Part shown: positions 1 to 35,707 of the stretch, piece after piece
Layout: each line of letters starts with the position of its first letter
Position numbering within the stretch: position 1 is the stretch's first letter
Made by a program: the position numbers and the translations under genes
Notes under the pieces: generated by a model
Seen by the model: only the letters and a program-made list of their open reading frames with translations
Told to the model about the DNA's origin: nothing
The model's database searches: none
Origin: Acidimicrobiia bacterium
Lineage (GTDB): Bacteria; Actinomycetota; Acidimicrobiia; IMCC26256; PALSA-555
Direction: 5' to 3'
Length of the DNA: 35,707 nt
NCBI GenBank assembly: GCA_040902705.1
Contig: JBBDWT010000201.1
Span: 5,488-41,194 of the forward strand

Positions 1-1586
1 CGTGGCTGCGCGCGACCCGCCGGCGCGTCTGGTGGACGAGCTTCGGGCTGTTCTTCGCGCTCTCGCTGGTCTGGACCTTCACCACGCCTCCGCTCGGGGC
101 AGGCGACGAGCTGTCCCACGTGATCCGCGCGCACGCGCTCGCGGACGGCGACTGGACGGGCAGCTCGAAGGCGGGTGAGCCGACGTTCGCCCGGTTCGTC
201 CACGTCCCCGCCATCTACGGCACCGTCGGTTTCGCCAACCTCTGCTTCGTCTTCGATCAGCACGTCCCGGCGTCATGCAGCAGCTTCGAGGGCACGTTGG
301 AGGACGTCGAGCTCCGCACCGACGCCGGTCGCCATCCGCCTGCCTACTACGCGGTCGTCGGCTTCCCCACCAAGTTCGTCGATCCGCTCACGCGCGTCGA
401 CCTGATGCGTGTGATCAATGCGGCGATCTGCGCCGCGCTGATCGCTTCGGCCGTCGCGAGCGCCCGCCGCCTGCAAGGTCGCGCGCTCGTGGCGACGGGG
501 ATCGTGCTCGCGATCACTCCGACGACGTTGTACATGTTCGGCATCGTGAACCCGAACGCACCCGAGGTCGCAGCCGCGATCGCGCTCTGGGTCGCGGGGA
601 CGCTGCTCGTGCGCGCCGCTCCGGAGGAACGCGTCGACCACCGCCTCGTCGCGCGCGTCGGGGTCGCCGCGAGCATCCTGGTGCTGACCCGGCAGACTTC
701 CCCGTTCTGGCTCCTCCTCATCGGGGTCACCCTGCTGGCGCTGTCGAGCCGTGCGACCCTCTGGAAGATCCTCACCGATCGCACGGCCCAGGTCTGGGGC
801 GGGGTGGTGACCGCGGCGGTCGTTGCGCAGCTCGCATGGATCGCGATCGTCAAGCCCCTGGACGTGTCGTACCCGGCGTTCGCGGTCCGCGGAGATCTCG
901 TGGATGCGATCAAGGCGGCGATCGGGGAGATCTACCCGAACTACGTCGAGATGGTCGGCGCGCTGGGGTTCATGAACGAGCCGGTCCCGCAGGGAGTGCT
1001 CGTGCTCTGGACCTGCGGGATCGCGGTGCTCGTCGCCCTCGCGTGGATGTTCGCGAGACGCCAGGTGCGCTGGGTCGTCGCCGGCCTCGTGGCCGCCGTG
1101 CTCGTCGTTCCGACGGCCCTCGAGGCGGCCAAGGCCCGCGAGGCCGGCCTCTTCTGGCAGGGCCGGTACACGCTCCCCCTGGCCGTCGGCATCCCGATCG
1201 TCGCGGCACTCGGGCTCGCGCGCCGCGATGGCGCCGGCCGTCCGGGCGGGGTCCGGTTCGAACGTCTCGTCCGCCTCCTCGCCGGGGTGTTCGTGATCGG
1301 GCAGGTCGTGTCCTACGCGCAGCAGCTGCGCCGCTGGACCGTCGGTTCGCGAGGCTCGCTCGTGTTCTTCCTGAAGTGGCACTGGTCGCCGTCGCTCCCA
1401 CCCTGGCTGCTCCTCGCGACGTTCGTGGGGCTCATCGGCCTGATCGCGTGGTGGCTGTTCGCGGGCGACGACGAGTGCCCGTCCGTCCCTGACGACGTCG
1501 GGCCCCACTCGACCGACCACGCAGCCGTCGAGACGGCCCACGACACACCGGTCGAGGCGAGCGACCACGCGCTTGTCGTCTCGTGA
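1..1586 (+). CDS. DUF2142-family multi-pass membrane protein (GT-C fold, putative lipid-donor glycosyltransferase); 5'-truncated by the window
   Basis: The frame of ORF 120..1586 is open back to base 3 (WLRATRRRVWWTSFGLF...PPLGAGDELSHVIRA), restoring TM1 and the DE motif. Also carries GRHPPAYY, G.VNP, FWQGRY motifs and many TM segments. Paralog of 9516..11114. Confidence 0.8.
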   Translation, partial: WLRATRRRVWWTSFGLFFALSLVWTFTTPPLGAGDELSHVIRAHALADGDWTGSSKAGEPTFARFVHVPAIYGTVGFANLCFVFDQHVPASCSSFEGTLEDVELRTDAGRHPPAYYAVVGFPTKFVDPLTRVDLMRVINAAICAALIASAVASARRLQGRALVATGIVLAITPTTLYMFGIVNPNAPEVAAAIALWVAGTLLVRAAPEERVDHRLVARVGVAASILVLTRQTSPFWLLLIGVTLLALSSRATLWKILTDRTAQVWGGVVTAAVVAQLAWIAIVKPLDVSYPAFAVRGDLVDAIKAAIGEIYPNYVEMVGALGFMNEPVPQGVLVLWTCGIAVLVALAWMFARRQVRWVVAGLVAAVLVVPTALEAAKAREAGLFWQGRYTLPLAVGIPIVAALGLARRDGAGRPGGVRFERLVRLLAGVFVIGQVVSYAQQLRRWTVGSRGSLVFFLKWHWSPSLPPWLLLATFVGLIGLIAWWLFAGDDECPSVPDDVGPHSTDHAAVETAHDTPVEASDHALVVS

Positions 1587-3313
1587 CGACCACGAGCGAG
1601 GATCTCGAAGCGCCGGCCGACCGTCGGCACCGGCATCGCGCGCTCGTGGTGCAGCTCGTAGCGCTCGCGACCGCCGGCGCCTTCCTCCTGTGGGTGAACC
1701 GCCAGCAGTGGTTCCTCGCCGACGAGTGGAACATGCTCGTCGAGCGCCGTCTGGTCGGCGGTGACGGGATGCTCGGCATCTGGGACGCGCACAACTCGCA
1801 CCTCGCCGTGCTCCCGACGATCGTCTACCGCGCCCTCTTCTCGCTGTTCGGTGTGCGCACGTACCTGCCCTATCTCGTCGTCATGATCATCATGCAGCTG
1901 ACGGCGGCGTGGATCCTCTGGAGGCTGTTGCTCCGGCTGGGTATCGCACCGACCCTCGCGACGTTGTCGAGCCTCGCCTTCGCGATCTTCGGTCACGGCT
2001 TCGAGATCACGACGGGCGCATTCGGCATGCAGAACGCCGGAGCGCTCGCGTTCGGGTTCGGCGCGTTGCTCGCGATGCGCGAGACCCCGACGATCGAGCG
2101 TCGCGACGGCCTCGTCCTCGCGCTCGCCCTGGGTGCTCTCCTGACCTCGTCGGGAGTGGCGATCCCACTGACCGCCGTGCTCGTGCTCGTCGCGCTCGTG
2201 CGGCGGGGATGGCGACCGGCGGCCCTCCTGCTCGCAGTGCCGGCCGGCACGTTCGTGTTCTGGTACGTGCTGTACGGCGAGCCCGCGACGAAGGTACAGG
2301 GCGCCCTCGGCGTCTCCGAGGGCCTCCGCCGGGTGCCGACGTTCGTCGCCCACGGGATCTGGTGGACGCTCCAGTACCTGCTCGACGTCGACAGTGGCGG
2401 GCCGATCGTGCTGCTGGCCGCGGCGCTGTTGGTCGCGGTGACCCTGCGATGGCGCGAACGAGCATGGCAGGTCGCATCGTGCATCGCCGCTGGTGCCCCG
2501 CTGTACCTCGCGTTGACGACCTTCGGTCGCGGCGGCTTCGGGCTCGGCGTCGCAGGGAACTCCAGGTACTCCTACATCGTGATCGCGTTCTTGCTCCCGG
2601 TGCTGACGCTCGCCGTCGACCGACTCGCTCGACGGTTCGCGATCGGGCCGACGGTGGCCGTCGTCGCGCTCGTGGTGCTGGTCGGACTCCAGGCGGTCGG
2701 CCTCGAGCGCAAGGCATCGCAGTCGGCGCCGATCGAGCAGGAGACGAAGCGACGCCTCGTTGCCGCCGCGCTCGTGCTGCGAGACGGGATCCGCCCGGTC
2801 GGTGCGCCGGTGCCGGAGTTCGAGCCGGGCCTCGACGCCACGGAGGTCGAGCAGCTCGACCGCGACGGCGACCTGCCCGGAAACGTGCGGCCATCCGCAG
2901 CCGATCTCCTCACCGCCCGCTTGTACCTCGAGGTCGCAACCGTCGAGGCCGAGCCCCTCGGGTCCGCCTACCCGGTGCAGGCGCTCGTGGTGGGAGGGGC
3001 AGCCGTCCATCCCGCTCGGATCGCGGGCTGCGTCCGCACGGAGCGGCTCGAGCCGGGTGACGACGTGCGGCTCTCCTTCCCGGCTGGGGGCAGCGTCCGC
3101 GTCGACGCCGACGAACCGAGCTACGAGCTCGTGCTCGCGCTCGCCCAGGCCGGGGTCCGCAGCCGCGAGCGACCTGCGTTCCTCCCGCCGACGCTCGAGC
3201 TCGTCGTCGTCGACGTCGCGAAGGCGCCGACGCTCCTCCTCGGCCCTCGCACGGTCGCGACGACGCTGCGGATCTGCGGTGCCGAGGCGGGCGCAACCCC
3301 GGCGCGGGAGTGA
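1583..3313 (+). CDS. multi-pass membrane protein, GT-C-like, with C-terminal soluble beta-rich domain
   Basis: GTGA overlap with the upstream stop. TM1 is followed by an acidic loop (WFLADEW...HNSH), then about 11 hydrophobic segments, an SRY motif and a soluble tail with a Cys pair. Confidence 0.65.
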   Translation: MTTTSEDLEAPADRRHRHRALVVQLVALATAGAFLLWVNRQQWFLADEWNMLVERRLVGGDGMLGIWDAHNSHLAVLPTIVYRALFSLFGVRTYLPYLVVMIIMQLTAAWILWRLLLRLGIAPTLATLSSLAFAIFGHGFEITTGAFGMQNAGALAFGFGALLAMRETPTIERRDGLVLALALGALLTSSGVAIPLTAVLVLVALVRRGWRPAALLLAVPAGTFVFWYVLYGEPATKVQGALGVSEGLRRVPTFVAHGIWWTLQYLLDVDSGGPIVLLAAALLVAVTLRWRERAWQVASCIAAGAPLYLALTTFGRGGFGLGVAGNSRYSYIVIAFLLPVLTLAVDRLARRFAIGPTVAVVALVVLVGLQAVGLERKASQSAPIEQETKRRLVAAALVLRDGIRPVGAPVPEFEPGLDATEVEQLDRDGDLPGNVRPSAADLLTARLYLEVATVEAEPLGSAYPVQALVVGGAAVHPARIAGCVRTERLEPGDDVRLSFPAGGSVRVDADEPSYELVLALAQAGVRSRERPAFLPPTLELVVVDVAKAPTLLLGPRTVATTLRICGAEAGATPARE

Positions 3314-3323
3314 CGCGCTTCGC

Positions 3324-4427
3324 CTAGGACTGACCTGGCTGCGGCTTGGCGGCCCAAGCGACGACCCACATGTCCTGCGGCACGGCCGCGCCCTGGATGT
3401 CGACGAACCCGGCCTGCTCGAGGTACCGGCGGAGCTCCTCGGGCGTCGACGACTTGCTGATGTTCGGAGGACGCTCGAGCGGGTGGTAGCGCTCGAGCGT
3501 CTCCATGAAGAACGCCCACCCCGGCTCGCTCAAGAGGTTGAAGTTGTCGATGTACACCCGGCCGCCGGGCCGGAGCACGCGCATCGCTTCGACGACGTAA
3601 CGGAAGCGCTCCCATTCGTCGAGGTGCATGAAGACGACCGTGCAATAGACGACGTCGACCGACTCACTCTCGATCGGCGCGAGGTCCCACCCGCTGATCT
3701 CGACGAAGTCGACGTTGTCGTGCTGCGCGAGGCGTCGGCGCGCGTGCGCCAGCATGTGCCCGGAGACGTCGGTCGCGATCCACCGACGACAGCGCGGCGC
3801 GAGGGACGGGCCCACCCGTCCGACGCCCGCACCGATCTCGAGGATGACGTCGTCGGGGTGGATGCCCACGGTCGACTCGAGCGTCGACACGGTGAGATTC
3901 CCCATGCGCGTGTACACGTCTTCGTCGGTGTAGCCCGCGACCGAGAGCTTGGCCGAGTCCTCGTCGACCGCGACCGCGTTCCACGTCGCCTTGTAGTCGG
4001 CCCGCGCCGGGCGCTCGTCCTCGCCCGGCACCACGCGGACCTCGACCGTTCCGACGGAGGTGCCATCGGTCACGGCGAGCTCGACGCAGACCGGCTCCTC
4101 GAACGGCTCCGGGAGCGCGACGTGGAAGCGGAAGCCGTCGGCTCGACGCGCGTGCGGCAACAGTTGCGGGATGAGGGGCAGGACGTCGTCGCGGGGATCG
4201 TCCGCGATCACCTCGACGGGCGGGCTCCCGGCGAGGGTCGCGCGCACGGTCGCGGGCTCGTCGGCGGCCGAGACCACCCAACCCTCGACGCGCAGCAGTG
4301 GCACCGCGGACGACACCGTCGTCGCCGAGGGCTGGTCGAGCCACATCAAGAACGGCTGGTCCTCGCCGTCAGCCGAACCCTTCCGGCGGCCTCGCTCGGT
4401 CCGCGTCGCACCGATGAGCACGTTCAA
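3324..4427 (-). CDS. class I SAM-dependent methyltransferase with N-terminal Ig-like (GW..RxDV..GF) domain
   Basis: Motifs ILEIGAGVGR, DVS, VDVVY, RVLRPGG. A GGAGG Shine-Dalgarno lies just upstream of TTG 4427 and GTG 4421 (either could be the start). Confidence 0.85.
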   Translation of the reverse strand: MNVLIGATRTERGRRKGSADGEDQPFLMWLDQPSATTVSSAVPLLRVEGWVVSAADEPATVRATLAGSPPVEVIADDPRDDVLPLIPQLLPHARRADGFRFHVALPEPFEEPVCVELAVTDGTSVGTVEVRVVPGEDERPARADYKATWNAVAVDEDSAKLSVAGYTDEDVYTRMGNLTVSTLESTVGIHPDDVILEIGAGVGRVGPSLAPRCRRWIATDVSGHMLAHARRRLAQHDNVDFVEISGWDLAPIESESVDVVYCTVVFMHLDEWERFRYVVEAMRVLRPGGRVYIDNFNLLSEPGWAFFMETLERYHPLERPPNISKSSTPEELRRYLEQAGFVDIQGAAVPQDMWVVAWAAKPQPGQS

Positions 4428-4473
4428 CTTCCTCCCATGGCGACGTCGACAGGGCTCTCACCCGGGTCTCGCA

Positions 4474-5406
4474 TCAGTCCGGCGATTCCTGGATGTCGAG
4501 CACGAGCGCCGAGATCAGCAGCTGAACGCCGATCAGGAAAGGTACCACCGACAGCAGCACCGTCCCCGTGGTCGCCGCACCCGGACCGATGGTCTCCGCG
4601 ACCACCCAGATGCCGAAGCCGACGCCCCAGAGGAGGAGCGCGAAGCCGGTGAAGAAGAACAGCGCGATCGGGGAGAAGGACCGGATCGTGTACTTCCAGA
4701 TGAGGCGCTTCCAGAAGCCGCGCACGAGGAGCCAGCCGATCGCGGGGATGACCCGGCGGAGCTGGATCCCCGACACCTCCGTCCCGTACCGGGCCGGGAC
4801 GGAGACGTCGAGTGCGCGCACGCCGACGATGTTGAGATTGATGAGCAGGTCGTTCTCGAACTCGTAGCCCTTCGAGATCTCCCCGAAGGGCACGAGCTCG
4901 AGCGCCTCCCGCGTGATCGCCGTGTATCCGTTCTGCGGGTCGAAGAGGTGCCAGTAGCCGCTCGCGAGCTTGGTGAGGAACGACAGCACGATGTTGCCGA
5001 ACACGCGGTAGCGGGGCATGCCGGCGAACGAGCTGCGCGAGAAGAACCGGTTCGCCTTGGTGAATCCGTAGCCACGATCGATGATCGGATCGAGCAGCGC
5101 GGGCAGGTACGAGGGGTCCATCTGGTCGTCGCCGGCGAAGACCACGTCGATGTCGCTGCCGAGATCCAGGGCGCGCCTGTGCGCGGTGAGGATCGCCCCG
5201 CCGACGCCCTGGTTCTCCTCGTGCGTGACCACCACGGCTCGAGGATCCCCGACGGCCGCGGCGACCTCGGCGGTGCGGTCGGTGCTGGCATCGTCGACGA
5301 CGACGACGATGTCGACGAGCTCAGGAAGCCCACGGATGACGTCCGCGATGTGCGCCTCCTCGTTGTACGCGGGCACCACCGCCGCGATCTTCCGATCTCG
5401 GTACAT
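4474..5406 (-). CDS. GT2 glycosyltransferase, polyprenol-phosphate glycosyltransferase type (GtrB/DPMS-like) with two C-terminal TM helices
   Basis: ATG at 5406 (MYRDRKIAAVVPAYNEE). Motifs VDDASTD, NQGVG, GDDQMD, DPQNGY; two C-terminal hydrophobic helices. Confidence 0.85.
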   Translation of the reverse strand: MYRDRKIAAVVPAYNEEAHIADVIRGLPELVDIVVVVDDASTDRTAEVAAAVGDPRAVVVTHEENQGVGGAILTAHRRALDLGSDIDVVFAGDDQMDPSYLPALLDPIIDRGYGFTKANRFFSRSSFAGMPRYRVFGNIVLSFLTKLASGYWHLFDPQNGYTAITREALELVPFGEISKGYEFENDLLINLNIVGVRALDVSVPARYGTEVSGIQLRRVIPAIGWLLVRGFWKRLIWKYTIRSFSPIALFFFTGFALLLWGVGFGIWVVAETIGPGAATTGTVLLSVVPFLIGVQLLISALVLDIQESPD

Positions 5407-5410
5407 GGCC

Positions 5411-6379
5411 TCAGCCGCTCGGTCCCGACGGACCGCTCCCGAGGCGGGCCGCGGCCTCGACGCGCTCGACCAACCGCAGCGCTTCGACACCGTCGGTTGC
5501 CCCGACCTTCGGCGGCGTCCCCGTCGACACCGCCCGGACGAACTCCTGGAGCTCGAGCAGCAACGGCTCCCCCTGGGCCTCGAGGAACGGGATCTCCACC
5601 ACGCCGCTCTGGCGGTATCGAGCGCCCTCGGACGACAAGAACTCGGAGTGCTCGACCCGGTTGATCGTGACGTCCTGGCGCACGAGGTCGACGCTGACGA
5701 AGCGGTCTGCCTGGGTGATCCGGAGCTCCCGGATCTTCTGCTGCCCGACGCGGCTCGCGATGAGACTCGCCGTCATCCCGTTCTCGAACCGGAGGAGCGC
5801 GCTCGCCAGATCGGCCGACTCGGAGCGGACGCTCATCGTCATGGCAGAGACGTCGACCACCTCGCAACGCGCGATCGATCGGATCACGTCCAGATCATGG
5901 ATCATGAGATCGGTGACCACTCCATCGCGGACGCGAGGAGAGTACGGGCTGATGCGGGCAGCCGCGACGTGCACGACGTCACCGAGCAGCTGGTCGAGCT
6001 CGAGCACGGCCGGATTGAAGCGCTCGACGTGACCGACCATCAGGATCACCCCCAGGCTCTCCGCCGTCTCCGCGAGTGCTTCCGCGTCGGCGACGGTCGT
6101 CGCCAGGGGCTTCTCGATGAGCACGGGGACGCCGGCCTTCAAGAGCGTGAGCCCGATGTCGCGGTGGAGCGAGCTCGGAACCGCCACGATCGCGGCGTCG
6201 ACGTGACCGAGCACGTCACCGACGTCGGTCGACGCCTGCGCACCGATTGCGGTGGCGAGCCGGCCGGCGCGCTCGGCGTCAGGGTCCACGACGTAGGTGA
6301 CCGTCGCGTCGCGGAGCCCCCGCGCGATCCGCGCGTGGTTCGTACCCATGATCCCGGCCCCGATGATCGCCAGCCTCAT
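5411..6379 (-). CDS. Gfo/Idh/MocA oxidoreductase, UDP-GlcNAc(A) 3-dehydrogenase-like (GnnA/WlbA/WbpB type)
   Basis: ATG at 6379 (MRLAIIGAGIMG). Motifs EKP, GHVERFNPA, DLMIHDLD. Operon context with the aminotransferase and acetyltransferase. Confidence 0.85.
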   Translation of the reverse strand: MRLAIIGAGIMGTNHARIARGLRDATVTYVVDPDAERAGRLATAIGAQASTDVGDVLGHVDAAIVAVPSSLHRDIGLTLLKAGVPVLIEKPLATTVADAEALAETAESLGVILMVGHVERFNPAVLELDQLLGDVVHVAAARISPYSPRVRDGVVTDLMIHDLDVIRSIARCEVVDVSAMTMSVRSESADLASALLRFENGMTASLIASRVGQQKIRELRITQADRFVSVDLVRQDVTINRVEHSEFLSSEGARYRQSGVVEIPFLEAQGEPLLLELQEFVRAVSTGTPPKVGATDGVEALRLVERVEAAARLGSGPSGPSG

Positions 6380-6395
6380 GATCGCGACCTCGACG

Positions 6396-7517
6396 TCACG
6401 ACAGGAGATCCTGGATCGCACGCACGATCTCGGCGATCTCGAGGTCATCGAGCGCCGGGTGCACCGGGAGCGAGAGCACCTGGTCGGCGGCGGCACGCGC
6501 GTTCGGGACCTCGGCGACGTGCACGCGCGGGTGCTCCAGGTAGCACTCGTAGTCGAAGACCACGCGCGGGTAGTACACGCCCGTCGCGATCCCACGGTCC
6601 GCGAGTGCGCGACCGAGGTCGTCACGACCGAGTCGTGCCTCGGGCGTGATCCGCACCGTGTACTGGTGCCAGACGGGCGTGCGGTCCGCGCTCACCCGCG
6701 GGCGCACGAGGCCCGGCACGCCTTCGAGGCCGACGTCGAGCGCCGCGGCGTTCGCACGCCGCCGCGCGGTCCGGTCGTCGAGCTGCGCCAGCTGCGGGAT
6801 CCCCGCAGCTGCCTGGAGGTCGGTGAGGCGGAAGTTGTGGCCGGCGATCTCGTAGCGGTAGCGCGCCCTCATGCCCTGGTTGCGGAGGAGACGCAGCCGA
6901 TCGGCGAGCCCATCGTCGTCGCAGGTCACGACGCCGCCCTCACCGGTGGTGATGTTCTTGGTCGCGTAGAGCGAGAAGCAGCCGAGCCCGAACGACCCGA
7001 CCGGCCGGCCCCCCACGCGTGCGCCGTGGGCCTGGGCCGCGTCCTCCACGATGGCCACGCCCCGGCCCTCGGCCACGGTCGCGATCTCGGGCATGGCCGC
7101 CGGCAGCCCGTAGAGATGCACCGGCATCACCACCCGGGTCGCGGAGGTCAACGCGGCGTCGATGGCGTCGGCCGGGATCGTGAAGTCGTCCCCGATGTCG
7201 ACGAACGTCGCCGTCGCCCCGGCTTCGAGGATCGCGTTCAACGTCGCGACGAACGTGAAGGGGCTCGTGAGGACTTCGTCACCGGGCCCGATCTCGAGGG
7301 CCCCGAGCGCCGCGACCAGCGCCGTCGTCCCGGAGCTGACCGCGACGGCGTGCCGGGTGCCGGCGAGGGCGCGGAACCCGTCCTCGAGGCGCTCCACCAT
7401 CGGTCCTTGCGCGAGCTGTCCCGAACGCAGCACCTCCAGGACCAGCGCCTCCTCCTCGGCTCCCATCTCGACGGACGAGATCGCGATCGGCGAGGTGCGG
7501 AGACGTCCGCCCGTCAC
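6396..7517 (-). CDS. DegT/DnrJ/EryC1/StrS PLP-dependent sugar aminotransferase (WbpE/WlbC/GnnB-like)
   Basis: Motifs SSGTTAL, PFTFVAT, PVHLYG, EDAAQAHG, FSLYATKN (PLP lysine), GEGG. GTG 7517 overlaps the upstream stop; alternative start 7538. Confidence 0.92.
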   Translation of the reverse strand: MTGGRLRTSPIAISSVEMGAEEEALVLEVLRSGQLAQGPMVERLEDGFRALAGTRHAVAVSSGTTALVAALGALEIGPGDEVLTSPFTFVATLNAILEAGATATFVDIGDDFTIPADAIDAALTSATRVVMPVHLYGLPAAMPEIATVAEGRGVAIVEDAAQAHGARVGGRPVGSFGLGCFSLYATKNITTGEGGVVTCDDDGLADRLRLLRNQGMRARYRYEIAGHNFRLTDLQAAAGIPQLAQLDDRTARRRANAAALDVGLEGVPGLVRPRVSADRTPVWHQYTVRITPEARLGRDDLGRALADRGIATGVYYPRVVFDYECYLEHPRVHVAEVPNARAAADQVLSLPVHPALDDLEIAEIVRAIQDLLS

Positions 7518-8083
7518 GTCGCCTCCCGGCTTCGACACACGTCACAACGGAAGCCTGGCGGCGGCGCATCGGTGCGGGCAACCACGCGACCGCACTCGCA
7601 GGCCCACCCGATCTGGTGCGCCGGGTTCCCGACCACGATCGCGTGATCGGCGACGCTCCGGGTCACGACGCTCCCCGCGCCGACGACGGACCACGCTCCG
7701 AGCTCGACACCGCACACGATGGTGGCGTTCGCGCCGATCGATGCACCTCGTCGTACCGTCGTCGGCACGAGCTCCCAGTCGCCTGAGGCCCGGGGGTAGC
7801 GGTCGTTCGTGAACACCGCGCTCGGGCCGACGAACACGTCGTCCTCGACGACCACGCCGTCGTAGACCGACACATTGTTCTGCACCTTCACCCGGTCACC
7901 GATGCGAGCGCCGACGTCCACGTAGACGTTCTTCCCGAGAGTGCAGTCTCGCCCGACGACCGCACCGTCGCGTACGTGGGAGTGATGCCAGACGCGCGTC
8001 CCCGCGCCGATCCGGGCTCCCGGGTCGACGACGGCGGTGTCATGGGCGAAGTACAGCGTGGCGTCGTGCAGCGTGGGGTCCAC
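7514..8083 (-). CDS. hexapeptide-repeat N-acetyltransferase (WbpD/WlbB-like)
   Basis: Left-handed beta-helix repeats, VWH, KVQNNVSVY, FTND.YPR, and C-terminal GWACECG...CDVC. Start taken at GTG 8083. Confidence 0.88.
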   Translation of the reverse strand: MDPTLHDATLYFAHDTAVVDPGARIGAGTRVWHHSHVRDGAVVGRDCTLGKNVYVDVGARIGDRVKVQNNVSVYDGVVVEDDVFVGPSAVFTNDRYPRASGDWELVPTTVRRGASIGANATIVCGVELGAWSVVGAGSVVTRSVADHAIVVGNPAHQIGWACECGRVVARTDAPPPGFRCDVCRSREAT

Positions 8084-8162
8084 TACGATCCGTCGGCGGC
8101 CGACCGGAACCCCGGCCGGGGAGCGTCGAATGCTCCGATGCGTCAGCGCCCAGATCGTAGTG
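8081..8162. promoter_or_regulatory. divergent promoter region bounded by the 10-bp inverted repeat CACTACGATC, each arm containing a TACGAT -10-like hexamer
   Basis: cactacgatc at 8081-8090 and gatcgtagtg at 8153-8162; palindrome ccccggccgggg at 8110-8121. Confidence 0.4.
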
Positions 8163-8176
8163 CTCAGCAGCAGATC

Positions 8177-9514
8177 ATGACCTCTCCGGACCAGCGACCG
8201 CGCGTTCGTATCGTGACCTTGAACTTCAACGGCGGCGCGCTCACGGTCGACTGCCTCGAGCACCTCCGCACCACGGACTGGCCCGACGACCGGCTCGAGC
8301 TCGTCGTCGTCGACAACGGCTCGAACGATGGGGTGGTCGACCTCGTGCGGAGCCGTTGGCCCGAGGTGCGCGTCGTCGCCAGTGCCACCAATCGCGGCTT
8401 CGCCGGCGGGATGAACCTCGGCCTCGATCGGCTCGACGACATCGACTATGTCGCGCTCGTCAACAACGACCTCACCGTCGACGACGGCTGGCTCGCGCCG
8501 CTCGTCGACACCCTCGAATCCGATCCGACCCTCGGTGCTGCGTGCCCGAAGATCCTGTTCGCGACGCGTTTCCTCGAGGTCGAGATCGAGACGTCGACGT
8601 CACGCCGCGGGCGCGGCGACCATCGCGCGCTCGGCGTGCGCATCACCGGCATCGAGATCGGCGGCGGCGACGTCATCGGCGGGGTGCAGTGGTGGCAGGG
8701 CTTCTGGGGCCCTGAGGCGTCTTCGCCGTCCGACCCCGTGTCGCAATGGAGCTCGGGACATGCCGTGCTGCGCGTCCCGATCGGACTCGACGCACCGGTG
8801 CCTCCCACGCTCCGGGTTCGGATCCAGGGGGCGACGGCCGGGACCGCGGTGCTCCGGGCGGGCGGCGCGCCGAAGACGCTGCACCTCACGACCGAGCCCG
8901 CGTGGTGCGAGGTCGACATCGGCGATGAGCCGATCGAGGTCATCAACAACGCCGGGAGCGTCCTGAACGCTGACGGCTACGGCGCCGACCGCGGCTACCT
9001 GGCGCGCGACGACGGGACGTTCGACACGCCTGCCGACGTCTTCGCGTGGTGCGGGGCCGCGGCTGTCCTCTCGACCCGCTACCTCAGCGACATCGGGCTC
9101 TTCGACGAGAGACTGTTCCTCTACTACGAGGACCTCGAGCTGTCGTGGCGGGGACGGGATCGCGGTTGGCGCTACCGCTACGTCCCCGACGTCGTCGTCC
9201 GCCATGTGCACTCCGCGACGACTGGCGAGCATTCCCAGCTCGCGCGCTACCAGAACGAACGGAACCACCTGCTCGTGCTCGCGCTCCACGCGCCGCCCCG
9301 CACCCTGCTCCGGGCCGCTGGGCGCTCGCTGCTCGTCACCGCGTCGTACGCGCGACGAGACCTGTTGAGCCCGGCCCTTCGTGGCGACCGACCGAGCGCG
9401 GGCATCGTCCGCGATCGCGTCCGCGCCTTCGGCGGGTTCCTCCGGCTCCTCCCCGCGATCGCGCGGGAACGAGGTCGGACCCGAACCGAGACCAGGACCG
9501 CGGGGCGCGTCTAG
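8177..9514 (+). CDS. GT2 glycosyltransferase (WbbL/rhamnosyltransferase-like) with a ~125-aa inserted beta domain
   Basis: ATG at 8177. Motifs VVDNGS, NRGFAGG.N, LVNND, CGAA, FDERLFLYYEDLEL. The insert lies between CPKILF and INNAG. Confidence 0.88.
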   Translation: MTSPDQRPRVRIVTLNFNGGALTVDCLEHLRTTDWPDDRLELVVVDNGSNDGVVDLVRSRWPEVRVVASATNRGFAGGMNLGLDRLDDIDYVALVNNDLTVDDGWLAPLVDTLESDPTLGAACPKILFATRFLEVEIETSTSRRGRGDHRALGVRITGIEIGGGDVIGGVQWWQGFWGPEASSPSDPVSQWSSGHAVLRVPIGLDAPVPPTLRVRIQGATAGTAVLRAGGAPKTLHLTTEPAWCEVDIGDEPIEVINNAGSVLNADGYGADRGYLARDDGTFDTPADVFAWCGAAAVLSTRYLSDIGLFDERLFLYYEDLELSWRGRDRGWRYRYVPDVVVRHVHSATTGEHSQLARYQNERNHLLVLALHAPPRTLLRAAGRSLLVTASYARRDLLSPALRGDRPSAGIVRDRVRAFGGFLRLLPAIARERGRTRTETRTAGRV

Positions 9515-9515
9515 C

Positions 9516-11114
9516 GTGTCTCGTTCCGTGGCTGGGTCGCAGGTCCTCCGAAGGCTCGTAGCGAACGCGCGCGCGACCGAGCGCTCGCGTTGGTGGACGA
9601 CGTTCCTGCTCGCGGCGTCCCTCAGCTCCCTCTGGCTGCTCGCGACACCGCTGTTCGGCGCACCCGACGAGCCGGCACACGCGATCCGGGCGGCGTCCGT
9701 GGCCCGGCTCCAGGTCGTGGGCGAAGAGGTCCCGACCTTCGAGGATCAGCTCGTCGTCGACGCCCCGAAGGGCTACGGGGACGCCAGTGGGTCGATCGCC
9801 TGCTACGCGTTCCAGCGCGACGTCCCGGTTGACTGCGCGTCCGTTCCCGACGACACCACGATCGTGCCGCTGCCGACGAGTGCGGGGCGGCATCCACCCG
9901 CGTACTACCTCGTCGCGGGCCTTCCGTCGCTCGTGTCCACGGATGCGCTCGGCGTCTACCTCATGCGCGTCGTCAGCGTCCTGATCACCGCGGCCTTCGT
10001 CGCGTCTGCGGTGTCCAGCCTCGAGCGCCTCCGTCGCCCCCGGGTGGGTGCGCTCGGGATCCTGCTCGCCGCGACCCCGATGATGTTCTTCGTCGGAGGC
10101 GTCATCAACCCGAGCGCGGCCGAGATCCCGGCTGCCCTGTGCCTGTGGGCCGCGGGGACCGTCCTCGCGATCGAGGCGCCGCGGCGGGTGGATCCGCGTC
10201 TGGTCCGGCGCGTCGGGGTCGCCGCCATCGTGCTCGTGCTGGCGCGCCAGCTCGCGCCGCTCTGGCTCGTGCTGATCGCCCTGGCGCTCCTCGCGGTCGG
10301 CGGGCGTGGCGCCGTACGCGCCCTCTGGCTCACCCGGAGCGCTCGGCGCTGGGCCGCCGGCATCGTCGCGGCCACGATCCTCCAGGGCGTCTGGATCCTG
10401 GCGGTCCGACCACTCGATCCGTCACTGGGCGACAGCGAGTCGATGAAGGGCCTCACCACGGGCTCCGCGCTGCGGATCTCGTTCGGCGAGTCGCTGAACC
10501 GGCTCCGAGAGATGGTCGGGTGGTTCGGGTGGCTGGACGCGCCGTCCCCGGGCCTGACCTACGCCCTCTGGGCCGTCGCCCTCGGGGCCCTGATCGCGCT
10601 CGCGATGGTCCTCGGGCGGCGCCGGATGGTGTTCGTCGCCGGCGCGGTCGCGCTCGCGACCCTCACCGCGCCGATCTTCTTCGAGACGCTCCAGGCCCAC
10701 CGGATCGGCTTCTTCTGGCAGGGCCGGTACTCGATGCCGCTCGCAGTCGGCGTCCCGGTGCTCCTCGCCCTCTCCGCGGCCATGGATGGCGACGACGGCG
10801 ACGATCCAGCCCACGCGCTCGCCCCCCGCGCGGTGCCGTTGCGCGTCGCCTGGCTGCTGCGCGGCACCGCGATCGCGGTCGTCGTGGCCCAGCTCGCGGC
10901 GTTCTGGCAGGCGTTGCGCCGCAACACCGTCGGCTACTCGGGTCCACTGGACTTCGTGATCGACCCGACATGGAAGCCGCCGGTACCGGCGTGGTTCCTG
11001 ATCCCCGCCTACCTGGTGGTCGTGCTCGCGTTCGTCGCCTGGGTCGGACACCCGACCGGCGGTGTCCGGGCTCAGCCGGAGCCGGCTCCCTCGGGATCGC
11101 TCAGGTACTCGTAG
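9516..11114 (+). CDS. DUF2142-family membrane protein (GT-C fold)
   Basis: Motifs PLFGAPDEPAH, AGRHPPAYY, GVINPS, FWQGRY; many TMs. GTG 9516 follows the upstream stop directly. Confidence 0.85.
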   Translation: MSRSVAGSQVLRRLVANARATERSRWWTTFLLAASLSSLWLLATPLFGAPDEPAHAIRAASVARLQVVGEEVPTFEDQLVVDAPKGYGDASGSIACYAFQRDVPVDCASVPDDTTIVPLPTSAGRHPPAYYLVAGLPSLVSTDALGVYLMRVVSVLITAAFVASAVSSLERLRRPRVGALGILLAATPMMFFVGGVINPSAAEIPAALCLWAAGTVLAIEAPRRVDPRLVRRVGVAAIVLVLARQLAPLWLVLIALALLAVGGRGAVRALWLTRSARRWAAGIVAATILQGVWILAVRPLDPSLGDSESMKGLTTGSALRISFGESLNRLREMVGWFGWLDAPSPGLTYALWAVALGALIALAMVLGRRRMVFVAGAVALATLTAPIFFETLQAHRIGFFWQGRYSMPLAVGVPVLLALSAAMDGDDGDDPAHALAPRAVPLRVAWLLRGTAIAVVVAQLAAFWQALRRNTVGYSGPLDFVIDPTWKPPVPAWFLIPAYLVVVLAFVAWVGHPTGGVRAQPEPAPSGSLRYS

Positions 11115-14100
11115 ATCCCCGACAGAGCCTTGTCCCAGCTGGAGTAGCTCTCGTCGATGTCGCGCAGCCCGCGCCCCGCGAGCGCACGGCGCAGCTCGTG
11201 GTCCAGCACGACGCGCTCGAGCTGGCGACAGAGGTCGTCGCTCGTTCGGCGGGTGAGCAGGCAGTTCTCGTTGTCGCGGAGCAGCCAGTGCCCGGCAGGG
11301 TTGTCGAACGCCACCACCGCGACGCCGGACGCCATCAGCTCGAGCGGCAGGTACGAAGGATGCTCGGAGACCGTGAGCGCCACGCCGACATCACAGGTGC
11401 GGTAGAGGTTGCCCGTCTCCTTGTAGTCGAGAAGTCCCAGGTGCTGGATTCCGGTGCCGACGTCCTCGGGCCGCGCCCACGAGCCGGCAGTGACGATTCG
11501 CACGCGATCGCCCAGGCGATCCTTGAGCTCTTCCAGCGCAAGCGACGCGAGCTCCCAGCAGTTCCGCCAATGCCCCGGTCGCGCGTACACGAACACGGTC
11601 ACCGGGTCGTCCGATGCGCGCTCGCGCCGACCGACCGCGTGAAACACGTTGCGGTCGACCGCGGGCACGAACGACGCCCCCTGGCCGCCGTAGCGACGGT
11701 AGAGATCGAGGAGGTTCTGGGTGTTGCAGAGGCCGTACAGTCCGAGCCGATAGCTCTCCTCGGCGAGGCCGTACATCGTCCCCGCGGCGTAGAACATCGG
11801 CTCGAAGTCCTGGACGAGATAGAACTTTCGCCTGGTGTTCGCGAAGTGCGCCGCGACGTACGCCGTCACCCAGAGCGTCGAGATCGAGATGTCGGACGCC
11901 GGGATCCCCGCGGCGGCTCGCAACGAGAGGTCGTAGTAGATCGGCGAATCCGCGAGCCCAGGAAAGGCGGCTGCGATCGCTGATCGATGAAAGCCCTCAT
12001 TGGCCCGCGCCCAGATGACGAACCGATTCTCGACGCCGTGGACGCGTGTCAGGTGGTCGGCGATGCGCAGTGCGGTGTTGATACCTCCGTAGAACGGACT
12101 GTCGAGCTCTGGGAGGAACCAGTTGATCGTCTTCGGGGCGAACGGCTCCGCGTTGTTCGCGTGCAGCTGATGCACCGCTTCGATCTCACTATCGGTGATT
12201 CGACAGCCCCGAGCGACGAGGTTGACCTCGCTCTCGTCCGTGGACTGGCGGAAGATCTTGATCTGTCGGCCGAGCGGCTCGGAGATTCGCGCCGCGGGGG
12301 TTCGTTCGAAGCGAGCACGGAGCGCGGGCACGCGACTCCCCAGCGACAAGCACGGTGAGAAGTACGGGTCGCCGGCAAAGATCCAACGTTGGTAGCGCCA
12401 GAAGCTGGCGAAGTAGTCCTCCGGAGGGACGTAGGTCCCGCGAGTCGCGGACTCGAGATGGCGAACGCCGCCGAACGGCGAGCACACGTTGCGCTTTCCG
12501 GCGAGCACCGCATCGAGACCGAGCACGACGTCGCTGCCGCAGAGTCGGAATCTCTCGTCGAAGCCGCCGAGGTCCTCGAACAGCGATCGTCGTATCGCGA
12601 GGCATGCAGCGGTGACCGACAGCACGTTGCGGTACCAAGTCGTCGATCCCAGGAGCGTTGGCGATCCGGGCGCCATTCCCTCGAAGAGGTGATCGGCGAA
12701 CCCGTTGAGCCCGAGGATGACTCCGCCATGCTGAATGCGTCCCTCTTCGTCGACGAGCTGTAGCCCGACCACACCGATCTCGGGTCGGCGCGCCCATCCC
12801 ACGAGCTCACGGAGCCAGGAAGGATCGGGGAACGCGGTGTCGTCGTTCACGAACACGAGCACATCGCCGCGAGCGCGAGCGGCGGCGGCATTGTTCACCG
12901 CCGAGTAGTTGAACTCTTCGTGCCACCACTCGACCTCGAGATCGAGGTCGGGGAACGACTCCGCGTACCACGCGGTGCGCTCGTCGGTCCGGCCGCCGTT
13001 GTCGACGACGATGACGTCGAGGCTCGGATAGTCGGTGTTGGCCACTCCTCCGAGTGACGACAGCAGCATCTCTGTGTTGTGTCGCGTCGGGATGATGATG
13101 GTGACGTGCGGCAGGTCTTCGTCATCCCACACGACGCGGACACACTCGCCCCCACCCTCGGCCCGTGCGCTCGCACCGATTCGATCGAGGTGACCCTGGA
13201 CGACGTCGACCCCGCGCGGCCCCACTCCGTCGACTCGGCGCCGAAGGTGCCCGAGCACATGTGGTATCCGCGCGACACGCTCGGACGTGAGATCAGCGCG
13301 GAGAAGGAGGTCCCACCACACATCTTCACCGAGGCCGGATCGCAGCCCACCCATCCCGACGAGCAGTCGACGTCGCAGTGCGAACGACCGCCCGAGGTAG
13401 TTGGCACCGAGCAGCATCTCGGGTGACCACGACGGCCGGAACCGCGGATCCGAGCGGCGCCCGCCGTCGAGTATGTCGTCGTCCCACGACACGAGATCGA
13501 CGAGCGGATCCGTCCCCGCGGCGTCGGCGATCCGAAAGCACGCATCAGGAGCAAGTCGGTCGCCGGACTCGAGGACGAGCACGAGTCCGCGCGGATCGGC
13601 ATCATCGAGCACCGCGTTCACCGCGCTGGCAGCGTCGCCGCCACCTCCCCGCACGAATCGGACGTGCCCATCGTCCCGCGACCACCCGACATTGGGTCCT
13701 ACGACGACGGCGCGCCAATGTGGCCACGTCTGCTGACGCAACGATTCGAGCGTCGACTGCGTGTCGCGTCGCGACCCCCGCGCCAGCACGATGCACGAGA
13801 CCGTGACGCCGTGCCGGGAAGTCTCCGCGAGGGCGCGCTGCTGGCTGAGCACCGAGGTCGACGCGTCGTGCTCGCGCAGGAAGCGACGGTACGAAGGCGA
13901 CCGGGGCTCGTGCAGACCGGCATCGTGGACGATGCCGCGAACCCGGTCGACGTAGTCCCGAGTCTCGCGGAGCGCATCGACGCTCGCTCGCGCTGCAGCC
14001 CGCTTCCGACCGCCCCGAGGAAGGAGTCGTTCGACGATCTGGCGCAGACGAGACATCGACATCGGCGCCAGCAGGTCGGGCGAGCGTGGCGTGGCCCCGC

Positions 14101-14674
14101 GCGCCTGGCGGCGTTCGGCGGCAAGTCGCCGGACGCGAACGTGGAGCTCGTGAGGCTCGCCCCGGCTGCCGCCACGGGGTGCGACAGCGTGGGCACCCAG
14201 CACGACTCGACGCGCCGTCCGCCACACCCCGAGACCGGGAGGGAGGTCGGGCGTCAGCTCGACCGGCTCGAGGACGCCGAGGCCGACCTGATCTGCGATG
14301 GCAGCGACATCACGTGGACCCGCGCACCAGGGGTCGATGGCCGCGCCGTAGGTCTCGCCGAACCACTCCTCCACCTCGTCGGTGTCGGACTCACCGTGGT
14401 TGAGCGCCTCGAGAGCTCCGGCGACGTCGGGAACGATGAAGGTGACCGAGGCACCGCTCGGAAGCCGCTCGGCGATGCGCTCGAGCAGGTCCCTTGCATA
14501 CGAAGCGCTGGTGCGCTCCAGACACGCCACGACGAGCAGCTCGTCGATGCTGTCCCCGCGCGCGTCGAGGAAGGCGAGCGCGGCCGCGCGCTCGTCGGCC
14601 GTGGACTCTTCGGAGAGCGCGACGGTGTACCAGCCTTCGAGGGAGGTACCGACGCCGGAAAGGACGACCCGCAT
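11072..14674 (-). CDS. multidomain glycosyltransferase: degenerate MTase-like domain + GT2 + GT2 + WsaF-like GT4
   Basis: GT2 motifs FRPSWSPEML, IIIPTR, FNYSAVNN, FVNDD, IQHGG, VTAACL. GT4/WsaF-like motifs FYGGINTAL, TLWVTAY, YLVQDFEP, VYARP..WRN, HPSYLPLELMA. Confidence 0.88.
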   Translation of the reverse strand: MRVVLSGVGTSLEGWYTVALSEESTADERAAALAFLDARGDSIDELLVVACLERTSASYARDLLERIAERLPSGASVTFIVPDVAGALEALNHGESDTDEVEEWFGETYGAAIDPWCAGPRDVAAIADQVGLGVLEPVELTPDLPPGLGVWRTARRVVLGAHAVAPRGGSRGEPHELHVRVRRLAAERRQARGATPRSPDLLAPMSMSRLRQIVERLLPRGGRKRAAARASVDALRETRDYVDRVRGIVHDAGLHEPRSPSYRRFLREHDASTSVLSQQRALAETSRHGVTVSCIVLARGSRRDTQSTLESLRQQTWPHWRAVVVGPNVGWSRDDGHVRFVRGGGGDAASAVNAVLDDADPRGLVLVLESGDRLAPDACFRIADAAGTDPLVDLVSWDDDILDGGRRSDPRFRPSWSPEMLLGANYLGRSFALRRRLLVGMGGLRSGLGEDVWWDLLLRADLTSERVARIPHVLGHLRRRVDGVGPRGVDVVQGHLDRIGASARAEGGGECVRVVWDDEDLPHVTIIIPTRHNTEMLLSSLGGVANTDYPSLDVIVVDNGGRTDERTAWYAESFPDLDLEVEWWHEEFNYSAVNNAAAARARGDVLVFVNDDTAFPDPSWLRELVGWARRPEIGVVGLQLVDEEGRIQHGGVILGLNGFADHLFEGMAPGSPTLLGSTTWYRNVLSVTAACLAIRRSLFEDLGGFDERFRLCGSDVVLGLDAVLAGKRNVCSPFGGVRHLESATRGTYVPPEDYFASFWRYQRWIFAGDPYFSPCLSLGSRVPALRARFERTPAARISEPLGRQIKIFRQSTDESEVNLVARGCRITDSEIEAVHQLHANNAEPFAPKTINWFLPELDSPFYGGINTALRIADHLTRVHGVENRFVIWARANEGFHRSAIAAAFPGLADSPIYYDLSLRAAAGIPASDISISTLWVTAYVAAHFANTRRKFYLVQDFEPMFYAAGTMYGLAEESYRLGLYGLCNTQNLLDLYRRYGGQGASFVPAVDRNVFHAVGRRERASDDPVTVFVYARPGHWRNCWELASLALEELKDRLGDRVRIVTAGSWARPEDVGTGIQHLGLLDYKETGNLYRTCDVGVALTVSEHPSYLPLELMASGVAVVAFDNPAGHWLLRDNENCLLTRRTSDDLCRQLERVVLDHELRRALAGRGLRDIDESYSSWDKALSGIYEYLSDPEGAGSG

Positions 14675-14740
14675 CGTGCGAGCAGCCTATCGAACTCCCG
14701 GACCGGAACGTTCTGCCGTGAGCAGCGGTAGATTGCGCGC

Positions 14741-14756
14741 TGTGACCAGCTTCACA
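14741..14756. promoter_or_regulatory. CRP/GlxR-type binding site TGTGA-N6-TCACA in a divergent intergenic region
   Basis: tgtga-ccagct-tcaca is a perfect consensus. Flanked by candidate -10 hexamers TAGATT (14729-14734, +) and TAGGCT (14684-14689, -). Confidence 0.55.
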
Positions 14757-14761
14757 GACCT

Positions 14762-16003
14762 GTGAGCGCAGCTCGAGAGCTCGCCAGTCGGGCGAAGCAG
14801 CGGCTGTTCCCGCGACGCGATCTCCCGTTCGCACACGCGGTCGAGGAACCCGCGCCGACCGACGCGCCGACGACACACTCGGTGCTCGTCAAGGGTTGGA
14901 TGGTCGCGCCGCGCGGTGCAGCCGAGATCGGGTTCGCGGTCGACCATGGAGGGCTCATCCCTCTTGGGACGGTCGAGCGTCCCGACGTCTCCGAGCGCCG
15001 ACCGCGCGGGCGCGTCATCGGGTTCCAGGGGCTCGTCGCGGTCGCCGACGCAACCGCCGGCAGCCCCTGGCAGCTCGTCGTGACCGTCGACGATGCGACC
15101 TACTTCCGACAGCTCCCGGTGACGATCGACACGAACGCCGCCGCGGCGTTCGAGACCCAGAAAGCAGCGAAGCTCGAGCGCATCGAGCCCTTGCTCCGCT
15201 GCCCGCGGCCCCGAGTCGACACACCGGATCGCCGATCGTGCCTGGGGGTGCTGACCCGTGCACGGTCGACGCTGACGTGCGCGCGCTGCGGCGCCCGATA
15301 CCCGCGCACGGAGCACAGCTTCGACTTTCTCAGCCGCGAGCTCCGGGGGATCGGGAACGTCGTCTCGACCGACGCGATCTCCAGTTGGGGCTACGACCCG
15401 ATTGCATCGTCGATCATCGACGCGGTCCCTGAGGGTCTGGTGCTCGACGCGGGGAGTGGGCTCAAGGCACACCCATTGCCGAACGTGATCAACCTGGAGA
15501 TCGCGAGCTATCCCACCACGGACGTGCTCGCGATCGGAGAGCACCTCCCGTTCGCCACCGACTCCTTCGATGCAGTGCTCTCACTCGCGGTGTTGGAGCA
15601 CGTGCGCGACCCGTTCCGCTGCGCGGCGGAGATCGCCCGCGTCGTGCGCCCAGGAGGACGGATCTACGTCGCCGTGCCCTTCCTGCAGCCGTACCACGGC
15701 TATCCGCACCACTACTACAACATGACCCGCAGGGGGCTCGAGCAGCTCTTCGACGACGACTTCGTGATCGACGCTTCCGGAACACCTTCGTACGGGCTGC
15801 CGATCTTCACACTCACGTGGTTCCTCCGTTCGTATCTCAAGGGACTTCCGCGCGAGACGGCAAAGCGGTTGGCCTCGATGCGAGTTCGTGACCTGCTCGC
15901 GGACGGCGACGACTACTTCGAAGAGCCGTTCGTCGGTCAGCTCTCGACCGTTGTCGAGGAGGAGCTTGCGTGCGCGAACTTCGTCCTGGCGACGAAGCGC
16001 TAG
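14762..16003 (+). CDS. class I SAM methyltransferase (Methyltransf_11-like) with N-terminal Ig-like domain and Zn-ribbon
   Basis: KGW...RPDV...GF domain; LRCP...C...LTCARCG; VLDAGSG, LPFATDSFD, AVLEHV, RVVRPGG, PFLQPYHGYP. Confidence 0.85.
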   Translation: MSAARELASRAKQRLFPRRDLPFAHAVEEPAPTDAPTTHSVLVKGWMVAPRGAAEIGFAVDHGGLIPLGTVERPDVSERRPRGRVIGFQGLVAVADATAGSPWQLVVTVDDATYFRQLPVTIDTNAAAAFETQKAAKLERIEPLLRCPRPRVDTPDRRSCLGVLTRARSTLTCARCGARYPRTEHSFDFLSRELRGIGNVVSTDAISSWGYDPIASSIIDAVPEGLVLDAGSGLKAHPLPNVINLEIASYPTTDVLAIGEHLPFATDSFDAVLSLAVLEHVRDPFRCAAEIARVVRPGGRIYVAVPFLQPYHGYPHHYYNMTRRGLEQLFDDDFVIDASGTPSYGLPIFTLTWFLRSYLKGLPRETAKRLASMRVRDLLADGDDYFEEPFVGQLSTVVEEELACANFVLATKR

Positions 16004-17154
16004 CGAGTCGCGACCACGAGCATCGACGGTCCTCGGGAATCGTCGGGACGATCGAACGCATCGGGAACCTCCACTGCGAATCCGAGCAGCTCGAGGCATG
16101 CGATCAGGTCGTCTCGCTCCATCCAGCCGCCGAGCGAGTCCGGACCCGCCGTGAACCCGTCGATGTCCAATGGATCGTGCTCGAACCGGTGGACGAGGAG
16201 CTGCCTCCCGAACAGGTCGCGCTCGACCGGGGGCCGCGCGAAGCGCTCTCGCAAGCACGGGTCGGCGTCGATGGTAGGTCCGTCGAAGTGACGCACCCAG
16301 AGGACGAGCCGATCCGAAGTCGGTGAGAGCGCCTCGAGGAAGGCGACGGGCTCGAGCTGATGATGCAGCACATCGATCGCAATCGCGAGGTCGAACTGTG
16401 GGGCGTTGGTGCGTAGGTATGCGCCGGGATCACCGAACAGGAACGTGGTCTTGCGCAGGCCGGCAACCTCCTTCAGCACGAGTGCGCGCACGTACGACGC
16501 CGGGTCACCCTCGACGCCGACGACCTCCGCGGCTCCCAGCCGCTCGAGCATGGCGCTGTGACAGCCTTCACCGGATGCGAGGTCGAGCACCCGTCGGTTG
16601 GCGACGCCACCGAGAGCGTCGACCCCGTGATCGAGTCGAGCGTCAGCGAGCTTCAGCTCGTCACCGTCGACGCGCGCGGTGCGCCATTCCCCGTCGAAGA
16701 TCGCCATCGGCGCGATGGTCGTCGGCGCATCGCGCCGGAACTCGGGCGCACGATGGCGACGGATCCGAAGCGGTGGCGCGTCGGCGATGTACTCACCGTC
16801 GCTGAGCTCGATGCGCGCACTCAGGATTTCGAGGCCGGCCGAGAGCGCAACGGGTACCTCGAAGCCGCCGACCACCACACCCTTCGACGACTCGAGATCA
16901 AAGGCTTCGACGACATCGGGACGAGGAACATCACAGGCGAAGGCGCGGTCCGTGCCGTCGCCGAGTCGGAGGACTCCTCGAATCGTCCGGCCTCGCGCCG
17001 AGGCGGCCCAGCCCGAGACGATGCACGCGCCGTCCCCGACGACCCAGCCCTCCGAGCCGGTCGGCCTCTCCAGGAAGGCGACGATCGGCGGTGGATCGAG
17101 CTCACTCGGGATGAGTCGGTGACCGTCGACGGCGCGGGTTGCGCCAACGATCAC
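16000..17154 (-). CDS. class I SAM methyltransferase (DUF1698/CmoB-like) with N-terminal Ig-like domain
   Basis: SGW...RPDV...GGF domain; RVLDLASGEG, VVGVE, FDL, VLHH..P. GTG 17154 overlaps the upstream stop; alternative ATG 17181. Confidence 0.78.
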   Translation of the reverse strand: MIVGATRAVDGHRLIPSELDPPPIVAFLERPTGSEGWVVGDGACIVSGWAASARGRTIRGVLRLGDGTDRAFACDVPRPDVVEAFDLESSKGVVVGGFEVPVALSAGLEILSARIELSDGEYIADAPPLRIRRHRAPEFRRDAPTTIAPMAIFDGEWRTARVDGDELKLADARLDHGVDALGGVANRRVLDLASGEGCHSAMLERLGAAEVVGVEGDPASYVRALVLKEVAGLRKTTFLFGDPGAYLRTNAPQFDLAIAIDVLHHQLEPVAFLEALSPTSDRLVLWVRHFDGPTIDADPCLRERFARPPVERDLFGRQLLVHRFEHDPLDIDGFTAGPDSLGGWMERDDLIACLELLGFAVEVPDAFDRPDDSRGPSMLVVATR

Positions 17155-18290
17155 GGACGCGGCTTGCGGGCCCACGCCCATGTGAACATGTCGGCCGAGC
17201 GACCACGAACGTCGACGAAGCCCGCACGCCGAAGATAGACCTCGAGCTCCTGAGGGGTCGACGACTTCGAGATGTTGGCCGGGCGGTCGAGGGGATGAAT
17301 GCCTTCGAAGTGCTCGAGGAAGAACTGCCAGCCGTCATCACCGAGCAGGGTGAAGTTGTCGACGTAGACGCGCCCGCCGGGCCGCAGGACGCGCATGGCC
17401 TCGCAGATGTACGCGAACCGCTCCCACTCGTCGAGGTGCATGAAGACCACCGTCGAGTAGACGAGGTCGATCGACTCCGATGCGATCGGTGAGAGGTCCC
17501 AACCGTTGAGCACGACCGTCTCGACGTTCTCGTGCCCACGGAGGCGTTCCTTCGCGTGCTCCAGCATGTTGACCGAGACGTCGGCGGCGATCCACCGCTT
17601 GCACACGGCGGCGAGGGCCGGCCCCACTCGTCCGACACCCGCGCCGATCTCGAGGATCACGTCGTCGGGCCCGACACCGACGGTCTGGCGGAGCGTGTCG
17701 ACCGTCTCCTGTGACGTGCGGGCGAACTGCTCCTCGTCCGTGTAGCCGGCCACCGCCACCTTGGCCGTGTCCTCTTCCTTTGCGACCGTGTCCCACACTC
17801 GTTGGTACTCGGCGCGTGCCGGCGTCGCGCCGGCAGCGGCGACCCGTGACGCTGCGCTCGGCAAGCGGTACGCGGGCGGCGGCGGCGGCGGACCCCGGTG
17901 GAACAGAAAGGTATCGCTGGTCCCCATCACGTCCCCGTCCGTGAACTGGACGGTCACCATGACCGGGTCATCGTCCGGGATCTCGAACGTGTGGTCGAAG
18001 CCGAGGAGCGAGCCCGACTCCTCGACGGAGAAACCGAGCGACGGAGGAACATCCGGACGTTCGATGGTGATCGGGAGCTCGTGCCGCTCGCAGCCACCGA
18101 CCGTTGCGAAGACCCGGCACTCCCGTCCACGCGGTGATGCCACCCAGCCGGAGACGCGCGCTCGGCGCGGCGAGTCGAAGACGTCGCATTCGGCGGGGCT
18201 CTCGACGAATGCGAAGAGCGCTCGCTCCGGCACTTCGTCGACCTGCAGCCGCCGGCCGCCGATCGCATGGGTCGCGTACAAGTCGCTCAC
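17151..18290 (-). CDS. class I SAM methyltransferase with N-terminal Ig-like domain; paralog of 3324..4427
   Basis: ILEIGAGVGRVGP, TVVFMHLDEWERF and NISKSSTP are identical to the paralog. Start uncertain (GTG 18290 or 18233). Confidence 0.82.
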   Translation of the reverse strand: MSDLYATHAIGGRRLQVDEVPERALFAFVESPAECDVFDSPRRARVSGWVASPRGRECRVFATVGGCERHELPITIERPDVPPSLGFSVEESGSLLGFDHTFEIPDDDPVMVTVQFTDGDVMGTSDTFLFHRGPPPPPPAYRLPSAASRVAAAGATPARAEYQRVWDTVAKEEDTAKVAVAGYTDEEQFARTSQETVDTLRQTVGVGPDDVILEIGAGVGRVGPALAAVCKRWIAADVSVNMLEHAKERLRGHENVETVVLNGWDLSPIASESIDLVYSTVVFMHLDEWERFAYICEAMRVLRPGGRVYVDNFTLLGDDGWQFFLEHFEGIHPLDRPANISKSSTPQELEVYLRRAGFVDVRGRSADMFTWAWARKPRP

Positions 18291-18305
18291 GGTAGCATCG
18301 GACTC

Positions 18306-18584
18306 GTGATGGCCAACGGGTCGGGGTTGGTCACACCCGACGACGCGGAGAACGAGCCGGAACCGGACCCTCCGCCCGCGCTCGATGCACTCGACCTCCG
18401 GGATCGCGTCGTGGGAATGCACGCCGAGCTCGACGAGATCTTCGCACGCCTCGACGACCTCCAGGCGCGACTCGATGCGTACGAGACGATGTCCGAGACC
18501 CGACGCGGCTTCGGCACGCGAGCGCGGGCACGGCTCGGACGCGTTCGCACGACCATCGTGCGTCGCGCCCGCCGATCTCAGTGA
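18306..18584 (+). CDS. small coiled-coil protein with basic amphipathic C-terminal tail
   Basis: Heptad stretch LRDRVVGMHAELDEIFARLDDLQARLDAY and an Arg-rich tail. TAGCAT (18293-18298) lies 7 nt before GTG 18306, as in leaderless genes (alternative ATG 18309). The stop overlaps the next start (GTGA). Confidence 0.65.
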   Translation: MMANGSGLVTPDDAENEPEPDPPPALDALDLRDRVVGMHAELDEIFARLDDLQARLDAYETMSETRRGFGTRARARLGRVRTTIVRRARRSQ

Positions 18585-20089
18585 GCACGAGCGAGAGTGC
18601 CGTGTCGATCGTCTGCATCGACCACGGACTCGGGCACGCTGAGATCGATGCAACCGCGGAATCGGTGACGCGCCAGATCGACCAGGACTGCGAGCTCCTC
18701 GTCGCGCTCCCTTCCGAGATCCGCGACACGCTCGGGCGCGCACGCGGTCGGTGGTTGATGCTCGTCGACGCGGGCGACCGGATCAGACCACACGCCATCG
18801 CCCAGCTCGCCGCCGCCACCGACGCCGATGCAGCGGTCGACTGCGTCTACAGCGACGAGTCGGGCCCCGACGCTTCGGGGGCCGAGCAGCCGTTCTACAA
18901 GCCCGACTGGTCGCCGGATCGGCTTCGTTGTCAGCCGTACCTCGGGCGGGCCGTGCTGGTCCGACGCGACCTCATCGACGAGGCCGGAGGATGGCGTCCC
19001 GAGCTCGGTCGGGTCGCAGAGTTCGACCTCATGCTGCGTGTCGGCGAGCTGAGCCGCCGCGTCGCGCACGTCGCGCACCCTCTGTGCCGTCGCCGCGGGC
19101 CCCAGCCGGAGTTCCTGTCGTTCGCGCCTGAAGACGTGGATGCCGGCTGCCGAGTCGTCGACGAGCACCTCGCCCGAACGGGAATCGCCGCGCGAGCCCG
19201 CCCCCACGCGTCCGCTTCGGGCCTGCTTCGCCTCGAGCCCGTGCTGGTCCGGCGGCCCCTCGTGAGCGTGATCGTGCCAACAGCCGGCACGCGCCGTGTC
19301 GTCCGTGGATCCGAGATCTCCCTCGTGGACTGCTGCGTGCAGAGTGTGCTCACCCGGTCGACGTATGCAGAGATCGAGGTGATCTGCGTCGTCGACGCCT
19401 CGGTCGACGACGACACCCGCGCCCGGCTCGTTGGCCTCGACCCCGCGCGCGTGCGGCTGGTCGACTTCAGCGAGCCATTCAATTTCGCCCGGAAGATCAA
19501 TCGCGGTGTGGTCGCGTCTCGGGGCGAGGTGCTCGTCCTGCTCAACGACGATACCGAGGTCCGCGAACCCGGATGGCTCGAGGCGATGCTCGTCTATGCA
19601 CTCGATCCAGAGGTCGGTGCCGTCGGCGCGCGGTTGCTCTTCGCCGATGACCGCATCCAACATGCGGGTGTTGCCGGCGTTCGGGGGAACCCGGGACATC
19701 CGTACTACGGGTTGCCGGCCGACACCGTGGGACATGGGGGGAACGCGCTGGTACCGAGCGATGTGCTCGCCGTCACCGCCGCATGCCTGATGACGAGTCG
19801 CGCCTGCTTCGAGTCCGTCGGTGGGCTCTCGGGTTCGTTCCCGGTCAACTACAACGACATCGACTACTGCTTGAAGCTCCGTCAGAACGGTCTCCGCATC
19901 GTCGTGACACCCGACGCGGTGCTGTACCACCACGAATCGTCCAGCCGGAGCGGTGAAGTCGCGCCGGACGAGCTCGCGCTGGTCCGCCGGCGATGGGGAC
20001 GGTGGTTGCGAGACGACCCCTTCTATGGGCCGAACTTCCCGTCCGGCAACGCCGACTTCGTGCCCGCGCCGGCTCCTAGTAGCCCTTGA
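18581..20089 (+). CDS. tandem GT2-GT2 glycosyltransferase (WsaE/RfbC-like)
   Basis: Motifs VYSDE, FYKPDWSP, VSVIVPT, FNFARKIN, LLNDD, IQHAG, VTAACL, YNDIDYCL, DPFY.PN. Confidence 0.88.
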   Translation: MSTSESAVSIVCIDHGLGHAEIDATAESVTRQIDQDCELLVALPSEIRDTLGRARGRWLMLVDAGDRIRPHAIAQLAAATDADAAVDCVYSDESGPDASGAEQPFYKPDWSPDRLRCQPYLGRAVLVRRDLIDEAGGWRPELGRVAEFDLMLRVGELSRRVAHVAHPLCRRRGPQPEFLSFAPEDVDAGCRVVDEHLARTGIAARARPHASASGLLRLEPVLVRRPLVSVIVPTAGTRRVVRGSEISLVDCCVQSVLTRSTYAEIEVICVVDASVDDDTRARLVGLDPARVRLVDFSEPFNFARKINRGVVASRGEVLVLLNDDTEVREPGWLEAMLVYALDPEVGAVGARLLFADDRIQHAGVAGVRGNPGHPYYGLPADTVGHGGNALVPSDVLAVTAACLMTSRACFESVGGLSGSFPVNYNDIDYCLKLRQNGLRIVVTPDAVLYHHESSSRSGEVAPDELALVRRRWGRWLRDDPFYGPNFPSGNADFVPAPAPSSP

Positions 20090-22571
20090 CCATCCGGCGA
20101 ATCCGGGTGACGACCTTCCTGGCGAGCTGACCCACCTCTCCGCGTCGTGCGAGCGCGAGCGCGCGGTCGACGTCGCGGCGGATCGTGCGCGGGCGCCAGG
20201 TCGCGATGTCGAGTGGGTCACGAACACTTGCCGCCAGCTCCGGATCGAGCAGGTCGGGCGCGCGGTCCGGCTCGCGGCAGTACGCGACCAGAGGAGCGAG
20301 GACTTCGCTCCAGACGAATCGCCTCGCGACCACCTCAGCAGCCTGGCGACACGACGCGCGCAGCTCGTCGTCCTCGAGGATCTGGTAGAGCGCTTCCTCC
20401 AGCGCGTCGACGTCCCCGGGGGGAACCGTCAATCCGAGACCCTCGGTCTCGACGAGCTCGGCGAGCGCGTCGCCACGGGTCGCGACCACTGGGAGCCCGG
20501 CCCACACGTAGTCGAGCACGCGTGTGCGGAAGGAGAACGCGGTCTCGACGTGGTCGAGATGCGTGCTCACGCCGACATCGGCCTCGAGGAGGTAGTTCGG
20601 TCGGTCGTCGTACGGCACCCAACCATCGTTGAAGAAGACGTGCTTGTCGATCAGCCCGAGCTCCTCGGCGAGCTCGAAGGTCTCGACCGTCATCCGCATC
20701 TCGCCGACGTCGGGGTTCGGGTGCTTCGTACCCAGGAAGTACACGCGCACCGACGGGAGTCGGCTCCGGAGCTTGTCCACCGCCCGCAAGAGCGTGAGCG
20801 GGTCGAACCAGTTGTAGATGCCGCCACCCCAGAGGATCAGCTTGTCGTCGTCGCCGATCCCGGGCACGACTCCCCGGAGCACCTTCCGGGTCGACTGCGG
20901 CGGTCGTTCGTCGACCCCGAAGGGCACGACCGCGATGAGGCCGTCGAGCTTCTCGCTCGTGTCGTAGTTGATCTCGTTGATCCGCCCGACTGCGGCCAGC
21001 TGACCGAGCCAGAAGTCGCGCTGCTTCTCGCTCGCGCACATGAGGAAGTCGGCCCGCATGAGCTGCTCGTTCAACACCTCGGTCGACGAACGCACGGCGA
21101 AGCGGCGAGCATCGTGGTGGAGATGGCGCGACTGCTCGAGAACCTCCAAGTGGAACGGGTCATAGACGTCTGCGACGACGATCTTCTTCGTGTCCCGGAA
21201 TGCCGAGTACTGCCGCATCAGGTTGCCCTGGAACACGATGACATCGGCCCATGCCTCGAGCTCGGTGAACGCGCGGTCGTCGGTCTGCATCACCGGGAAG
21301 TCCGGGTGCGAGAGCGTGGAAGGGTGCGGGCTGACGAGACACACCTCGTGCTCGGCCGAGAGGACCCGGGCGATGTGCCAGGCGCGGATCGCCGGGCCAG
21401 CCATCTTGGGCTGGAGGACATCGCCCGTCGCGACGAGGATTCGGCGACGCCGACCGAGGCGCGCGGCCGGATCGAAGATGCGGTTCACCGTGGCAAAGCC
21501 CTCGAGGAACCGCGGATCCTCGATGTTCGGCTTCAGCGGCGTGCCGAACAGTGGCGTGATCTCGTGATCGGGGCGACGCCGAGCCGCCTGGAGCTCGCGT
21601 CGGGCGAGATCGAGCTCGGGCAAGGCATCGAGGAAGGCGTCGATCGCATAGGTCGGCGCGATGGTCTGGCGCCGGATCGTCACGAGCTCCCCACCCCGGG
21701 TCGACGAATCGGCAGCAAGATCGAGCGCGCGCGGATCGTCGCCGCCGAGCGAGATCCCCCTGCGAATCGCCATCAGCAGTGTCGCCGGCAGCACCGCGCG
21801 AAGGTTGTCGTCGTCGTAGTTCTTGTAGATCGTGAAGAGCGCGTTGCGCTCGAGCAGAAAGTGCTCACGCCACGCACCGAACCGCGCCGCGGTCGCGTGA
21901 TGCTTGTGATACACGACGGAGCCGGGGACGTATCGGACGCGGTAGCCGAGCAACCAGAGCCGCCAGCCGAAGTCGACGTCCTCGAAGAACATGAAATAGC
22001 GCTCGTCGAACCCGTTGACGCGGCGGAACACCTCGGCACGCACGATCATCGCCGCGCCAGAGGCGAAGAGCACGTCGGTCGCGGTGTTCTCCAGCGGGCT
22101 CGCCGGCTTCCCGAAGTCGACCTTGAATCCGTGGCCGTAGTACGCGAGCGCAGCCCCGACGAAGTCGATCGTCGACCCATCCCAGCCGAGCACCTTGCTC
22201 GCGACGCATGCGATCGTCCCGTCGTACTCGAGGGGATGCAGTGCGGCTTGGAGCCAGTGCGGATGAGGGCGCGCATCGTTGTTGAGGAAGGCGACGTACT
22301 CGCCGGTCGCTCGCTCCACGCCGGCGTTGCACCCTCCCGCGAAGCCCACGTTCTCGCGCAGTGCTACGACATGAACCTCGGGGTGGGCGCCGCGAATACG
22401 CTGGACATCGTCGCCGGACGACGCGTTGTCGACGACGATGACCTCGAGCCGCTCGCCCGCCCAATCGAGCTCCTGTACCGCTTCGAGGCATGCGAGCGTG
22501 TCGTCGGCACCGTCGAAGTTCACGATGACGACCGACACGCGTCCGGCGTGCGTGGCCCTCACCAACTGCAT
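20076..22571 (-). CDS. GT2 + GT4 fusion glycosyltransferase
   Basis: AGGAGG Shine-Dalgarno before ATG. GT2 motifs VVDNAS, NVGFAGGCN, FLNND, FFEDVD. GT-B motifs MAGPAIR, LWGGGIYNWFD, SFRTRVLDY.WAGLPVV. Confidence 0.9.
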   Translation of the reverse strand: MQLVRATHAGRVSVVIVNFDGADDTLACLEAVQELDWAGERLEVIVVDNASSGDDVQRIRGAHPEVHVVALRENVGFAGGCNAGVERATGEYVAFLNNDARPHPHWLQAALHPLEYDGTIACVASKVLGWDGSTIDFVGAALAYYGHGFKVDFGKPASPLENTATDVLFASGAAMIVRAEVFRRVNGFDERYFMFFEDVDFGWRLWLLGYRVRYVPGSVVYHKHHATAARFGAWREHFLLERNALFTIYKNYDDDNLRAVLPATLLMAIRRGISLGGDDPRALDLAADSSTRGGELVTIRRQTIAPTYAIDAFLDALPELDLARRELQAARRRPDHEITPLFGTPLKPNIEDPRFLEGFATVNRIFDPAARLGRRRRILVATGDVLQPKMAGPAIRAWHIARVLSAEHEVCLVSPHPSTLSHPDFPVMQTDDRAFTELEAWADVIVFQGNLMRQYSAFRDTKKIVVADVYDPFHLEVLEQSRHLHHDARRFAVRSSTEVLNEQLMRADFLMCASEKQRDFWLGQLAAVGRINEINYDTSEKLDGLIAVVPFGVDERPPQSTRKVLRGVVPGIGDDDKLILWGGGIYNWFDPLTLLRAVDKLRSRLPSVRVYFLGTKHPNPDVGEMRMTVETFELAEELGLIDKHVFFNDGWVPYDDRPNYLLEADVGVSTHLDHVETAFSFRTRVLDYVWAGLPVVATRGDALAELVETEGLGLTVPPGDVDALEEALYQILEDDELRASCRQAAEVVARRFVWSEVLAPLVAYCREPDRAPDLLDPELAASVRDPLDIATWRPRTIRRDVDRALALARRGEVGQLARKVVTRIRRMVKGY

Positions 22572-22691
22572 CCCTCCTGCACCCCGGCGTCCCGAAGACG
22601 AGGACGCCAGGTTACCCGGATGGGGTCGTCCGCACGTTCCTACGGATCACCCACGCACGCGTCGACTGCACGGGTGACGCCCCGAGCACAC

Positions 22692-23954
22692 CTAGTGCGC
22701 GGGCCGGGGGCTGAGGTCGGACAGGGCGTCGCTCCAGCGACCTCCGAGCGGCACGAGCCCGTTGCCCACGGGATCGCCGGCGCGGATGTGGAGCTCGTAG
22801 CCGTCGGGCAACGAGTCGAAGGCGTGCAGCTCGTGGCGGTCGGTGATCTGCGCGCCGACGACGAGCGTCCCGGGCAGGTAGTCGAGCCGATCGACGGTGC
22901 AGTCGAGATGTCCGGTGCCGTGCAGCTCGCCGGTGCGGATGCCCGCCATGTTCGTCGTGAGCACCGAGAGCGACACACCGGTCTCGGTGGCGACGGAGAT
23001 GCTGAAGTTCGGGTGGTCGACCCGCTTCCGGGCGTGGTAGTGGATGCGAAACGTGACGGCCGAGCCGGCACGCGGCAACGCGATGGGCTCACCGTCGGCG
23101 TCGAGCACGTCGAAGCCGATGATCTCGATGTCCCGATCTCCCGCCGCCGAGGTCGCGAGCGCGGTCTCGGTTCCTGTCGTGCGGGCGAGCCTCTCGGCCG
23201 TCGCGTCGGCGACCCGCTCGGTGTAGGCACGTGTCACCTCGATCGGCTGGCCGACCGCGAGGAGCCGGCCGTGGTCGAGCCATGCGATCCGATCGCAGAG
23301 CGTCTGCATGAGACCCACGCTGTGCGACACGACCACGATCGTCCGACCCTCACGGCGGATCTTGTAAAGGTGGTCGAAGCAACGATTCTGGAAGTCCGCG
23401 TCGCCGACCGCGATGACCTCGTCGATGATGAGCACGTCGGGGCGCACGTGGACCGAGACCGCGAACCCCAGCCGCACGTACATGCCGCTCGAGTAGACCT
23501 TGACGGGCGAATCGATGAACGACTCGAGCCCGGAGAAGTCGACGATCTCGTCGAACACCCGGTCGAGCTCGCGCTTGTCCAACCCTAGGATCGCGCCGTT
23601 CAGGTAGATGTTCTCGCGCCCCGAGAGCTCGGGATGGAACCCGGCGCCGAGCTCGAGGAGCGCCGAGACCCGACCCCGGGTCGTGACCTTCCCGCTCGTC
23701 GGCTGATGGATCCTGGCCATCAGCCGGAGGAGCGTCGACTTCCCCGAGCCGTTGTGGCCGATGAGCCCGAAGGACTCTCCGGCGCGTACGTCGAGCGACA
23801 CCTCGCGCAACGCCCAGAACTCCTCGTACGGGGTGCGGCGGAAGCGCGTCAATGCCTGCTTGAGGCTCGTCGGCTTGTCCTGGTACAGGCGAAAGCGCTT
23901 CGAGACGTCCTCGACCTCGATGGCGAGGCGCTGGCCTCGACCGTTGCCGCTCAT
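22692..23954 (-). CDS. wzt: polysaccharide ABC exporter ATP-binding protein with Wzt-C domain
   Basis: Walker A GHNGSGKST, LELGAGFHPELSGREN, YSSGM, IIDEV, SH; beta-rich C-terminal extension. ATG at 23954. Confidence 0.93.
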   Translation of the reverse strand: MSGNGRGQRLAIEVEDVSKRFRLYQDKPTSLKQALTRFRRTPYEEFWALREVSLDVRAGESFGLIGHNGSGKSTLLRLMARIHQPTSGKVTTRGRVSALLELGAGFHPELSGRENIYLNGAILGLDKRELDRVFDEIVDFSGLESFIDSPVKVYSSGMYVRLGFAVSVHVRPDVLIIDEVIAVGDADFQNRCFDHLYKIRREGRTIVVVSHSVGLMQTLCDRIAWLDHGRLLAVGQPIEVTRAYTERVADATAERLARTTGTETALATSAAGDRDIEIIGFDVLDADGEPIALPRAGSAVTFRIHYHARKRVDHPNFSISVATETGVSLSVLTTNMAGIRTGELHGTGHLDCTVDRLDYLPGTLVVGAQITDRHELHAFDSLPDGYELHIRAGDPVGNGLVPLGGRWSDALSDLSPRPAH

Positions 23955-23958
23955 CCGC

Positions 23959-24771
23959 TCAGAGCTCCTCGGCCAGCTCGGCCGAGCGTCGGGCGAACAA
24001 CCACCAGCCGAGGGCAAGGCTGCCGACGGCGACGGCCACCAGGTACGCCCACGTGTCCAGGGCGGGAACCTCGAGCAAGTAGAAGATCGAGCGGGCTGCT
24101 TCGACGAACTGGGTGAGCGGATTCGCCTCCACGATGTCGCGCATCGGGAGCCCCCAATGCTCCTCTGGGATCAGGTCGATCGTGTAGATGATCGGTGTCG
24201 CGTAGAAGAGGAACAGCAGCGCGATCGTGACCAGGTAACGCACGTCGCGGTAGTAGACGTTCATCATGGCGACGACGAGCCCGACGCCGGTCGAGAAGAG
24301 CATCAGCAACACGAGCAGCACGGGAAAGAGCAGGAAGGTGAGGGAGACGTTCCCGACCGCGATCATGACGGCAACGAGAAGACCGGCCTCGATGACCGTC
24401 TGGAGCACGGCCGCCAGCACCACGGACAGCGGGATGCATTCGGGTGGCAGGTACACCTTGCGGATGAGCGGCCCCGCTCCGACCATCCCTTCCATCGATC
24501 CGACGACTGCCGCGTTGAAGAAGTTCCACACGACGAGCGCGGTGAAGAGGTAGACGGCGTAGTTCTTCAGCTCGCCGTTGCCGGCGACCGGCGGGACCAC
24601 CTTCAAGAACACGCCGAACACCACGGAGTAGATGAGCAGCGTCGACGCGGGATTGAGGAGGGACCAGAGCCAACCCAGCACGCTCTTCTTGTACTTGGCC
24701 TTGAGCTCGCGCTGAGTCAGGTTCATCACGATGCTGCGATGGTTCCAGACCTCTGTGACGGGGGCGAGCAC
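23959..24771 (-). CDS. wzm: polysaccharide ABC exporter permease
   Basis: Motifs RELKAKYKKSVLGWLWSLLNP, LIRKVYLP, YYRDV, FYATPIIY, NP, AEEL. Confidence 0.93.
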   Translation of the reverse strand: MLAPVTEVWNHRSIVMNLTQRELKAKYKKSVLGWLWSLLNPASTLLIYSVVFGVFLKVVPPVAGNGELKNYAVYLFTALVVWNFFNAAVVGSMEGMVGAGPLIRKVYLPPECIPLSVVLAAVLQTVIEAGLLVAVMIAVGNVSLTFLLFPVLLVLLMLFSTGVGLVVAMMNVYYRDVRYLVTIALLFLFYATPIIYTIDLIPEEHWGLPMRDIVEANPLTQFVEAARSIFYLLEVPALDTWAYLVAVAVGSLALGWWLFARRSAELAEEL

Positions 24772-24945
24772 GTGGGAGTCCCGATCTGCACGACTTGTCC
24801 GTGAAGGCGACCCGAGGCGCGTGTCGACCGCCCGGCTCGTTCCTGAGGACGCCGATGCTATCTCCGGCCGTGTGCTCCGACCTCATGAGGCTTCTGCCAT
24901 CTCGCTCCGCGGTGGCGAGCGCACGGGCTGTCGCCGCCGGGCACA

Positions 24946-26181
24946 TCACTCCTCGTCGGACTCGGGACTCCTTCCATCGGTATGGACGCTCGCCGTATCC
25001 CACGTCGTGTCGAGTGCCGCGTAGCCGAGGATCTCGCGCGGCGTCCCGAGCTCGACCGAGATGGGCATGAGCTTGCTGCGGAAGTCGAACGGATGGGTGC
25101 ACGTCTCGTCGTGCACGGCGACGGTCACGTCATAGATGCCCGGCACCAGCATCAGCCGGTTGATCGTGAGGTCGATGTGGCCCTCGCCCGAGACCGTGTC
25201 GAACACGAGGCCGGAGTCGCGCGTGTTGGGCCCGGCGACGTAGGCGCCGTCGGCCGCCGTGATCCCGATGCCGAACACCGGCTTCTCGACGGGCTCGGCC
25301 GCGGAGTAGTGCATGCGGACCGTGATCCGGTCACCGGTGCGCACGTGATCGAGCGGGCGATCGTCGGGCCCGAGCAGCTCCACGGTGTCGATCCGGATCT
25401 CCCCTGACCCCCAGCGCGCACCGCCTGCGGGGTCGAACTCGCGGTCGTGGAAGACGTCGACGAGGTACTCGTCGATCACGTCGACCGCCGGCCCGACCGT
25501 GACGAGCCCGCCGTGCTCCAGCAGTGCGACGGTGTCACAGATGTTGCGGACCGACTCCATCGAGTGCGAGACGACGACGATCGTCCGCCCGCCGTGCTTC
25601 AGCTCGAGGATCTTCTCGGTGCAGCGCTGCTGGAACTCGGCGTCGCCGACCGCGAGGACCTCGTCGACCAGCAGGATCTCGGGGTCCACGCTGATCGCCA
25701 CCGAGAACCCGAGCCGCACATACATGCCCGACGAGTAGTTCTTGACCGGGCTGTCGATGAACTGCTCGATCCCGGCGAAGCCGACGATGTCGTCGAAGCG
25801 TTGATCGATCTGTCGGCTGGACAGACCGAGGATCGCGCCGTTGAGGTACACGTTCTCGCGCCCCGAGAGCTCCGGGTGGAAGCCCGCGCCGAGCTCGAGG
25901 AGCGCCGAGACCTTGCCGCGAGTGCTGATCGACCCGTAGTCGGGGCTGAGGATCTGGGCGATGCACTTCAGCAGCGTGCTCTTCCCCGACCCGTTCTCAC
26001 CGATCAGGCCCAGCGTCGCACCGACCGGGATCTCGAGGGAGACGTCGCGCAGCGCGAAGAACTCGTCGTAGCGCGCGCGTCCGCCGCGCAGGATCGCCGC
26101 CTTCAGCGACTGGTTCCGCTCGTGGTAGAGGCGGAACCGCTTCGTGACGTGGTCGACCGTGATCGCCGGCACCGCGCTCAC
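24946..26181 (-). CDS. wzt: polysaccharide ABC exporter ATP-binding protein with Wzt-C domain (second copy)
   Basis: Motifs GENGSGKST, YSSGM, LLVDEV; RWGSGE-led C-terminal domain. Confidence 0.93.
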   Translation of the reverse strand: MSAVPAITVDHVTKRFRLYHERNQSLKAAILRGGRARYDEFFALRDVSLEIPVGATLGLIGENGSGKSTLLKCIAQILSPDYGSISTRGKVSALLELGAGFHPELSGRENVYLNGAILGLSSRQIDQRFDDIVGFAGIEQFIDSPVKNYSSGMYVRLGFSVAISVDPEILLVDEVLAVGDAEFQQRCTEKILELKHGGRTIVVVSHSMESVRNICDTVALLEHGGLVTVGPAVDVIDEYLVDVFHDREFDPAGGARWGSGEIRIDTVELLGPDDRPLDHVRTGDRITVRMHYSAAEPVEKPVFGIGITAADGAYVAGPNTRDSGLVFDTVSGEGHIDLTINRLMLVPGIYDVTVAVHDETCTHPFDFRSKLMPISVELGTPREILGYAALDTTWDTASVHTDGRSPESDEE

Positions 26182-27116
26182 AGGGCCTCCCCGCGGCGCG
26201 GGATGGCACGACGGATCAGCCTGCGGGTTCCGCTCACTGCCCGCACGATCGGGTTGCGCATGATCCCGGCCGTCTCCGCGGCCTGGCGATCGCGCTCGGT
26301 GAGCAGGTCGTTGAGCTCCCCGATGACCTCGTCGCGTTCGAGCACGTCGGCGACGCGCTCCGCGATGATCTGGTCGCGCACTCGGATCATCTCCGACTGG
26401 TCGCGGAACTGGAGCCGCCCGATGTGCTCACCCCATCGTCCTGCGTAGTAGCCCCGCCAGCGTTCGAACTCGTCGCCGAACAGGTAGTCGAACCCGTCGA
26501 CACCCTTGGGGAACAGCACCCCGAGACCGAGCGAGTGCTGGAAGTCGAAGGTCCGGTACTCCTTCACCAGCTCCTTCCAGAACACCGCGGAGCCCATATC
26601 GGTGTTCGCGGCGATGTCGTGGAGGAGCACGACTCCTCCCGGCGCGACCTTCGGCAGCCAGGTCTCGAAGTCATCCTTGACGGCGTCGTAGTCGTGGCAG
26701 CCATCGATGTGCAACAGGTCGATCGAGCTGTCGGCGAAACCGCCGACCGCGTCCCGGAAGAGCGACCGGTGCAGCTCGATGGCCATGTCCGCGAACTCGG
26801 CGTCGCGGATGCGAGTCACCGTCTCGTACACATCATCGCCGTACGCGCCGGTGAAGGAGTCGCCCTCCCAGGTGTCGACGGCATGCAACAACGGGTGCCA
26901 GCCCTCGTCCCGAGCGGCTTGCGCGAAGGTGAACAACGAGACCCCGTACTGGGTGCCGAGCTCGACGATGAGGTCCGGGCGCCCCCAGCGCACGAGGTCG
27001 TACCCGAACCATCGGTGCCCGGCCCAGAGCGCCGACGCGCGATCTGGATCATGACGATCCCCGACGAACTCGGGGTCGTGCACCGTCCACTGCCGGCCGG
27101 TCGGGTGCCAGCTCAC
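26178..27116 (-). CDS. Methyltransf_24-type SAM methyltransferase + coiled coil + amphipathic tail (putative chain-terminating/capping enzyme)
   Basis: Motifs VELGTQYGVS, AVDTWEGD, IDLLHIDGCHDY, PGGVVLLHD, then heptad repeats. GTGA overlaps on both sides. Confidence 0.85.
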   Translation of the reverse strand: MSWHPTGRQWTVHDPEFVGDRHDPDRASALWAGHRWFGYDLVRWGRPDLIVELGTQYGVSLFTFAQAARDEGWHPLLHAVDTWEGDSFTGAYGDDVYETVTRIRDAEFADMAIELHRSLFRDAVGGFADSSIDLLHIDGCHDYDAVKDDFETWLPKVAPGGVVLLHDIAANTDMGSAVFWKELVKEYRTFDFQHSLGLGVLFPKGVDGFDYLFGDEFERWRGYYAGRWGEHIGRLQFRDQSEMIRVRDQIIAERVADVLERDEVIGELNDLLTERDRQAAETAGIMRNPIVRAVSGTRRLIRRAIPRRGEAL

Positions 27117-27964
27117 ACTTCCTCCGCGAGGCGTCGCTGGTGCCGGTCGAAGAACCAGTATCCGAACACGAGGACGCCGACGGCCCATGCCACGAGGTAC
27201 AGCATCGTGTCGAGCGGCGGGAACCGCAGGTCGTAGAGCACGTCACGGTACGCCTGCACGAGCTGCACGAGCGGGTTGAGCCGATAGATCGTTCCGAGCG
27301 GGATCTCCATCCCGAGGAAGTCCGCGGTGTCGGGGACGACCGAGATCGGGTACACGATCGGCGTCGAGTAGAAGAGCGCCTGCATCGCGATGGCGATGAA
27401 GTGCTTGACGTCTCGGAAGTACACGTTGGCGACGCTCAGCAGCAGGCTGATGCCGAAGATGAACAGCGTCTCGATCGCGATCATCACGAGCACCATCGGG
27501 ATCCACGGGATGACGAAGTTCCCGGCGATCAGCAGGACCACCAGCACAACCGACATCTCGATGAACATCGACACGAGCAGGGATCCGACAACGGCCATCA
27601 CGAGGATGTCGCGCGGGAAGTACACCTTCTTGATGAGCCCGGCGTTCCCCACGAGCGCTTCGAGGGAGCTCTGCACGCTGTTGGAGAAGAACGTCCATGG
27701 GATGAGCGCGCACAACAAGTAGATCACGAAGTTCTGGAGCCCCGACGGATCACCGCGCGGAGGCTCGATCTGGAGGAAGAACCCGAAGACGAGCCAGTAG
27801 ATCGCCACCATGGCCAGCGGGTTCAGCAACGACCACGTCCAGCCGAGCGCCGACTTCTTGTATCGGCCGCGGAGCTCCCGCAGCGTCAGGTTGATCACGA
27901 GGTCGCGGCGTTCGATCGCATCCGCGAAGCGGCGGACGACGCGCGGGCGTCCGAGCTGCATCAC
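27113..27964 (-). CDS. wzm: polysaccharide ABC exporter permease (second copy)
   Basis: Motifs RELRGRYKKSALGWTWSLLNP, LIKKVYFPR, YFRDV, FYSTPIVY, LAEEV. Start GTG 27964 or ATG 27961. Confidence 0.92.
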   Translation of the reverse strand: MMQLGRPRVVRRFADAIERRDLVINLTLRELRGRYKKSALGWTWSLLNPLAMVAIYWLVFGFFLQIEPPRGDPSGLQNFVIYLLCALIPWTFFSNSVQSSLEALVGNAGLIKKVYFPRDILVMAVVGSLLVSMFIEMSVVLVVLLIAGNFVIPWIPMVLVMIAIETLFIFGISLLLSVANVYFRDVKHFIAIAMQALFYSTPIVYPISVVPDTADFLGMEIPLGTIYRLNPLVQLVQAYRDVLYDLRFPPLDTMLYLVAWAVGVLVFGYWFFDRHQRRLAEEV

Positions 27965-29142
27965 CAGGGGAGCTCGCTCGCCGCGCCGCGAATGGCAAGC
28001 ATCGTGTGCGTGTGATCCGGCGCCGGCTGGCGCGCGACGAGCCGGAGCGTGTCGAAGAAGTCGGAGGACGACTGGTCCCAGTCGGGCCACGCGCGCGCCG
28101 TGCGCAATGCACCGTGGCGGAGATCCCGGACCAGGTCGGAACGATCTCGCAACGTCCGCACCGCTTCGATCACCGCGCCCCGGTCGTACATCGGTACGAC
28201 GAGACCGTTCACCCCGTCGCGCACGAACTCGTCCGAACCGGTGACGTCGTACGTGACGACCGTGCCGCCGCAGTGGAACATCTCGAGCGGCGGTCCGTAC
28301 ATGCCTTCGACGTGGCTCAGCTTCAAGAGGACGGGGCACGACCGGTAGATGGCGGGGGTCTGCTCGATCGGGACCCGGGAGAACACGCGGTCCACCCCCC
28401 GGAGCTCGGTCAGGTCGCTCGACGTGAGCAGCCAGATCTCGTCTGCACCCCCGGAGCGCGCGAGCTCGACGGCGTCCTCCACGTTCTTCATCGGCACCTC
28501 GATCGGGCCTTCGATCAGCACCCGGAGGCGGATCCCGCTCTCGGGGGCGACGGTCGGTCCGACCGGGGTGTACACGTCCTTGCGAATCCCGTTGTGGACG
28601 AGGAACGACGGGCGTCGATGCTCGAAGGCGAGGTACGCCTGGATCCACCGGGCGATGGTGATGACCGGGAGATCGAACGTGTACGTGAGGGCCGCGAGCG
28701 GCGGTGCCCAGGAGTCCGTCGTGCCACCGTAGAAGCGCGACTCGACCGACTGCACGAAGTAGACCGCGTGCCGACAGCGCAGGCGGGGCAGCTCGTACAC
28801 GGTGCGCCACATCGTCGCGACGACGACGTCGAACTCGCGATCCTCGGCGTCCGCCAGCGAGAGCAGCGGTAGCTCCTGGAGCGCCTCGTGCCACGTGCCG
28901 TACTCGGGCTGATGCTCGAACATGTGCACGATCGTCACGTCGGCACCCTGGCGCTTCGCGTACAGGGCGTGCTGGAGGATGACGTACGTCCCGCCGCTGA
29001 TATCGGTCGAACCGATCAGGAACGCGATCGACAATGGTCCGTCGGCACCGCGCGAGGGCGCCGCGAACCTCGAGAAGTACTCGTGGAGGAACGGGTCGCC
29101 CGCCGATCTGCCCACGCGCGTCCGTTCCTCTCGCCCGGGCAT
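27961..29142 (-). CDS. GT4-family (GT-B) glycosyltransferase
   Basis: ATG 29142 (TGATG overlap). Motifs ISGG..VI.QHA, VVATMWRT, YFVQSVE, KN, EGMYGPPLEMFHCG. Confidence 0.85.
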   Translation of the reverse strand: MPGREERTRVGRSAGDPFLHEYFSRFAAPSRGADGPLSIAFLIGSTDISGGTYVILQHALYAKRQGADVTIVHMFEHQPEYGTWHEALQELPLLSLADAEDREFDVVVATMWRTVYELPRLRCRHAVYFVQSVESRFYGGTTDSWAPPLAALTYTFDLPVITIARWIQAYLAFEHRRPSFLVHNGIRKDVYTPVGPTVAPESGIRLRVLIEGPIEVPMKNVEDAVELARSGGADEIWLLTSSDLTELRGVDRVFSRVPIEQTPAIYRSCPVLLKLSHVEGMYGPPLEMFHCGGTVVTYDVTGSDEFVRDGVNGLVVPMYDRGAVIEAVRTLRDRSDLVRDLRHGALRTARAWPDWDQSSSDFFDTLRLVARQPAPDHTHTMLAIRGAASELPW

Positions 29143-32100
29143 CAGTGCAGCTCCTTCCACATCTCGCGCAGGATCTCGAGCGCTCGCGCGGGGAGCCAGG
29201 CACGGTAGCCCGGCACCCACTGGCTCCTCCGCGCCTCCTCGCTCACGACCTCGGTTGCCCCGACACGGGAGAGGAGCGAGCGCTGGGGCTGCTCCTTGGC
29301 GAACGGCGACACGTTCATCGCGCCGAACGTGTCGTCGTGCGACGATCCGAACCAGATGTCGGCGACGCCACCCGGTGGTCGACCGTAGTAGTCGATCACG
29401 GTCTCGTTGAGCTCGCGCCGCAGCATGCTCGTGGTCAGCCCGTTCTCCACGAGCCAGTCCGCGACGCGTGGTGCCGCGGCAAGCACCCCGGCCTGGAACG
29501 AACGGATCTCCGACGACGCGCGCGGCCCCTCGTGCTCGTGCACGGGCATCGACCGCCCATCGGCACGAATCGCGTAGTCCACGACGGAGGGCACGTCGGG
29601 CGTCAGCGGAGCCTCGATCGCGGCCGGCGGACTCACGAGGGTGAACGGCTCGCCCGCGTTCCCGTCGAAGGCGACGGCGTGCTTCGTGACGTTCGCGAGC
29701 TGCTCGTTGAGGAAGGGGAAGAGTCCGAGATACACGCCGACGAGACGGCGTTCCGGGAGCAGGCGAGCCAGGTTGTCCTGGATGGTCCCGCGCCATCCGA
29801 CGTCGACCATGACCAGCTCTCGCTCGGAGTCGTCGATCTGCTGATGGAGGTATGCCTCGAAGGCGCGCCGCCGGTCGTCGAGCTTCGCCTCGACCCGCGC
29901 TCGTACCTCGGGCAGCTCGAGCAACGCGAGCGCTCGTTCGTCGTCCGCGATCGACGGAACGACCTCGTCGAGCGAGAGGCCGACCGCGAGCACCTCCTCG
30001 GCGAACCCGTCCGCACCGACGCCGATCGACTCGAACAGCGCCCTCGGAGACTGGTCCGCGTACTGCGACCACATCCGCGACAGCTCCTGCGGCTGCAGCG
30101 ACGACAACGAGACGCCGAAGGTCGACCGTCGGCTGACGTCGAGATGGCGCCCGACAGGGGGCGTCATCGATCCGGCGAGCCGCGGCGCCACCAGGTCGTG
30201 CACCTGCCGGAGGAACGCGCCCTCGCGACTGAGGTAGTACACGCTCCGCAGCCCGCGCCCCAGTGCCTCTTCGACTGCGGCCGCGACCAGGGCGACGGGA
30301 AGCAGCGCCGTGAGCACACCGGCGTGCGCGGCGCGGCGCTCGGTCTCGCCGCGCCCCGCGTCGGAGACGAGCACATCCACGACGCGGAGGAGATCGTCGT
30401 GCTGCGCGGCGACGAGCGCGCCGAGGTGCTCGGGAGTGAGCTCTCCGGGACCGGGCAGCGGTGAGGGCGAGATCCGCACCAGCGCCGCGAGTCCCCCGCC
30501 CGCGACCTGGCGCTCGCCGTCGGACCAGGGGTTGTCGCCGATGTGAAGGTGTCGTTCCGGCGCGACGCCGAACCGCGACCGCACGAGCTCGAAGAGCTCT
30601 CCGTCGACCCGTTTCGAGGCCGACACATCGCACGAACAGAGCACCTCGATGTCGTCGAGGACGACACCGCACGACTCGAGCACCGCACTGAGGTCGTTGG
30701 CGGACAGGTAGAAGTCGGAGAGGACCGCGAGCTTCGGTGGCGTCGGACGATCGCGCAGCGCTTCGAGCACAGCGACGACGTCGTCGATCCGCTCGGTGCA
30801 GCGGCACTCCTCCTCGGCTTCTTCACGCGCGAGCTCCGCCGCGATCGGCCGCGCCTTGCGCGCGCTGAGCCCGAGCACCTCGCTGAGATGACGGCTGAGC
30901 ACGTCGTCGAGGCGGTACTCCTCGTGCGCGCTGCTGGCAGCGATGGCGGCTTCCGCCGCGACGCGCCCGCGGAACAGGTCCCAGGGAGTCGTCCCCTCGG
31001 GCAGGTCGCGGTGATGACGTAGGAAGATCCGGCGGGCCGTGGCGAGCTTGGGCGCGTCGGCCGGCCTGGTCCGCACCACCAGCGTGTCCCACAGGTCGAA
31101 GGTCACGAGCTCGACGTCGGCTCGCGCGAGCGCATCCAGCGTGACCAGACGCGCCGGCTGGTCCGGCGTGAGGAGCTCGCACTCGACGATCGTGCGCTGC
31201 GCGCTCGGCGGGAGCGCTCCGGCCGAGGTTGCCCGCCGGCGTTGCTCGGGGTTCGCGTAGAACCCGGTCGCATATCCGACCGTCCAGTAGTGCTCGAGCG
31301 GGCTCCTGCCCGTGGCCCGGACCTCGGGGTGGCGATCGAGGTACCAGCGCGTGCGCAGGAGCGGCGACGGATCATGGCCGACGACCCACCCCTGCTCCAG
31401 GTGGTGCTCGAGCGGGTTCCGACCCAACGCGGCGACATCGCGGTAGCGCCGGAGGTACCAATCGGTCCAGAACAGCGCTGAGGGGTCTCGACCTTCTGTC
31501 CAGCCGCTGCTGCGGTAGTGCTCCAACGGGTCGACGCGTGCGGCCGCGACATCGGGGTACCGGTCGAGGTAGTACTCGGCGTCGAACACGCTGGCGAGGC
31601 GCTCGTCGAGGTCGGCTGCTCCACCGATCGTGATCCTCAGGTTCGTGCCGAGATGTCGATTCGTCACCCGGACCGCTCGCCGAGCCCCCCGCAGCAGCTT
31701 GCGAAGGATGCGGCGCGTCATCGTGACCGGCACGATCGGAGGTGCCGCGGCAACATCGCCGCCTTCGTCTCCGGTTGCCACGCGCCCGGCGTGCTCGAGC
31801 TCGCGCCGGGTGATCTCGACTTCGGAGCGGAGCACGTCGATCTCGCGCTCGTGGTCCGCGATGGTCGAGTCGCGCGCTTCGAGCGCCGCCGTGTGCTCTC
31901 GGAGCTGGAGCTCGTCGAGCGCGGCTCGGGCACGCACCTCGTAGTACGACTTCCAGCGCGCGAGCTCGTCGCCGACGAGCACGTCGAGACGCTCGGTGCC
32001 CTTGGGCAACAGCAGCCCGAGACCGAAGGAGTGCTCGAACGCCAACGACGGGTTCGTCGAGCTGACCTCGCCCCACAGCTGCGCGGAACCCGTGCGCGTC

Positions 32101-32600
32101 CAGGATGCGACCCCGTGGAGCAGCACGACCCCGTTCGGCGCGAGCTTCGGGAGCCAGGCCTCGAACGTGTCCTTCAGCTCGTCGAACGACTCGACGATGC
32201 CGAGCACCAGCAGATCGACGGACTCGTCGTCGACCGCGACGAGTGCGTCGTGCGCGAGCCCCCGGTGGAGGTGGACGTCGAGCCCCGGGAACACGGACGC
32301 GCGGATCCGCTCGACGACCTCGACCCCGCCGTCCGCGCCGGTCGACGAGAGCTCCCAGCTGTCGACCGCGTGCAGGGTCGCTGTCCGGCCGCGGTCACGT
32401 ACCGCCTGGCAGCACGCGAAGAGCACTGCGCCGGAGCGGGCGCCGAGCTCGACGACGACGTCCGGCCCGCCCCATGCGACGAGGTCGTAGACGAAGTTGC
32501 GATGCCCGGACCACGGGCCGACCGCGTGGGTCGGGTCGAGGTCGTCGGAAGCGAACCGCGGCGTGGAGAGGACCCACGGATGTTCGCTGGTGCTCCACAT
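29142..32600 (-). CDS. multidomain protein: pseudo-methyltransferase + coiled coil + 3 repeats + HAD phosphatase + glycan phosphoribosyltransferase (putative ribofuranosyltransferase, GT136-type)
   Basis: HAD motifs FDLWDTL, LSDFY, SK, HIGDN..SD; then YLSREG, VSRRS and VDVGWRGTIQ. The N-terminus aligns with 26178..27116. Confidence 0.8.
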   Translation of the reverse strand: MWSTSEHPWVLSTPRFASDDLDPTHAVGPWSGHRNFVYDLVAWGGPDVVVELGARSGAVLFACCQAVRDRGRTATLHAVDSWELSSTGADGGVEVVERIRASVFPGLDVHLHRGLAHDALVAVDDESVDLLVLGIVESFDELKDTFEAWLPKLAPNGVVLLHGVASWTRTGSAQLWGEVSSTNPSLAFEHSFGLGLLLPKGTERLDVLVGDELARWKSYYEVRARAALDELQLREHTAALEARDSTIADHEREIDVLRSEVEITRRELEHAGRVATGDEGGDVAAAPPIVPVTMTRRILRKLLRGARRAVRVTNRHLGTNLRITIGGAADLDERLASVFDAEYYLDRYPDVAAARVDPLEHYRSSGWTEGRDPSALFWTDWYLRRYRDVAALGRNPLEHHLEQGWVVGHDPSPLLRTRWYLDRHPEVRATGRSPLEHYWTVGYATGFYANPEQRRRATSAGALPPSAQRTIVECELLTPDQPARLVTLDALARADVELVTFDLWDTLVVRTRPADAPKLATARRIFLRHHRDLPEGTTPWDLFRGRVAAEAAIAASSAHEEYRLDDVLSRHLSEVLGLSARKARPIAAELAREEAEEECRCTERIDDVVAVLEALRDRPTPPKLAVLSDFYLSANDLSAVLESCGVVLDDIEVLCSCDVSASKRVDGELFELVRSRFGVAPERHLHIGDNPWSDGERQVAGGGLAALVRISPSPLPGPGELTPEHLGALVAAQHDDLLRVVDVLVSDAGRGETERRAAHAGVLTALLPVALVAAAVEEALGRGLRSVYYLSREGAFLRQVHDLVAPRLAGSMTPPVGRHLDVSRRSTFGVSLSSLQPQELSRMWSQYADQSPRALFESIGVGADGFAEEVLAVGLSLDEVVPSIADDERALALLELPEVRARVEAKLDDRRRAFEAYLHQQIDDSERELVMVDVGWRGTIQDNLARLLPERRLVGVYLGLFPFLNEQLANVTKHAVAFDGNAGEPFTLVSPPAAIEAPLTPDVPSVVDYAIRADGRSMPVHEHEGPRASSEIRSFQAGVLAAAPRVADWLVENGLTTSMLRRELNETVIDYYGRPPGGVADIWFGSSHDDTFGAMNVSPFAKEQPQRSLLSRVGATEVVSEEARRSQWVPGYRAWLPARALEILREMWKELH
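31248..31589 (-). repeat. three tandem 38-aa intragenic repeats (F...[YW]YL..YPDV......PLEHY...GW..G..P)
   Basis: VFDAEYYLDRYPDVAAARVDPLEHYRSSGWTEGRDPSA / LFWTDWYLRRYRDVAALGRNPLEHHLEQGWVVGHDPSP / LLRTRWYLDRHPEVRATGRSPLEHYWTVGYATGFYANP. Confidence 0.9.
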
Positions 32601-32603
32601 GTC

Positions 32604-32750
32604 TCAGGCCAGCAGCTCGGGCTGCTCCGTGGGGGACGCGCTCCGGTGCCCTCGAAGTGGGACCAGCTCGACTCTCAGCGCTCGCTGAGCGAGGTGCCAC
32701 CCGTTGCTGCAATGGTCCCAGACGTCCTTGACCGGCGTGAGCACTCGCAT
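32604..32750 (-). pseudogene. wzm 5' relic / 48-aa small ORF
   Basis: MRVLTPVKDVWDHCSNGWHLAQRALRVE... aligns without gaps to the wzm start VLAPVTEVWNHRSIVMNLTQRELKAK; 56/78 nt identical by hand count. Confidence 0.7.
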
Positions 32751-32847
32751 GATCCGTTCTGGCGGCGCGCCGAGGAACCGCGCGGCCTGAGGGGCTCCTA
32801 GATTACCGCGGTCCTCGGTGGCGCTCGTGTCGAGCTGGGCTCGGAGG

Positions 32848-33612
32848 TCACGCGAGCAGCGCGCGTGCGAGCAGATCCGTGCCGAAACCGGTGAGGATCG
32901 CGAGGTACAGCAGGCCCGTGGCCGACATCACGGCCGAATAGGCACGCTCCCGGAGCGCCCGCTGCGCGACGAACAGCAGCACGATCGTCGTGGCGGCGCT
33001 GACCACCCACGTCCAGCCGAGGAGTCCCGCGTAGCCGTCGTCGACCGATCCGTCGAGCACCGAGACCATGCCGGGAGGCACGAGCAGCAGCGCGACCTCG
33101 ACCGGCCACGAGAGCGCGGACAGGCGCACCATCTCGCGCAACGGCGCACGCGACAGGCCGGGCTGCACGAGGTACCAATGGCCGAGGAGCATCGCGTCGG
33201 TGATGAACCCGAGGAACACCGCGCCCACGACGAGCCTGCCGGCCGAGAGCGCGTAGCTCCCGCCCACGGCGTCGGCGGCCCCGAAGAGCGCGACGAACCC
33301 GGCGACCGGCGCGACGAGGTCGATCCAGACCGGGATCCGGTCCGGATCGCGGCGGCGGACGACGGACACGAGGAGCGCCAGCAACGCCGCGACCACGAGC
33401 ACGATCGCGCCGGCATCGCGAAGCGTCGCGCCGGCGCCGTGGTCGGCATCCGCGATGCCCACCGCGATCGCGGCGATCGCGAGCCCGGCGAACACGCTGC
33501 GCAGCAGCCACCCGTACCCGACTCCGAGCAGGCGGTGGCGGCTGGTCACCCAGAGACCGAGCAGGCCACCGGTCGCCCATTGGAGCAAGACGCTCGCCAG
33601 GTCGAGTCGCAT
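32848..33612 (-). CDS. conserved-looking multi-pass membrane protein, function unknown
   Basis: About 8 hydrophobic segments; motifs LLQWATGG, DAMLLGHWYLVQPGL, YSAVMSATGLLY; strong G/C third-position bias. Confidence 0.8.
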   Translation of the reverse strand: MRLDLASVLLQWATGGLLGLWVTSRHRLLGVGYGWLLRSVFAGLAIAAIAVGIADADHGAGATLRDAGAIVLVVAALLALLVSVVRRRDPDRIPVWIDLVAPVAGFVALFGAADAVGGSYALSAGRLVVGAVFLGFITDAMLLGHWYLVQPGLSRAPLREMVRLSALSWPVEVALLLVPPGMVSVLDGSVDDGYAGLLGWTWVVSAATTIVLLFVAQRALRERAYSAVMSATGLLYLAILTGFGTDLLARALLA

Positions 33613-33630
33613 CAGCGTGAGTGAGCCGGG

Positions 33631-34719
33631 CTACGCGACGACGGCGAGGTCGCGCGGCGCGTCGTTGAGTCGGACGGGACCGTCGGTGCTCGCGACGACG
33701 ATGTCCTCGAGCCGCAGCCCGAAGCGGCCGGGCACGTACACGCCCGGCTCGATGCTGAACGCGTGGCCCGGCACGAGCGCGGTCGTGTTGCCCTCGACGA
33801 CGTACGGGTCTTCGTGCGCGTCCATGCCGATGCCGTGACCGGTGCGGTGGACGAACCGATCGGCCAGGCCGGCGTCGGCCAGCACGTCGCGCGCGGCCGC
33901 GTCGACGGTCTCGCAGGTCGTCCCAACAGTCGCGGCCACGACCGCGGCCTCCTGCGCGATCACGAGCGCGGTGTACGCGTCGCGCACCTCGGCGGCCGGC
34001 TCGCCCGCGACGTACATGCGGGTGATGTCGGAGCAGTAGCCATCCATGGTGCCCCCGAAGTCGCACAGCACGACATCTCCGGGTTCGATCACACGCGATC
34101 CCGGGTCGTGGTGCGGGCTGGCCGCGTTCGGGCCGCTGGCGACGATGGCGAAGTTCACGCGCTCGTGCCCGGCATCGAGGATCCGTTCGACGATCTCGCG
34201 GTGCACGTCGTGCTCCGTGCGACCCACGAACGGGCGGCCGCGCATGTCCGCCGCGATCCCGTCGACTGCATGGGCGGCCGCGCGGAGCCGGTCGACCTCT
34301 TCGGGATCCTTCACCGCTCGCAGCGGCCCGGTCACGTCGCTCGCGGGGACGAAGCGCGCACCGGGCAGCGCCTCCTGCAACGAGAGCACGAACCGAGCCC
34401 ACGTCTGGTCGCCGATCGCGACCGTGGTGGCGCCGTCGAGGTGCGTCGCCACGCGCGCGATCGGGTCCTCGGTCTCCTCCCACGGCTCGACGGAGAAGAT
34501 GCCGACCGCGTCGTCGACGCGTGGTACCTCGAGTCGAGGCACGACGAGCGCAGCGTCGTCGCCCTCGCGGCGGACCACGAGCATCGTCAGCCGCTCGAGC
34601 GGCATGGCCGCGTAGCCCGTGAGGTACGGGAGGTCGGGCCCCACCGAGCAGCACAGCGCGTCGACGCCGAGCTCACCCATGCGCTCGCGCACCCGCGCGA
34701 GCCGCGCCGCGTGGTTCAC
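33631..34719 (-). CDS. M24-family Xaa-Pro dipeptidase/aminopeptidase P
   Basis: Motifs YLTGY, RAVKD.EE, GPNAASPH, DFGG...GYCSDITR, HRTGHGIG..HE, SIEPG.Y, RLED. GTG 34719 overlaps the lipA stop. Confidence 0.92.
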   Translation of the reverse strand: MNHAARLARVRERMGELGVDALCCSVGPDLPYLTGYAAMPLERLTMLVVRREGDDAALVVPRLEVPRVDDAVGIFSVEPWEETEDPIARVATHLDGATTVAIGDQTWARFVLSLQEALPGARFVPASDVTGPLRAVKDPEEVDRLRAAAHAVDGIAADMRGRPFVGRTEHDVHREIVERILDAGHERVNFAIVASGPNAASPHHDPGSRVIEPGDVVLCDFGGTMDGYCSDITRMYVAGEPAAEVRDAYTALVIAQEAAVVAATVGTTCETVDAAARDVLADAGLADRFVHRTGHGIGMDAHEDPYVVEGNTTALVPGHAFSIEPGVYVPGRFGLRLEDIVVASTDGPVRLNDAPRDLAVVA

Positions 34720-35707
34720 GCGGGGACGGGGCGGGCGGCGGCCGGCCCGGCCGCGGCGGCGGCCTCGACCGCGCGCTTGGCGTGGTAGCTGGAGCGGACG
34801 AGCGGGCCCGCTTCGACGTGCGCGAACCCGAGGCCCTCGGCGTAGGCGCCGATCTCGGCGAGCTCCGCCGGCGTCCACCACCGCACCACGGGCAGGTGAC
34901 GAGCCGACGGCCGCAGGTACTGCCCGACGGTGAGGATGTCGACGCCGACGGCACGGAGGTCGGCGATGGCCGCCTCGACCTCGTCGGCGTCTTCGCCCAT
35001 CCCGACGATGAGCCCCGACTTGGTGTGCAGACCGGCATCCTTCGCGCGTGCGAGCACGGCGAGCGACCGCGCGTAGCTCGCCGACGGTCGAGCCGCGCGC
35101 TGGAGCCGAGCGACCGTCTCGAGGTTGTGGTTCAGGACGTCGGGCGCGGCGTCGAAGATCACGCCGAGCGCGTCGGCGTCGCCCTTGCAGTCGGGGATCA
35201 GCACCTCGATCCGGGTCGCGGGGGTGCGCGACCGCATCGCGCGGATGGTCGCCGCGAATATCCCCGCGCCGCCGTCGTCGAGATCGTCACGCGCCACGCT
35301 CGTCACGACCGCGTGCTGCAAGCCGAGGGTCGCGACGGCATCGGCGACGCGTGCGGGCTCGTCGACGTCGACTGCGAGCGGATGGCGCGTGTCGACCAGG
35401 CAGAAGCCGCACGCGCGCGTGCACCGCTCACCGAGGATCATGAACGTCGCGGTGCCGTCGGCCCAGCACTCGTAGATGTTGGGGCAGCCCGCCTCCTCGC
35501 AGACGGTGTGCAGGTCGAGGTCGCGCATCAGCTGCCGCGTCGCGCGGTAGCCCTCGCCGAAGTCGGCCTTGACGCGCATCCACTCGGGCCTCCGGGCCCG
35601 GCCGTCCTCGACCGGCGCCTCGACCCCCGCCGCCGCGAGCCGCCCGAGCAGCCGCACCGGCGCCCCCACCGCGCGCTCCGCCGACCCCAGGCTTCTCGGC
35701 ACGTTCA
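34716..35707 (-). CDS. lipA: lipoyl synthase (radical SAM); frame open to the window edge
   Basis: CEEAGCPNIYEC, CTRACGFC, TSVARDDL, NHNLET, GQYLRPS and RSSY motifs. Confidence 0.96.
   Translation of the reverse strand, partial: NVPRSLGSAERAVGAPVRLLGRLAAAGVEAPVEDGRARRPEWMRVKADFGEGYRATRQLMRDLDLHTVCEEAGCPNIYECWADGTATFMILGERCTRACGFCLVDTRHPLAVDVDEPARVADAVATLGLQHAVVTSVARDDLDDGGAGIFAATIRAMRSRTPATRIEVLIPDCKGDADALGVIFDAAPDVLNHNLETVARLQRAARPSASYARSLAVLARAKDAGLHTKSGLIVGMGEDADEVEAAIADLRAVGVDILTVGQYLRPSARHLPVVRWWTPAELAEIGAYAEGLGFAHVEAGPLVRSSYHAKRAVEAAAAAGPAAARPVPA

Follow-up and report, generated by a model that had tools for sequence, protein, structure and literature searches.

An ABC-transporter-dependent glycan gene cluster with paralogous parts and degenerate methyltransferase heads in an uncultured Acidimicrobiia bacterium

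Results

The window, meaning the whole stretch of 35,707 nucleotides analysed here, carries most of a glycan gene cluster of ~36 kb from an uncultured sediment actinobacterium, a monoderm member of the Acidimicrobiia. We built the gene map from a GC3 frame plot and Pfam/NCBIfam scans. To the left, the cluster extends ~4.3 kb beyond window base 1, with RmlD, RmlB, RmlC and one further membrane protein. To the right, it ends at 32600, because the true flanking genes encode a membrane protein, an M24 peptidase and LipA; an ORF at 32798-34654 lies in the wrong frame and was discarded. The locus is soundly assembled: in three other studies, contigs from sediment bridge the junctions g9-g12, g11-g13, g13-g16, g16/g17, g17-g19 and g20-g21. 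Chance is no concern, since this is a gene cluster whose arrangement those contigs bridge. Related loci come from entries titled as Acidimicrobiia MAGs. The core gene set recurs at 57-86% identity in three of them (L001, L003, L004) and in a genome of the same genus (G014), and a more distant relative (L002) has only g21-g20-Wzm-Wzt within 13.7 kb of its locus. These data support an uncharacterised ABC-transporter-dependent glycan factory in Acidimicrobiia.

Pfam, NCBIfam and structure searches bore out the inventory originally predicted for the locus: two Wzm/Wzt pairs with Wzt-C domains, seven methyltransferase (MT) folds, at least ten glycosyltransferase (GT) domains and three GT-C-like proteins. 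The exporter pairs are g16/g15 and g19/g17, both with Wzt_C (cut-off 30.4 bits). Five MT folds are intact and two degenerate; six score above Pfam cut-offs (g3, g10, g11, g12, g18 and g21 residues 50-162), and the seventh is g9 residues 1-160. The ten GT-A/GT-B domains comprise five canonical GT2 (g4, g7, g9, g13, g14), three GT-B (g9 WsaF, g14, g20) and two non-canonical GT-A domains (g9 residues 291-516, g13 residues 1-225). Two DUF2142 proteins (g1, g8) and one PMT-like membrane protein (g2) make up the GT-C-like set. Most parts occur as paralogous pairs (g1/g8, 40% identical; g3/g12, 48% over 378 aa; g13/g9, 32%, blastp E 1.5e-48; g7 and the GT2 of g14, 43%; g15/g17, 46%; g16/g19, 42%; g18 and the N-terminal part of g21, 42%). 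This suggests two assembly lines, a WsaE/WsaF-type rhamnan line and a ribofuranose (Ribf) line, in keeping with the parallel-line logic of the original prediction.

The left block holds candidate decoration genes. The DUF2142 membrane proteins g1 (3..1586, + strand; polytopic, start uncertain) and g8 (9516..11114, + strand) score 91.5 bits (PF09913) and 116.9 bits, each against a cut-off of 30.1, and are GT-C-like. For the rhamnose wall polysaccharides of lactococci and streptococci, DUF2142 proteins are proposed as the GT-C transferases or polymerases (PMC9746298, PMC12599335). g8 is 63% identical to its G014 counterpart; no match to g1 lies in G014 between g3 and rmlB, and g2 was not found in the G014 locus. 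g2 (1583..3313, + strand), a membrane protein whose C-terminal part is soluble, gave no match in Pfam and NCBIfam scans; its Atlas model has PMT_2/TMTC clusters as structure neighbours (TM 0.57-0.64), which serves as a lead only. g4 (4474..5406, − strand) joins a GT2 domain (Pfam 71.2 bits) to C-terminal membrane helices and is 86% identical to its G014 counterpart. It is a candidate polyprenyl-phosphate sugar synthase, with NCBIfam matches to AglJ, PpgS and dolichyl-P-hexose transferase, every one below cut-off. g5 (5411..6379, − strand) is a GFO/IDH/MocA oxidoreductase (Pfam 100.5 bits) that resembles UDP-GlcNAc 3-dehydrogenase (NCBIfam NF040723, E 1.2e-60, below cut-off), and g6 (6396..7538, − strand) is a DegT/DnrJ/EryC1 sugar aminotransferase (PF01041, 367 bits). 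In g7 (7985..9514, + strand), an insertion of ~150 residues separates the halves of the GT2 domain (Pfam GT2 at residues 79-189, Glyco_tranf_2_3 at 360-427). A search of the organism's own 90%-complete genome turned up no GtrA-type flippase, and the lipid-linked decoration route thus stays incomplete.

Four intact methyltransferases carry Ig-like N-domains. g3 (3324..4421, − strand; start refined) pairs a Big_7-like domain, whose residues 20-140 match Big_7-bearing proteins in the Atlas (TM ~0.7), with Methyltransf_11 (67.4 bits). g12 (17151..18290, − strand; start refined; Methyltransf_11, 65.3 bits) is its window-specific paralogue. In g10 (14762..16003, + strand), an aligned Ig-like domain and a Cys4 ribbon precede Methyltransf_11 (49.4 bits, profile positions 47-95 only) with LDAGSG and NLE; the protein is conserved in L001, L004 and G014. 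The window-specific g11 (16000..17181, − strand) is a class I MT (Pfam MT25, 28.0 bits, cut-off 27), alignable to RsmC (2zul) in motifs I and II, and it has no match in L001, L003 or G014.

g9 (11072..14674, − strand) is a 1200-aa polymerase composed of a degenerate MT head, a helical linker, a non-canonical GT-A domain, a GT2 domain and a WsaF-type GT4. Pfam places WsaF_N at 39.9 bits and WsaF_C at 78.6 bits, and the part matches PDB WsaF 2x0d at E 2e-16. AF2 modelled residues 1-520 at a mean pLDDT of 87, giving the head (residues 1-160; 14195..14674, − strand) a Rossmann-like fold. The head has no Pfam match and was recognised by homologue comparison: homologues P0024, P0021 and P0033 match PF13489 at its positions. 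Where homologue heads read VNLGCG..GWxNVD..GHVLEH, g9 and its clade read VLSGVG..GWYTVAL..VACLER, with no PF13489 match and without the G-loop that homologues retain. We classed 188 g9 homologues by regular expressions on three MT motifs: the head is missing from 77, at least one motif survives in 51 and 28 are unclassable. The remaining 32 have a head with none of the three motifs, and consist of 15 from the window clade, 14 from a second clade and three others. Among orthologues, identity is 38-54% in the head, 38-48% in the linker and 75-87% in the GT2 and WsaF parts.

Two GT2 domains had been predicted to be dead. Both indeed lack a canonical DxD, while their deadness is unsupported, because they are strongly conserved and have invariant motifs of their own. 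The first, g9 residues 291-516 (13127..13804, − strand), reads ESGD and retains an invariant WDDD. Foldseek against the PDB identified a GT-A fold, with K4CP as best match (8.6e-12) and SpsA, WrtF and TarP also found, and hhalign matched it weakly to the neighbouring GT2 (probability 2.7%). The second is the N-terminal part of g13 (18581..20089, + strand), which combines a non-canonical GT-A (residues 1-225; weak Pfam match, E 0.01) with GT2 and is a paralogue of g9 residues 365-780. Both share WDDD, RFRPSWSPE and WDLLLR motifs, invariant in a family of at least 814 proteins, and rank among its better conserved parts. Beside them, g14 (20076..22571, − strand) is a GT2 and GT4 protein, 82% identical in L001 and L003.

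The right end of the cluster encodes the Ribf module. g21 (29142..32600, − strand; 1152 aa) comprises a pseudo-MT24 head, a 65-residue helix, a basic helix, helical repeats, a HAD phosphatase and a phosphoribosyltransferase. The predicted ribofuranosyltransferase-like module proved well founded: residues 496-1152 (29145..31115, − strand; PF00702, 34.7 bits) form a HAD-like phosphatase and PRPP-type ribofuranosyltransferase module, of which residues 496-962 match the solved 'Ribofuranosyl transferase' 7SHG at E 7e-20 and Bcs3 at 8e-6. Strings common to g21 and 7SHG in the alignment are FD..DT, GDN, LSREG and VDVGW.GTIQDNL. The GT4 protein g20 (27961..29142, − strand) adjoins a g21 orthologue in each of L001-L004.

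The g21 head (residues 1-205; 31986..32600, − strand) has LVLGIVESF and LHGV in place of the family motifs HIDGxHxY and HD. Across 150 MT24 representatives, H.DG.H is retained in 148 and HD in 149. The two that deviate are P0119 and the g21 cluster's representative, P0167. A phosphatase-ribosyltransferase fusion is present in 21 representatives, 19 of them with intact motifs. Four of five g21 orthologues have lost the motifs; L002 retains them in an intact fused MT24, with no separate g18 within 13.7 kb of its locus. g18 (26178..27116, − strand; PF13578, 92.5 bits), a candidate terminator, is an intact MT24 O-methyltransferase with a long helix and a basic tail; it carries HIDGCH and HD and aligns to PDB 6g7d. 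Compared over the same genome pairs, the g21 head is 50-53% identical and g18 67-69%. By these sequence identities, the degenerate heads evolve faster than the GT2/WsaF parts (g9) and than g18 (g21). The prediction of two motif-less MT domains thus held for g9 and g21. Judged by their motifs, both heads are probably inactive, and could conceivably still bind SAM or a glycan.

We modelled g21 residues 1-300 with g18. The complex scored 0.61, against 0.01 for the best of three controls, with contact agreement of at least 78% between runs and partner pLDDT of at least 84; this mark is attained in 116 of the 157 solved complexes and in 2 of the 215 mismatched pairs, a rough calibration here, where self-made alignments were used. 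The modelled interface consists of helix residues 212-275 and residues 8-11, a parallel coiled coil beside the dead MT24 head. The model does not separate a heterodimer from two homodimers, as the paralogues are 42% identical and close cousins of true partners also pass. The sole modelled contact runs along the helix; therefore any docking would use the coiled coil, contrary to the proposal that pseudo-enzyme domains are the docking modules. On this model, g18 may dock on g21 via a common stalk.

Recurring coiled coils, also predicted, were found only in g21 (helix 211-275; 31776..31970, − strand; AF2 pLDDT above 90, mean 87.8 over residues 1-500) and its paralogue g18, and not in g9, which has short helices only. 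On sequence reading, the d positions of the g21 helix are mostly polar. A crude heptad scan gave weak signals for g21 (0.36 vs 0.31 ± 0.03 in shuffles) and g18 (0.30 vs 0.25 ± 0.03) and set no protein clearly apart from shuffles. The 65-residue helix looks short for a ruler; the coiled coil of WbdD is longer.

Wzt1 (g15; 22692..23954, − strand) and Wzt2 (g17; 24946..26181, − strand) each join an ABC ATPase (ABC_tran, 73.4 and 76.2 bits) to Wzt_C (45.5 and 87.2 bits), and the ABC-2 permeases are Wzm1 (g16; 23959..24771, − strand; ABC2_membrane, 66.1 bits) and Wzm2 (g19; 27113..27961, − strand; 50.8 bits). The Wzt_C of g17 shares 28% identity with its g15 counterpart and 73% with those of its own orthologues; this low mutual identity fits two different ligands. 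Which exporter would serve which line is uncertain, because g16/g15 lies upstream of g21 and does not adjoin g14 in L001 and L003.

Discussion

Building on the domain inventory, paralogy, conservation in relatives, motif loss and helix observed directly, we infer the sugars, linkages, methyl positions, exporter-line matching, capping versus internal methylation, docking and wall attachment. We consider it moderately probable that the locus encodes two paralogous assembly-and-export lines, for a rhamnan and a ribofuranose glycan, plus a decoration block, making envelope glycopolymer by an ABC-transporter-dependent route. In the rhamnan line, rmlBCD just left of the window would supply dTDP-rhamnose, g9 (through its GT-A, GT2 and WsaF-GT4 domains), g13 and g14 would polymerise it, and one Wzm/Wzt pair would export the product. 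In the ribofuranose line, g21 would transfer ribofuranose-5-phosphate from PRPP and then strip the phosphate, g20 would add a second sugar, g18 (a metal-type MT24 with a basic tail, mounted on a 65-residue helix) would methylate the chain end, and the other pair would export the chain. g4-g8, with g1/g2 in this strain, would make a lipid-linked amino sugar that DUF2142/GT-C proteins attach outside the membrane. LCP ligases encoded elsewhere would fix the polymers to peptidoglycan; the organism's own genome (90% complete) has four LCP and two Glycos_transf_4 matches. g9 and g21 may descend from terminator-stalk-polymerase fusions whose MT heads since decayed, with methylation taken over by separate intact MTs: g18, which would have arisen by duplication of the head and stalk of g21; g10; and three Ig-tagged proteins (g3, g11, g12). 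Since two caps would not need five intact MTs, internal positions may receive much of the methylation.

An unlikely alternative to two separate glycans is one composite wall polymer, either two chains that both leave by ABC exporters, or a chain with its side chain, joined outside by DUF2142/GT-C proteins, or a single repeat of Rha and Ribf for which the two exporters serve differently terminated glycoforms. All genes lie in one conserved block that includes two DUF2142 proteins and one PMT-like protein, a WpsJ-type DUF2142 protein is proposed to link a chain to rhamnan, and the joining of lactococcal rhamnan and PSP is proposed as a model (PMC9746298). In Klebsiella pneumoniae O7, rhamnose and Ribf share one repeat unit and one exporter, and separate polymerase proteins were tested for interaction (PMC11231755). 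The near-complete duplication of functions would be unneeded for one polymer, however, and the two Wzt_C domains are just 28% identical. Moreover, L002 has g21-g20-Wzm-Wzt without rhamnan genes within 13.7 kb, and therefore the Ribf line can stand by itself. It is improbable that the locus O-glycosylates S-layer or other proteins in the manner of Geobacillus Wsa, with rhamnan on protein and not wall. WsaF_N and WsaF_C in g9, its match to 2x0d, a layout of MT head and two GT-A modules that mirrors WsaE (PMC2943079), and a Wzm/Wzt exporter with rml genes, as in slg clusters, all recall such systems. Against this, the 90%-complete, hence incomplete, MAG shows no Wzy_C/WsaB-type and no SLH match, and has four LCP matches.

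A separate question is whether the dead domains are relics with no docking or scaffold role, g18 and g21 homo-oligomerising via their own helices and g18 acting as a free WbdD-kind terminator tethered to the membrane through a basic tail. We regard this as a real possibility, somewhat short of an even chance. The g9 head evolves about as fast as its linker, its absence from 77 of 188 homologues makes it dispensable for the polymerase, the modelled g21-g18 interface avoids the dead domain's body, and paralogous helices are expected to score as partners whatever their pairing in the cell. Retention argues the other way: in the 15 clusters (90% identity) of the window clade, the dead g9 head stays full-length and has a confidently modelled fold, and a second clade of 14 shows like decay and retention. 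Likewise, all four close orthologues of g21 keep the dead head, each with a separate g18, though as kin they probably record one event.

The combination of parts, which was not recognised at first from any characterised system, does have a characterised counterpart. Like the Klebsiella O7 system (PMC11231755), the locus brings together Wzm/Wzt, an Ig-like module, a methyltransferase terminator carried by a coiled coil and the sugars rhamnose and Ribf, the terminator role and the sugars being predicted here. By analogy with O7, a single mixed Rha/Ribf polymer is also conceivable at this locus. Klebsiella O7 is the closest characterised analogue, and the design is not unprecedented.

Gene content of the cluster

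Because the window has a G+C content of about 70%, raw ORF lists are crowded with shadow frames; genes were called from a codon-position GC plot together with Pfam and NCBIfam scans. The cluster comprises 21 genes, g1 to g21 from left to right (bases 3–32600), and is followed on the right by a small membrane protein, an M24 aminopeptidase and lipoyl synthase. We discarded the ORF at 32798–34654(−): it translates to an Arg-rich sequence that drew no phmmer match in PDB, and both frame plot and Pfam support two other genes there.

The window covers bases 5488–41194 of a 71.7-kb contig of a metagenome-assembled genome (MAG) of 3.18 Mb in 239 contigs, 90% complete with 6% contamination. Left of the window on this contig lie RmlD, RmlB, RmlC and one polytopic membrane protein without a Pfam family, with MetH farther out. 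The left edge of the cluster thus falls about 4.3 kb outside the window, and its rml genes supply dTDP-rhamnose; an RmlA-type gene occurs only elsewhere in the genome, outside the locus. Between MetH and RmlC, L006:1295–3061(+) on contig C201 encodes a polytopic membrane protein of 588 aa, its C-terminal part soluble, that falls in no Pfam family and is a possible fourth GT-C-like member of the cluster.

The original prediction named two Wzm/Wzt pairs with Wzt_C domains, seven methyltransferase (MT) folds and at least ten GT-A/GT-B domains, and each is borne out by profile searches. The exporters, g16/g15 (Wzm1/Wzt1) and g19/g17 (Wzm2/Wzt2), match PF01061 (66.1 and 50.8 bits), PF00005 (73.4 and 76.2 bits) and Wzt_C PF14524 (45.5 and 87.2 bits; cut-off 30.4), the last being the only Wzt_C matches in the host genome. 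These are components of ABC-transporter-dependent glycan export of the O9a/O8/O12 type. Six MT domains score above Pfam cut-offs (g3, g10, g11, g12, g18 and g21 residues 50–162); a seventh MT fold makes up residues 1–160 of g9, a 1200-aa polymerase. The glycosyltransferases comprise five canonical GT2 domains (g4, g7, g9, g13, g14), three GT-B domains (WsaF-type in g9, g14, g20) and two non-canonical GT-A domains (g9 residues 291–516; g13 residues 1–225). Two of the three proposed GT-C-like proteins, g1 and g8, hold as DUF2142 proteins (91.5 and 116.9 bits; cut-off 30.1); for g2 the only guide is the structural neighbours of a stored model (PMT_2/TMTC proteins, TM 0.57–0.64), which we treat as a lead.

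The g7 GT2 carries an insertion of about 150 residues that looks beta-rich (window 8570–9010(+), residues about 200–345), and its Pfam match is split into 79–189 and 349–427. Among the sources listed, no RNA dataset carried window 24000–33000.

Two proposed assembly lines from diverged paralogues

Almost every function in the locus is doubled as diverged paralogues. Identities are 40% for g1/g8, 48% for g3/g12, 32% for g13/g9 residues 365–780, 43% for g14/g7, 46% for the two Wzt, 42% for the two Wzm, and 42% for g18/g21 residues 1–303. The Wzt_C domains are 28% identical to one another, against 73% to their own orthologues in the related locus L001, the pattern expected from two different ligands. 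In a more distant relative, L002, only g21-g20-Wzm-Wzt are found within 13.7 kb of sequence; the ribofuranose line is therefore able to exist alone. Doubled functions, Wzt_C divergence and the L002 arrangement together lead us to interpret the locus as a pair of lines. The first, for rhamnan, would consist of rmlBCD, g9, g13, g14 and one exporter, and the second, for ribofuranose, of g21, g20, g18 and the other exporter; which exporter serves which line is a matter of inference. A decoration block would add the g5 oxidoreductase, the g6 aminotransferase, g4 (a GT2 with membrane helices), g7 and g8, plus g1 and g2 in this strain.

Across the host's order, Wzt_C was found in 106 of the 121 genomes searched, a count that takes in four unpublished genomes (G055, G076, G093, G119), and in 66 of the 71 high-quality ones. 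Since the domain is near-universal there, these monoderms may in general export glycans by an ABC route that depends on a cap or terminus. By hand count, 29 of the 121 genome rows have at least two Wzt_C matches, a figure that does not give copy numbers. In one of these rows a single domain is split, in four the second match falls below the Pfam cut-off, and two are unpublished genomes (G055, G093).

Outside the window, the 1968-aa g9 homologue P0031 carries a Wzt-type ATPase with Wzt_C (PF00005, PF14524), an MBOAT domain (PF03062), an MT head, GT2 and WsaF in one chain by precomputed Pfam; in this fusion, exporter ATPase and polymerase are physically joined.

Core gene set and a variable slot

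A synteny comparison across related Acidimicrobiia MAGs, proposed with the original prediction as a check, recovered a shared core gene set in L001, L003, L004 and a same-genus genome (G014). Full-length g21 relatives lie in four Acidimicrobiia MAG loci (43–60% identity in the best segment; one of the four labelled Bifidobacteriaceae), and a fifth relative in a Desulfobulbia MAG (L005). L001, L003 and L004 have in common g21, g20, Wzm2, g18, Wzt2, g14 and g13. In L001 and L003 these are joined by g9 and by the Wzm1/Wzt1 pair, which in both loci lies upstream of g21 and not adjoining g14; neither g9 nor the pair was seen within the 13.5 kb of L004 sequence. g10 is present in L001 and L004. The same-genus genome continues g10, g9, g8, g7, g6, g5, g4, g3, rmlB, rmlD, rmlC, and is without g1, g2, g11 and g12.

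Contigs from three other studies span g9–g12, g11–g13, g13–g16, the g16/g17 junction, g17–g19 and g20–g21 at 95–100% identity. The gene order of the window is therefore no assembly artefact, and the stretch recurs in sediment metagenomes of several studies. At window 24774, between g16 and g17, one base is missing from the X3 and X6 contigs (two sequencing runs); the difference between strains is minor and lies in no gene.

In the slot between g13 and g9 (window 14762–18290; g10, g11, g12), the number of MT genes varies: zero in L003, one (g10) in L001, L004 and the same-genus genome, three in the window. The slot has the look of a methylation region that differs from strain to strain, much as serotype-variable regions do. 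The N-termini of g10, g11, g12 and also g3 form a beta-sandwich of about 120 residues with the signature P..V.GW...R.DV...GF, a feature absent from the original prediction. In an Atlas model, the g3 N-domain superposes on Big_7-type Ig domains with a TM of about 0.7. As relatives of Wzt_C, these N-domains were rejected (hhalign probability 0.3%). Between the Ig-like and MT domains of g10 (residues about 145–180; window 15170–15300(+)) lies a C..C...C..C stretch without a Pfam match, reminiscent of a small zinc ribbon.

The predicted ribofuranosyltransferase fusion g21

The predicted ribofuranosyltransferase (Ribf-transferase)-like module is found in g21, a 1152-aa protein, where residues 496–962 align with residues 35–493 of the 7SHG chain (E 7e-20) and with Bcs3 (8e-6). 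g21 and 7SHG have the strings FD..DT, GDN, LSREG and VDVGW.GTIQDNL in common, and the g21 HAD phosphatase scores 34.7 bits against PF00702 (cut-off 26.4). g21 matches a PRPP-dependent ribofuranosyltransferase with HAD phosphatase, its predicted function. In 7SHG (Thermobacillus composti) and H. influenzae b Bcs3 CriT/CrpP (PMC10299916), the order is the same as in g21: phosphatase, then transferase. g21 differs from these proteins in a 495-residue N-terminal extension, made up of a pseudo-MT24, a stalk, a basic helix and three helical repeats, and in being without a ribitol-phosphate transferase or an SH3b domain.

The three tandem helical repeats (g21 residues 328–460; window 31221–31619(−)) are about 36 residues each and belong to no Pfam family. 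Their pattern is [FW]..(Y/W)YL.R(Y/H)(P/R)(D/E)V...(G)..P(L)EH(Y/H)...G...G.(D/R)P. By phmmer the repeat occurs in 13 of 150 representatives of the MT24 family, 12 of the 13 fused to the Ribf module, and by tblastn also in the Desulfobulbia locus L005.

Retained heads without catalytic motifs

The original prediction held that two MT domains lack catalytic motifs. Family comparison agrees and places them as the dead METHYLTRANSFERASE heads, or N-terminal domains, of g21 and g9. Both g18 (92.5 bits) and the g21 head (46.1 bits) match Methyltransf_24 (MT24, PF13578; cut-off 26.3). g18 and PDB 6g7d both have LLHIDGxH...HD; the g21 head reads LLVLGIVE...HG, with DSWELS replacing DTWxGD and ELGARSGAV replacing ELGTHxGxS. 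Hence the family motifs H.DG.H, HD and D.W.GD are present in g18 and missing from the g21 head. The lost residues are presumably metal-binding or catalytic in cation-dependent O-methyltransferases. From a pool of 13,182 library proteins at E ≤ 0.001, we scored these motifs in the best 150 representatives: H.DG.H is kept in 148, HD in 149 and D.W.GD in 147. The exceptions are P0119, in which a single Asp is gone, and P0167, which represents the cluster that g21 itself belongs to.

Four of the five g21 orthologues have lost the motifs, and all four of those loci also carry a separate intact g18. The L002 orthologue keeps them, and no separate g18 was seen within its 13.7 kb. Because the four orthologues are kin, their loss is probably one event. 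The phosphatase-ribosyltransferase part is present in 21 of the 150 MT24 representatives, and 19 of these 21 have intact MT24 motifs, which argues that the ancestral form was an active MT24-stalk-Ribf-transferase fusion. Such fusions are the nearest relatives of g18.

The g9 head belongs to another MT group. Heads of g9 homologues start (M/V)(R/K)VNLGCG...GWxNVD...GHVLEH, and the three scanned match PF13489 (E 1e-6 to 2e-3). g9 and its own clade instead read MRVVLSGVG...GWYTVAL...VACLER and do not match PF13489; g9 residues 1–160 have no MT Pfam match at all. In a crude regex sort of 188 retrieved homologues, 77 were headless; 51 had a head that kept one or more of three motifs, all three in 22 cases; 32 had an N-terminus of head length carrying none of the motifs; and 28 were not classable. 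The 32 motif-less heads divide into 15 from the window clade, 14 from a second clade (VRVTLGG...VHPDP) and three others. Members of the second clade are about 1150 aa long and start VRVTLGG..GW..VHPDP..DADVHLP (P0041, P0283, P0284, P0299, P0305, P0306, P0309, P0319, P0324–P0326, P0330, P0331, P0337). By regex and eye, this clade looks like an independent decay of the same g9-family head.

AF2 gives g9 residues 1–160 as a confident alpha/beta domain; a Foldseek search with a 520-residue g9 model returned GT-A folds only among the matches listed, with no confirmation there of the N-terminal head fold. Sequence divergence is faster in the two dead heads than in the catalytic parts. Among orthologues, identity is 38–54% for the g9 head versus 75–81% for GT2 and 79–87% for WsaF; for the g21 head it is 50–53%, versus 67–69% for g18 across the genome pairs used for that head.

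Non-canonical GT-A domains

Two GT2 domains had likewise been taken to lack catalytic motifs. The canonical DxD after strand 4 and the Asp after strand 2 are indeed absent from g9 residues 291–516 (GT-A') and g13 residues 1–225, but the label 'dead' is not secure. In a weak profile alignment (probability 2.7%), VVGPN of g9 GT-A' falls opposite VVDNG of the neighbouring GT2, and ESGD opposite NDDT; the g13 equivalent is DAGD, and the family consensus AGD. By eye, the other five GT2 domains have VVDxxS and NDD/NND/DD motifs. What makes inactivity insecure is that g9 residues 291–516 adopt a GT-A fold (Foldseek), have invariant or near-invariant residues of their own (D372, WDDD 397–400, RFRPSWSPE, WDLLLR), and are widely conserved: the GT-A'-GT2 core is 54–60% identical to Blastococcus, Modestobacter, Klenkia and Acidothermus proteins, with 814 matches at E ≤ 1e-10. 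Over residues 288–790, the Blastococcus, Modestobacter and Klenkia homologues show 55–57% identity. A phmmer search of g13 against PDB gave no match at E ≤ 0.1. WsaE is described with two active GT domains following the MT domain (PMC2943079), and in Klebsiella O7 ORF6 the DxDD-bearing GT2 module and the NxD-bearing one are each active (PMC11231755). We lean slightly towards g9 and g13 carrying functional GT-A domains with a non-canonical site.

A modelled stalk pairing between g18 and g21

Dead domains had been proposed as docking modules, a role that the partner complex model does not show: the modelled contact runs along the stalk, the long helix behind the head, and not through the dead domain. 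The AF2 model of g21 residues 1–500 (mean pLDDT 87.8) contains an MT fold, an uninterrupted helix (211–275), a basic helix (292–316) and the three helical repeats (328–460). In g18, an intact MT24 is followed by a helix homologous to the g21 stalk, and a basic tail. The complex model of g21(1–300) with g18 scored 0.61, against 0.01 for the best of three controls; in calibration, 116 of 157 solved complexes score this high, as do 2 of 215 mismatched pairs, figures that hold roughly, own alignments having been used. Run agreement covers at least 78% of contacts, and partner pLDDT is at least 84. The modelled interface is a parallel, in-register coiled coil between g21 212–275 and g18 216–279, plus residues 8–11. 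Because the two chains are paralogous, the model fits a heterodimer and two homodimers alike. If docking occurs, it would be via the stalk and not the dead domain. A heptad scan, a crude method, was weak for the g18 helix and showed no clear separation from shuffles for any of the proteins. Between head and GT-A, g9 has short helices, the longest at 223–251; its intact-head relatives have a longer helical insert.

These observations allow a tentative and, in our judgement, rather improbable reading: an asymmetric terminator-ruler-polymerase in which a dead-headed polymerase stalk pairs with the active duplicate g18, pseudo-enzyme heads being recurrent in chain-length control. Here g18 would be a duplicated active head-plus-stalk that forms a parallel heterodimeric coiled coil with the polymerase stalk, and each complex would hold a single active site for termination, set a constant distance away from the ribofuranose polymerase. 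Decay with retention would have occurred at least two more times, in the unrelated MT head of a widespread actinobacterial rhamnan polymerase family.

Discussion

The sugars and glycan functions assigned to the locus are predicted from gene content. As to where the polymers go, the host genome has four LCP matches and two Glycos_transf_4 matches; Wzy_C (PF04932; WsaB-type), SLH (PF00395) and GtrA-type proteins gave no match in this 90%-complete genome, which falls short of proving absence. The presence of LCP with no Wzy_C or SLH match favours wall-linked polymers over an S-layer glycan.

To our knowledge, ABC-transporter-dependent glycan assembly with a coiled-coil-ruler terminator has been worked out almost only in Gram-negative O-antigens. 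The same terminator-ruler design would now be found in an uncultured monoderm lineage. None of the features of the locus is a new kind of system. What is new is that the whole machine is doubled and has two Wzt_C exporters, that an MT24 and a stalk are fused to the Ribf transferase, that dead heads are retained, and that the stalk may be heteromeric. Testable additions are the widespread fusion of an O-methyltransferase, a stalk and a PRPP-type ribofuranosyltransferase; terminator heads that have repeatedly lost catalytic motifs and are still retained; and a candidate heteromeric stalk of active enzyme and dead paralogue. If the g18-g21 pairing is true, it offers a simple system in which to study how polymer length depends on the number of heads and the length of the stalk; if false, the locus would still be of use as a record of how modules for wall-glycan synthesis are shuffled. 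The literature searched contained no papers on Acidimicrobiia glycan loci or on an MT-ribofuranosyltransferase fusion.

Judged by analogy, the closest characterised design is Klebsiella O7, followed by Geobacillus Wsa, the O9a WbdD logic, and lactococcal/streptococcal rhamnose wall polysaccharides with DUF2142. The K. pneumoniae O7 locus encodes ORF6 (MT-kinase-CBM-coiled coil-GT2-GT2), the ribofuranosyltransferase ORF7, ORF3, rmlDC and wzm/wzt (PMC11231755). Our locus resembles it in implied rhamnose and Ribf chemistry, a two-domain PRPP-type Ribf transferase and Wzm/Wzt, with ORF6 and ORF7 compared by description only; in an MT placed distally on the helical stalk of a polymerase with several GT domains; and in an Ig-like module on terminating enzymes, here g3, g10, g11 and g12 (PMC11231755). 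Unlike O7, it has two exporters and two enzyme sets, a Ribf transferase itself fused to an MT head and stalk, motif-less polymerase MT heads alongside separate MTs, no kinase domain found, and the MT families MT24 and MT11/23; its host is a monoderm with LCP ligases and without lipid A.

By its layout, g9 resembles WsaE plus WsaF of Geobacillus stearothermophilus NRS 2004/3a in one chain: an MT-type head, two GT-A domains and a WsaF-type GT4 (PMC2943079, PMC3898925). Its WsaF_N and WsaF_C score 39.9 and 78.6 bits (cut-off 27), with PDB 2x0d at E 2.3e-16. The Wsa system also has rml genes and Wzm/Wzt, and its 2-O-methyl cap is the proposed export signal (PMC2943079, PMC3898925). The MT head is described there as active in WsaE, whereas in g9 it is degenerate, and the first GT-A of g9 differs from WsaE/WsaF in having no canonical DxD. 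Neither a named WsaE nor Klebsiella ORF6 was among the 120 matches listed for g9 residues 288–790.

The layout of g18 is that of WbdD in E. coli O9a and K. pneumoniae O3 (catalytic head, helix, basic C-terminal segment), and both Wzt carry Wzt_C, as in O9a/O3 cap recognition (summarised in PMC11231755; see also PMC3482155). Compared with WbdD, g18 has an MT of another family (PF13578), no kinase, a helix of 65 residues, and a polymerase partner with its own homologous stalk.

With the lactococcal/streptococcal RgpCD and WpsI/WpsJ loci, the locus has in common a monoderm host, an ABC-exported rhamnan, variable accessory genes, and GT2 enzymes paired with DUF2142 polytopic proteins for extra-membrane steps (PMC9746298, PMC12599335). 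Those loci use one ABC exporter and a Wzx-type flippase for the second chain (PMC9746298, PMC12599335), whereas in ours no flippase was found, and it has many MTs, a Ribf module and two ABC exporters with Wzt_C.

Follow-up and report, generated by a model that had tools for sequence, protein, structure and literature searches.

A degenerate methyltransferase head on a predicted ribofuranosyltransferase protein, and its intact free paralogue, in a Wzm/Wzt locus of an uncultured actinobacterium

Introduction

Coiled-coil chain terminators are known from ABC-transporter-dependent O-antigen assembly, for instance WbdD (E. coli O8/O9a) and ORF6 (K. pneumoniae O7) (PMC11231755). In the Gram positive Geobacillus stearothermophilus NRS 2004/3a, WsaE carries an N-terminal capping methyltransferase that acts on the S-layer glycan (PMC2943079). 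A third relevant enzyme is MeT1 of Mycobacterium hassiacum (6g7d/6g80), the 1-O-methyltransferase of the methylmannose polysaccharide (PMC9883506).

We have analyzed a stretch of 35,707 nucleotides (the window) from an uncultured actinobacterium, in which a methyltransferase-like head is fused to a coiled coil and a predicted ribofuranosyltransferase, with an intact duplicate of the head and stalk found a few genes downstream, between wzm and wzt. The locus has features of the terminator type (WbdD, WbbB, ORF6-O7, WsaE), namely a predicted order of catalytic domain, coiled coil and membrane-proximal helix, and a Wzt_C module on the exporter ATPase. By analogy, the methyltransferase-stalk proteins may act as terminators here, and the cap would sit on the non-reducing end. 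We consider it probable that a coiled-coil terminator cassette was duplicated, that the free copy kept catalysis and that the fused head became a pseudoenzyme with a likely structural role. Besides these genes, the window has a second pair of Wzm and Wzt and three further genes for class I methyltransferases.

Results

Organization of the locus

The genes and segments considered here are the following:

29142..32600, minus strand: fused gene P0001, 1152 aa, with the part order pseudo-methyltransferase, coiled coil, basic helix, three repeats, HAD-type phosphatase (PRP) and phosphoribosyltransferase-like domain (gPRT) (ORF and translation; PF13578, PF00702; 7shg, E 7e-20)
31935..32600, minus strand: degenerate Methyltransf_24 head, residues 1-222 (42% identity to the free copy; AF2; Foldseek)
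31773..31970, minus strand: coiled-coil segment, residues 211-276 (one long AF2-predicted helix, H211-276)
31650..31727, minus strand: basic amphipathic helix (MTRRILRKLLRGARRAVR...), residues 292-317 (AF2 helix)
31251..31601, minus strand: three repeats of ~40 aa (Y..R.PDV...PL.HY..GW.EGRDPS), residues 334-450 (sequence)
29145..31118, minus strand: predicted CrpP/CriT-type ribofuranosyltransferase module (HAD phosphatase and PRPP-type transferase), residues 495-1152 (phmmer, PF00702)
27961..29142, minus strand: GT4-like glycosyltransferase, 393 aa (frame and GC3 analysis; weak NCBIfam GT4 matches)
27113..27961, minus strand: Wzm1, ABC-2 permease, 282 aa (PF01061, 47.5 bits)
26178..27116, minus strand: free active-type methyltransferase, 312 aa, with catalytic domain, coiled coil and basic helix (PF13578, 92.5 bits)
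24946..26181, minus strand: Wzt1, ABC ATPase with C-terminal carbohydrate-binding module (PF00005, 76.2 bits; PF14524 Wzt_C, 87.2 bits)

The codon-position GC of the fused gene was 0.75/0.48/0.88, and that of the head (0.71/0.47/0.93) was of the coding type. Contigs of runs X2, X3 and X5, which come from other studies, covered 31941..32600 gap-free at ~99% identity, so the degenerate head is not an assembly artefact. The ~40-aa repeats are common to many unrelated multidomain proteins. The GT4 gene, whose ATG overlaps the stop of the fused gene by 1 nt, is kept downstream of it in G014, G204, G118, G097, L019 and L028, and Wzt_C was also found on Wzt2 (45.5 bits). As for the free methyltransferase, its start is likely GTG 27116: this codon and the stop of wzm overlap in GTGA, as do the stop of the gene and the wzt start, the orthologues start at the matching MWH, and the nearest database cluster (P0052) is 312 aa long.

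The two methyltransferase proteins are clear paralogues. BLASTP aligned P0001 with P0002, the 336-aa ORF that contains the free copy (26178..27188), with 127/305 identities (42%, E 4e-69) over residues 2-303 of the former and 27-329 of the latter, that is, over the catalytic domain, the coiled coil and the basic helix. Both were matched by PF13578 (Methyltransf_24) above the curated cutoff of 26.3 bits, the fused head with 46.1 bits (residues 50-162) and the free copy with 92.5 bits. The C-terminal half of P0001 is, by its sequence, a CrpP/CriT-type ribofuranosyltransferase: in phmmer searches of the PDB, residues 496-962 matched 7shg, named 'Ribofuranosyl transferase' (chain 35-493), with E 7e-20, and Bcs3 with E 8.1e-6, and the FD..DT, SDFY, GDN..SD and DVGW+GTIQDNL stretches are present together with PF00702. 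The original prediction, made from the letters of the DNA, thus stands in its description of the locus: the N-terminus of P0001 does align with the methyltransferase at 26178..27116, for which the predicted start was probably the right one; the alignment and the overlapping gene ends bear out a pair of methyltransferase paralogues in one tightly coupled operon; all four substitutions quoted are present in the sequence; and the assignment of the C-terminal half to the ribofuranosyltransferases holds.

The AF2 model of the P0001 head (pLDDT 84.6) has the same order of strands and helices as that of the free copy (pLDDT 86.9), and only the loop 84-89 was poorly predicted. MeT1 (6g80/6g7d) was the best Foldseek match of the free copy (E 2.5e-11), its top structural neighbours being MeT1 and Mg-dependent O-methyltransferases, and the matches of the head were cation-dependent O-methyltransferases of the same class. 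Both domains have in the predicted models a Rossmann-type alpha/beta fold like that of MeT1, CCoAOMT and COMT. Helices were predicted in the free copy at 239-310 and 313-328 (336-aa numbering); in the alignment, helix 211-276 of P0001 lies opposite the long helix of its free paralogue, and basic amphipathic segments are found in both proteins, helix 292-317 of P0001 having the highest hydrophobic moment of the region.

Residue losses in the fused head

As a yardstick we used the 50 alignment columns that are at least 90% conserved among 48 active-type domains. All 50 are kept in the free copy and 36 in the P0001 head, the range over six degenerate domains being 31-39. In P0002 numbering, the head has lost S84, Y116, F144, three residues of HIDGxH (H160, D162, H165) and D191 of HD, and the loop after beta-2 lacks G109 and G114 besides Y116 and has a 3-residue deletion. 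At the end of beta-4 the head reads V-L-G-I-x-E for H-I-D-G-x-H, and at the end of beta-5 H-G for H-D. Both motifs, which align with those of MeT1 (6g7d), are present in the free copy and lost in all five fused domains at the genus level. The same five have lost S84, Y116, F144, H160, D162 and H165, with replacements that vary by genome (V/Q/V/Q/Q at H160, E/L/A/P/Q at H165), and in all of them the H190/D191 pair is affected, broken differently in each genome. We take D162, H165, H190 and D191 to be the metal ligands and the base, going by their position and by what is known of COMT and CCoAOMT rather than by residue-level superposition.

Motif I (E-L-G-x-x-x-G-x-S, the SAM loop) was hit only in part. 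E51, L52, G53 and G57 are kept in the P0001 head and S84 of P0002 corresponds to V59, the Ser after motif I being lost in 5/5 genus-level fused domains; the degenerate domain of L019, a distant metagenome locus, is additionally without E76, L77 and G78 (P0002 numbering). D80 of P0001 (the D of 'AVD') is kept; G014 has E at this position and the other four genus-level domains have D. The HR-F-YDL motif at the N-terminus is kept too. Judging from these residues, the P0001 head would be catalytically dead. The proposal that the catalytic motifs had been selectively lost is right for HIDGxH, HD and the loop after beta-2, which together with F144 hold the important losses, and for the Ser after motif I; it is wrong for the glycine loop of motif I and for D80. 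That of a pseudoenzyme, with its fold kept and its active site gone, agrees with the loss of residues at least 90% conserved under a fold predicted to be kept, with the reservation that motif I is incompletely affected.

Distribution and phylogeny

The losses are shared by the orthologues of the genus-level clade, where 5/5 fused domains are degenerate (G000, G014, G204, G205 and P0007), but mostly not beyond it: of 17 related proteins (P0005-P0021), 15 have an intact domain and two a degenerate one. P0005, with an intact head, is sister to the degenerate clade. Since orthologues from outside the genus mostly have an intact domain, the degenerate head was derived at the level of the genus and goes with the presence of the free copy. 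Four of the five genomes of the window's genus (G000, G014, G204, G205) have the degenerate fused copy together with the intact one between wzm and wzt, and the fifth (G049) has neither. In the sister genus (G097, G118) the fused domain is intact, there is no free copy and wzm is directly followed by wzt; Wzt1 is orthologous to the single Wzt of this genus (identities of 75-77% in the NBD and 53-55% in the CBM).

A census of the window and 160 loci gave 54 domain matches, of which five were degenerate, each in a locus with a separate intact copy, and the domain was intact in 42/42 single-copy loci, some of them redundant records of one genome. In the trees the free copies (support 100/99) nest within the clade of the fused domains of their own lineage (98/96, 99/91). 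The free and fused copies of L019 are sisters (99/98, 100/98), with end branches of 0.23-0.30 and 1.44-1.47, respectively. They record an independent event of duplication and decay, and the same live/dead pattern arose a second time, in the L019 lineage. The four genomes of the genus are kin, so the association of live and dead copies rests on only two independent events. Duplication has not always led to decay, since L112 keeps two intact copies.

Proposed history and alternatives

The history that we favor would start from an ancestral 'terminator on a stalk', the form that most members of the family would have, made of an N-terminal O-methyltransferase of the cation-dependent type and, behind it, a coiled coil, a basic helix that would seek the membrane, and a polymerase module (PRPP-type ribofuranosyltransferase and its phosphatase), with a GT4 and a Wzm/Wzt pair as neighbours, the ATPase bearing a glycan-end-binding module. 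In the ancestor of the genus, methyltransferase, coiled coil and basic helix would have been duplicated as one cassette, and the duplicate would have landed between wzm and wzt, where its translation is coupled to that of both neighbours. Having kept all conserved residues, the free copy would have taken over and now supply the methylation, which would be the chain-end cap read by Wzt1 rather than an internal decoration, a view against which the second exporter pair and the further methyltransferases of the window have to be weighed. The original head would have been stripped of the residues placed to bind metal, to serve as base and to contact SAM. It would still fold, under a constraint that is relaxed yet real, with a few new conserved residues specific to the genus. 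Its role would most likely be structural, in that it keeps head and stalk of the ribofuranosyltransferase protein assembled, and it may dock the free enzyme.

The main alternative is a pure relic, a redundant head in decay that stays in frame only to spare the ribofuranosyltransferase downstream and foldable only to spare the protein as a whole, and that neither binds nor scaffolds anything; we think this rather unlikely. Comparison of the genus members gave identities of only 52-57% for the fused head, 69-71% for its free paralogue and 63-70% for PRP and gPRT, which together form the best conserved module of the fused protein; in the sister genus the most conserved part is the intact head (72%). 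The head therefore evolves faster than its free paralogue and the remainder of its own protein, with a dN (0.31-0.40) near that of the linker (0.45-0.51). The long branches of the fused copies, 1.44-1.47 in L019, and the replacements that differ between genomes fit a relic too. Moreover, in the split-gene relatives (L018, L021, L022, L026, L110, L112, L114, L115 and L116) the second ORF starts at the basic helix (equivalent to P0001 292-317) and the ribofuranosyltransferase is encoded with no methyltransferase domain in cis, so the head is not generally needed for it. The open frame of the head is itself no evidence that the head matters, because essential domains lie downstream in the same ORF. 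What speaks against mere decay is a constraint that seems to persist. The dN/dS of the head is 0.40-0.61, a relative value because dS is near saturation (pS 0.40-0.55). Among the five degenerate domains 73/199 ungapped columns are invariant, near the level of five active ones (92/222); H33, R34, D39, Q65, D69, D125, D129, K152 and H190 (P0001 numbering) are kept in all six degenerate domains, L019 included; and seven residues are invariant solely in the degenerate domains, with W167, R169 and L175 clustered just past the former HD motif. The model of the head is confident, and among the genus genomes and census loci no lineage with a degenerate head was found to have shortened or removed it.

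The same conserved cluster, which adjoins the former active site, could instead mark a reader domain that binds the glycan end or SAM/SAH and serves as non-catalytic sensor or substrate holder for the polymerase or the free enzyme, and the retention of the motif-I glycines, the beta-2 acidic residue and the HR-F-YDL motif would suit such a function. We find this quite improbable, given that the SAM-contacting Ser has gone from every genus-level domain and that L019 has also lost the E-L-G of motif I. It is hardly credible that catalysis persists in the fused head, be it by a non-canonical active site or as a new reaction: the head does match the Methyltransf_24 profile above threshold and its fold is predicted to be kept, but the lost positions have been replaced by no alternative conserved polar set (V/Q/V/Q/Q, G/G/T/G/G, E/L/A/P/Q) and no two genomes have the H-D pair broken alike. 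The duplicated cassette with a probably structural pseudoenzyme head is the reading that we prefer.

Possible docking of the free enzyme

The original prediction had the dead head hetero-oligomerise with the active copy. Complex prediction gave a median ipSAE of 0.35 for the pair (runs 0.64, 0.22 and 0.35), versus 0.01 for the best control; the runs share at least 71% of the contacts and the pLDDT of the partner is at least 82. The pass mark was a score of at least 0.32 and at least 0.20 above every control, reached by 58/80 solved complexes and 2/110 mismatched pairs, and among the passes those with scores up to 0.60 comprised only seven solved complexes and both mismatches. The pair passes, so the prediction gains some ground, but the score is weak and may reflect likeness only, because the two chains are paralogues. 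In its strong form, the dead head would be half of an obligate mixed assembly on which the free methyltransferase docks head-to-head or stalk-to-stalk, a live/dead design evolved at least twice; we would call it unlikely. If true, capping would be confined to the tip of the stalk that the ribofuranosyltransferase itself carries, the pair would be a counterpart, in bacterial glycan assembly, of METTL3-METTL14-type pairs, and it would offer a new means to tune chain length.

Comparison with known systems

METTL3-METTL14 and DNMT3A-DNMT3L are eukaryotic RNA and DNA methyltransferases in which a dead paralogue stands beside the live enzyme in a demonstrated obligate complex. Here too a dead paralogue is kept beside a live one, with the differences that the dead copy belongs to another enzyme as one of its domains and the complex is only weakly predicted.

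MeT1 is the solved structure closest to the free copy (Foldseek E 2.5e-11, phmmer E 1e-3), with only ~20% identity. Both have the IDGxH and HD motifs, and MeT1 also methylates the end of a polysaccharide; unlike the free copy it has, in the part of the source available, no coiled coil and no coupling to an exporter, its polysaccharide being cytoplasmic (PMC9883506). The ribofuranosyltransferase of Thermobacillus composti (7shg) and the CrpP/CriT of Bcs3 (8a0c; PMC10299916) resemble P0001 over the phosphatase and transferase parts. P0001 differs from both in carrying an N-terminal head, stalk and repeats ahead of this module, whose use of PRPP is predicted.

WsaE belongs, like the system described here, to a Gram-positive Wzm/Wzt-dependent pathway, with the methyltransferase N-terminal to polymerising glycosyltransferase domains and with overlapping wzm, wzt and transferase genes; its chain-ending 2-O-methyl cap is thought to be read by Wzt (PMC2943079). 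It differs in that its methyltransferase domain is catalytically active, its polymerising domains are rhamnosyltransferases instead of a ribofuranosyltransferase and, in the available part of that source, no free paralogue is described (PMC2943079).

With WbdD and ORF6 the locus shares a methyltransferase, here the putative terminator, on a coiled coil followed by a membrane-proximal region, polymerase modules on the same protein (O7) or recruited to it, and a Wzt with a module that, here, would read the cap; K. pneumoniae O4 and O7 likewise use a two-domain PRPP-dependent ribofuranosyltransferase (PMC11231755). Profile searches gave no kinase family match in the fused or the free protein, the kinase domain being that of the WbdD-O9a and ORF6-O7 subtype, and the locus resembles the methyl-only terminator subtype (O8, WsaE). 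A literature search, carried out short of full texts, returned no description of a degenerate stalk head together with a free terminator-plus-stalk protein. Unlike in WbdD and ORF6, the methyltransferase is here of the Methyltransf_24, cation-dependent class, the stalk protein includes the ribofuranosyltransferase as a fusion, and the terminator head of the stalk is degenerate and accompanied by a second, free terminator-plus-stalk protein.

Gene organization of the operon

We have analyzed an operon of tightly coupled genes on the minus strand of the window (24946-32600). The window has a G+C content of 70% and belongs to contig C201 of a 3.18-Mb genome in 239 contigs. The genes are:

29142..32600, minus strand, fused gene coding for 1152 aa
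27961..29142, minus strand, GT4-like glycosyltransferase, 1-nt overlap with the stop of the fused gene
27113..27961, minus strand, wzm (ABC exporter permease), 1-nt overlap with the gene before
26178..27116, minus strand, small (free) methyltransferase, GTGA overlap at either junction
24946..26181, minus strand, wzt (exporter ATPase) with a carbohydrate-binding Wzt_C module

Beyond the operon there is a second wzm/wzt pair, together with large multidomain glycosyltransferases. The ATG at 27188 that would open a longer, 336-aa ORF of the free copy is a GTG (plus-strand T>C) in the contigs of all four other runs, a loss that fits the GTG at 27116 as real start of this gene. For the fused gene, an internal start at M294 was rejected, the methionine not being kept in two genomes of the same genus (G014 and G204) and the upstream composition being of coding type.

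An intact methyltransferase and its degenerate fused paralog

As originally predicted, the two methyltransferases are paralogs: residues 2-303 of the large protein align with the small one with 127/305 identities (BLASTP, E 4e-69) along the catalytic domain, the long helix and the basic helix. Both pass the Methyltransf_24 threshold, with 46.1 bits for the N-terminal domain of the fused protein (residues 1-222, the fused head) and 92.5 bits for the free copy; NCBIfam provided no name for either. The substitutions quoted for the fused head are all present in the sequence, although the claimed loss of motif I holds only for the Ser that follows it, since the E-L-G...G pattern is still there in the alignment. 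Strand beta-2 also still ends in its acidic residue.

We have compared 48 active-type domains (intact fused heads, free copies and more distant free homologs), leaving out duplicate records (G097 and G118, of the sister genus) and the free copy of G205, of the window's own genus, whose frame is disrupted. Fifty columns were at least 90% conserved; the free copy has all 50, the fused head of the window 36, and the five genus-level fused heads between 31 and 39. S84, Y116, F144, H160, D162 and H165 (numbering of the 336-aa ORF) are absent in all five, and the H190/D191 pair is broken in each of them. The replacement residues vary among genomes, which speaks against the emergence of a new, conserved active site. 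Stretches IDGxH and HD of the family align with MeT1 (6g7d). Lying where beta-4 and beta-5 end, they would by position correspond to the metal ligands and the base of COMT/CCoAOMT-type enzymes, an assignment that rests on the known features of that class together with the motif alignments.

The free copy was modeled with a pLDDT of 86.9, its best structural matches being MeT1 and Mg-dependent O-methyltransferases. The model of the fused head was also confident (pLDDT 84.6), with strands and helices in the order seen in the free copy, matches to the same structure class and poor prediction confined to a shortened loop (84-89). A PDB profile search with 22 active homologs added only weak matches, to CmcI and to coiled coils. 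The fused-head region was covered free of gaps by contigs of three runs from other studies, and among the variants listed from other runs (V123F and two synonymous changes, 69 more differences existing) none restored a lost residue of the head. Judged from these sequence comparisons, the designation of the fused head as a putative pseudoenzyme is well supported.

Distribution among relatives

The large protein was matched in six of 201 order-level genomes and the small one in six of 43 family-level genomes. Motifs were intact in 15 of the 17 related proteins (P0005-P0021), the degenerate ones being P0006 and P0007. The expectation that orthologs would have lost the same residues was borne out in all five genus-level heads, but not outside the genus, where most relatives are intact. 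In the genome of the window and in three of the same genus (G014, G204 and G205), the fused head is degenerate and an intact free copy lies between wzm and wzt; both are missing from G049, also of this genus. The sister-genus genomes G097 and G118 have an intact fused head, with wzt coming straight after wzm.

In a census covering the window and 160 fetched loci, 54 domain matches reached a length of 120 aa or more. Five were degenerate (the window, L019, and the loci L105, L120 and L132 of G014, G204 and G205, respectively), all of them accompanied by an intact separate copy. The single-copy loci were intact in 42 of 42 cases, some of them redundant records, and L112 was the sole locus with two intact copies. 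A relative at genus-level depth, L028 (1..6755), has the order GT-wzm-wzt and no free methyltransferase, its contig ending inside the fused gene so that the N-terminal head falls off it; identities there were 65% for the fused C-terminus, 84% for the GT, 80% for Wzm, 75% for Wzt and 82% for an 831-aa glycosyltransferase.

A split-gene form was found at L022 (2201..3181 and 3178..5724) and also at L018, L021, L026, L110, L112, L114, L115 and L116. Its first ORF (ca. 300-326 aa) codes for the methyltransferase and coiled coil and its stop overlaps the ATG of the next, of ca. 848 aa, which starts at the basic helix and continues with the repeats and the ribofuranosyltransferase. As these relatives show, there are transferases of this kind with no head in cis. 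In the long-read assembly of G205 (L104/L132) frame shifts interrupt the fused gene and the free copy alike, and are probably sequencing errors rather than true decay. The genome of the window has one more match to the free methyltransferase, the third and a short one, in contig C204 (20397..20546, L003): 50 aa around HIDGxH/HD (E 4.9e-9) in a 235-aa open frame. Among the few genomes available, no pattern of co-variation was visible between the stalk lengths of fused and free copies.

Duplication history

We have built two trees, of 39 and 56 rows, from which duplicate records, the near-identical L088, two short pieces and the disrupted free copy of G205 were dropped. In both, the free copies of the genus (100/99) nest within a clade of fused heads from their own lineage and from the sister genus (98/96; 99/91). 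Therefore, the free gene is a local duplicate of head, stalk and helix and not an import. Its position relative to the intact P0005 had a support of 95/79 in one tree and was an open trichotomy in the other.

At L019 the free and fused copies are mutual sisters (99/98; 100/98), the fused branch being about five times longer, and the gene arrangement is unlike that of the window, the free copy lying upstream in divergent orientation. Duplication and decay took place here a second time, independently. A third duplication, at L112/L119, lies in a clade in which the methyltransferase was already a separate gene, and there both copies have all key residues, i.e., it is a duplication without decay:

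L112, 9677..9105, minus strand, methyltransferase copy
L112, 10001..10642, plus strand, methyltransferase copy
L119, 9573..8926, methyltransferase copy

Constraint on the fused head and its possible role

Within the genus, identity between genomes was 52-57% for the fused head, 69-71% for the free copy and 63-70% for the phosphatase and transferase parts. The sister genus shows its highest conservation in the intact head (72%). Nei-Gojobori dN/dS values were 0.40-0.61 for the degenerate head versus 0.25-0.38 for the free catalytic domain, of which only the ranking is meaningful because dS is near saturation. A serious rival to a scaffold or docking role is that the head is a relic, retained foldable and in frame; its open frame proves nothing, since it lies upstream of essential domains. 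Invariant columns were 73/199 among five degenerate heads versus 92/222 among five active domains. Many polar residues of the family are retained in the degenerate heads, L019 included. Seven residues are conserved only in the degenerate heads, three of which (W167, R169 and L175, fused-protein numbering) follow directly after the former HD motif.

The original prediction had the fused head forming hetero-oligomers with the active copy. We modeled head plus stalk (1-310) with the free copy (25-336), one alignment each, and obtained a median score of 0.35 (runs 0.64, 0.22 and 0.35; best control 0.01), rated by the tool as 'weak support'. Its pass mark (at least 0.32, and at least 0.20 above every control) is reached by 58/80 solved complexes and 2/110 mismatched pairs, and among those passing only seven solved complexes and both mismatches score 0.60 or less. 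The runs share at least 71% of contacts, with a partner pLDDT of at least 82. As the chains are paralogs, the score may reflect their likeness only. That the degenerate head may act as a scaffold or docking site is a hypothesis.

Exporters and the wider glycan locus

Wzt1, encoded beside the free copy, is the ortholog of the single Wzt of the sister genus, with identities of 75-77% (ATPase part) and 53-55% (binding module), while the binding module of Wzt2 reaches only 31-33%. These values fit a cap chemistry that may have stayed the same. The second Wzm/Wzt pair (22692..24771, minus strand), whose binding module is 31-33% identical to that of Wzt1, is located downstream of wzt1 in the window, whereas in G014 and G204 it lies on the upstream side of the fused gene; it is absent in the examined stretches of G118, G097 and L028. 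It suggests a second exported glycan in the genus of the window. The remainder of the window (3..20227) is one large glycan locus with two DUF2142 membrane proteins, a DegT aminotransferase next to a GFO/IDH/MocA oxidoreductase, GT2 enzymes, one protein of 1200 aa that combines GT2 and WsaF-like parts, and three further class I methyltransferase genes:

3324..4427, class I methyltransferase
16000..17181, class I methyltransferase
17151..18743, class I methyltransferase

Comparison with known systems

Chain terminators on coiled-coil stalks control how long many bacterial surface glycans become and act as a gate to export. Here a stalk-borne terminator appears to have lost its activity, its place being taken by a free copy with its own stalk and membrane helix, a natural experiment carried out twice independently and with fused-active and cleanly split relatives as controls. 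The need for a terminator in cis on the polymerase-bearing stalk, the degenerate head as docking site and the redistribution of modules between polypeptides in glycan assembly lines become testable. In a full-text literature search of limited depth, neither an inactive terminator domain nor a degenerate head replaced by a free terminator was found described. What is new is the state from which the family started, where the free copy came from, and that the event recurred.

Three repeats of ca. 40 aa (Y..R.PDV...PL.HY..GW.EGRDPS) were found at 31251..31601 (fused residues 334-450). Their matches (44-52% identity, about 9-10% of the query) are RTX-type calcium-binding proteins, proteases, sulfotransferases and glycosyltransferases, and the repeats are an unnamed, widespread module.

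Residues 496-962 of the fused protein match a solved ribofuranosyltransferase (7shg, E 7e-20) and Bcs3 (E 8.1e-6); a protein atlas linked this C-terminal module only to 'HAD family hydrolase' clusters. The family order is therefore methyltransferase, coiled coil, basic helix, repeats and ribofuranosyltransferase. Passages of PMC10299916 and PMC11231755 describe the two-domain PRPP-dependent ribofuranosyltransferase, a HAD-like phosphatase plus a transferase, as well as terminators borne on coiled coils and cap-reading modules of Wzt. In the Gram positive WsaE, according to a portion of PMC2943079, an N-terminal capping methyltransferase is fused to polymerizing transferases. With this locus, the PRPP-dependent ribofuranosyltransferase family gains a fusion to head and stalk, found in uncultured Acidimicrobiia.
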